From: Breoghania sp. L-A4
Lineage (GTDB): Bacteria; Pseudomonadota; Alphaproteobacteria; Rhizobiales; Stappiaceae
Reading direction: 5' to 3'
NCBI RefSeq assembly: GCF_003432385.1
Contig: NZ_CP031841.1
Location: 4,103,549-4,135,548 of the forward strand
DNA length: 32,000 nt
The position numbers and the translations under genes are program-made. Positions 1 through 32,000 of this stretch are shown here, piece by piece. Position 1 is the first letter of the stretch, and the number at the start of each line of letters is the position of its first letter. Below the pieces are notes generated by a model, which had not been told where the DNA came from, did no database searches, and saw only the letters and a list, made by a program, of their open reading frames with translations.

Positions 1-1445
1 AGCGGCACGTCCATGGCGTGGGCCGCCAGCTCGAACGCGGCGACCGCCTGTGCCGGCGCGCCGAAAGCGAGCAAGCTGAACCCGCGGCCCAGCGCCTCGA
101 AGACGTTGCCGCCCGAGGACAGCGCCCGCGGCGCCAGATGGTGACCTGGGCGAGCCTCATAGCAGTGCTGCCCCTTGGCGCTGCACACCGCAGTCTCCGG
201 CCCGAAAACCACCGGCGATCCGGCGTAATTCGGCTCGAACGCCAGCACCTCGGACTTGGAGCCCGCGGCGCGGGCATCGAGCGCCGCCTGAAACGATCCG
301 GCATCCTTGGGCGGGTAGTACGCCTCGAGAAAATCGCGGTCGTCGATGATCGCCGATTCGATGAAATCGCGCGCCGTCGATGCGAAAACGGGACGGCGCT
401 CGGCGTCGTAGCTGTCGAGCAGAGCGTCGCCGCCCCACCCCTCAAGCACCGCCGCGAGCTTCCAGCCCAGATTGCGCGCGTCCTCAAAGCCCGTGTTGAT
501 GCCGTAGCCGCCGTAGGGCGGATGGCTGTGCGCCGCATCGCCCGCAATGAACACCGAACCGTTGCGGTAGGTGTCGGCGATGGCGATGCGCAGATCCCAA
601 AAGCCGATGTGATCGTAGGCGACGTCGAATTCCGCGCCCACGGAGTCATACAGAAGCCCGTTGAAATCGAAATTCTCCTTCGTGGTGCCGGCCGGCACCG
701 GCGCGTGGAAGAACCAGGTCTCGCCGAGATCGACGCGGCCGAAGAAGCGCCAGTAGCCCTTCAGATCCGGGTGCAGCACGTTGTAGAAGGATTTCCCGGG
801 GAACCGTTTCAGCAGCTCGTGCAAGCCGGTCGACCTGAACACCAGCAGCACCATCAGCTTGTCGTGGTCGGTGCGGGTCTGGGTCATGCCGGTGCTCTCG
901 CGCACCACGGAATTCGCACCGTCGCAGCCCACCACGAAACGGCCGCGCAACCGTCGCTTGCCCAATCCCTTCCGCTCTTCAATGTCAACAATCGCGCCAT
1001 CCGCGTCCTGCGTCACATCGACCGCGCGCCAGCCGTAGACAAGCTCGACCGAGGGCAGCACCGCGGCACGATCGCGCAGCACCTTCTCGGTGGCGTATTG
1101 CGGCAAACGCTCGTTGTCGGTGAAGTAGAACGGGCGCACCAGCTCGCGCGGCAGCCAGTCGTTGTAATAGCCCGACAGCAGCGTTCCATAGGCGGTCATG
1201 CCGCCGATGCCGTAATCGCCCGGCACCGTGCGCGCGGCGCGCAGCTCCGGCTCGCAACCCCAGAAATGGAAGTGTTCCGCCGTCCGCTGCGTGAGGTTCT
1301 GCCCCTTGGGGATCGGCTGCGGCTCCGGGTGGCGCTCGACCACGGCGACGGAGATGCCGCGCTGGCCCAGCTCGATCGCCAGGCCCATGCCGACCGGGCC
1401 GCCGCCGACGATCACCACGTCGTGGGATTTGACTTGCACGTTCAC
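1..1445 (-). CDS. FAD-dependent aromatic monooxygenase (PheA/TfdB or 3-HPP hydroxylase type), C-terminus runs off the window
   Basis: Reverse-strand translation from GTG 1445 (GGAG upstream) gives VNVQVKSHDVVIVGGGPVGMGLAIELGQRG (Rossmann FAD motif); downstream IAGDAAHSHPPYGGYGINTGFEDARNLGWKLA is the class A flavoprotein monooxygenase GD motif. Confidence 0.85.
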   Translation of the reverse strand, partial: MNVQVKSHDVVIVGGGPVGMGLAIELGQRGISVAVVERHPEPQPIPKGQNLTQRTAEHFHFWGCEPELRAARTVPGDYGIGGMTAYGTLLSGYYNDWLPRELVRPFYFTDNERLPQYATEKVLRDRAAVLPSVELVYGWRAVDVTQDADGAIVDIEERKGLGKRRLRGRFVVGCDGANSVVRESTGMTQTRTDHDKLMVLLVFRSTGLHELLKRFPGKSFYNVLHPDLKGYWRFFGRVDLGETWFFHAPVPAGTTKENFDFNGLLYDSVGAEFDVAYDHIGFWDLRIAIADTYRNGSVFIAGDAAHSHPPYGGYGINTGFEDARNLGWKLAAVLEGWGGDALLDSYDAERRPVFASTARDFIESAIIDDRDFLEAYYPPKDAGSFQAALDARAAGSKSEVLAFEPNYAGSPVVFGPETAVCSAKGQHCYEARPGHHLAPRALSSGGNVFEALGRGFSLLAFGAPAQAVAAFELAAHAMDVP

Positions 1446-1617
1446 AGATTGCTCCAGGGTTGTTCGTCTCTAAGTGCCGGTACGCCGGGAGAAACGCGAA
1501 TGGATCCGGCGTCGCACCCTCTCAAACCGGCGGCATCGGGCCGGAGATCCCTCGATCAACCCGCCGTATGCGGGAACAGCCGCGCCGGCCGCGATCGGGA
1601 GTCGTGGACGCCGCCAG

Positions 1618-2445
1618 TCAAGGCCGCGATCCGGGTCCGCCCGCCTCCAGCCCGAGCGGATCCGCGCCGGCGGAATGGCCCGGGGACTCGCTGCGCTCGC
1701 AGAACAGCTGCGCGCTGATGGCGCTCGCCGCCGCCTTCACCTGCGCGCCGACGTCCTTGAGATCGAGATCCGCGAATGTCTCCGCGGCGATGGTGACGCA
1801 GACGGCGGCGATGGGGATCTTCGCCGCGTCGAACACGGGCGCGGCGACACCCACCACGCCCGGCGTCACCTCGCCATAGGCAACCGCGTAGCCGGCCTTC
1901 TTCACCTGGCGGATGCGGGCGCGGATGGCGTCGATGGTGTCGCCCAGACCGATGTCCTGCAGCTCCTCGAAATTACGCTCGATCATCGGCAACAGCTGGC
2001 GGCGCGGCATGAACGCCATGATGGCGCGCGAGATCGCGCCGCGCGCCAGCGGCATCGGCCGTCCGCGCGGATAGCTGGAAAGCGGATCGGGCGTCGAGCA
2101 GGTGGAGGCCACGCACAGGATCTTGTCGCCGTACCAGCGCACCAGCAGCGCCGAGCACGGATAGCGGTCGCTCAGCGCCTTGAGCGAGGTTTCGCCGTTG
2201 AGCACCAGCGCGTCCGACTTGCGCATAAGATAGTCCATCTCGACCACCTTGGGCCCGAGCGTGAACCCGGCGTTGGGCAGCGAGGTGAGCAGCCCCGCCT
2301 CCTTCAGCGTCTTGAGATAGCGGTAGAGCGTCGGCCGGCTGTAGCCGAGCGTCTCCATCAGCTCTTCCGGGGTCCATTCGAGCCGGTCTTCGGAAAACAG
2401 TTCGAGAACGGCGAGAACGCGTTCGAGGCTCGTTTGCGTGGCCAT
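1618..2445 (-). CDS. IclR family transcriptional regulator
   Basis: MATQTSLERVLAVLELFSEDRLEWTPEELMETLGYSRPTLYRYLKTLKEAGLL winged HTH plus IclR effector-domain features (SLKALSDRYPCSALLV, PMARGAISRAIMAFMP). ORF track extends to 2466; ATG at 2445 preferred. Confidence 0.85.
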   Translation of the reverse strand: MATQTSLERVLAVLELFSEDRLEWTPEELMETLGYSRPTLYRYLKTLKEAGLLTSLPNAGFTLGPKVVEMDYLMRKSDALVLNGETSLKALSDRYPCSALLVRWYGDKILCVASTCSTPDPLSSYPRGRPMPLARGAISRAIMAFMPRRQLLPMIERNFEELQDIGLGDTIDAIRARIRQVKKAGYAVAYGEVTPGVVGVAAPVFDAAKIPIAAVCVTIAAETFADLDLKDVGAQVKAAASAISAQLFCERSESPGHSAGADPLGLEAGGPGSRP

Positions 2446-2446
2446 G

Positions 2447-4387
2447 TCAGACAACACTCTCCGCAAGGCGCTGGCGTTTGCGCCGGACCTCCGATGCCAT
2501 CAGCAGCAGACCGCCGCCGACACCCAGGATGTCGCTGATGACCGCGCCTTCGAACGCCGTCCCGGGCACCAGGGCCGCGAGACCGCAGACGGCGAAGGCG
2601 AGGCGCATGGGCATCGAGAGCCGCGCGGAGAAATAACCCGCAAGGCTTGCCGAGATCAGCCACACGCCGATGCCTGCGGTGACGATCGCGACGCCGATGT
2701 CGAGAGGCTCGCCGATCAGGATCAGCGTCGGCGAGAAGACGAACAGCACCGGAATCACATAGGCCGACCAGCCAAAGCGCATCGCGGCGAGCCCAGTGGC
2801 CATGGCTGGCGCCTGGGCGATGCTGGCCGCGGCAAACGCCGCCAGCGCGATCGGCGGGGTGATCATCGACATCATGCCGAAATACAGCACATAGAGATGC
2901 GCCGCGATCGGCTCGATGCCCACCTGGATGAGCGCGGGTGCTACCAGGGCCGCCAGCAGCACATAGACGCCGAGCGTTGGCAGGCCCATGCCCAGAATGA
3001 TGCAGACCACAGCGGACAGGGCCAGCAGCACCGTGGCGTTGCCGCCGCCCACCTGCACCAGCGCATAGGTGAGATTGAAGCTCAGCCCGGTGACGTTGAG
3101 CACGCCGATGACCAGGCCCGAGGCGGCCGAAATCAGGATGATCTCGACAACCGCGTGGCCGGTGCGCGACAGCCCGCGGAAGATGTCGGCAAGCGACGGC
3201 CGCACGCCCTGATACCCCAGCGCCAGAGAGGTGATGATGAGGGCCACCGCCGCCAGCAGCGCCGCGCGTTCAGGCTGCCAGCGCAGCACGAAGAGCGCGT
3301 AGATCAGCACCGCGAAGGAGAGCACGAAGTGCAATCCGCGCAGCACGCTGGCCGCCGACGGAATTTCCGACTTCGGCACCGGCGCGATGTTCATGCGCGC
3401 GGCTTCCAGATCCGCCTGGATGAACAGCGCGACGTAATAGAGAATCGCCGGCACCAGCGCCGCCATCACGATGGTGGAATAGGGAACGGCGAGGAATTCC
3501 GACATCAGGAAGGCCGAGGCGCCCATCACCGGCGGCATCAGCTGCCCGCCGGTCGACGCCACCGCCTCGATCGCCGCCGCCTTGTGCGCCGGATAGCCGT
3601 TGCGCTTGATCATCGGAATGGTGATGACGCCGGTGCCCACGACATTGGCCACCGCCGAGCCCGAGATCGAGCCGAACAGACCCGAGGCCAGCACGGCGAT
3701 TTTCATCGAACCGCCGCGGAATCCGCCCATGCAGAGCATGGCGGCGTCGGTGAAGAAGCGGGAACCGCCGGTGATCGACAGCAGCCCGCCGAACAGAATG
3801 AAGGTGACCACGACGGTGGAGGCCACCGACAGCGGCAGCCCGAGAATTCCGTTGGAATCATAGGCCATGTAACCGGCGAGCATCTGCCAGTTCTGCGGCC
3901 GTCCGGACAGCCGCCCGGGGATCGCGTCGCCGAAGAGCGCATAGAGCAGAAAGACGGCGATGATGACCACCAGGGCCATTCCGGTGGCGCGCCGCAGCGC
4001 CTCGAGCACGAGCAGGGTGACGATGAGCCCCGGCACCCAGACGGCGGGCGGGCGCGAGAAGATCAAGAGCACCAGCTCCGGATAGCCATAGGCGATATAG
4101 CCGACACTCACGAAGCTGGCGAGCGCGAGCGCGAGATCCGTCCAGGGCACGCGCCTGCGCGTCGTTGCGCGCCGCGCCGGCAGGGTCAGATAGGCGAGCG
4201 TCAGCGCGCAGGCCAGAATGGCCGCGAAGAACTGCTGCGGATAAAAGCCGAGGCCGAGATAGCGCGGAACCGAGAAGGCCCAGCAGATCGCCGTCAGCGT
4301 CAGCAGCATGGCGAGCCCGTCGATGACGGGCCGCAAGACACGCAAGGAGAGGCCGGAGCCGGCCTCTCCCTCACTGGAGTCGCTCAT
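2447..4387 (-). CDS. TRAP transporter, fused large/small permease (TAXI type)
   Basis: 646 aa, multiple hydrophobic helices; TRAP/DctM-like signatures such as AVEAVASTGGQLMPPVMGASAFLMSEFLAVPY and CIILGMGLPTLGVYVLLAALVAPALIQVG; adjacent to a TAXI binding protein. Confidence 0.9.
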   Translation of the reverse strand: MSDSSEGEAGSGLSLRVLRPVIDGLAMLLTLTAICWAFSVPRYLGLGFYPQQFFAAILACALTLAYLTLPARRATTRRRVPWTDLALALASFVSVGYIAYGYPELVLLIFSRPPAVWVPGLIVTLLVLEALRRATGMALVVIIAVFLLYALFGDAIPGRLSGRPQNWQMLAGYMAYDSNGILGLPLSVASTVVVTFILFGGLLSITGGSRFFTDAAMLCMGGFRGGSMKIAVLASGLFGSISGSAVANVVGTGVITIPMIKRNGYPAHKAAAIEAVASTGGQLMPPVMGASAFLMSEFLAVPYSTIVMAALVPAILYYVALFIQADLEAARMNIAPVPKSEIPSAASVLRGLHFVLSFAVLIYALFVLRWQPERAALLAAVALIITSLALGYQGVRPSLADIFRGLSRTGHAVVEIILISAASGLVIGVLNVTGLSFNLTYALVQVGGGNATVLLALSAVVCIILGMGLPTLGVYVLLAALVAPALIQVGIEPIAAHLYVLYFGMMSMITPPIALAAFAAASIAQAPAMATGLAAMRFGWSAYVIPVLFVFSPTLILIGEPLDIGVAIVTAGIGVWLISASLAGYFSARLSMPMRLAFAVCGLAALVPGTAFEGAVISDILGVGGGLLLMASEVRRKRQRLAESVV

Positions 4388-4395
4388 CGGGGATC

Positions 4396-5358
4396 CTACT
4401 CAAGGCCTGCGTCTTTGAAGAACCGCAGCGCACCGGGATGGAACTCCGCAACGCCGGGGTCGCCCTTCATCTCGCTGGGCTTGAAGGCCGCGAACGGCTT
4501 GAACGTGTCGGCCATGACCTTGGCGTTCTCATGCATCGCCTTGGCCATGGCGTAGACCACGTCGTCGGGCACGTTGGCGTGGGTGAAGATCACTTGCGGG
4601 AAGGCGATGTAGATATTGTCCTCCAGCACGCCCGGCATGGCGCCCTTGGGCAGCTTCTTGAAAAACGCCGTCGGCCAATGCTTGCGCGCCGCGGCAAGCG
4701 CCGCATCGCTCGCGTCCGCCACGGGAAGCGCCCGCAAGCCGCCGACCGCCGCATCCGCCTCCCGCACCTTGCCCGCGCCGTGGGCGAAGATGAAGCCGTC
4801 CGCTTCACCGGCGATGAAGGCATTGGCGCCCGCGACGACGCTCGGCACGTTGACCGGCTTCATGTCGGCGCGGGTCATTCCCGCCGTGGAATAGAAGGCG
4901 TCGAGCTGCGGCAGAATCGTGTTTTGCGCCGTGTAGCCATCGACCATCGGCCGGCCCTTCAGGTCGGCGATCGACATGATGTCGCTGTCCGCGCGCACGA
5001 AGATCGCCTCAACGAGCGGCATCAGCATCGCCACGACGCGAAGGTTGGGGTTCTTGACGCCGTTCCACCAGGCCTCGCCCGTGACCGCATAGTTGACTTC
5101 CTGCAGATTCGCCACGCCGAACTCGATACCGCCGGAATTGATGAACGGAATGAACTGGTTGGGGCTGGTCGCGGGCTGGATGGTGGTGTTCAGCCCGGCC
5201 TGGTTGGCCGCATTGGCGACCGCGCTGCCGATGTTGTGGAACAGCGACCCCGGATTGGATGTCGCGATTCCGACGGTCTGCGCCGATGCGGCGCTTCCCA
5301 GCGTCGCGGCGACGGCCATGGCGGCGGCGAAGGCCGCCGAGGTGATGATCTGACGCAT
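4396..5358 (-). CDS. TAXI family TRAP transporter solute-binding subunit
   Basis: N-terminal signal peptide (MRQIITSAAFAAAMAVAATLGSAASAQ), 320 aa, LKGRPMVDGYTAQNTILPQLDAFYSTAGM and PQVIFTHANVPDDVVYAMAKAMHEN typical of TAXI proteins; immediately upstream of the permease. Confidence 0.85.
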   Translation of the reverse strand: MRQIITSAAFAAAMAVAATLGSAASAQTVGIATSNPGSLFHNIGSAVANAANQAGLNTTIQPATSPNQFIPFINSGGIEFGVANLQEVNYAVTGEAWWNGVKNPNLRVVAMLMPLVEAIFVRADSDIMSIADLKGRPMVDGYTAQNTILPQLDAFYSTAGMTRADMKPVNVPSVVAGANAFIAGEADGFIFAHGAGKVREADAAVGGLRALPVADASDAALAAARKHWPTAFFKKLPKGAMPGVLEDNIYIAFPQVIFTHANVPDDVVYAMAKAMHENAKVMADTFKPFAAFKPSEMKGDPGVAEFHPGALRFFKDAGLE

Positions 5359-5531
5359 GTGTTTCCCTCCCTCAGAATGCCGCCCGGTTGCTCCGAAGCG
5401 TACACAAAACTCTTATATTGAGATTTTGAGCAGAATGCACTTGCGCGGCGGCGGCTGACAAGAGGAAACTGCGCGCAAATGACGCGACCGTACCAAGGCA
5501 CGCGCAAGGAAGGCCATTCGGAGGGGATGCA

Positions 5532-7244
5532 ATGACGGCGGACACGACCAAGGCTCGGCCAAAAAACGGCGCCGAGGCGATGCTTCTCGGTCTCAAGCGC
5601 GCCGGGGTGGACTATCTGTTCGCCAACGCCGGCACCGATTTTCCGCCGGTGATCGAGGCGATCGCATCGCTGGATCCCGGCGCCATACCGCAGCCCGTGA
5701 CGGTACCGCACGAGACCGCCAGCGTCGCCATGGCGCATGGCTATTACCTGGCCACGGGCCGTGCGCAGGCGGTGATGGTGCATGTCAACGTCGGGCTCGC
5801 CAACGCGGCGATGGGCGTGATCAACGCGGCGTCGGACAATGTGCCGGTGATCGTCATGTCGGGGCGGACGCCGATCACCGAGCGCGGCCGTCCGGGCGCC
5901 CGCGCGACCCCGATCCAGTACGGCCAGGAGATGTACGACCAGTCTTCGCTGGTCAGCAACGTGACCAAGTACCACTACGAAATGCGCTATCCCGAGCAGG
6001 GCGACAGCCTGACGGCGCGGGCGTATGCGCTTGCGATGAGCGAGCCGCGCGGACCCGTCTATCTCAGCCTGCCGCGCGAGCCGCTGATGGAGGAGATCCC
6101 GGAGCACCTGCGCGACCCCTCCCCGGCGCAAACGCCCGCGACACCGGCGCAGCCCGACCCCGCTGCCATCGCCACCGCGGCGCTGTGGCTGAGCGAGTCA
6201 AAAGAGCCGCTGATCCTGATCCAGCGCAGCGACCCGATTGGGGCCACCGCCGCGGAGCTCGCCGCCTTCTCGCAGCGGTTCGGCATCGCCGTCGCCGAGC
6301 CGTTCACGGTGCGCAACGTGATGCCCGGCGCGCATCCGATGTTCCTCGGCAACGATGTGAAGGGTCCGCTGGAACGGGCCGATGTGGTGCTGGTGCTCGA
6401 TTGCGACATTCCGTGGATCGAGGCCTTGCACGCGCCCGCGCCCGGCAAGCGCATCATCCATGTGGGCGCGGATCCGCTGTTCCAGCGCATGCCAGTGCGC
6501 GGCTACCAGACCGATCTCGCCATCACCGCCGATCCGGCGGCCACGCTGAAGGCGCTGGCCGCGGCGCTGCCAGAACCCGATCTCGCGGTGACCACGCGGC
6601 GCGGACGCATCGAACATGCCTCTCATGAACGCCGCGCGGCCGTGGCGCGGACGGCGGCGGAAGGCAGCGGAAGCCCGATGAGCGCGGAGTGGATGAGCCA
6701 GTGTCTGAGCGAGGCCATCGGCGATCAGGCGATGGTGTTCGGCGAGCTCGGCGTGGTGCCCGGCGCGATGACCCCCGCCGGCCCCAACCGGATCTTCAAC
6801 AACCCGCACTCCGGCGGGCTGGGCTGGGCGCTGCCCGCAGCCCTTGGCGCGCAACTGGCCGACCGCAGCCGTCTGTGCGTCGCCTGTATCGGCGACGGTT
6901 CCTACATCTTCGCCAATCCTGTGGCCTGCCACCAGATCGCCGAGGCGCTGGAGCTGCCGATCCTCACGATCATCAAGAACAACGGGATGTGGAACGCGGT
7001 CCGCCGCTCGGTGCTCAACAGCTATCCGCAAGGCGAGGCGGTGCGCGCCAACACCATGCCGCTGACCTCGCTCGAGCCGGCGCCGGACTATCTGAAAGTG
7101 GCGTCAGCCAGCCGCGCGCATGTGGAGCGTGTCGAAAACGGCGCGGATCTGCCCGCAGCACTCGCCCGCGCGCTGACAGTCATCCGCGTGGAACGCCGCC
7201 AGGCCGTGCTTGACGTTCGCATCGCGGTGTCGGACAGGCATTGA
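5532..7244 (+). CDS. Thiamine pyrophosphate-binding enzyme (acetolactate synthase / benzoylformate decarboxylase-like)
   Basis: 570 aa; FANAGTDFPPVIEAI, HETASVAMAHGYYLATGRAQAVMVHVNVGLANA, and C-terminal ThDP motif GDGSYIFANPVACHQIAEALELPILTIIKNN. Confidence 0.85.
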   Translation: MTADTTKARPKNGAEAMLLGLKRAGVDYLFANAGTDFPPVIEAIASLDPGAIPQPVTVPHETASVAMAHGYYLATGRAQAVMVHVNVGLANAAMGVINAASDNVPVIVMSGRTPITERGRPGARATPIQYGQEMYDQSSLVSNVTKYHYEMRYPEQGDSLTARAYALAMSEPRGPVYLSLPREPLMEEIPEHLRDPSPAQTPATPAQPDPAAIATAALWLSESKEPLILIQRSDPIGATAAELAAFSQRFGIAVAEPFTVRNVMPGAHPMFLGNDVKGPLERADVVLVLDCDIPWIEALHAPAPGKRIIHVGADPLFQRMPVRGYQTDLAITADPAATLKALAAALPEPDLAVTTRRGRIEHASHERRAAVARTAAEGSGSPMSAEWMSQCLSEAIGDQAMVFGELGVVPGAMTPAGPNRIFNNPHSGGLGWALPAALGAQLADRSRLCVACIGDGSYIFANPVACHQIAEALELPILTIIKNNGMWNAVRRSVLNSYPQGEAVRANTMPLTSLEPAPDYLKVASASRAHVERVENGADLPAALARALTVIRVERRQAVLDVRIAVSDRH

Positions 7245-7270
7245 GGGGGGCGCGTTCCTTGTGAGTGCAG

Positions 7271-7362
7271 CCCCTCACCCCAGCCCTCTCCCTGAAGGGA
7301 GAGGGGGCGGATACGGCGGAACGGAGCGGCACGGTCCTTCCTTCTCCCCGCCGGGGAGAAGG
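7271..7362. repeat. Variant palindromic repeats (cccctcaccccagccctctccctgaagggagagggggcgg and ccttctccccgccggggagaagg)
   Basis: Direct reading between the two convergent stop codons at 7244 and 7477. Confidence 0.7.
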
Positions 7363-7476
7363 TGGCGCGCACGCGCCGGATGAGGGGGGGCGGATGCGGC
7401 GGGCCGGGTGACGACGGCGGCGGGTTTGGCGGGCGTGCGACAGAAGCCAACCGTCCCCGGTCTGACTCTGCCCCCC

Positions 7477-9036
7477 TCACCGCACCAGGATGTTGCGGAA
7501 CTGCCAGGGGTCGGTCTCGTCGATATCCTCGGGGAAGAAGCCGGGGCGGTCGTCGAGCGGGGTCCAGTCGGTGTAATATCCCTTCACCGGGCCCAGATAC
7601 GGCGTCTGGATTTCCAGGCAGCGGCGGAAATCCATCTCGTCGGTCTCCACGATGCCGGCGTCCGGATTCTCCAGCGCCCACACCATGCCGGCGAGAACGG
7701 CGGAGGTCACCTGCAGGCCGGTGGCGTTCTGATCGGGCGCCAGTTCGCGGGCTTCCTGGATGGAGAGCTGCGAGCCGTACCAGTAGGCGTTCTTCTTGTG
7801 GCCGTAGAGCAGCACGCCGAGCTCATCGATGCCGTCGATGATCTCGCTCTCCTCCAGCAGATGGAATTGCGGCTGGATCTTGCCCGCACTGCCGAACAGC
7901 TCGTGCAGCGAGAGCACCGCGCCGTTGCACGGGTGATAGGCGTAGTGGCAGGTCGGCCGGTAAACCGCCTTGCCATCCTTCTTCACCGTGTAATAGTCGG
8001 CGATCGAGATCGCCTCGTTGTGGGTGACCAGAAAGCCGTATTGCGCGCCCGGCGTGGGGCACCAGGTGCGCACGCGCGTGTTGGCGCCGGGCTGCTCGAG
8101 ATAGATCCCCGCCTTGTTGCCCTTCTTGTGCTTGCGCGCATTCTTGGGCATCCACGTCTCATGCGTGCCCCAGCCCAGTTCGGCGGGCTGGAAGCCTTCC
8201 GAGAGGAACCCCTCGACGGACCAGGTGTTCCAGAAGACGTCGAGCGGCTTGGGCTTGTCGGAGATCTGCGTGTCGCGCTCGGCGATGTGCACGCCCTTGA
8301 CCCCGAGCTTCTGCATCAGCTTCGCCCAGCCCTTGCGTGTCCTGGGCTCGGGCGTATCGACGCCGGTGTCGCGGGCGATGTCCAGCAGCGCCTGCTTGAC
8401 GAACCACGAGACCATGCCCGGGTTGGCGCCGCAGCAGGAGACCGCGGTGGTGCCGCCGGGATGCTTCTTCTTCTCCCGGCGCACGGTCTCGCGCAGCGCA
8501 TAGTTGGTGCGCGCCTCGATGCCGGCGTCCTTGTCGAAATAGAAGCCGGGCCACGGCTCCACGACGGTGTCGATATAGAGCACGCCGAGCTCGCGGCAGA
8601 GCTTCATGATATCCAGCGAGGAGGTGTCGACGGAGAGGTTGACGCAAAAACCCTGGCCCTCGCCTTCGGTGAGCAGCGGCGTGAGGACCTCACGATAGTT
8701 TTCCGGCGTCAGCGCGATGTTGTTGAACGCGTAGCCGCGCTCGACCACCGCCTTGCCTTCCTCCTCCAGCGGATCGATGACCGTCAGCCGCGCCTTGTCG
8801 AAGCTCAGGTGACGTTCGATCAACGGCAGCGTTCCCTTGCCGATCGAGCCGAAGCCGATCATCACCACGGGACCCGTGATGGCGCCATGCACCGGCCACG
8901 GCTTGCCCGGCGCCTTGGCGGCGGGCCGCGAGGCCGTGGGCCTGGAGGCGGCGGCCTTGGAAGCGGGCTTGGGATAGGCGGATTTGGCGGAGGATTTCGG
9001 CTTGGTCTTGGCTGCCGGCTTGCGGGAGGTCGTCAT
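7477..9036 (-). CDS. hss: Homospermidine synthase
   Basis: VVMIGFGSIGKGTLPLIERHLSFDKARLTVIDP, SCCGANPGMVSWFVKQALLDIARD, long C-terminal catalytic region (ITNEA-like EAISIADYYTV, SLHELFG); preceded by a K/A/P-rich N-terminal tail. Start preferred at ATG 9036 (MTTSRK); the track ORF extends to 9096. Confidence 0.85.
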   Translation of the reverse strand: MTTSRKPAAKTKPKSSAKSAYPKPASKAAASRPTASRPAAKAPGKPWPVHGAITGPVVMIGFGSIGKGTLPLIERHLSFDKARLTVIDPLEEEGKAVVERGYAFNNIALTPENYREVLTPLLTEGEGQGFCVNLSVDTSSLDIMKLCRELGVLYIDTVVEPWPGFYFDKDAGIEARTNYALRETVRREKKKHPGGTTAVSCCGANPGMVSWFVKQALLDIARDTGVDTPEPRTRKGWAKLMQKLGVKGVHIAERDTQISDKPKPLDVFWNTWSVEGFLSEGFQPAELGWGTHETWMPKNARKHKKGNKAGIYLEQPGANTRVRTWCPTPGAQYGFLVTHNEAISIADYYTVKKDGKAVYRPTCHYAYHPCNGAVLSLHELFGSAGKIQPQFHLLEESEIIDGIDELGVLLYGHKKNAYWYGSQLSIQEARELAPDQNATGLQVTSAVLAGMVWALENPDAGIVETDEMDFRRCLEIQTPYLGPVKGYYTDWTPLDDRPGFFPEDIDETDPWQFRNILVR

Positions 9037-9144
9037 CGCGATCAATTCCTTTCGGTGGCCCGCCTTGTCACAACGGCGTGTGGCCTGTCCTTTCAAGATA
9101 AGATGCCCGCGCGGCGGGCGTGCCGCGCGGGTGCAACTGTCGCG

Positions 9145-9702
9145 TCACGCATCGAGACGCAGTTTCGGATGGCCCCAGGGGCCGCGCTTGTTTTCGCCGC
9201 ACATCGGGTCGGCAGCGCCGTCGGCGAGCACCATCCCATGAGCATGGACCAACGCACCGGCGACCAGTTCGGTTGCCAGCAGCCTCGCCCGATCCACCGG
9301 ACCTGGCAAGTCGAGCCCTTGCGCCAGCCCGGCGGAAAAGCCGAAACGGCTGTAGTATTCGGCATCGCCCACCAGAATGACGGCCTGATGACCGGCCATG
9401 GCGGCACGGTTGAGGCCCGCGCGCATGAGCTTGGCGCCCAGCCCGCAGCCCTGATGCAGATGCGACACCGCGAGCGGGCCGAGCAGCAGGGCCCGGCAGC
9501 CGTTCACGGTGACATGCCACAGCCGCACGGTGCCGATCAGCGCGCCACTGTCGCTGTCGGTCGCGCTCAGCGCGATCGCCGGCAGGCGGCCTTCGCGCAG
9601 CCGCTCGCAGGTCTTGGTGAACCGCTCGGCCCCGAAGGCGGCATCGAGCAGGCTCTCGCGCGCGCCGTGATGCCAAGACACCTCGTCGGCAATGTCGATC
9701 AT
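9145..9702 (-). CDS. GNAT family N-acetyltransferase
   Basis: 185 aa; LLGPLAVSHLHQGCGLGAKLMRAGLNRAAMAGHQAVILVGDAEYYSRFGF is the acetyl-CoA binding motif A/B pattern. Confidence 0.85.
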   Translation of the reverse strand: MIDIADEVSWHHGARESLLDAAFGAERFTKTCERLREGRLPAIALSATDSDSGALIGTVRLWHVTVNGCRALLLGPLAVSHLHQGCGLGAKLMRAGLNRAAMAGHQAVILVGDAEYYSRFGFSAGLAQGLDLPGPVDRARLLATELVAGALVHAHGMVLADGAADPMCGENKRGPWGHPKLRLDA

Positions 9703-9713
9703 CGAAGCCCGCC

Positions 9714-10844
9714 TCAGATCACGTAGGATGCCAGCGGCGCGAAGCCGTTGAAGCCGGTCGTGGAATAAGTGGTGGTGTAGGCGCCGCAGGCCTCGATCAG
9801 CACCTTGTCGCCGATGGACAGCGACACGGGCAGCTCATAGGGCGCCTTCTCGTAGAGCACGTCGACGCTGTCGCAGGTCGGACCGGCCAGCACGCAGGGG
9901 GTCTTCGCGTCGCCGTCGCGCTCGGTGCGGATCGGATAGCGGATCGCCTCGTCCATGGTCTCGGCCAGGCCGTTGAACTTGCCGATGTCGAGATAGACCC
10001 AGCGGATCGGATCGTCATCGGACTTGTTGGAGATCAGGACGACCTCGGCCTCGATCATGCCGGCGTTGCCGACCATGCCGCGGCCCGGTTCGATGATGGT
10101 CCTGGGCAGACGGTTGCCGAAGTGGCGCGACAGGGCGCGGAAGATCGCCTCGCCATAGGACGCGACGCCCGGCATCTTCTTGAGATAGTCGGTCGGAAAA
10201 CCGCCGCCCATGTTGACCATGGAAAGCTGGATACCGCGCTCGGCCATCTCGCGGAAGATCGCGGCGGCGGAGGCCAGCGCCTGGTCCCACGCGTCCACGT
10301 TGCCCTGCTGCGAGCCGACGTGGAAGGACACGCCATAGGCGGTGAGGCCCGAGCGGTGGGCGGATTCCAGAACACGGGGCGCCATTTCCGGCGCGCAGCC
10401 GAACTTGCGCGACAGCGGCCATTCGGCGCCCGCGCCATCGCACAGGATGCGGCAGAACACCTTGGAGCCCGGAGCGACGCGGGCGATCTTCTCGACTTCC
10501 GCCTCGCAATCGACCGCGAACAGGCGCACGCCCATTTCAAAGGCGCGCAGGATGTCGCGCTCCTTCTTGATGGTGTTGCCGAACGAGATGCGGCCGGCGC
10601 CCGCGCCGGTGGCCAGAACCATTTCGATCTCGCCCACGGAGGCGCAGTCGAACGACGAGCCCAGGCGGGCCAGCAGGTTGAGGATTTCCGGCGCCGGGTT
10701 GGCCTTCACCGCGTAGTAGACGGAGGTGTCGGGCAGCGAATGGGCGAAGGCTTCGTAGTTGTCGCGCACGATGTCGAGATCGACAACGACGCAGGGGCCG
10801 TCGTCACGTCGGCTGCGGAGGAAATCGCGAATGCGGTCGGTCAT
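9714..10844 (-). CDS. Type III PLP-fold (alanine racemase-like) ornithine/lysine decarboxylase
   Basis: YYAVKANPAPEILNLLARLGSSFDCASVGEIEMV (PLP lysine), SFHVGSQQ, MGGGFPTDY, EPGRGMVG, CVLAGPTCDSVDVLY; 376 aa. Confidence 0.9.
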   Translation of the reverse strand: MTDRIRDFLRSRRDDGPCVVVDLDIVRDNYEAFAHSLPDTSVYYAVKANPAPEILNLLARLGSSFDCASVGEIEMVLATGAGAGRISFGNTIKKERDILRAFEMGVRLFAVDCEAEVEKIARVAPGSKVFCRILCDGAGAEWPLSRKFGCAPEMAPRVLESAHRSGLTAYGVSFHVGSQQGNVDAWDQALASAAAIFREMAERGIQLSMVNMGGGFPTDYLKKMPGVASYGEAIFRALSRHFGNRLPRTIIEPGRGMVGNAGMIEAEVVLISNKSDDDPIRWVYLDIGKFNGLAETMDEAIRYPIRTERDGDAKTPCVLAGPTCDSVDVLYEKAPYELPVSLSIGDKVLIEACGAYTTTYSTTGFNGFAPLASYVI

Positions 10845-11440
10845 GGATCCGTTCCCAATATGTAATCACGTCGCAGGGGCGGATGCGATCGCGCCCGCCC
10901 CTGCGCGATGGAAACGCAAGGACGCGCGGCGATACATCGCGCGAACGGTCGAGCGAACGGCAAGAGCCGACTGCTGTCCCGCGTGTGATGCCTTGGATTG
11001 GAACGGGAATCCCCGTTTCCGCACGGCTGGCAAGGAGGTAAGTGCCTCTTCAGTGACACCGGGGGTTGGAGACCCCGACTGAGACCAAAAAAGCCCTCTT
11101 ACGTCGTTGCTTTAAGCCGTCCGGTTTTGCCGCCTTGGGACCCTTGAGGATCCGGGTAAGGCGACTGCCACTTATTCGATGGACGACCACGGGCACGTGC
11201 GAATTTGGGCACGCATTGCATCGCGCCCTTTTGTTCCGAATGCAAGATTTTTTTGCGCCCGGGGGCAAGTTTTTTCGGGCGGGATCCGGCCCGGGGCCCA
11301 GCCGCCCCGCCCGCGACCGCGTCATGCCGCCATTCGTTGAGGAACCAAGTCCCCTCCCCGCCGTTGATTTGGCTCAACGCGGGCGGCGCGGCTTCGGCCG
11401 AGACTGTTCGTTACACTCCAACCAGCGACGGACACGCAGC

Positions 11441-11902
11441 ATGAGCGAGCATCCAGAAAATACCCAGAGCCAGGAACCGGACGCGGACGACGGGCCCGTG
11501 CTGTCGATCTCGCCCGAGCAGGTCTGCTTCCTGATCGTCAAGGCGCGCGAATACGACGCCAAGGAGGGGGAAACGGATATCGACTCCGGTTCCAACGCCG
11601 CCGACGACAGGATGATCGACGTGCTGGACGAGGGCGGCGACGACCCGGTGGAGGAGGAGATCATCTCGTTCATCGACGCGATGAACGAGGACGAACAGAT
11701 CGATCTGGTAACCATCGCCCGGCTGGGCCGCGGCGACGGGACGTTGGCCGATTGGGACGAATTGCGCGAGGAAGCCGCAGGCGGTCACAACGACCGCACC
11801 GCGCAGTATCTGCTCGGCATTCCGCTGCTGCCCGATTATCTCGAGAACGGCCTGGGCGAGCTGGGCCATTCCTGCGAGGAATTCGAGACGGGGCGGCTTT
11901 GA
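11441..11902 (+). CDS. Small acidic DUF3775-like protein
   Basis: MSEHPENTQSQEPDADDGPVLSISPEQVCFLIVKAREYDAKEGETDIDSGSNAADDRM...EEIISFIDAMNEDEQIDLVTIARLGRGD; strongly acidic, in frame with the longer track ORF 11066..11902. Confidence 0.7.
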   Translation: MSEHPENTQSQEPDADDGPVLSISPEQVCFLIVKAREYDAKEGETDIDSGSNAADDRMIDVLDEGGDDPVEEEIISFIDAMNEDEQIDLVTIARLGRGDGTLADWDELREEAAGGHNDRTAQYLLGIPLLPDYLENGLGELGHSCEEFETGRL

Positions 11903-11925
11903 ACGAGCGGAGGCGCGTGAATGTT

Positions 11926-12060
11926 GCGCCGATCCTTCGAGACGGCCCTTCGGGCCTCCTCAGGATGACGTCGATGAGGTGGAAATATTGTAAATATATC
12001 AACACGATAACGTCATCCTGAGGAGCCGTCGCAGACGGCGTCTCGAAGGATCGGCGGCGC
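11926..12060. repeat. Imperfect long inverted repeat (arms ~11926-11971 and ~12010-12060)
   Basis: Arm 1 gcgccgatccttcgagacggcccttcgggcctcctcaggatgacgt closely matches the reverse complement of arm 2 (gcgccgccgatccttcgagacgccgtctgcgacggctcctcaggatgacgt); separated by an AT-rich loop. Confidence 0.8.
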
Positions 12061-12070
12061 CCACGGACAT

Positions 12071-12110
12071 CCCTCACCCCAACCCTCTCCCCATGGGAGA
12101 GGGGGCGGAT
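12071..12110. repeat. Palindromic intergenic repeat, type CCCTCACCCCAACCCTCTCCCCATGGGAGAGGGGG
   Basis: Near-identical to the copy at 17027-17064. Confidence 0.75.
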
Positions 12111-12156
12111 GCGGCCAGTTTCTTGGTTTTTTCAACGAATAATATTTCCCCGCGAC

Positions 12157-13056
12157 TCACGGCATCGCCAGAAAGCGGCGCACCAGCGCGACGAAGGCCT
12201 CGGGTCGCTCCTCGTGCGGCAGGTGACCGGCGTCGGGCAGGATCACCGACCAGCAATCGGCCAGCCGCATCTGGATGTTGACCGAGTTCTTCACCGGCAG
12301 CACGCCGTCGCGCGATCCCCAGACCGACAGCACCGTGTGCCGCAATTCCGGCAGGCGCTTCTGCAGGGCGCCTTCGGAGAACTGGCGCAGGGTCTTGAGA
12401 AAGGCGCGCTCGCCATGATCGCGCAGCAGCAGGCCGTAGCAGTGATCGACCAGCGCCGCGTCGGGCACAGTGGCGGCGTAGGATTTTCTCAATTTGGAGC
12501 GGAAGATCGCCTTGCCGGTGCCGTGCCGGCGCAACAGCCCCGCGACCGCCCAGCGGATCAGCCCGCTGCGCACCAGCTTCTCGATTGAATGGGCGCCGCC
12601 GGCGATCCCGACGCTGTTGACGATGATCAGCCGGCCGACGAGATCCGGCGCGCGCAGGGCCATGGTGATCGCCACCGCCGCGCCGAAGGAACTGCCCGCC
12701 ACGTGGACCCGCGCGATCCGCAACGCGGCGCACAGCGCGATGATCCTGCCGGCGATGGCGTCGAGCGAATAGTCCTCGCCGGTTTTCGACGAGCGGCCGT
12801 AACCGGGCATGTCGACAGCCACCACCCGATGGCTTTGCGACAGCGGCGCGAAGACCGCCTGCCAGGTGGTCATGCACAGCGGGATGCCGTGCAGCAGGAG
12901 GATCGTCTCGCCCTCACCGGCCTCGCGATAGCAGATCTCGAAGCCGTCCAGGCTCACGGTCTGGGCATGAGGGTACATCTCGTCGCGGAATCCCCCCGCG
13001 TGGAGATCGGTCTTGGCGACCCGCGATCCGGAAAGATTGCGCGGCAGGAACATCAT
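12157..13056 (-). CDS. Alpha/beta hydrolase
   Basis: ILLLHGIPLCMTTWQAVFAPLSQSHRVVAVDMPGYGRSS, nucleophile elbow VAGSSFGAAVAI, late SVWGSRDGVLPV and DAGHLPHEE (Asp/His); start overlaps the upstream stop (TAATG). Confidence 0.85.
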   Translation of the reverse strand: MMFLPRNLSGSRVAKTDLHAGGFRDEMYPHAQTVSLDGFEICYREAGEGETILLLHGIPLCMTTWQAVFAPLSQSHRVVAVDMPGYGRSSKTGEDYSLDAIAGRIIALCAALRIARVHVAGSSFGAAVAITMALRAPDLVGRLIIVNSVGIAGGAHSIEKLVRSGLIRWAVAGLLRRHGTGKAIFRSKLRKSYAATVPDAALVDHCYGLLLRDHGERAFLKTLRQFSEGALQKRLPELRHTVLSVWGSRDGVLPVKNSVNIQMRLADCWSVILPDAGHLPHEERPEAFVALVRRFLAMP

Positions 13057-14795
13057 TACCCCCTTTGCGCCGCCTGCGGCGCGGCGACGCCTTCGCGCCT
13101 GAGAAAGCCGCGCAGCACATCGTTGAAGGCCTCGTGCATCTCCCAGTTCATGAAATGCGCGCCGCCGCGCATCAGCGCCAACTCGCTGCCCGCAATGGCG
13201 CGCTGCAGCGCGTCTGCGTGATGCAGCCGCACCAGCCGGTCCTGCTCACCATGGATGATCAGCGTCTCGCAAGCGATCTCCGACAGCGGGTGTGCGGGCC
13301 GGTGCGTGTTCCCCGCCAGCGTCTGGGCGGAAAACGACGCCGCGTCCTGGCGGTTGACCCGGTAAAACGTCTTCAGCTTGTAGAGCTCGTCGGCCCTCTC
13401 GCCCCGATAGTCCTCGGAGAACACCCAGGGGATCGTCTCGTCGAACAGCGCCTGCATGCCCTCGCGCGCAGCCTTCTCCCGCCACGCAGCCGTGGTTCTC
13501 AGGATCAGATCGTCGGCCGTCTCGTAAGCCGAGACCAGCACCAGCCTGCCGGCGAGATCCGGGCGCAGCAACGCCACCTGCTGGGCGATCAGCCCGCCCA
13601 GCGCCAGCCCGACGATGCTGACGCCACGCTCGCCGAGATGATCAAGCAGCGCGATGACATCGCCGGCCATGTCCCGCGTGTTCGCGCTGTCGGGCAGCGC
13701 GGAACTGCGCCCCGCGCCACGGTTGTCGACGGTGATCAGCCGGAAGGCGTCGTTGAGGGTGCCGCACTGGCGCGACCAGAAGCTGGTGTCCGTGCCCACC
13801 GGACAGAGGAACAGCACCGGCGGGCCCTCGCCTTCGGTGCGGTAGCACAGCGAGCCGCCGTGGCTGAGCGGCAGCCGCTCGGCATGCACCTTGCGGTAGA
13901 AATGATCGAAGATGTTGGCGACAAGCGAGCCGCGGTCGGGGATGCTCTCGAGCACCTCGCTGGGATCGTAGTGCGTCATGCCGCCATCGAGATAGTCGTT
14001 CTCGTAGCGGTGGGTGTAGGGATCGAACTGGAAGATGTAGGGAATGGCGCGCGGCTTGCGGCGCTCAAGCAGGATCAGCACGACCTCGCTCGCCACCAGC
14101 GAGGCCGCCATCAGGCAGGCGGAGGCGATGGATGGGCCGGTGCCGCGGAGAAAGTCGGTGTTGGAGTCGCCCTTTGACACATCGAAGTAGCTGATGTGCG
14201 CCAGCTTCGGCACGACGGAACAGGCGTAGCGCAACTGCTTTTCCATTGGCGGCATGTCGTCCGTGATGCCGCAGAAGGTCTCCATGTCCATGCCGTCGGG
14301 ATCGAACACCTGCATGGAGGCGCTGAAGCCGACGGGCGAGCCCATGAGGATGTAGAGCCCGCGGGCGCGCGCCGCGCGATGCAGCCTCAGGTGATCCTCG
14401 ATGGCGTAGAAATCGATGGCGTCGATGCAGATGTCGGCATCGCCCAGAACGGCATCGGCGTTGGCGTCGCAGAATTTCTCCGCGAACGTCCGCACGCTGG
14501 CGTCGGGATTGATGGCCAGGATCTCACGCTCCACCACATCGACCTTGCGCGCGCCCACGGTGGTGCTGTCGGCGCCCGCCTGGCGGTTGATGTTGGCGAG
14601 CTCGAAGGTGTCGGGATCAACGATATTGAAGTTGCCCACGCCCATGCGCGCCAGCGTCACAAGACAGTTGGAGCCGATGCCGCCGGTGCCGACGACGGCG
14701 ACGGTGGCGCGCGCGAGCCGCTCCTGCTCGGCCTCGCGCAGGATGCCGATGTTGCGCGAAAAGGATTCCCGGTACGTCTCGCTCAGCGCCATCAT
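13056..14795 (-). CDS. Fusion protein: E1/ThiF-like adenylyltransferase-fold domain + C-terminal alpha/beta hydrolase
   Basis: N-term VAVVGTGGIGSNCLVTLARMGVGNFNIVDPDTFELANINRQAG (GxGGxGS and D-F-x3-N-x2-R-Q); C-term ITVDNRGAGRSS, IVGLALGGLIAQQVALLRP, LIIHGEQDRLV, GGAHFMNWE. ATG 14795 overlaps the previous stop as ATGA. Confidence 0.85.
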   Translation of the reverse strand: MMALSETYRESFSRNIGILREAEQERLARATVAVVGTGGIGSNCLVTLARMGVGNFNIVDPDTFELANINRQAGADSTTVGARKVDVVEREILAINPDASVRTFAEKFCDANADAVLGDADICIDAIDFYAIEDHLRLHRAARARGLYILMGSPVGFSASMQVFDPDGMDMETFCGITDDMPPMEKQLRYACSVVPKLAHISYFDVSKGDSNTDFLRGTGPSIASACLMAASLVASEVVLILLERRKPRAIPYIFQFDPYTHRYENDYLDGGMTHYDPSEVLESIPDRGSLVANIFDHFYRKVHAERLPLSHGGSLCYRTEGEGPPVLFLCPVGTDTSFWSRQCGTLNDAFRLITVDNRGAGRSSALPDSANTRDMAGDVIALLDHLGERGVSIVGLALGGLIAQQVALLRPDLAGRLVLVSAYETADDLILRTTAAWREKAAREGMQALFDETIPWVFSEDYRGERADELYKLKTFYRVNRQDAASFSAQTLAGNTHRPAHPLSEIACETLIIHGEQDRLVRLHHADALQRAIAGSELALMRGGAHFMNWEMHEAFNDVLRGFLRREGVAAPQAAQRG

Positions 14796-15601
14796 AACCC
14801 TCCCGCGGCAACCGCGCGCCGCTCTTGCTGGCGCGACGCGAAGCGCGCGCGGAACCGCGCGCCATAGGCGTTCAGACGCGCCGCCGAGCTCCTGCCGACA
14901 GGCACGAAGACGTCGCCCGCCGCAATGTCCAGTTTCGAGCGGACAAAATCGTTGATCCGGCGATCGGGCGCTTGCGGCAAGGGGTTGTAGAAGAAGTCGC
15001 ACTCGTTGCGCAGGATCAGGTTTTCGGGCTCGAAGGTCACATCCGGGTCGTATTTGTCGACCACCGCGCGGGCCACGCGGATCACGTCCGGCGGCGGGAT
15101 GTCCCGCGCGTTGGGATAGACATGCGCGAGCTTCCCCAGCATGGAGTAGACCAGCGGGCTTTGCGAAATCGAGGTGACATAGACCGTGTCGCCGTGCCGC
15201 GCGACGAGACCGGAGATCTGTTCGAGAAGGGCGAGAAACAGGAACGACAGAAGCCCCGTGCCCTGGATGTCGCGCGAGAAGTTCATCGAACACAGATGCA
15301 CGATGGTGCCGTTTATGCCGCTGCCCGGCCCGCAGTCGAAGTCCGTGTCGCAGCCGGCGATGCCCTTGAAGACGCCGTCCTCGAAGACAAGCGCCAGCGC
15401 GGTTGCGAGATACAGCGGTGAGATCTTGAAGATGGCGCGCATGCGCGCGACGTGGCTCCCGTCCCAGCCGCGCGACAGCGTGGCGATGGTCAGGATCTCG
15501 TCCTCGAGCGCACGCAGCTCATTGCGATACGCCTTGGCGTCGCGCAGGATCACCAGCTCGTAGCGGCGAAACGGGATCCTTTCCGCGCCCGTAAACATCA
15601 C
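14792..15601 (-). CDS. Unassigned protein, possibly a divergent GNAT-like fold
   Basis: 269 aa from GTG 15601 (or ATG 15598). Contains FSRDIQGTGLLSFLFLALLEQISGLVARHGDTVYVTSISQSPLVYSMLGKLA; overlaps both neighbouring CDSs, implying it belongs to the operon. Confidence 0.7.
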   Translation of the reverse strand: MMFTGAERIPFRRYELVILRDAKAYRNELRALEDEILTIATLSRGWDGSHVARMRAIFKISPLYLATALALVFEDGVFKGIAGCDTDFDCGPGSGINGTIVHLCSMNFSRDIQGTGLLSFLFLALLEQISGLVARHGDTVYVTSISQSPLVYSMLGKLAHVYPNARDIPPPDVIRVARAVVDKYDPDVTFEPENLILRNECDFFYNPLPQAPDRRINDFVRSKLDIAAGDVFVPVGRSSAARLNAYGARFRARFASRQQERRAVAAGGL

Positions 15602-16650
15602 GCCTCTCCGCTCAGATGGCGCACCGCATCGTCCAGACAGCGGGCCGCGCCGGCCACATAGGCTTGCCGCCAGCGCGGATCGTCGGGGCAGAAAGCCCGC
15701 GTCATCCGCGCCCGCGCCCTGGCGAGCAACGCCGGGTCATGCGCGAAATGCCGGTGGGCGATGGTGTCCAGCCGCAGCGCCAGGAAGGTGCGCAGCGCAG
15801 GCCCCGTGCCGCACTCGAAGGTAACGCCGCAGAGATCGCGGCATGAGATCCCGCGCATCAGACCGGTGAGCAGATCGCCACGCACGCTGTAGAGCGCGTC
15901 GTCGCCCGCGTGGCTCATGGTGATCGGCGTCCGGAAGATCGCCTCGGCGCCTGCGACATCGGCCGCGGTGGCGAGCAACTGGCATTGACCGTAGCTCCCG
16001 ATGCCGGAATGCAGGTCAACGAAAATCGCCTTGTCCAGCGCGCCTTCGCCAAGCATGCCCGAGAGATAATCCGCAAGCGCGCGGATCTCGGGCTGCACCG
16101 CGTCACCGCCGTAAAACAGCCCGTCTGGGTTGACGAACTGACCGCCCGCCAGCGCCTCCTTCAGCGCGGATATGCCGCCCAGGCCCATCAGCCTGAGAAA
16201 AAAGACCGGCATCCAGAACGCGCCGAGCGCGCGGAATTTTCCCACGCTGTTGACCCAGTCATCGATGGCGGCGGCGCGGGCGTCCACCGTCCGGTCAACC
16301 GCTGAATGGTCGAGGACATTGCGGTTGAGATCGACATTGGCGCCGTTCACCCGGCGGCGCGCCTTCATGCCCGCGGGATTGATGACGTGCACCACGAGCA
16401 CGTGGACGGTTTCGAGGCTCCACGCCCGCGCGCGCAGAAACGCGATCTGCGCGGCGCTGCCGCAATAGCCCTCGATGCCGTGCAGCCCGCTGGTGACGAC
16501 CAGCTTGCGCGGCGACGTCAGATCGCCCGCGTGCGCCACGTCGATGACGTCATCGGCGCCGCCGATGGGCAGGTGATCAACGCGCAGATCCAGATCGCGG
16601 CAAAGATCCAGGAACGCCGCGCGGGCGGCCTCAAAGGTGGGGTGGAAATC
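15598..16650 (-). CDS. DUF2817 / M14-like zinc carboxypeptidase-type protein (5' end unresolved)
   Basis: FHPTFEAARAAFLDLCRDLDLRVDHLP...RKLVVTSGLHGIEGYCGSAAQIAFLRA...VHVLVVHVINPAGMKARRRVNGANVDLNRNVLDH...AIFVDLHSGIG. Track ORF runs open to 17220 through repeats, so the domain-based 5' boundary (~16650) is given. Confidence 0.75.
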   Translation of the reverse strand, partial: DFHPTFEAARAAFLDLCRDLDLRVDHLPIGGADDVIDVAHAGDLTSPRKLVVTSGLHGIEGYCGSAAQIAFLRARAWSLETVHVLVVHVINPAGMKARRRVNGANVDLNRNVLDHSAVDRTVDARAAAIDDWVNSVGKFRALGAFWMPVFFLRLMGLGGISALKEALAGGQFVNPDGLFYGGDAVQPEIRALADYLSGMLGEGALDKAIFVDLHSGIGSYGQCQLLATAADVAGAEAIFRTPITMSHAGDDALYSVRGDLLTGLMRGISCRDLCGVTFECGTGPALRTFLALRLDTIAHRHFAHDPALLARARARMTRAFCPDDPRWRQAYVAGAARCLDDAVRHLSGEA

Positions 16651-16725
16651 GGAAACCTCATCGCCTGTGGTCCGGGGCGCGCCTCGCGCATGTCGGATCG
16701 CCGAAACCGCCGCTCCAACCGCGCT

Positions 16726-16870
16726 GTCATCCCGGCCTCCGAGCCGGGACCCAGTAGCCGCCGGCCCCTCGGCTCTTGCCGTTGGTTCTCGGCCTCGTTG
16801 TGGCGACGGGTCATCGCGCGGGCTGTCGGTTACTGGGTCCCGGGTCTCGCCTTCGCTCGCCCGGGATGAC
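16726..16870. repeat. Intergenic inverted repeat element (arms 16726-16756 and 16831-16870)
   Basis: gtcatcccggcctccgagccgggacccagta versus reverse complement of tactgggtcccgggtctcgccttcgctcgcccgggatgac. Confidence 0.8.
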
Positions 16871-16948
16871 AATCGGGGCGAAGCCTGGACATCGCGGGAT
16901 GACTGCGCAGGGTGGTGTTCGCTCGCCCGGAGGTCAGCGCCCGACAAA

Positions 16949-17170
16949 CCTCTCCCATGGGGAGAGGTCGGCGCGCATGCGCCGGGTGAGGGGTGAAAAA
17001 CTCGACGTATCCAGGAGAGCGCTGATCCCCTCACCCCAACCCTCTCCCCATGGGAGAGGGGGCGAGCCGTTCGCCGCGAAGCCACTTGCGGTGACCCTGC
17101 TCCAAGGACAGCGAGGGACCGCCTCCCCGACAACGCCTCACCCCACACTCTCCCCATGGGAGAGGGGGTG
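16949..17170. repeat. Three clustered palindromic repeats (16949-16995 inverted orientation, 17027-17064, 17136-17170)
   Basis: Core CCTCACCCC(A/AC)ACYCTCTCCCCATGGGAGAGG repeated three times in ~220 bp. Confidence 0.75.
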
Positions 17171-17206
17171 CCGCCATCCGTCGTGGGGCGCGCGTCCGGT
17201 TGTGCC

Positions 17207-18463
17207 TCACGCCACCGCATCGGCCGGCTCCCGAATGTAGGCCTCGGGCGGCGTGCGTTTCCCCGCCTCCATGGCGTCGGTGTCCACCACCAGCATGACC
17301 TTGTCGTACTTCGTCGGCGCGTTGATCCACTTCATCTCGTCCTCGAGATGATGCCAGTCGCGCGTCATGATGGTTTGCAAATCGTCGATGCTCTTCACGT
17401 CGCCCTTCCACTGCTGCGAGCGGTTGTAGAAGGCGTCGTCGTGGCAGCTCTTCACGCAGGCCAGGCACTCGATGCAATCGTCGGGGCGGACCGAGACGGC
17501 GGGGCCCTTGGGCAGCCGCGCCAGCACCCCCTTGGGACAGACGTAGACGCAGTCGTAGCAGCTGGTGCATTTGACCGGATCGATGATCGGCTCGAAGTGG
17601 CTGCGGTAATCGCCCCTCGTGATCCAGTGGCGCGGCGTGGTCTTGTAGATCGTCGAGCTGCCGCAGCCGTCGAGCGAAATCAGCAGCACCACGCCGCCAA
17701 TCGTCGCCGTCCAGATGGCGAATTCGCTCAAGGTGAAGTCGTGGAACAGGCCGACCAGCGCCAGACCGGCGACGCCGACGCCGAAGTGGCTCAGCGTCTT
17801 CAGCCACAGTCGCTCCTCGGGCAGCACGTCCCACAGGGCGAACCAGGTGAGATGGAACAGCAGGATCAGCCCCATGGTGATCAGCGTGTAGGCGGGGAAG
17901 AAGAAGATCAGAAAGAAGATCGTCATGGCGTAGACCAGCGCCGTGGAGACCGCCTGCTCCATGCGGTCCCAAAAGCCGAACTGGGCGCGGGTCATCTCCG
18001 AGGTGCGGCGGTAGTTGCCGGCGATATAGGCGGGCAGATCATCGAAATGGGTCGGCCCCCACACGAGCTTGAAGCCGGTGCGCGCCTGCACCTCCTTGGC
18101 GTTGACGCCGGGCGCGGCATAGGGCGGCGCGATGATCCGCCGCGCCAGCACCTTGTCCTTGATGCCGGAGACGTTGATGGCGTCGATGATGTCGAATTCG
18201 TTGAACTCGTTCATGCCGGCCGCGCACCAGACGTTGGAGCCCTTGGAGTTGGCGACGATCAGGTAGCAGTCGATGCCGGAGAGGCGCTTGAGCAGCCGGT
18301 GCACGGTGAGCGTGTAGTTGCCGCTCAAGAAGACCGGCGAATGCTCGTCGGGGCGGCCGATCTCGCGCAGGCCCAGCTCGCAGGGGAAATTGAAATGCCG
18401 GAACAGCACGTGGAAGATCTCGTAGAACCTGAGCTTGATCATGCCCCAGATCCGGCCCGCCAT
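17207..18463 (-). CDS. HgcA-like corrinoid-binding membrane protein fused to HgcB-like 2x[4Fe-4S] ferredoxin (HgcAB-like fusion)
   Basis: HgcA-type cap-helix signature NVWCAAGM (nt 18212-18235) within LSGIDCYLIVANSKGSNVWCAAGMNEFNEFDII; transmembrane segment block; then CTSCYDCVYVCP (17534-17569) and CIECLACVKSC (17444-17476). Confidence 0.85.
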   Translation of the reverse strand: MAGRIWGMIKLRFYEIFHVLFRHFNFPCELGLREIGRPDEHSPVFLSGNYTLTVHRLLKRLSGIDCYLIVANSKGSNVWCAAGMNEFNEFDIIDAINVSGIKDKVLARRIIAPPYAAPGVNAKEVQARTGFKLVWGPTHFDDLPAYIAGNYRRTSEMTRAQFGFWDRMEQAVSTALVYAMTIFFLIFFFPAYTLITMGLILLFHLTWFALWDVLPEERLWLKTLSHFGVGVAGLALVGLFHDFTLSEFAIWTATIGGVVLLISLDGCGSSTIYKTTPRHWITRGDYRSHFEPIIDPVKCTSCYDCVYVCPKGVLARLPKGPAVSVRPDDCIECLACVKSCHDDAFYNRSQQWKGDVKSIDDLQTIMTRDWHHLEDEMKWINAPTKYDKVMLVVDTDAMEAGKRTPPEAYIREPADAVA

Positions 18464-18464
18464 G

Positions 18465-19118
18465 TCACTTCCTCCCCACGATGAGCTGGAAGGAGGACAT
18501 CGGCAGTCTCTTCGTCTCCTCGATGGAAAAGCCCGCCGCCTCGATGACGCCGCGCAGGTCCTTGATGGGGAAGCAGGCCCGGCGCAGGATGGCGAACTGC
18601 GGCACCCACATGATCGCCATGACCACCCGGTAGAGCGCCCGCAGCGCCCTGTTCTCCGGCCACACCTCGTCGGCGATCATGATGCGCCCGCCGTCTTTCA
18701 GGATCGTGCGGCAATCGCGGAAGATGTAGTCGAGGTATTCGCGTGACAGCTCGCCCACCACCATGGTGGAGACGATCGCGTCGAGGCTTTCGGGCTCGAA
18801 ATATTTGGGCAGGTCGGTGACGCTGTCCTTGATGATGGTGAAGCGGTCGGCGCAGTCGTTCTTCGCGATCGTCTTGCGGCACTCCTTGAGCATGCTCTCG
18901 GAGATGTCCATGCCGGTGACGGTGGCGCCCTTGTTCACGCATTTGACGCCCAGCGAGCCGGTGCCGCAGCCGATGTCCAGCACCCGGTCGCCGGGGCGGA
19001 CGCGGTTCGCGATCTCGGTCTTGATGCGGTCGATCTTGCCGCCGGTCAGAAGCTTGACCGACCAGTCGTAACGCTCGGGCGCGTATTCGACCCAGACCAT
19101 CCAACTGTACATCAGCAT
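18465..19118 (-). CDS. Class I SAM-dependent methyltransferase, corrinoid protein-associated (CpaM-like)
   Basis: VRPGDRVLDIGCGTGSLGVKCVNKGATVTGMDISESML; stop codon is separated by 1 nt from the ATG of the HgcAB-like CDS. Confidence 0.8.
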   Translation of the reverse strand: MLMYSWMVWVEYAPERYDWSVKLLTGGKIDRIKTEIANRVRPGDRVLDIGCGTGSLGVKCVNKGATVTGMDISESMLKECRKTIAKNDCADRFTIIKDSVTDLPKYFEPESLDAIVSTMVVGELSREYLDYIFRDCRTILKDGGRIMIADEVWPENRALRALYRVVMAIMWVPQFAILRRACFPIKDLRGVIEAAGFSIEETKRLPMSSFQLIVGRK

Positions 19119-19146
19119 CGTCGTTCTCCCGGACAGACGCGGCGCT

Positions 19147-20610
19147 TCAGACCCTCTCCCCGGCGGCCGGCGCCGCGCGCGCGTCGCGGTAGCCGCGCAA
19201 CTCGCCGCTCAACTCCGTCGATGTGGGGAAATGCGCCCGGTCGAGCACGGGGAAGATGACGATCTCGACGCCCGGCGGCGCCTGCACCGCGATACCCGTC
19301 TCCTGATCGTGCTGCTTGGACACGATGATCCGCTTGAGCGCGCCGCCCAGCGTGTAGGTCTGCGGCGGCAATGCTTCCGCGCCGAGCCGCGTCACGCTGA
19401 TCGCACACGGCGGCGAGGCGCCATTCGTCGCCTGGCGCGCCTCGATATGCGCCGACTGGGATTCCGCCACCCAGGTAAAATCCGTCCGCGTGGCGCCCGC
19501 GTTATCAAGAGAAAGCGGAGCTGCGGCGGCGAGGCCCGTGTCGTCATGCGGCTCGGTGATCGGGGTCGGTGCGCCGCAATACATGCAGGTGTTGTCCCGC
19601 GCGATGCCGACCACCTCCGCATCCAGCCCGTAGCGCCGCACGAGCGTTCCGCCACACGAGGCGCAGCGCGTGTCCGACACGCCATCCTTGAAGGTGTTGC
19701 CGACGTAGCAGAAGCGAATGCCCGCCTGACGCGCCATGTGCTGCGCCATCAGCAGGATTTCCGGATCGGTCCGGGTGGTGTTCACATAGAGATAGGCGGG
19801 GTGGAAGCCGACGTAGTGCAGCGGCACCCGGTCGCCGAGGTTCTCCAGCACCCAGTCGTTGGTGCGGCCGATCTCCTCCGCGTTGTCGTTGCGGCCGGTG
19901 ATGATGAGCTGGCTGATTTCCAGATGCCGGCCGGAGGCGTGCACCTGCTTGATGCGGTCGAGCACCGGCTGCAGCCGCGTGCCGCCGGTGAACTTGCGGT
20001 AGAAGCGGTCGTCCATCGACTTCAGCGAGATGGAGAAGATGTCGATGCAGCCGATCAATTCGTCGACCGGCGCCTCCTCGATGTAGAAGGCGGACTTGTA
20101 AAGCGTGCGGATACCGGCTGCCTGCGCCAGCCTCGAGGTCTCGACCACGAATTCGTGCCAGACGACGGGATCGTTGTAGGTCCAGGAAATCACGCCGATG
20201 CCGGTGGCAAGGCAGGTCTCGACGATCTGCTCAGGGCTGTAGTGCTTCACGTCGTGCGGGTTGAGATGGCGAACCTGCGAGGTCTTCCAGTTCTGGCAGA
20301 AGTCGCAGGACATCATGCAGCCGATGTTGCCCAGGCTGAGGATGCGCGCGCCGGGGCGGTAGTGGTAGACGGCCTCGGTCTCGATGAACTCCATCGTCGC
20401 CTCGACCGACTTGCCGTAGTTGAAGGTGCGCAGCTCCCCGCCGACGTTGCCGCGCACGCCACATTTGCCCATCTTGCCCGGCGCGATCCGGCAATTGCGC
20501 GGGCTGAGCTTGCACACCACGCCGTCCGCGGTGCCCTCGGCCCTTTGCCAGAAATCGGCCGGCGCGTGTTCGCGCGTCCATTGGACCTCCGGGATGATAT
20601 TCATGGTCAC
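19147..20610 (-). CDS. AmmeMemoRadiSam / PFL-activase-like radical SAM protein
   Basis: CRIAPGKMGKCGVRGN; radical SAM motif GCMMSCDFCQNW (CxxxCxxC); later Cys pairs CASC and CMYC; ~487 aa. Confidence 0.85.
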   Translation of the reverse strand: MTMNIIPEVQWTREHAPADFWQRAEGTADGVVCKLSPRNCRIAPGKMGKCGVRGNVGGELRTFNYGKSVEATMEFIETEAVYHYRPGARILSLGNIGCMMSCDFCQNWKTSQVRHLNPHDVKHYSPEQIVETCLATGIGVISWTYNDPVVWHEFVVETSRLAQAAGIRTLYKSAFYIEEAPVDELIGCIDIFSISLKSMDDRFYRKFTGGTRLQPVLDRIKQVHASGRHLEISQLIITGRNDNAEEIGRTNDWVLENLGDRVPLHYVGFHPAYLYVNTTRTDPEILLMAQHMARQAGIRFCYVGNTFKDGVSDTRCASCGGTLVRRYGLDAEVVGIARDNTCMYCGAPTPITEPHDDTGLAAAAPLSLDNAGATRTDFTWVAESQSAHIEARQATNGASPPCAISVTRLGAEALPPQTYTLGGALKRIIVSKQHDQETGIAVQAPPGVEIVIFPVLDRAHFPTSTELSGELRGYRDARAAPAAGERV

Positions 20611-20742
20611 ACTCCCTCACGCCACACCTGGGACAAGGGGACCCGCCGCCGCTCCCAGCCCGGGTGCGGCGTGATGACGTCCCTTGCGATGGATCCCGTC
20701 GGGCAACCCGTTTCCGCCCGGTCAATTCCGGGGCAGGCTTGC

Positions 20743-22050
20743 CTAATCGAGTATCAGTTCGGACAGTCCGAAGTTGACCTCGCCCTCCCTAGGCGGGCGC
20801 AGGTCGTCCTCGGTATAAAAGCGCTCCCACACCGCGTTGGAGTAAAGCTGGCCCTTGCGCGTCAGATGCACGTCGTACTCGCCGTCGACCAGATAGTCCT
20901 CGGCCGCCAGTTCATCGATGATCTCGCCGTAGACCAGCTTCATCGGCACGCCGAAGCGCGCCTGGAAATCGTCCTTGTAGACGTTGCCGACCTTCAGCCC
21001 CCGGATCATCACCCGGCGCATTTCCTGGTCCTTGGACAGATAGGTGGAGAAATCCAGCACCGGCTCGCCGCGATTGATGCGCGCGATGTAGTCCTTGATG
21101 TCGGTGATGTTGGTGTACATGAACTCTTGGATCGCCGACTTGGACGACACGCCGAAACCGATCATCGGCCACGTGCGCCAGTAGTAGTCGAGGAAGCGGC
21201 AATAGATCCTGCACCGGTCGGGATGGTAGTAGCCCGAGGTGCTGCCCGTCACATAGCCGGCCGCCTCCAGCAGGTTGAAGGCGGTCAGCGCCATGGCCTT
21301 TTCCTCGGCGATCTTCGGCAGCTTCATGCCGCGCGCCACGATCCACTTGTGGTAGGCGGTGTTGGTCCAGACCTCGAGCGGATAGGCGGTGATGCAGGAA
21401 AACTCGAGATCGATGGCGCGCCTGACCGAATCCTCCCAGATCTCGCTGGTCAGCCCGATGAGCGGATAGATCAGATCCACATTCACATGGGTGAAGCCGG
21501 AGTTGCGGATGATGTCGACGGCCTTGTCGATATCCTCCCGGCCATGCGGCCGGTTGGTATCCTTGAGGATCTTCTCATCAAAGCTCTGGATGCCGATGGA
21601 AAAGCGGTTGAAGCCGGCGTCAAACAGCGCGTCGACCTTCTCCTGCTCGACGCTCCTGGGGTCGAACTCGATGGCGATTTCCGCGTCCGCCGCCACATCG
21701 AACGTGCCGCGCACGGCCTCCAGGATGCGGATCAGCTGCTCCGACGACAACAGCCCGGGCGTGCCGCCGCCGAAATAGATCGCCTTGATCTCGAAGCGCG
21801 GAAACACCGGATTGTCCGGAAACCGCTCGATCTCGACGCACAGCGCCTGCACGTATTGCTCGCGCAGGTCGAGCTTTGTGTTCACGTAGACGGTGTAGTC
21901 GCAGAAATGGCACTTGGTCGAGCAGAACGGGATATGGATATAGATCGATGCGTCCTGCATCTTGAAGAAATCGTTGAACTCGCTGTAGGTATATTTGAAC
22001 GGATACGTATGAATGTTACGTCTGATATATTTCTCTGATGCATCGGACAT
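20743..22050 (-). CDS. HemW/HemN-like (coproporphyrinogen III oxidase family) radical SAM protein
   Basis: YIHIPFCSTKCHFCDYTVYV (CxxxCxxC), YFGGGTPGLLS, EFDPRS, RFSIGIQSFDEKILK, YPLIGLT. Confidence 0.85.
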   Translation of the reverse strand: MSDASEKYIRRNIHTYPFKYTYSEFNDFFKMQDASIYIHIPFCSTKCHFCDYTVYVNTKLDLREQYVQALCVEIERFPDNPVFPRFEIKAIYFGGGTPGLLSSEQLIRILEAVRGTFDVAADAEIAIEFDPRSVEQEKVDALFDAGFNRFSIGIQSFDEKILKDTNRPHGREDIDKAVDIIRNSGFTHVNVDLIYPLIGLTSEIWEDSVRRAIDLEFSCITAYPLEVWTNTAYHKWIVARGMKLPKIAEEKAMALTAFNLLEAAGYVTGSTSGYYHPDRCRIYCRFLDYYWRTWPMIGFGVSSKSAIQEFMYTNITDIKDYIARINRGEPVLDFSTYLSKDQEMRRVMIRGLKVGNVYKDDFQARFGVPMKLVYGEIIDELAAEDYLVDGEYDVHLTRKGQLYSNAVWERFYTEDDLRPPREGEVNFGLSELILD

Positions 22051-22089
22051 GGATCACACCTCCGCTCAAGAGCTGAATTCGAAACGGTT

Positions 22090-23595
22090 TCAGGCAAGCA
22101 GACGCAAATGCTCGAACGACGTGTCCGGGCTGCCGGCATGCTTGCGATTGTTGGGCATCATCGGGCGGCCGCAGGAGACGAAGAGCGCGCTCAGGCGGCC
22201 CCGGTCGCGTGCGCGCAGGGCCTCGCCGCCACGCGCGATGATCCGGACCGCGCTGCGCACGAGCGCGAACTGGAAGGCGCATTTGGCCGGATCCGGCGCG
22301 TTGATGTCGCCGGTGGCGATGGTGTTTTCCTGCTTGCAGCCGCCACCGCAGATGTAGCGGATGGAGCAGCGCGAGCACACCGGCTGCGCGTTGACGCCCG
22401 TCCGCCAGGCCGCCACTTTGGCGTCATCAACGCCCGCGTGAAAGTCGCCGACCTGGAAGCCCTCGTCGCCCACCAGCCGGTGGCACGGCATGATCGACTT
22501 GTCGGGCGAGAAGGTGAAATAGTTGCGCCCGCCGGAACAGAAGCCGTTGGCGAACTCGCCGTCCAGGATCATCCGCATCACCGTTTCCACCTCGAGGATC
22601 CCCTTGAAGCGGTTTGCGGGCGTGAACAGATCGAGATACCGGTCGTGCAGCGCTTCGAACTCGGCCTCGATCTTGGCGTTGTAAGGTGCCTGCCGGTCCT
22701 CCAGATCCGCGGTGTCGAAGGCCGCGTCGCCATAGACGGCGGCGTGGTTTTCCTCCGCCACCGCGGCCGGGAGAATCTGGAACCAGTCGAAAATGTTCAT
22801 GTCGTAGAGATGCCGCATGTCCTCGACCAGCGAGGAGTCGGGATAGGGCACGTAGGTCATCCGCGCCACCAGCGTGATGTCCTCGGACGCCGCGCGCACC
22901 TGCTCGCAGTTGCGCGCGATCGCCTCCTGCGAACCGCGCCCCGACTTGCGCGGCCGGTTGCGGTCGTGCGTCTTCGCGCCGCCGTCGATGGACACGGACA
23001 CGATGAACCGGAACCGGTGAAACAGCGACAGCTCGCGCCCGGTCAGCTTCGTCGTCAGGTTGGTGGAGACCCGGTAGATGAACTCGATGCCCAGCCGCGC
23101 GCGCATCTCCAGCGAGCGCGCGCACAGCTCCTCGATGACCGGAAAATTCATCAAGGGCTCGCCGCCGAAAAACTCGAACCGCACGGTCTCGCCCGGGCGT
23201 GTCTTCTCCTCGATGAAGGCGACAATGGCGTCGACGTCCACGTCCTTCGACAGCTTGCCCTTGAGCCGGCCGTAGTCGCCGCCTTCGGCGAAACAGTAGG
23301 TGCAGCCCAGGTTGCAGAAGGCGGTGAGATTGATGTTCAGCGCCAGATTGGCGCCGGCCAGCGGATCCGCCTTCGACAGCGCGCGGGCGTTGTAGGGCGC
23401 CAGCACCCCGGAGGCCCGCAGGCTCTCGAGTTCCGCCTCGGCCTCTTCCGGCCAGACCGGGTTGTCGCGGGTCAACTGGTCGCGCAGGGCGTTCGAGATC
23501 GTGAAAAGACGATGGGACTCACTGTCCAGTAAAACGGTGCCGCCGGTTTCCGGATCGACAGTGACGATCTCAAAATTTCGGGGCTCAATGCCCAT
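22090..23595 (-). CDS. Radical SAM/SPASM maturase-like protein with N-terminal PqqD/RRE-like region
   Basis: LNINLTAFCNLGCTYCFAEG (CxxxCxxC), FEFFGGEPLMN, VSVSIDG, and C-terminal SPASM pattern CSRCSIRYICGGGC; N-term GGTVLLDSESHRLFTISNALRDQL...ESLRASGVL is PqqD-like. ATG at 23595 preferred. Confidence 0.85.
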   Translation of the reverse strand: MGIEPRNFEIVTVDPETGGTVLLDSESHRLFTISNALRDQLTRDNPVWPEEAEAELESLRASGVLAPYNARALSKADPLAGANLALNINLTAFCNLGCTYCFAEGGDYGRLKGKLSKDVDVDAIVAFIEEKTRPGETVRFEFFGGEPLMNFPVIEELCARSLEMRARLGIEFIYRVSTNLTTKLTGRELSLFHRFRFIVSVSIDGGAKTHDRNRPRKSGRGSQEAIARNCEQVRAASEDITLVARMTYVPYPDSSLVEDMRHLYDMNIFDWFQILPAAVAEENHAAVYGDAAFDTADLEDRQAPYNAKIEAEFEALHDRYLDLFTPANRFKGILEVETVMRMILDGEFANGFCSGGRNYFTFSPDKSIMPCHRLVGDEGFQVGDFHAGVDDAKVAAWRTGVNAQPVCSRCSIRYICGGGCKQENTIATGDINAPDPAKCAFQFALVRSAVRIIARGGEALRARDRGRLSALFVSCGRPMMPNNRKHAGSPDTSFEHLRLLA

Positions 23596-24330
23596 GGCGT
23601 GCCTCACACTTTTCAGGTGTTCGACCGAGCGAGCAGACGCGCTGCAAAGGGGCGCGTTTGAAAAACTAATTTATATATTTACAACCTTAAGTTAGGTTAT
23701 ACTGATGATGCAGCTTAAAATTGCTTCTGTCAATCTGGCACGGTTAAAATTGGCGGTGACGCTTCTGCCAGCGTTTCATCTATATGAAATAGATAAGCTT
23801 TTAGAGAAACCTCCCCGCTGGAGCCGCGCCCGGGCGCGGCACGTGCGACCGCATCTGGAGCGTGTTCGGGCGGCCGCGGCGGCGGGCGGTTGCAGTACGC
23901 GATGAAGGCCCCGGCAAGGCGGCACCCGCGGTGCGCGCGCGAGACGTCCGGCCCGCGTTCGGCCACCCGTGCGCGACGGTTTCCCGTCAGGCGACAACCA
24001 TGGGTTGACAAAATCACGGATTCTCGGAAATGTTGTGTTTTCGAGAATTCACGAGACAGACACCCGGGACTGCTGAGAAAATTCTCATAACAACTATCGA
24101 TGAGAAGAAATTATCCGTTTCCTCGACAAGACATACAGGCCACTGCAAATGGACGCGATTTAAACCATGCGCTAAGCTTGCCATGATCGCCTCGCCATTT
24201 GACATGTCCTTGGCGCTTTGCCGCGCCGCCCGAAAGGCGCTCCGGCCGCGATCAGCCGCCGCGCCCCATGCCGGCGCCGGCTTCAAGAGAGATCGCATCA
24301 CGTCAGGCCTCGGCAGAAGGCAGTCGCGCA

Positions 24331-26652
24331 ATGAACCGGATCATCTGGGCCGACACGCTGTCCGACTACGCGCTGGCCGCGAGCGCCCATCGCAGGCTGG
24401 GTGCGTTTTGCGACGCCGCCGCCTGCTATCCGCTGTTGAGTTCAGCCTCCGGGGCCGCCCGGCTGCAGGCCGCCTTGCGTCCCTACGGGAGTGCTCTGAC
24501 CGCCTTTTCCGAGATTGTGCGCGGCGCGGATCCGGCGGACCGCGGCCGGTTTCTGGCCGCGCAGCTCGAATGGAGCGATGCCACCCCGATCAGCCTTGCC
24601 CCCGACGCCCCGCCGTCCGCTCTGCTGGACGCGCTCATGCGCTCGCTCGAGACCGGCCGCCCGATCGTCTTCGACGCGGCGGCGACGGGCGCCAAGAGGC
24701 CGCCCGCGCCGTCGCCCAGCATCGACGGCGCCAGGCTCATGATCGTGAACCGCAACAGCGCCCTGTCGCTGCCCGCCGCCCTCTATGCCGACGCCACCGG
24801 CAGGCGGCTGATCACGCTGGAGACGCTGGAGGACCTGGAACCGCAACTGTCCGGACAGCGCCCGGCGTCGGTCATGCTGGCGTCTGACCGCCACGATTTC
24901 ACCAAGAGCCGCCTGCAGGCGCTGCTGGCATGGAGCCAGGGCGCGGACGGGCCGGCCGATTTCGGAATTCTGTCCGGACGCTCGGCGAAGCAGGCGTCGG
25001 GCATCGTCGCGCGGCTGCTGATGCATCGCGATTTTCATGCCGGCGGCCAGAGCCTGATGCGGCCGCCGGATCTCGAACCGATCCCGGCCGCGGCAATGAC
25101 GCCGATGGAATATTACGTCATCGGCGCGCACGGCAACGAAATGCATCTCGATCACATGGACGACGAGGTGCTGTGCGGCGCCAACGCCGCGCCCGATCCC
25201 TCCGGCTTCGATTGCACGCGCAACTGCCCCTATGACAACCGCTTCGCGGCCCGCGAGATCCCCGCCCACGCATTACTGTTGCTCAGCTGCGACGCCTTCA
25301 CCCTGGCCGATGGCCTGGCGCCGCCCGGCGTCAATCTGCTTATGAGCCTTCTCGACGGCATGGCCGCGAGCGTGCTCGCGCCCTTCAAGCACGTCCAGTT
25401 CAACGAAGGCCTCATTCTGCTGGCCGGCGCGCTGCTCAAGGGCGGATTTTCGCTCGGCGGCATCGCCCGGCGGCTGAACGAGAGGGCGCGCAACGGCACG
25501 CTGCCCGATCCCGCCTATCTGGTGCTCGGCGATCCGGAACTGACCATGGCCGCGCAAGACCCCATCGTTGCGGCGCGGGTCGCGCCCGAGCCGGGCGGGC
25601 TTGTCCTGGAGCTGCGCTCGAACGGCGCGCCGGCGCTCGAAACCACCATCGCGTATGATCCCGACGATACAGACGGACCCTTGCCGCCGCTAGCGCTGGA
25701 GCCGCTCGGCGAGACGCTGCGCGATCCCGACATCTTCTACACGCTGACCCCGCGCCCCGCCGCCCGCGCGCTGACAATCACGCTGTTCGCCCGCGACCGG
25801 CTCCCCAAGGGCCCGCTGCTGTTTCGCGTCGAGCAGGCCGCGCGCCTGGGGCCGGTCGACCATGACGACATCCTGGGCCGGCTGAACCGCCTGTCGCTGA
25901 TCTCCGAGATCGGGCTGGACAACCGCGCGGCAAGGTGCGCGAAAGCCAGCATCCTGTCGTTCCTGCGCGCAGCCGCCGGCTTTCCCCGCCCGGTCGAACT
26001 GGCCATGGGCCAGTCGATGGTGCGCAACATCGATGCGCTCGTGGCTGCCGATTTCAAGAGCCTGCGCCGCGCCTCCCTGCGCGCCATGCTCGAGGAACTG
26101 GAACACAAGCGGGTCTGGATCAGCCAGCGCTACGCCCATGCCTATCCGCACATCGCGCGCGCGGGCCCGCGGGCCGACGGCGTCTGTCCGCATTGCGCAG
26201 AGCACACCACCTGCTGGCGCTACGAAGACACCTGCCTGCATTTCCCGCCGCGCAGGCTGTGGGTGTGCAACCAATGCGGCATCATCGCCGACGTTCCGGC
26301 CGAGCCCACCGCCACCATCGCGCTCGCCACCGTCGCGGCCCTGCCCGCGCCCACCCAACGGCAGACCTTCACCATCGCCAATTGCACGCAGGACCCGCTG
26401 GGCATCGGCTATTGCCTGCATTTCAACGCCTGGGGACAGCTCGGCATCAAGGCGGACGGCAACATCGGCGAGGCGACGCTGGCGCCGGGCGAGGAGATCG
26501 AGCGCACCGCCACCTTCCACTTCCCCGAGGGCTTTCCCGACGACGTCGTCTCCATGCAGTTCTTCGCCATGACCGACGCGATGGATCTGTATTTCCTCAG
26601 CCAGAAGATGCGCGCCCAGGTGCGCCACGTCCAAAGAGGTCAGACGCCATGA
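24331..26652 (+). CDS. Putative clan CD (caspase/gingipain C25/CHAT-like) cysteine peptidase with zinc-ribbon-like C-terminal region
   Basis: MNRIIWADTLSDYALAASAHRR...; YYVIGAHGNEMHLDH (His-Gly) and HALLLLSCDAFTL (hydrophobic strand-Cys), followed by PDPAYLVLGDPELTM; C-terminal CPHC...CNQC pairs. Confidence 0.65.
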   Translation: MNRIIWADTLSDYALAASAHRRLGAFCDAAACYPLLSSASGAARLQAALRPYGSALTAFSEIVRGADPADRGRFLAAQLEWSDATPISLAPDAPPSALLDALMRSLETGRPIVFDAAATGAKRPPAPSPSIDGARLMIVNRNSALSLPAALYADATGRRLITLETLEDLEPQLSGQRPASVMLASDRHDFTKSRLQALLAWSQGADGPADFGILSGRSAKQASGIVARLLMHRDFHAGGQSLMRPPDLEPIPAAAMTPMEYYVIGAHGNEMHLDHMDDEVLCGANAAPDPSGFDCTRNCPYDNRFAAREIPAHALLLLSCDAFTLADGLAPPGVNLLMSLLDGMAASVLAPFKHVQFNEGLILLAGALLKGGFSLGGIARRLNERARNGTLPDPAYLVLGDPELTMAAQDPIVAARVAPEPGGLVLELRSNGAPALETTIAYDPDDTDGPLPPLALEPLGETLRDPDIFYTLTPRPAARALTITLFARDRLPKGPLLFRVEQAARLGPVDHDDILGRLNRLSLISEIGLDNRAARCAKASILSFLRAAAGFPRPVELAMGQSMVRNIDALVAADFKSLRRASLRAMLEELEHKRVWISQRYAHAYPHIARAGPRADGVCPHCAEHTTCWRYEDTCLHFPPRRLWVCNQCGIIADVPAEPTATIALATVAALPAPTQRQTFTIANCTQDPLGIGYCLHFNAWGQLGIKADGNIGEATLAPGEEIERTATFHFPEGFPDDVVSMQFFAMTDAMDLYFLSQKMRAQVRHVQRGQTP

Positions 26653-27935
26653 CGACACCCGACGCGGCCCAACGGCCCGACAGCTTCATCGCCATACTGG
26701 ATCCCGGCACCGCGCACTTCCGCTACCTGCGCAGCGCGCGCGAGATGGGGTACAAGACCATCGTGATGAGCGCCGATCCGGACGCCTATCGGGCGGAGCA
26801 AGCGCTCTACAAGCAGCGGGTTCCGGAATACGACGAGGCCTGGACCGATGTCTTCGTGCCCTACGACTCGCCCGATCCGGACACGCTGACGCGTCTTCTG
26901 GAGCCCTATCGCGGGCGCATCGCCGGGGTAATCGCGGGCGACGAATTCCCCGTCCCGGCCGCAGCAAGGCTCGGCCGCGCGCTCGGCTTCAACTACGCCA
27001 CGCCCGAGGACGCGGACTGCCAGCGCGACAAATCCGCGATGAAGCGCCGGCTGATCGAGCGCGGCGTTCCCACCGCGCGCTACCGCACGGCCGAAAGCCT
27101 CCCCGACGCGCTCGCAACCTGGGAGGCGTTCGGCGGCGACTGCATGGTCAAGATGGTCGACTACGCCTCGAGCTTCAACGTCTTCCGCGTGCGCAGCCGT
27201 GAGGAGCTGGAGAACGCCTGGTACACGATCGTCGAGAACCGGCGCGGGCTGCAGGTCGCCTTCGATCTGGCGCAGAAGGTGATCGTGGAGGAGTTCATCG
27301 GCGGGCGGGAACTGACCGTCGAGGGTTATGTGCAGGACGGCCGCGTCGAGGTGCTCAACTTCTGCGAGAAGATCACCAACGAGAATTTTCTCGTCATCGG
27401 CCACTATATCCCCGCCCGCGTCACCAAGGCGGAAAGCGACGCGCTCGCCGGCATCGCCCGGCAATGCGTCGCGGCGCTTGGCGTCCAGAACACCATCTTC
27501 CACGCGGAAGTGCACCTGCGCGACGGCCAGCCCTTCATCATCGAATGCGCGGCGCGCACGCCGGGGCAGCATTCGGTCGAGATCATCGAGCGCACCTATG
27601 GCATCGATCTGATGACCATCAACATCGATCTGGCGATGGGCCGGTTCGTCAGCACCCGCAGGCGCCCGCCCGAGGCCTGGCACGCGCTGCTGGCGCTCTA
27701 CGCCACTGAGAGCGGGACGCTCAAGGAAATCAAAGGGCTGGAGGCGCTCAAACAGCGCGAGGATCTGGTCTGGCTGGCGCTGGACGTGGCGCCGGGCCAG
27801 CCGGTGCGCAAGCTGGAAACCTTCAAGGACCTGTGCGGCCTGGCGGTGGTCGGCGGCCCCGCGCCCGAGGACGCCGAAGCCGGGTACTGCTGGATCCGCG
27901 AAAACCTCGTCTTCGTCGTCGAGGACGGCGCATGA
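26649..27935 (+). CDS. ATP-grasp domain carboxylate-amine ligase
   Basis: MGYKTIVMSADPDAYR; CMVKMVDYASSFNVFRV, KVIVEEFIGGRELTVEGYV, FHAEVHLRDGQPFIIECAARTPGQHS; starts with an ATGA overlap with the upstream CDS. Confidence 0.85.
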   Translation: MTTPDAAQRPDSFIAILDPGTAHFRYLRSAREMGYKTIVMSADPDAYRAEQALYKQRVPEYDEAWTDVFVPYDSPDPDTLTRLLEPYRGRIAGVIAGDEFPVPAAARLGRALGFNYATPEDADCQRDKSAMKRRLIERGVPTARYRTAESLPDALATWEAFGGDCMVKMVDYASSFNVFRVRSREELENAWYTIVENRRGLQVAFDLAQKVIVEEFIGGRELTVEGYVQDGRVEVLNFCEKITNENFLVIGHYIPARVTKAESDALAGIARQCVAALGVQNTIFHAEVHLRDGQPFIIECAARTPGQHSVEIIERTYGIDLMTINIDLAMGRFVSTRRRPPEAWHALLALYATESGTLKEIKGLEALKQREDLVWLALDVAPGQPVRKLETFKDLCGLAVVGGPAPEDAEAGYCWIRENLVFVVEDGA

Positions 27936-27963
27936 CGCGGGGTAATGCGCGACGATGACAAAA

Positions 27964-28025
27964 CGGGCGGGCCATACCGACCCGCCCGGTCCGTAACGGG
28001 GCCTCCCGGTTGCCCCGGGAGGCCC
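27964..28025. terminator. Two tandem strong hairpins between convergent genes (factor-independent termination uncertain)
   Basis: CGGGCGGG(27964-27971)/CCCGCCCG(27981-27988) and an 11-bp perfect stem GGGCCTCCCGG(27999-28009)/CCGGGAGGCCC(28015-28025); no clear T-run. Confidence 0.5.
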
Positions 28026-28033
28026 TGATCACG

Positions 28034-28255
28034 TTACCAGCAGGCCGCCACGAGCGCGCCGACATGCTCGTTGGAAACGCGCAGCTTGTCGGACATGCCC
28101 TGAAGCTCGGCCGCGGCCGTCGCCTTCACGATGCCGCGCTGAAGCTGGAGACGTTCCTCGGCCGCGCTGATGCGCGCGAGTTCCTCGTGATAGGATTCCA
28201 GCGTGCTCAGAAGAGCATCGTGGGTCGACTGATGAAGATCGGAAATTTTCGCCAT
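28034..28255 (-). CDS. Small 73-aa protein, possible precursor/substrate peptide
   Basis: MAKISDLHQSTHDALLSTLESYHEELARISAAEERLQLQRGIVKATAAAELQGMSDKLRVSNEHVGALVAACW; GGAGG ~9 nt upstream of ATG 28255. Confidence 0.6.
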   Translation of the reverse strand: MAKISDLHQSTHDALLSTLESYHEELARISAAEERLQLQRGIVKATAAAELQGMSDKLRVSNEHVGALVAACW

Positions 28256-28591
28256 AACACGTCCTCCGTGCAGAAATAGGGGAATAGCAACAAGGGCCGC
28301 GGGAAACCCGCCCGATGCCCGCCGGTCCGCGCCGGAACGGCCCTGCCGGCAGGCTCCGCAGACGCGACGTCCCCGAAGCAGGCACGCCGACACCATCGGC
28401 ATTACCTTGGTACATAAGTAACAGTATATTCGATTCCGGTCAATCACGGCGCGCCGGCCCCCGGAACGCGCGCCCGCCGGCCGGCGAACAAGCCCGGTGC
28501 CTGACGATCGCCGCGATCTGTGTTACAGACGGTTGAAACGACAGGCTGAATTTTGAGGCTGCTGATAAAACCGAGGTCCGTCGATCGTCGT

Positions 28592-28610
28592 CCTCGGCCT
28601 TGTGCCGAGG
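28592..28610. repeat. Short intergenic hairpin CCTCGGC-cttgt-GCCGAGG
   Basis: Perfect 7-bp inverted repeat read directly, part of a ...cgtcctcggcc...gaggatccatg sequence. Confidence 0.5.
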
Positions 28611-28782
28611 ATCCATGTTTTCAACGGCTTATGGATACTCGGGACAAACCCGCGTATGACGAGCGGGAGAACCCGAGACGTTGTCAGCAGTCTGTTGTGA
28701 CTTCTGATTTGGATTTCACATTTTCCAGCCGGCGGCACGCCAACCGGACGGAACGCCGACAGCAAGCAAGGCATGGCACGCG

Positions 28783-29082
28783 ATGACCGAGACGAAAAAG
28801 CCCGCACGCAAACCGGCGAGCGCATCAACGGGGAAGATCACGGTTGACCGGGTGCAGACCGGCGTGCGGATCGAAAAGCGCATTCTGAAGGTGCTGAAGG
28901 CGATCGCCGAATATTACGACATTTCCGTCGGCGAGTTGATCGAGGGCATCGTGCTGCACTCGTTTGAAGGCGACTGCGCCTTTGACGAAGGCGCGGTGAA
29001 GCGCATCACCCAGCTCAAGGCGATCTACGATCTCGATCTCGATTCAACCGCCGCCCACCGGCTGACCGACACGAGCGACTGA
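28783..29082 (+). CDS. Small ribbon-helix-helix-like protein
   Basis: 99 aa; VRIEKRILKVLKAIAEYYDISVGELIEGIVLHSFEG is RHH-like. Confidence 0.55.
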   Translation: MTETKKPARKPASASTGKITVDRVQTGVRIEKRILKVLKAIAEYYDISVGELIEGIVLHSFEGDCAFDEGAVKRITQLKAIYDLDLDSTAAHRLTDTSD

Positions 29083-29115
29083 CGCGCGGGCGGGCCGGCG
29101 CGCATCGGCGCGCTG

Positions 29116-29916
29116 TCACCGGGGTCCGAGCACCTGCGCCAGCGGCAGCGCCTGGCTGGGTTTCTCGACGAGATCCAGGCCCGAGTGCAGATCGACGATG
29201 TGGCTCTTCATCAGCTCGTCCGCCTGGGTCGCGTCGCGATCCGCGAAGGCCTGGATCAGCGCATGATGCGAATGGCTCTCGCAGGCGGTGTCCGCCCGCT
29301 TCCAGTAGAGCCCGATGATCAGCGACGAGCGCGAGATCAGCGAGCGCACCATGCGCGCGAAGATCTGCTGCTGCGCGATATCCGCGATGGCGATGTGAAA
29401 CAGCCCCGACAGCGACAGCGCCTTGCCCATGTCGCCGGCGTGCAGCGCCACATGCTCGGCATCGATATGGGCCTTCAGACGCGCGACGTCGTCGTCGGTC
29501 ATCAGCTGCGCCGCCGTGCGCGCCACGCGCGGCTCGATCAACGCGCGGGCCTCGAACACCTCGTGCGCCTCGCGGATCGTCGGCCTCGAGACAAAGGCGC
29601 CGCGGTTACGCTCGATCGCGACAAGGCCGGAATGCGCCAGCGCCTGAAGGGCTGCGCGCACCACGGTGCGCGAGGCGCCGTAAATCTCGCCCACTTCATC
29701 TTCGGAGAGTTTGGTGCCCGGGCCGAGCCGGTGCTCCAGAATGGCGCGCTGCAGGTTGAGGCAGATGTCCAGCGCCCGTCCGGGGGGCAGCGAAAACGCC
29801 TCCTCGAAGCCATGCGCCGTCACCAGCGCCGCAGCCTCCCGTACCGCCTCCAGGGACATGATGGTCTCGCTTTCACTCTTGCCTGAATTCGATATAGCAC
29901 CTCCTCCGCGCCGCAC
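29116..29916 (-). CDS. GntR family (FadR/FCD subfamily) transcriptional regulator
   Basis: GPGTKLSEDEVGEIYGASRTVVRAALQALAHSGLVAIERNRGAFV winged HTH followed by an FCD-like all-helical domain (FEARALIEPRVARTAAQ...HHALIQAFADRDATQADELMKSHI). Confidence 0.85.
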   Translation of the reverse strand: MRRGGGAISNSGKSESETIMSLEAVREAAALVTAHGFEEAFSLPPGRALDICLNLQRAILEHRLGPGTKLSEDEVGEIYGASRTVVRAALQALAHSGLVAIERNRGAFVSRPTIREAHEVFEARALIEPRVARTAAQLMTDDDVARLKAHIDAEHVALHAGDMGKALSLSGLFHIAIADIAQQQIFARMVRSLISRSSLIIGLYWKRADTACESHSHHALIQAFADRDATQADELMKSHIVDLHSGLDLVEKPSQALPLAQVLGPR

Positions 29917-30104
29917 AATCTAAATCGTATACAAAATTTGTGCATTTCGTATTCGATATGAGCAAAAATTGTGCACGCATGCGGGCAATTGCTGCCCTGG
30001 AAAATAAAATTCAACAAATACAAAATCTTACAGGCCCGCTCATTCTGGCATGGCGGTTGCAAACCCCTCGCCCTGTCAGTCACCAGAGGGGCGTGCGCGT
30101 GCCA

Positions 30105-31115
30105 ATGACCACATCCACGATGCAAAGTTCGGGGCAGAACATGGAACTGGAGCTCGTCGCCACCACCAAGCGCTACGGCGACACGCTGGCGGTCGAGGCG
30201 ATCGGCCACCGCTTCAAGGCCAACACCTACTCCTGTCTTCTGGGGCCGTCGGGCTGCGGCAAGTCCTCGACGCTGCGAATGATCGCCGGCCACGAGCATG
30301 TCAGCTCCGGCGACATCCTGCTGGGCGGCAAGAACATCACCAATCTGCCGCCGGCCGCGCGCGGCACCGCGATGATGTTCCAGAATTACGCCCTGTTCCC
30401 GCATCTCTCGATCGCCGACAACGTGGCCTTCAGCCTGAAGATGAAGGGCACGCCCAAGGCGACGCGGCTGGCCCGCGCGCACGAGCTTCTCGAACTCGTC
30501 GACATGCAGGAGTTTGGCGCGCGCTTTCCCAACCAGCTCTCCGGCGGCCAGCAGCAGCGCATCGCTCTGGCCCGCGCACTGATCACCGAGCCCTCCGCCC
30601 TGCTGCTCGACGAGCCGCTGTCCGCGCTCGATCCGTTCCTGCGCATCCGCATGCGCGTGGAGCTCAAGCGGCTGCAGCGCGAACTCGGCATCTCGTTTGT
30701 GCACGTGACGCATTCGCAGGACGAGGCGCTGGCGCTGGCCGACAGCATCATCGTCATGAACGCGGGACGCATCGAGCAGGCGGGCTCCCCGCACGAGGTC
30801 TTCAACGCCCCGCGCACCGAATTCGTGGCCCGCTTCATCGGCGGCCACAACATCCTGCACGACGCCTCCGGACCCAAGGCGATCCGCGCCGACCGGCTCA
30901 CCGTCGCCCAGACCAGGGCGGGCGACGCGCTCGCGGCCACCGTGCGCGGCATCGAGTATCTGGGCACGACGGTCAATCTCTCCGTCGACGCGGGCGCGGC
31001 GGGCGACCTCACCGCCACGCTGCCCGACGACGCGTTCTTCAAGAACCCCATGGAACCGGGCGCTTCCGTCTTCGTCAGCTGGAAACCGGAAGACGCCCAC
31101 CCGCTTGCGGCCTGA
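30105..31115 (+). CDS. ABC transporter ATP-binding protein, spermidine/putrescine (PotA)-like
   Basis: GPSGCGKSSTLRMIAG (Walker A), NQLSGGQQQRIALARAL (signature), ALLLDEPLSALD (Walker B), C-terminal TOBE-like region. Alternative start ATG 30141 (MELELVATTKRYG). Confidence 0.9.
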   Translation: MTTSTMQSSGQNMELELVATTKRYGDTLAVEAIGHRFKANTYSCLLGPSGCGKSSTLRMIAGHEHVSSGDILLGGKNITNLPPAARGTAMMFQNYALFPHLSIADNVAFSLKMKGTPKATRLARAHELLELVDMQEFGARFPNQLSGGQQQRIALARALITEPSALLLDEPLSALDPFLRIRMRVELKRLQRELGISFVHVTHSQDEALALADSIIVMNAGRIEQAGSPHEVFNAPRTEFVARFIGGHNILHDASGPKAIRADRLTVAQTRAGDALAATVRGIEYLGTTVNLSVDAGAAGDLTATLPDDAFFKNPMEPGASVFVSWKPEDAHPLAA

Positions 31116-31238
31116 CCGCAAAATCCTCCGGCCGCGCGCGGCCGGGGGCCATCCCGCACCGGGACCCTTCACCGACACCAGATCATCCCAGGCCCCAAGG
31201 CATCACGGGCCGAACCGCAGAAAACAGGAGCAAGAGCC

Positions 31239-32000
31239 ATGACGACAGGGAACGACAAGACAACGTTCAGCCGCCGCACCATGCTGAAGGGCGGCGCCGC
31301 CATCACGGGCGCCGCCATCGGCTCCGGCGCCGTGACCGGCTTCCCGACCATCTGGGCGCAGAACATCAAGGACGTCACGCTGCGCCAGTTCGGCACCGGC
31401 GTGTCGAACCTCAATGAAGTGGCGCAGAAGGTGAAGGAAGACCTCGGCTTCACGCTGGAGATGACGGCGCTCGATTCCGACAGCGTGACCCAGCGCGCCG
31501 CCACCCAGCCCAAGAGCTTCGACATCGCCGACATCGAGTACTGGATCTGCAAGAAGGTCTGGGGCGCGGGCAACCTGCAGGCGATGGACACCTCCAAGAT
31601 CAAGAACTACGACAAGATCGTCGGCACGTTCAAGAGCGGCAAGCTGACCCCCGAAAGCGTGATCGCCCAGGGCACCGCGCCGCACACGGTCGGCTTCACG
31701 TCGGGTCCGGACGGCAAGGATTTCGTCGCCGAGGAATCCGGCTGGATGACGCTGATCCCGACCATCTACAACGCCGATACGCTGGGCATCCGCCCCGACC
31801 TCATCGGCCGTCCGATCGACACATGGGCCGAGCTTCTGAACCCGGAGTTCAAGGGCAAGGCGTCGATCCTCGACATCTCGTCGATCGGCATCATGGACAT
31901 GGCGATGGTTGTCGAGGCGATGGGCGAATACAAGTATCCCGACAAGGGCAACATGACCCGCGAAGAGATCGACAAGACGCTCGGCATCTTCACCGAAGCC
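31239..32000 (+). CDS. Tat-exported extracellular solute-binding protein of an ABC importer (truncated by window end)
   Basis: MTTGNDKTTFSRRTMLKGGAAITGAAIGSGAVTGFPTIWAQNIKDVTLRQFGTG; twin-arginine signal; follows the ATPase gene directly. Confidence 0.85.
   Translation, partial: MTTGNDKTTFSRRTMLKGGAAITGAAIGSGAVTGFPTIWAQNIKDVTLRQFGTGVSNLNEVAQKVKEDLGFTLEMTALDSDSVTQRAATQPKSFDIADIEYWICKKVWGAGNLQAMDTSKIKNYDKIVGTFKSGKLTPESVIAQGTAPHTVGFTSGPDGKDFVAEESGWMTLIPTIYNADTLGIRPDLIGRPIDTWAELLNPEFKGKASILDISSIGIMDMAMVVEAMGEYKYPDKGNMTREEIDKTLGIFTEA

Follow-up and report, generated by a model that had tools for sequence, protein, structure and literature searches.

A gene cluster conserved across bacterial phyla combines three radical SAM enzymes with an HgcAB-like corrinoid protein and probably acts on a small peptide ending in Cys-Trp

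ThiF-like enzymes of RiPP pathways adenylate the C-terminus of a peptide, as is the case for MccB, GrcB (thiolactone) and IndF (indolylamide) (PMC12596934). Ribosomal peptides may also serve as scaffolds on whose C-terminus a small molecule is made, which has been described for fosfazinomycin (PMC13622209) and for ammosamide, where a Trp is elaborated (PMC12715798). Class B (cobalamin-dependent) radical SAM methyltransferases are common RiPP tailoring enzymes (PMC13331322). The mercury-methylating pair HgcAB takes its methyl group from SAM (PMC11588087), and nearly every HgcB is reported in the literature to carry a C-terminal Cys-Cys. Breoghania sp. L-A4 figures in Lin et al. 2023 as the only aerobic fused-hgcAB+ organism, a putative methylator.

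We analyzed a window of 32,000 nucleotides from this strain, in which a preliminary description had recognized eleven coding sequences as one locus. All eleven are present and their domain calls hold. Nine (A to I) lie on the minus strand and two (J and K) diverge from them on the plus strand. The translational coupling proposed for several neighbors is borne out by the junctions, read directly as TAATG at 13056, ATGA at 14795, GTGATG at 15598-15601, TGAcATG at 18463/18465 and ATGA at 26649. Located 5' of the nine-gene unit, at 23705-23733 on the minus strand, is a site that is promoter-like by consensus match only (TTGACA-17-CATCAT, 10 of 12 positions). The functional unit runs past 27935, where the locus had been thought to end: it takes in a gene for a 73-aa peptide (28034-28255, minus strand), which had been missed just outside those limits, and one for a 99-aa ribbon-helix-helix (RHH)-like protein (28783-29082, plus strand).

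Conservation was assessed with the protein encoded by E (17207-18463) as anchor; the 14 distinct full-length loci compared came from Alphaproteobacteria, Acidobacteriota, Actinobacteria and Chloroflexi. The three radical SAM enzymes, the methyltransferase CpaM, the HgcAB-like protein, the GNAT-fold protein C and the ThiF fusion B occurred together, in near-identical order, in 12 of them. The grouping is far beyond chance, since this set of genes keeps its order in unrelated phyla, and the locus is thus a real gene cluster, conserved over several bacterial phyla. Among the 12 full clusters, B was found in all and the alpha/beta hydrolase A in 10, while K lay within 10 kb in 8 and J was found in 4; in a Thermoanaerobaculia genome, J and K directly follow the ThiF fusion on its 3' side in a single operon. 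The genes are therefore not scattered, nor does the divergent pair stand apart from the minus-strand unit, and the dedicated biosynthetic or modification pathway that had been proposed for the locus gains support. With a Cys-Trp-ending peptide beside the cluster, that pathway becomes more specifically a probable RiPP or scaffold-peptide pathway. Putative exporter genes accompany 8 of the 12 full loci; the Breoghania window has none. The distribution is patchy and looks like that of a horizontally transferred cluster.

The peptide gene is preceded by a Shine-Dalgarno sequence (GGAGGA) 7 nt 5' of its ATG and followed on its 3' side by an intrinsic-terminator-like hairpin (27964-27988, minus strand; 11-bp stem with 9 GC pairs, then TTTTGT). 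The peptide matches no Pfam or NCBIfam family and ends in VAACW, its single Cys being the penultimate residue. Homologues adjoin the cluster in six loci; three loci have the gene at the head of the operon, one genome has it in tandem copies, and look-ups with the peptide as sole query lead back to the cluster. Outside the C-terminus the family is a divergent helical body (34-51% identity). At the C-terminus, CW is found in 12 of the 15 clusters into which the peptide family falls, with CL in two and NW in one; among 21 sequences the counts are CW 16, CL 2, NW 1, VC 1 and FG 1. In one case a peptide ending in Phe-Gly and devoid of Cys belongs to a cluster with the same enzymes. In 6 of the 12 full loci, the 10 kb around the cluster yielded no peptide gene. 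These last two observations speak against a peptide pathway. We regard the conserved small peptide as a probable substrate of the cluster enzymes. The RHH-like protein, a possible cluster regulator, gave only a match below cut-off to RHH_4 (E 3e-4); its homologues (48-64% identity) adjoin the cluster in five loci.

The radical SAM enzyme I (22090-23607, minus strand), a predicted radical SAM/SPASM peptide maturase, gave its best family scores with PapB (184 bits against a cut-off of 340), the nif11-peptide maturase, QhpD (1.2e-41) and the SCIFF maturase, all below cut-off, and its best PDB match was CteB (5wgg, 1.5e-30), in an alignment starting at residue 47. Like CteB and the SCIFF maturases, PapB and QhpD, it has an N-terminal extension besides the CxxxCxxC and SPASM motifs, and its candidate target contains Cys; unlike them, it falls below every equivalog cut-off, and the peptide has a single penultimate Cys instead of a Cys-rich core. 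Pfam detected no RRE domain in I. H (20743-22050, minus strand) is a HemN-like protein with Radical_SAM and HemN_C domains (Pfam) and a candidate class C radical SAM methyltransferase. It scored 217.6 bits on HutW (cut-off 400) and a borderline 205.9 on HemW (cut-off 205.4), and in the PDB it is related to HemN (1olt) and to NocN (9p2u), a methyltransferase of class C. On models of characterized equivalogs, the three radical SAM enzymes and C all remained below cut-off, save for TIGR04337 and the borderline HemW score.

The third radical SAM enzyme, G (19147-20610, minus strand), is PFL-activase-like, with PFL-AE as PDB relative and a C-terminal extension of about 135 aa. It passes TIGR04337 (269.5 bits, cut-off 220), as AmmeMemoRadiSam proteins do, yet the defining AMMECR1 and Memo partners are missing among the cluster genes scanned, and its constant partners are CpaM and the HgcAB-like protein. 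The latter, E (minus strand), 100% identical to the protein of Breoghania sp. L-A4, exceeds the cut-off of the HgcAB-like fusion model NF043039 (350 bits against 285) and fails the true HgcA equivalog (144.6 against 275). It combines a corrinoid-binding domain with a transmembrane segment and a 2x[4Fe-4S] ferredoxin domain, and among solved structures only the CFeSP large subunit is related to it; Cys80 of the cap helix (NVWCAAGM) is invariant, and two CX2CX2CX3C motifs are kept. E thus shares with HgcA and HgcB the CFeSP-type corrinoid domain, the cap-helix NVWCAAG with its Cys, the membrane segment and the ferredoxin, and a SAM-derived methyl supply is plausible for it too (PMC11588087). It differs by uniting both parts in one chain, by its obligate separate SAM methyltransferase partner, CpaM, and by its radical SAM partner. 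Furthermore, no Cys was found C-terminal to its ferredoxin domain, and therefore nothing resembles the Cys-Cys of HgcB. Finally, its setting is a peptide or natural-product cluster devoid of metal genes.

CpaM, encoded by F (18465-19118, minus strand; NF043040, 253.5 bits, cut-off 180), is a class I SAM methyltransferase associated with corrinoid proteins. F always adjoins E, and in Chloroflexi the two are fused. The HgcAB-like/CpaM pair already has names in NCBIfam, given without a function. The trio G, F and E recurs in two unrelated biosynthetic clusters, one NRPS-like and the other a further radical SAM cluster, G being the only gene of the present cluster that accompanies E and F there; the trio thus has the look of a tailoring module that is portable between pathways, possibly a cobalamin-dependent radical methylase in three parts. 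It would supply the radical SAM core, corrinoid and SAM-derived methyl group of a class B enzyme. In contrast to that class, Pfam detected no Rossmann-type B12-binding domain in any of the three radical SAM enzymes; the corrinoid is carried by a membrane protein of its own, with the HgcA/CFeSP fold, and the class I methyltransferase is likewise a distinct protein. The trio may work like a class B enzyme without being a member of the class. In Streptomyces sp. CNQ-509, a distant pair of HgcAB-like protein and methyltransferase belongs to a mer operon, with a P-type ATPase, a MerA-like reductase, MerR and MerB as neighbors; the HgcAB-like family is therefore not restricted to peptides. The cluster described here hints at a role of an HgcAB relative beyond mercury chemistry.

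B (13056-14795, minus strand) had been described as an E1-hydrolase fusion. Both folds are present, a ThiF domain (PF00899, 147.9 bits; PRK08223, 260 bits against a cut-off of 266; PDB relatives PaaA, MoeB, ThiF and MccB) and a C-terminal alpha/beta-hydrolase-fold domain, though the hydrolytic role is doubtful: the nucleophile position holds Ala (GxAxG) in 13 of 13 homologues, and this half is therefore probably not a serine hydrolase. B resembles MccB, GrcB and IndF in having a ThiF adenylation domain with a peptide of fixed C-terminus at hand, and the nucleophiles used in GrcB and IndF, a Cys thiol and a Trp indole, match the Cys-Trp of the peptide. It differs in the hydrolase-fold domain with its Ala, and Pfam found no N-terminal RRE of the kind carried by known RiPP ThiF enzymes. 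The neighboring hydrolase A (12157-13056, minus strand; Pfam Abhydrolase_1/6) has an intact nucleophile elbow, GSS[FY]G, kept in its homologues. C (14792-15601, minus strand; 269 aa), a core member for which only 12 homologues were found, has no Pfam or NCBIfam match; its AlphaFold model (pLDDT 87.9) matched YhbS, AAC(2'), NatD and the GNAT domain of CurA in Foldseek, with E about 1e-5. D (15598 to about 16650, minus strand) is a DUF2817 protein (PF10994, 198 bits), an M14-like metallopeptidase or deacylase that keeps the HxxE motif LHG[IV]EG. In non-marine loci its slot is taken by an M20 peptidase; two different exopeptidase families thus fill one slot in different lineages, which fits a peptide pathway.

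J (24331-26652, plus strand; 773 aa), which had been called an HG/Cys peptidase, has no Pfam or PDB sequence match. His267-Gly268 and Cys320 are invariant, as are C619, C622, C646 and C649 of a CxxC...CxxC ribbon; beta-sandwich domains are also predicted, and the top Foldseek match is gingipain K (4rbm, E 5e-6), for a model with pLDDT 83.8 overall but 52-74 around the caspase/gingipain-like dyad. K (26649-27935, plus strand) is an ATP-grasp enzyme of L-amino-acid-ligase type (ATP-grasp_4 and LAL_C2) with BL00235 and BacD as PDB relatives.

From the gene context we infer that the locus is probably an uncharacterized RiPP-type or scaffold-peptide biosynthetic cluster acting on C-terminal Cys-Trp; every enzymatic step proposed for it is derived from family resemblance. 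The peptide would have a leader or scaffold in its long N-terminal portion, and the chemistry would take place on Cys-Trp. The CteB-like I would bind the peptide and cross-link it by radical chemistry, most likely through a thioether from Cys, while H might put a methyl or methylene group on an sp2 carbon, for instance of the indole ring. In the G/F/E module, CpaM would use SAM to methylate the reduced corrinoid of membrane-anchored E, whose ferredoxin domain would hold the cobalt reduced, and G would generate the substrate radical that receives the methyl group, a cobalamin-dependent radical SAM methylase being thereby split over three proteins. That E is a membrane protein speaks against this pathway, since such a protein would be an unusual partner for a peptide in solution. 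The ThiF domain of B may adenylate the C-terminal carboxylate for attack by the nearby Cys thiol or indole N, or for transfer, and C and the serine hydrolase A could perform acyl transfer and hydrolysis. A small product would be freed by D or the M20 exopeptidase, with the clan-CD-like peptidase J where present, might be extended by K, and in other genomes would be exported by EamA or DUF6198 proteins. The long peptide, the elaboration of its C-terminal residue(s) and release by peptidases recall scaffold-peptide pathways (fosfazinomycin and the PEARL systems for ammosamide and 3-thiaglutamate). Yet there is no LanB-like PEARL in this cluster, Cys-Trp is genetically encoded, and the enzyme set is entirely other: three radical SAM enzymes, a corrinoid protein, an E1 and an ATP-grasp enzyme.

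We considered the possibility that the product is a free small molecule derived from an amino acid (for example, methylated Trp or Cys as an antimetabolite), which K would later join into a dipeptide, and that the 73-aa protein is a regulator, chaperone or immunity factor. This seems unlikely. The last two residues are the only strongly fixed feature of that protein, which is substrate-like and not regulator-like, and a candidate regulator is already there in the RHH-like protein. Half of the loci lack the peptide gene within 10 kb, as a small-molecule product would allow, but elsewhere the gene is tandem-duplicated or operon-first and retrieves the cluster as query. The BacD/BL00235-type ligase would suit such a product, as would the occurrence of G, F and E in an NRPS-like cluster without such a peptide; the M14/M20 peptidases, a peptide-binding SBP_bac_5 gene and the EamA/DUF6198 exporters would suit Trojan-horse dipeptide clusters. 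I, however, falls in peptide-maturase families, with CteB closest.

PQQ and mycofactocin are made from C-terminal residues of a small peptide by a SPASM radical SAM enzyme and a peptidase, and the residues of the CTQ cofactor (cysteine tryptophylquinone) are Cys and Trp. A redox cofactor of this kind, derived from the peptide and used inside the cell, would agree with the QhpD score of I and with the exporter-free Breoghania window. However, no partner dehydrogenase or nicotinoprotein genes recur beside the cluster; this, exporter-type genes in 8 of 12 loci, the patchy distribution, and an L-amino-acid ligase, a GNAT and an E1, all foreign to known cofactor pathways, make this reading decidedly unlikely. 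It is very improbable that E and CpaM, like HgcAB, serve to methylate mercury or some other metal or metalloid beside unrelated or supportive neighbors. In favor of this reading are the homology of E to HgcA and HgcB with retention of the cap-helix Cys, the use of SAM by HgcAB as well (PMC11588087), the listing of L-A4 as a fused-hgcAB+ candidate methylator (Lin et al. 2023) and the mercury genes next to the Streptomyces pair. Yet E fails the HgcA model and has no HgcB-like Cys-Cys, mer, ars and metal-transport genes are absent from the window cluster and the 12 syntenic loci, and neighbors of peptide-maturase type in such tight and translationally coupled synteny are hardly coincidental.

The cluster favored here as a peptide pathway is interrupted in Breoghania between E and D by a REP-like palindromic insert of about 500 nt (16660-17206). 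It contains the repeat CCCTCTCCCCATGGGAGAGGG at 17028-17064 and 17134-17170, of which a further copy lies at 12071-12107, and an inverted repeat at 16741-16846. The insert has cost D its normal start, so that the start codon is uncertain; the nearest in-frame candidates are 16872 (TTG) and 16539 (GTG). In homologous loci D overlaps the end of E, and the insert is not part of the ancestral cluster.

Family or homology evidence backed every one of the eleven coding sequences claimed in the preliminary description, and the stop/start overlaps that it listed were all found in the sequence. At about 66% G+C, spurious open reading frames are plentiful in the window. The minus strand carries A, an alpha/beta hydrolase by domain call (12157-13056); B, a ThiF/E1 domain (147.9 bits) fused to an alpha/beta-hydrolase fold (13056-14795); C, which has no sequence-family match (14792-15601); D, a DUF2817 protein (198 bits; 15598 to about 16650); E, an NF043039 'HgcAB-like fusion protein' (350 bits, cut-off 285; 17207-18463); F, an NF043040 'corrinoid protein-associated methyltransferase CpaM' (253.5 bits, cut-off 180; 18465-19118); and three radical SAM (rSAM) enzymes, G of the TIGR04337 type (269.5 bits, cut-off 220; 19147-20610), the HemN-like H (20743-22050) and the rSAM/SPASM protein I (22090-23607). 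E and F thus both exceed curated cut-offs, and 1 nt separates their genes. The divergent plus-strand pair consists of J, without family match (24331-26652), and K, with ATP-grasp and LAL_C2 domains (26649-27935). The catalytic roles proposed below for these enzymes are those that homology and context suggest.

Neighbourhoods anchored on E were collected by exact-protein look-ups and by scanning a single genome for each species, and all eleven window proteins were mapped by tblastn onto every collected locus. G, H, I, F, E, C and B were found together in 12 of 14 distinct loci (16-32 kb), in nearly constant order. These full loci come from Breoghania, Stappia, an uncultured marine alphaproteobacterium, Telmatospirillum, two Bradyrhizobiaceae, three Acidobacteriaceae, a member of the Thermoanaerobaculia, one of the Streptosporangiaceae and one of the Chloroflexi; three shorter contigs were consistent with the same layout as far as their sequence extends. 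A was present in 10 of the 12. D occurred only in the closest alphaproteobacterial relatives; elsewhere its slot is taken by an M20 peptidase. K lay no more than 10 kb from the cluster in eight full loci and J in four; J and K directly follow B in one operon in the Thermoanaerobaculia, and K directly follows B in the same operon in Bradyrhizobiaceae. The synteny of 12 of 14 loci, the recurrence of K and J and the single-operon case therefore show that homologues of the individual genes are not scattered and that the J-K pair does co-occur with the minus-strand unit. Comparison of window positions 12157-29082 with loci L001, L003, L005, L009, L013, L015 and L017 showed EamA or DUF6198 membrane proteins alongside the cluster in 8 of the 12 genomes; neither occurs anywhere in the 32-kb Breoghania window.

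The preliminary description ended the cluster at 27935 and missed a peptide gene 100 nt past this point. Without masking, a small-ORF screen gave mostly shadow ORFs of the large genes; masking the known genes and then screening for small ORFs conserved between loci returned one family, which is also present in the window. The gene (28034-28255, minus strand) is convergent with K and encodes a 73-residue product with a single Cys, MAKISDLHQSTHDALLSTLESYHEELARISAAEERLQLQRGIVKATAAAELQGMSDKLRVSNEHVGALVAACW. A Shine-Dalgarno-type GGAGGA stands 7 nt ahead of its ATG, and an 11-bp GC-rich hairpin followed by a T-run lies on its 3' side. Homologues adjoin the cluster in nine loci: the gene is immediately upstream of K-J in Stappia and the marine metagenome-assembled genome (MAG), directly after K in Bradyrhizobiaceae, present as two tandem copies beside the cluster in the Thermoanaerobaculia and the operon's first gene in the Chloroflexi. 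Six of the 12 full loci yielded no peptide gene within 10 kb. Three newly found peptides were also looked up independently; one heads an operon peptide-G-I-H-A-F-E-C-B, another an operon peptide-G-I-H-A, and the third is convergent with a J homologue. The 724-nt intergenic region 23607-24331, where a precursor gene was also sought, holds no ORF conserved in other loci.

When 1.8 billion representative proteins were searched exhaustively with phmmer, only 15 clusters fell in the peptide family. Their C-termini were Cys-Trp in 12 cases, Cys-Leu in two and Asn-Trp in one, with only 34-51% identity over the rest of the peptide. Taking phmmer and locus sequences together, 16 of 21 peptides end in CW, two in CL and one each in NW, VC (Chloroflexi) and FG (Bradyrhizobiaceae). 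A variable helical body with a near-fixed C-terminus, tandem copies and obligate linkage to maturase-type enzymes are characteristic of RiPP precursors and scaffold peptides. As expected of a precursor, a small gene lies by the predicted modifying enzymes and encodes a variable putative leader and a nearly fixed C-terminal CW.

We consider it rather probable that the locus represents a new RiPP or scaffold-peptide family, with the terminal Cys-Trp as modification site and with a corrinoid protein of the mercury-methylase family among its enzymes. The dedicated biosynthetic or modification pathway suggested in the preliminary description is in this way supported and sharpened. According to a 2025 review, ThiF-like enzymes adenylate a peptide's C-terminal carboxylate, which is then captured by a Cys thiol (GrcB, forming a thiolactone) or a Trp indole nitrogen (IndF) (PMC12596934); these two nucleophilic side chains, Cys and Trp, are the ones near the peptide C-terminus here. 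Fosfazinomycin (PMC13622209) and ammosamide (PMC12715798) are examples of small molecules that are assembled at the C-terminal end of a ribosomal scaffold peptide and released from it by cleavage. Our literature search found nothing on CpaM, the rSAM partners or the peptide of this cluster, and searches on HgcA with RiPPs and on AmmeMemoRadiSam likewise found nothing on it. For natural-product research, this would be a new candidate family with a two-residue Cys-Trp modification site and an unusual set of enzymes: three rSAMs, an E1 fused to a putative pseudo-hydrolase, a predicted GNAT-fold protein and an ATP-grasp ligase.

Several loci carry variants around the peptide gene. The tandem peptides of the Thermoanaerobaculia MAG (L007, 20572-21099) are 49% identical, both end in ALCW and are convergent with the cluster; the gene after the ATP-grasp gene encodes a peptide-binding SBP_bac_5 protein. 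In one Bradyrhizobiaceae MAG (L005, 17121-17366) the peptide homologue ends in ...DSLFG and has no Cys, although the enzyme set is complete; genes for a second ATP-grasp ligase and an Asp/Glu racemase come shortly downstream. The variant cluster of the Chloroflexi MAG (L008, 2951-6253) has a peptide ending in ...VTVC, not CW, and an extra HFCD-type flavoprotein (PF02441), a family known to decarboxylate C-terminal Cys. A second member missed by the preliminary description encodes a 99-residue ribbon-helix-helix-like protein (28783-29082; weak RHH_4 match, E 3e-4). Five other loci have homologues next to the cluster, and the protein is a plausible candidate for a cluster regulator.

E and F were adjacent in 18 of 18 loci examined, and in the Chloroflexi locus CpaM is fused to the HgcAB-like protein (646 aa). 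G is the sole other cluster gene that moves with them into different surroundings. In a Desulfobacteraceae MAG (L022, 3608-17755), CpaM, the HgcAB-like protein and a G-type rSAM lie inside an NRPS-like cluster with condensation and adenylation domains, an LAL-type ATP-grasp ligase, an MFS pump, a pair formed by a PLP enzyme and an ornithine-cyclodeaminase-family protein, and a metallo-beta-lactamase-fold gene. A Terriglobia cluster with G, F and E contains two additional rSAMs along with a Cys/Met-type PLP enzyme. Since only G follows E and F into the Desulfobacteraceae and Terriglobia clusters, the three behave as a portable tailoring cassette. By Pfam, none of the three rSAMs carries a B12-binding domain; the corrinoid domain is on E. 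The cassette therefore falls outside class B of the cobalamin-dependent rSAM enzymes, in which, unlike here, the B12 Rossmann domain is part of the rSAM chain.

In operation, however, G, F and E might resemble class B and act as a split cobalamin-dependent radical methylase. CpaM would load a methyl group from SAM onto the corrinoid of E, the ferredoxin domain of E would keep the corrinoid reduced, and G would generate the substrate radical. We suggest only tentatively that G, CpaM and the membrane HgcAB-like protein form an unrecognised three-component cobalamin-dependent radical methylase or C-X bond former that tailors natural products, here on the C-terminal Cys-Trp of the peptide. The locus may show a new way to assemble such a methylase from three separate proteins, and at least three types of gene cluster would make use of the module. 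If this is true, methyl transfer in secondary metabolism would be the non-mercury, possibly ancestral, job of the HgcAB family, and 'hgcA-positive' aerobes such as Breoghania would not be mercury methylators.

We considered the possibility that E and CpaM methylate mercury or another metal. The cap-helix motif of HgcA is N(V/I)WCA(A/G)GK, with an essential Cys. E has NVWCAAGM; its Cys80 is invariant across 26 homologues, and the position of the Lys is an invariant Met. E also carries two CX2CX2CX3C motifs, its ferredoxin being fused to the corrinoid protein. It reached 144.6 bits against the HgcA equivalog NF040863 (cut-off 275), with only residues 25-187 covered, and 34.2 bits against the HgcB model (cut-off 99). 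Nearly every HgcB has a C-terminal Cys-Cys pair (Haft selenoprotein preprint, which treats true HgcA/HgcB and does not include the fusion). In contrast, there is no separate HgcB with such an end here, and E has no Cys after its ferredoxin domain, that is, in its last ~75 residues. None of the loci of the E clade (45-100% identity to the window protein) showed metal genes near E. We rejected a true mercury methylase on the failure against the HgcA model and the absence of metal genes nearby. Lin et al. (2023) named Breoghania sp. L-A4 as the only aerobic organism with fused hgcAB, stated that its methylation capacity was untested, and quoted the finding of no mercury methylation by the fused Pyrococcus furiosus protein (PMC10083202).

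A more distant HgcAB-like protein (32% identity) from Streptomyces sp. CNQ-509 calls for caution. With its own methyltransferase it forms a pair (L026, 9336-17252) that adjoins a P-type ATPase, DUF169, an ArsR-type regulator, a MerA-like reductase, MerR and MerB, and has no rSAM neighbour. This gene neighbourhood suggests that at least one NF043039 branch is linked to mercury, so that the metal explanation keeps some weight for the family as a whole. The native role of HgcAB and its fused paralogues is a question in mercury biogeochemistry, for which gene context provides a concrete, testable alternative: E as the methyl-transfer component of a peptide natural-product pathway. If that reading is true, environmental surveys based on hgcA should drop the clade of E.

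A sactipeptide or ranthipeptide was also considered. The closest solved relative of I is the SCIFF thioether synthase CteB (1.5e-30). The first aligned residues, 47 in I and 55 in CteB, lie ahead of the rSAM core, and I has an N-terminal extension of 88 residues. Yet I scored under the cut-offs for PapB (184.4 bits, cut-off 340) and for the SCIFF maturase (134.8, cut-off 425), and the peptide has one Cys and not a Cys-rich core, which led us to reject this class. No cluster maturase matched a PqqD/RRE domain in Pfam. H, which carries CSTKCHFC and GGGTP motifs, scored 217.6 bits against HutW (cut-off 400) and 205.9 against HemW (cut-off 205.4); among PDB entries HemN (7e-37) ranked over the class C methyltransferase NocN (7e-26), H being related to both. 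Although G reaches the TIGR04337 cut-off, an AmmeMemoRadiSam system was rejected for lack of its partner genes, no AMMECR1 or Memo domain being found in the cluster genes of the window or of syntenic loci. The suspicion that the peptide has a Nif11/NHLP leader was dismissed because Pfam and NCBIfam models gave no match to the family.

In the hydrolase-fold half of B, Ala occupies the nucleophile position (G-x-A-x-G) in 13 of 13 homologues, so that it is probably not an active serine hydrolase; A retains a G-S-S-[FY]-G nucleophile motif. B is thus predicted to be an E1 fused to a pseudo-hydrolase, the latter perhaps a binding domain. The ThiF domain starts at residue 13, leaving no space for an N-terminal RRE, and B does not match the RRE + ThiF architecture of MccB, GrcB and IndF (PMC12596934). 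Only 12 homologues of C were detectable, all from these clusters. Its AlphaFold model (pLDDT 87.9) predicts a GNAT fold, with 161 PDB matches at E <= 1e-3 and GNAT enzymes at the top, including YhbS, AAC(2')-Ia, NatD and the CurA loading GNAT domain (E about 1e-5).

The description of J as an 'HG/Cys peptidase' is reasonable, as His267-Gly268 and Cys320 are invariant and gingipain K is the top Foldseek match (E 5e-6), but it is not secure: the TM-score is only 0.23/0.36, and the pLDDT, 83.8 for the model, falls to 52-74 around the dyad. J also has a CxxC...CxxC ribbon. K, with ATP-grasp_4 at 68.3 bits and LAL_C2 at 42.4 bits (cut-off 29.4), has the L-amino-acid ligases BL00235 and BacD as closest PDB matches and is predicted to be an ATP-grasp enzyme of this type.

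D retains the HxxE zinc motif. In Breoghania a ~500-nt block of REP-like palindromes (16660-17206), absent from the other genomes, splits E from D. It includes a 27-nt inverted repeat at 16741/16820 and a copy, at 17028, of the 37-mer CCCTCACCCCAACCCTCTCCCCATGGGAGAGGGGGCG, which recurs identically at 12071 (12071-12107) and at 78% identity at 17134. Between 16872 and 16539 the reading frame of D lacks ATG, GTG and TTG codons, although its homology to relatives begins near 16690. In this strain D has either a REP-derived extension, a truncation of ~37 residues or poor expression.

Rfam found no cobalamin riboswitch in the window. Above threshold were only a speF leader (41 bits) and the alphaproteobacterial sRNA ar45 (49 bits), at 10909-11210 on the minus strand, upstream of an ornithine/DAP-decarboxylase-family gene (9714-10844) and without relation to the cluster. 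G+C within the cluster (17000-24000) is 0.59-0.65, with its minimum over the HemN-like gene, against 0.64-0.70 in the flanks; together with the patchy cross-phylum distribution, this fits horizontal acquisition.

Follow-up and report, generated by a model that had tools for sequence, protein, structure and literature searches.

The gene and its neighbourhood

The DNA analysed here is a 32,000-nucleotide stretch of the Breoghania sp. L-A4 genome, hereafter the window. Located within it is a 418-aa open reading frame whose product is identical to a RefSeq protein over its whole length (100% identity, 100% coverage), named by NCBI "HgcAB-like fusion protein [Breoghania sp. L-A4]". The reading frame lies on the minus strand, a point on which the earlier note on this DNA was silent. 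The product is a single chain in which a corrinoid-binding domain (aa 1-160) is followed by four predicted transmembrane helices (aa 164-266), a ferredoxin domain for two [4Fe-4S] clusters (aa 292-347) and a clade-specific folded extension (aa 348-400) that runs into a disordered tail. An AF2 model of the chain was obtained with a pLDDT of 92 and a pTM of 0.86. The GC3 of the gene, 0.93, is typical of an expressed host gene, and no clear island signal of horizontal transfer was found in base composition.

Table 1 Features of the fusion gene and the surrounding cluster, in window coordinates.
Feature	Position	Strand	Basis or remark
Alpha/beta hydrolase, last cluster gene	12157..13056	-	Pfam; conserved in most loci
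ThiF-type adenylating domain + alpha/beta hydrolase fusion	13056..14798 (start ~14798)	-	Pfam ThiF E = 6e-43, Abhydrolase_1
Cluster-specific GNAT-fold protein	14792..15601	-	AF2 pLDDT 88.5; Foldseek
DUF2817 protein	15598..16713 (start approximate)	-	Pfam DUF2817 E = 1.5e-57
HgcAB-like fusion protein gene	17207..18463	-	ORF, NF043039, RefSeq identity, AF2
Cys-free C-terminal extension	17210..17422	-	No Cys beyond C340; pLDDT, conservation
Dicluster ferredoxin domain	17423..17590	-	Pfam Fer4_7, Fer4_10
Membrane block, four predicted TM helices	17663..17974	-	Hydropathy, AF2, alignment with HgcA and fused proteins
Cap-helix motif NVWCAAGM	18212..18235	-	aa 77-84, Cys80; direct DNA reading
CpaM, corrinoid protein-associated class I SAM methyltransferase	18465..19118	-	NF043040
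AmmeMemoRadiSam-type radical SAM enzyme	19147..20610	-	TIGR04337 269.5 bits vs 220, aa 19-350
HemN/ChuW-like (class C type) radical SAM enzyme	20743..22050	-	Pfam Radical_SAM
Radical SAM/SPASM, peptide-maturase type	22090..23607	-	First gene of minus-strand operon
Divergent pair: large family-less protein + ATP-grasp enzyme	24199..27935	+	Pfam, orthologues

The fusion gene belongs to a cluster of about 12 genes that is common to most of the related loci and comprises three radical SAM enzymes, the GNAT-fold protein, the likely deacylase and the ThiF-hydrolase, together with either an ATP-grasp ligase or an NRPS. Gene order is kept across Alphaproteobacteria, Acidobacteriota, Actinomycetota and Chloroflexota, and related clusters carry either an NRPS (A-T-TE) with MbtH or an LAL ATP-grasp ligase. 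The AmmeMemoRadiSam-type enzyme (AmmeMemo-type below) carries a conserved extra C-terminal region of about 110-135 aa that aligns to approximately aa 463 in all loci and gave no match in Pfam; a PDB sequence search with the enzyme returned only generic relatives (PflA). The HemN/ChuW-like enzyme narrowly exceeded the HemW cut-off (205.9 bits vs 205.4) and fell below those for HemN_C (21.8 bits, cut-off 24) and ChuW/HutW (217.6 bits), while the SPASM enzyme scored 184 bits against the PapB-like profile, below its cut-off, and 49 bits against TIGR04085; each of the two was found in 12 of the 16 genome loci. A PF02310 B12-binding domain was found in none of the three radical SAM proteins.

The DUF2817 protein, 371 aa in its L001 orthologue, is likely a deacylase, and its place is taken by an M20 peptidase in other phyla (L002, L023 and L026). 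The GNAT-fold protein has no Pfam or NCBIfam family and only 12 homologues among 5.8 billion proteins; its model matched GNAT acetyltransferases in Foldseek (E about 5e-6), and its gene lies directly downstream of the fusion gene in 12 of 16 genome loci. Orthologues of the ThiF-hydrolase measure 564-584 aa (L001, L002, L003, L023 and L026). In the divergent pair, with orthologues in L001, L002 and L023, the large protein (about 740-817 aa) carries a zinc-ribbon-like CxxC...CxxC pattern and gave only two weak sub-threshold Pfam matches with the 817-aa sequence, whereas the enzyme at about 26650-27935 is of the L-amino-acid-ligase type (ATP-grasp_4, LAL_C2). What the cluster makes is probably a small peptide or an amino acid carrying modifications.

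A RiPP precursor was sought ahead of the SPASM enzyme gene by comparing, all against all, the small open reading frames in 23500-24300 and in the equivalent gaps of L001, L002 and L003, and nothing conserved was found. The only cross-locus small-ORF matches lay antisense to an EamA gene and were rejected as a precursor. No cobalamin riboswitch was found by Rfam in the window or the operon leader, where the sole matches were a speF leader and ar45, and the window contained no B12 genes and no metal transport or resistance genes. A promoter-like site upstream of the operon (23733..23705) was dismissed, as counts of such sites equalled the shuffled expectation. A literature search returned no description of CpaM, of fused-HgcAB function or of this cluster; a sinefungin preprint that shared keywords was unrelated.

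Relation to HgcA and HgcB

The earlier note had described a single-chain HgcA-HgcB-like fusion, paralogous to the mercury methylation proteins, and both descriptions held within the reach of sequence analysis. The protein scored 350.1 bits (E = 1.9e-104) on NF043039, the profile for HgcAB-like fusions, against an equivalog cut-off of 285 bits, with aa 15-345 aligned to profile positions 3-349 of 350. It failed the cut-offs of the HgcA profile (NF040863; 144.6 bits vs 275, covering only aa 25-187) and of the HgcB profile (NF040864; 34.2 bits vs 99), while genuine HgcA sequences (P0114-P0120) reached 401-457 bits on NF040863. Identity to HgcA/HgcB was 32-42% over only 35-43% of the length, and identity to the other fused types was about 31-40%. 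In a neighbour-joining tree the protein grouped with other fused proteins, apart from the HgcA sequences; a published maximum-likelihood tree likewise placed fused HgcAB, Breoghania included, in a separate clade (Lin et al. 2023). On these profile and tree results the protein is a member of the HgcAB-like fusion family, and a paralogue, not an orthologue, of HgcA and HgcB. As a kind it is not new, being already catalogued by NCBI, and its reading as a non-mercury paralogue is the published, curated view of fused HgcAB-like proteins and therefore not a discovery. What is added here is a Met-type subclade with its extension, the adjacency of cpaM, the linkage to the AmmeMemo-type radical SAM enzyme and the shared cluster.

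Direct reading of the DNA (AAC GTC TGG TGC GCG GCC GGC ATG) bore out the cap-helix motif NVWCAAGM, with Met84 at the position of the HgcA Lys. Cys80, the counterpart of HgcA Cys93 (a proposed Co-thiolate ligand), aligned with the HgcA Cys and was invariant in 49 sequences. The motif ended in Met in all 108 close homologues that carried the N.WC cap-helix motif (91 NVWCAAGM, 15 NVWCAVGM, 1 NVWCATGM and 1 NIWCAVGM), while all seven true HgcA matches read NVWCAAGK. Across the alignments, then, Met for Lys is a clade signature and not a one-off substitution. The subclade signature N(V/I)WCA(A/V/T)GM-NE, extended as GM-NE(F/Y), was invariant, and the subclade is compact, with only two full-length 50%-identity clusters among 1.84 billion representatives.

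The N-terminal domain is predicted to bind a corrinoid, with Cys80 as the putative cobalt ligand. The protein matched CdhD in Pfam (PF03599, E = 4e-10) and retained the AAPGV loop. The AF2 model superposed on CFeSP corrinoid domains with an rmsd of 2.2-2.5 A over about 125 residues, in keeping with the corrinoid domain that the earlier note had proposed, and alignment placed Cys80 on the cap-helix Thr of CFeSP (4djd_C). The similarity to CFeSP was confined to this domain: the match to the CFeSP large-subunit profile (NF003195; 63.9 bits vs 306) covered only the last ~120 profile residues, and the full large-subunit architecture was absent. In this model, which contains no cofactor, the cap-helix segment itself formed a less confident loop (pLDDT 75-84). 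The top Foldseek match was 9a0b_A (E = 1e-11), which is a published computational HgcAB model; no experimental HgcA structure was found among solved structures, where the matches were CFeSP and generic ferredoxins.

Further along the chain, the hydrophobic membrane block proposed in the earlier note resolved into four segments by hydropathy (aa 171-189, 193-211, 227-245 and 248-266), which coincided with long helices of the AF2 model (164-187, 190-209, 221-240 and 245-265). The block is closed, after the fourth helix, by a clade-specific D-x-C-G-S motif (C267), and the ferredoxin domain aligned in the place of the fifth HgcA helix. Of the two CX2CX2CX3C clusters, the first (aa 299-309) precedes a Pro and the second (aa 330-340) a His; all eight cysteines were invariant in 49 homologues, which is consistent with the built-in electron donor that had been suggested. 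The last Cys is C340, leaving a 78-residue tail that, as had been noticed, lacks cysteine. Residues from about 348 to 400 of the extension are folded in the model (pLDDT >90 for most of aa 350-400) and include the conserved K353, D355, V356, K357, R368, E376 and W379; Pfam gave nothing significant for this region beyond a single weak match to RloB (E = 0.15).

Loss of the residues needed for mercury methylation, together with a 490-bp run of REP-like palindromes between the fusion gene and the next gene, might suggest a decaying, non-functional hgcAB relic. The reading frame is intact, however, and agrees exactly with the RefSeq call; 42 residues are invariant across the 49 sequences, which span several phyla; the predicted fold is confident; the GC3 is that of expressed host genes; and both the Shine-Dalgarno sequence and the coupling of translation to cpaM have been conserved. 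By this conservation the relic reading is effectively refuted.

An hgcA screen based on motifs would point to a functional mercury methylase, that is, a fused HgcAB in an aerobe, and the organism appears in Lin et al. (2023) as "aerobic hgcA+ (fused-hgcAB+)". The protein does have the catalytic Cys, the N-V-W-C-A-A-G core, a transmembrane domain and both clusters, and its closest structural match is the HgcAB model. Against these stand the failed HgcA and HgcB profiles and the motif itself: confirmed methylators carry N(V/I)WC(A/S)(A/G/S)GK, with Lys as the last residue in every case (Capo et al. 2022), and NVWCAAGM does not satisfy the high-stringency list, whose motifs all end in K. HgcB has a strictly conserved Cys73, ~12 residues past cluster 2, as well as Cys94/95 (PMC7305189), and Cys73 plus at least one C-terminal Cys is required for activity (PMC7305189, PMC11588087); since no Cys lies beyond C340, neither has a counterpart in the fusion protein. 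HgcA also has five transmembrane helices (PMC7305189). The two fused-hgcAB organisms assayed in culture, Pyrococcus furiosus and Methanococcoides methylutens, which are distant relatives, produced no methylmercury, although Podar et al. (2015) cautioned that the negative result with P. furiosus does not prove enzymatic inability. Finally, the gene is surrounded by a biosynthetic cluster and not by metal-handling genes. We consider a mercury methylase very unlikely. Mercury would not be the intended substrate, and the earlier suggestion of a different substrate agrees, as far as sequence analysis reaches, with the two culture results and with the conserved radical SAM, peptide-type cluster.

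CpaM and the radical SAM partner

The product of the gene directly upstream scored 253.5 bits on the CpaM profile (NF043040; cut-off 180). Its stop codon lies 1 nt from the ATG of the fusion gene, and the Shine-Dalgarno sequence of the latter, GGAGGA, is located within the 3' end of cpaM. The cpaM gene was directly upstream in all 38 related loci (16 of 16 from genomes and 22 of 22 from metagenomes) and was also found upstream of fused genes outside the Met type (L004, L024 and L025). Moreover, six proteins (P0027, P0096, P0157, P0168, P0180 and P0189) were fusions of CpaM with the corrinoid protein and scored above the CpaM cut-off; a seventh, P0201, carried a CpaM domain just below it (177.4 bits). 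The earlier note had called the fusion protein a corrinoid methyltransferase. It is more likely that the methyltransferase proper is the adjacent CpaM, in which case the fusion chain would be a methyl carrier. In genuine HgcAB the methyl source is SAM, and the purified proteins methylate their own cobalamin from SAM with no helper methyltransferase (PMC11588087), so CpaM could have another role.

These observations lead us to propose, with slightly better than even confidence, that a methyl-corrinoid module, made up of CpaM and the fusion protein and fed by SAM, serves specialised metabolism and not mercury methylation. As homology and fold suggest, Cys80 would sit below the cobalt ("Cys-on") of a corrinoid held by the N-terminal CFeSP-type domain. 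Reduction of Co(II) to Co(I) would then fall to the C-terminal ferredoxin with its two [4Fe-4S] clusters, and CpaM would transfer the methyl group of SAM to Co(I), a step suggested by the universal adjacency and the recurrent gene fusion. In a last, speculative step, the methyl-corrinoid may hand its methyl group on to an organic substrate that is handled by the AmmeMemo-type enzyme.

The same pair could instead act alone in the methylation of a metal or metalloid (As, Se, Te, Sb or similar) or of another inorganic acceptor, its neighbours being unrelated. CpaM-fusion pairs do occur without a radical SAM cluster in other subclades (L004, L024 and L025), and in Streptomyces sp. CNQ-509 the pair adjoins genes for a P-type ATPase, ArsR, a MerA-like protein, MerR and MerB. 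CpaM is also weakly similar to ArsM and to TehB-type methyltransferases, but these scores were far below the cut-offs and reflect generic class I methyltransferase similarity; a PDB sequence search with CpaM likewise returned only generic relatives (MitM). Within the Met-type subclade the AmmeMemo-type enzyme was present on 23 of 23 contigs of sufficient length (>=12 kb), gene order is maintained across the four bacterial groups named above, and the window has no metal transport or resistance genes. Methylation of an inorganic acceptor is accordingly a reading to which we assign a low probability.

The linkage to radical SAM enzymes could also be explained if the fusion protein were mainly a membrane-bound electron-transfer or activation partner (reductant or maturase target) of the three enzymes, with a corrinoid that carries no methyl group, or if it were itself modified by the AmmeMemo-type enzyme. 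Radical SAM enzymes need a low-potential donor, and the fusion protein has a dicluster ferredoxin domain. The AmmeMemo-type enzyme falls in the PflA-like activase group, members of which act on proteins, and clade-specific C-terminal extensions are found on both partners. Yet electron supply would be satisfied by a plain ferredoxin, and this explanation accounts neither for a SAM methyltransferase that is always paired with the protein and repeatedly fused to it nor for the strict conservation of the cap-helix Cys motif. It too appears improbable.

If CpaM and the fusion protein do form a methyl-corrinoid module, then together with the AmmeMemo-type enzyme they may resemble a split cobalamin-dependent radical SAM methylase, a comparison that is speculative. 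The AmmeMemo-type enzyme recurs in three different cluster types; co-occurrence of a radical SAM enzyme and a corrinoid protein does not imply that they share a substrate. That the three proteins constitute a membrane-anchored split methylase, or a related Co-C transfer system, portable among at least three kinds of natural-product cluster, some of them in aerobes that can be cultured, is a tentative idea that we hold to be possible but doubtful.

Comparison with known systems

The closest relatives are the other members of the HgcAB-like fusion family (NF043039; "fused HgcAB", Podar et al. 2015), such as those of P. furiosus (Q8U2U9) and M. methylutens. The Breoghania protein has in common with them a single chain that runs from a CdhD-type corrinoid domain with a cap-helix Cys through transmembrane helices to a 2x[4Fe-4S] ferredoxin, the absence of Lys after the cap motif, the usual absence of C-terminal Cys, and cpaM directly upstream. 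The GM-NE(F/Y) signature, the D-x-C-G-S motif after the fourth helix and the ~55-aa folded C-terminal extension are the Breoghania subclade's own, as is its obligate linkage to the AmmeMemo-type enzyme and to biosynthetic clusters. The subclade's constant association with CpaM and a radical SAM enzyme inside such clusters gives an HgcA paralogue a definite function that can be put to the test, in carriers that can be grown aerobically and manipulated, namely Breoghania sp. L-A4, Stappia sp. TSB10P1A, Bradyrhizobium sp. Ai1a-2 and Kineosporia sp. NBRC 101731.

HgcA and HgcB of Pseudodesulfovibrio mercurii ND132 likewise have a CFeSP-homologous corrinoid domain in which Cys (Cys93, corresponding to Cys80) replaces the cap Thr, the same N-V-W-C-A-A-G core and AAPGV loop, two CX2CX2CX3C clusters and a membrane domain. 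In HgcAB the methyl group comes ultimately from SAM, as we propose, via CpaM, for the Breoghania protein. The differences are that HgcA and HgcB are two proteins with five transmembrane helices, while the Breoghania protein is one chain with four; that HgcA Lys97 is replaced by Met, and HgcB Cys73 and Cys94/95 are missing; and that HgcAB needs no separate methyltransferase, whereas the fusion gene is paired with cpaM. The hgcAB genes are not known to lie within clusters of radical SAM genes. Fused HgcAB-like genes contaminate hgcA surveys, and screens could exclude the Breoghania subclade by GM-NE in place of GK-GTF, by four transmembrane helices, by the lack of both HgcB Cys73 and a C-terminal Cys, and by an upstream cpaM.

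With the CFeSP large subunit (AcsC/CdhE) and its partners MeTr and RACo in the Wood-Ljungdahl pathway, the fusion protein shares the fold of the C-terminal corrinoid domain. The proposed logic is also common, in that Co(I) receives its methyl group from a methyltransferase, Co(II) is brought back to Co(I) by an Fe-S centre, and the methyl acceptor is separate. Unlike CFeSP, the Breoghania protein lacks the TIM-barrel and the N-terminal [4Fe-4S] domain, is predicted to be membrane-anchored, and would have Cys rather than Thr under the cobalt; its partner is a class I SAM enzyme and not a methyl-H4folate TIM-barrel enzyme.

In the class B radical SAM methylases (Fom3, PhpK, GenK, TokK and TsrM), a PF02310 domain and a radical SAM domain are joined in one soluble protein. 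The analogy to these enzymes is functional: a methyl group passes from SAM to Co(I), and from methylcobalamin to a radical SAM-activated substrate, in natural-product clusters. In the Breoghania cluster the carrier would be a CdhD-type membrane protein; the analogy is drawn from co-occurrence and makes no claim of class membership. Why HgcAB exists and what its native role is have been long-standing questions in mercury biogeochemistry. Should the split methylase prove correct, it would bring a new architecture to B12-dependent radical chemistry and hint at methylated, peptide-like metabolites of a family not yet described. Carbon-centred methyl transfer in secondary metabolism would then be what the HgcA family natively does, with mercury methylation as a side branch.

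The fusion protein and its family

Translation of the fusion ORF placed the cap-helix motif NVWCAAGM, which includes Cys80, at aa 77-84, and the DNA, checked directly, reads AAC GTC TGG TGC GCG GCC GGC ATG on the reverse complement of nt 18212-18235. The motif is followed by a hydrophobic block (~aa 170-267) and by the Fe-S motifs CTSCYDCVYVC (aa 299-309) and CIECLACVKSC (aa 330-340). The last of the 12 cysteines is C340, which leaves a Cys-free tail of 78 residues. The Met in place of Lys, the membrane block, the two 4-Cys clusters and the lack of Cys beyond the second cluster, all described in an earlier note from the sequence alone, were confirmed. Pfam CdhD (E = 4e-10), several Fer4 families and NCBIfam NF043039 (E = 1.9e-104) matched the protein, and these scores indicate that its features are not due to chance; the GC content of the window is 65.7%. 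The NCBI/UniRef entry "HgcAB-like fusion protein [Breoghania sp. L-A4]" is 100% identical to the protein over its full length. Databases and the literature already record the fusion architecture, the HgcAB paralogy and the protein's name; the earlier note had interpreted the protein correctly, and the family itself is a known one, rediscovered.

The AF2 model, built with 49 homologues, had a pLDDT of 92 and a pTM of 0.86. The top Foldseek match in the PDB was 9a0b_A, a published computational model of HgcAB (E = 1e-11, 277 columns), followed by the corrinoid domains of CFeSP large subunits (2.2-2.5 A across ~125 residues). Cys80 aligned by phmmer to the cap-helix Thr of CFeSP 4djd_C, and an equivalent relation has been proposed for Cys93 of HgcA (PMC7305189). 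A corrinoid site near the Cys, on which the earlier note's reading depended, was not lacking from the cofactor-free model, in which the cap segment is a loop of lower confidence (pLDDT 75-84). A sequence search of the PDB returned no experimental HgcA structure.

The weakest homologue-search matches, P0114-P0120, are genuine HgcA (401-457 bits on NF040863; motif NVWCAAGK-GTF). In a neighbor-joining tree of the corrinoid and transmembrane region, a crude method, they split off from the window protein's clade, and other fused proteins, P0111-P0113, were its sisters. The maximum-likelihood tree of Lin et al. (2023), in which Breoghania sp. is named, agrees with this split, and both trees bear out the suggested paralogy outside the HgcA clade.

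A search of 1.84 billion representative proteins recovered 1047 relatives with E <= 1e-3, of which 94 had E <= 1e-30; close homologues whose cap-helix motif ends in Met (the Met-type subclade) formed only two full-length 50%-identity clusters. Among the genomes of 185,579 species, one per species, 16 loci turned up, in Stappia, Rhizobium, Telmatospirillum, Bradyrhizobium sp. Ai1a-2, several Acidobacteriota, Streptosporangiaceae, and one MAG each of Chloroflexi, Anaerohalosphaeraceae and Desulfobacteraceae. Metagenomes held 22 further loci, and the homologue list added Kineosporia sp. NBRC 101731. The subclade is rare and phylogenetically wide, with cultured aerobes among its hosts.

Gene neighbourhood and its conservation

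The fusion gene lies within a run of minus-strand genes, directly behind the gene for CpaM, a corrinoid protein-associated class I SAM methyltransferase. One nucleotide separates the cpaM stop from the fusion-gene ATG and GGAGGA lies just upstream, which suggests translational coupling. A search of 5.8 billion proteins recovered only 12 homologues of the GNAT-fold protein, whose AF2 model (pLDDT 88.5) matched YhbS, AAC(2')-Ia and NatD (Foldseek E ~5e-6).

Genes of the window (run in transcription order), and domains and family scores of the fusion protein
Feature	Position	Strand	Remarks
Radical SAM/SPASM enzyme	22090..23607	minus	first in run
HemN/ChuW-like radical SAM enzyme	20743..22050	minus	second
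AmmeMemoRadiSam-type radical SAM enzyme	19147..20610	minus	TIGR04337, 269 bits (cut-off 220)
CpaM	18465..19118	minus	NF043040, 253 bits (cut-off 180)
Fusion gene	17207..18463	minus	fifth; ORF, 418 aa
DUF2817 protein	~15598..16713	minus	sixth
Protein without known family, GNAT fold	14792..15601	minus	seventh
ThiF-alpha/beta-hydrolase	13056..~14798	minus	eighth
Alpha/beta hydrolase	12157..13056	minus	ninth, last
Large protein and LAL-type ATP-grasp ligase	24199..27935	plus	divergent pair
Alpha/beta domain	aa 1-160		AF2
Four long helices	aa 164-265		AF2
Ferredoxin fold	aa 292-347		AF2
Extra well-ordered subdomain	aa ~350-400		AF2
Disordered tail	after the subdomain		AF2
HgcAB_like NF043039			350.1 bits (cut-off 285, passed)
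HgcA NF040863			144.6 bits (cut-off 275, below)
HgcB NF040864			34.2 bits (cut-off 99, below)
CFeSP gamma subunit			63.9 bits (cut-off 306, below)

Several other elements were observed in the window. The protein of 24199-26652 (+; ~740-817 aa, without family) has a weak zinc-ribbon-like CxxC...CxxC near aa 661-694, is kept with the cluster in several phyla at 35-39% identity, and might act as a scaffold or itself be the SPASM enzyme's substrate. A REP-like palindrome, CTCTCCCCATGGGAGAGGG, occurs in four copies, with none expected by chance: three fill the ~490-bp gap (16720-17206) between the fusion and DUF2817 genes, which abut in relatives, and one lies at 12085-12103, just beyond the last cluster gene. 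These repeats artificially lengthen the ORF 15598..17220. A speF leader (RF00518, 41 bits) and the alphaproteobacterial sRNA ar45 (RF02347, 49 bits) were located at 10909-11210 (-), upstream of an ornithine-decarboxylase-like gene (9714..10844) that is followed by a GNAT gene and a saccharopine-dehydrogenase-like gene; these genes probably form a separate polyamine operon. On the opposite strand, ar45 overlaps the start of the '+' ORF 11066..11902 (DUF3775).

Gene-called contexts showed the window's gene set in a marine alphaproteobacterium (L001), Thermoanaerobaculia (L002), Chloroflexi (L003), Bradyrhizobium (L023) and Acidobacteriaceae (L026), the last with an extra NRPS A-T-TE module and MbtH. 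An M20 peptidase replaces DUF2817 (window 15598-16713) at L002:12091-13536, L023:9367-10818 and L026:116-1579; Acidobacteriota and Bradyrhizobium carry M20 in this slot and marine Alphaproteobacteria carry DUF2817. This swap is likely a case of non-orthologous replacement, in which either enzyme serves as the deacylase paired with the GNAT-fold protein.

Neighbors were counted by tblastn with the window's proteins as queries. CpaM was directly upstream of the fusion gene at every locus, 16/16 from genomes and 22/22 from metagenomes. Every contig of 12 kb or longer (23 of 23) also carried the AmmeMemo-type enzyme, whose extra C-terminal region is likewise conserved (aligned to ~aa 463), and the enzyme was absent only on short contigs. 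At 12 of the 16 genome loci, the SPASM and HemN-like enzymes co-occurred with the GNAT-fold protein. Residue conservation among homologues of the fusion protein excludes the view that it is a decaying relic. Were it instead an electron donor or maturase target, CpaM would be left unexplained.

In two other cluster types, the only shared genes retained were those of the triad, i.e., the AmmeMemo-type enzyme, CpaM and the fusion protein. A Desulfobacteraceae locus combines the triad with NRPS, ATP-grasp and SbnA/SbnB-like genes. The Terriglobia/soil type (L045:2800-18100, L022:4230-16416) adds TPP-dependent E1 alpha/beta, a hexapeptide-repeat (LbH) protein and a Cys/Met PLP enzyme, accompanied by a fatty-acid desaturase plus an AMP-binding enzyme in one version and by two more radical SAM enzymes in the other.

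Outside the Met-type clade (L004, L024, L025), the CpaM-fusion pair was present and the radical SAM enzyme absent. For such subclades, it is conceivable that the pair methylates a metal or metalloid on its own, and a Streptomyces locus that adjoins merA/merR/merB and a P-type ATPase is suggestive; this reading fits poorly with the fixed biosynthetic context of the Met-type clade. That locus, L004:9336-17252 (Streptomyces sp. CNQ-509, CP011492.1), encodes a short-type fusion (358 aa, NVWCASAG) and a CpaM-like methyltransferase, adjoined by a P-type ATPase, DUF169, an ArsR-type regulator, MerR, MerB and a MerA-like pyridine nucleotide-disulfide oxidoreductase, with a transposase close by. It could reflect a genuine metal link of the short-type subclade, or a mer element may have inserted there by chance.

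In P0027, P0096, P0157, P0168, P0180 and P0189, all above the cut-off, CpaM forms the N-terminal part of the corrinoid protein's chain; P0201 has a CpaM domain that scores 177.4 bits, just under the cut-off of 180. Single chains of CpaM, corrinoid domain and ferredoxin (590-650 aa; P0096 is L003:10001-11941) occur inside and outside the Met-type clade. These natural fusions are ready constructs for methyl-loading tests.

Proposed role of the triad

Sequence or structure prediction gives the fusion protein a CFeSP/HgcA-type corrinoid domain with its Cys, a four-helix membrane anchor and eight invariant cluster cysteines, and couples its gene to that of a SAM methyltransferase. We infer that the protein binds a corrinoid Cys-on and that its own clusters reduce Co(II) to Co(I). 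CpaM would then methylate Co(I) with SAM, as suggested by the adjacency of its gene at every locus, by the Rosetta-stone fusions and by recent work showing that genuine HgcAB takes its methyl group from SAM (PMC11588087). Against this step, HgcAB needs no helper to methylate its own cobalamin (PMC11588087). More speculatively, the AmmeMemo-type enzyme might activate a substrate that then receives the methyl group of the methyl-corrinoid, in which case the triad would resemble a class B radical SAM methylase split over three proteins. From its gene content, which includes the GNAT-fold protein, the interchangeable DUF2817/M20 deacylases, ThiF-type adenylation, and either an LAL ligase or an NRPS with MbtH, the cluster may make a modified amino acid or small peptide by protect/deprotect logic. 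Weighing against the model, the window yielded no sign of a precursor peptide, a B12 riboswitch or B12 genes, and small ORFs in the corresponding gaps of L001, L002 and L003 showed no conservation.

As an annotation, the fusion gene is ordinary. A full-text literature search covering few subscription journals found no description of the Met-type signature, of the universal pairing with CpaM, of a radical SAM enzyme as obligate partner or of the conserved multi-phylum biosynthetic cluster. With this gene context, the question of HgcA-family roles beyond Hg methylation becomes testable in aerobic, culturable bacteria.

Comparison with HgcA and HgcB

The fusion protein is unlikely to be a true fused mercury methylase, since it fails HgcA/HgcB hallmarks and its gene context speaks otherwise, although Podar et al. 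(2015) cautioned that the lack of MeHg from the fused-hgcAB organism P. furiosus does not prove that the enzyme is incapable. In confirmed methylators, all accepted cap-helix motifs end in Lys (Capo et al. 2022), whereas the window protein has Met. This Met, followed by NE(F/Y), was invariant in all 108 close homologues carrying the motif (91 NVWCAAGM, 15 NVWCAVGM, 1 NVWCATGM, 1 NIWCAVGM). Across the wider fused family, the position holds V, A, G and others, never K; K was found almost only in unfused, true-HgcA-type sequences, with one listed exception, P0244, which has two Fe-S motifs.

In HgcB, Cys73 is strictly conserved ~12 residues past cluster 2, C73A abolishes activity, and the C94A/C95A double mutant loses 95% of it (PMC7305189, PMC11588087). 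The window protein has no counterpart to Cys73, Cys94 or Cys95. Its folded C-terminal extension has the near-invariant residues K353, D355, V356, K357, R368, E376 and W379. A fused-family member in the representative library, P0135 (356 aa, NVWCAAGG-KHF), has five cysteines in its 31-residue tail (...CSCLCRPICCSID), where most fused proteins have none, and is, by its sequence, a candidate fused form keeping HgcB-like thiol handling.

HgcA has five transmembrane helices (PMC7305189), whereas hydropathy and AF2 gave four in the window protein, and in a full-length alignment the ferredoxin domain occupied the position of TM5. The even helix number would place both soluble domains on the same side of the membrane. 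At the cytoplasmic end of TM4, where HgcA has (N/F)FTG(S/C)S (FTGSS), the subclade has D-x-C-G-S (17663-17671; aa 265-267), with D265 and G268 invariant and C267 in at least 90% of sequences; judged from these alignments, the motif adds a conserved, subclade-specific thiol.
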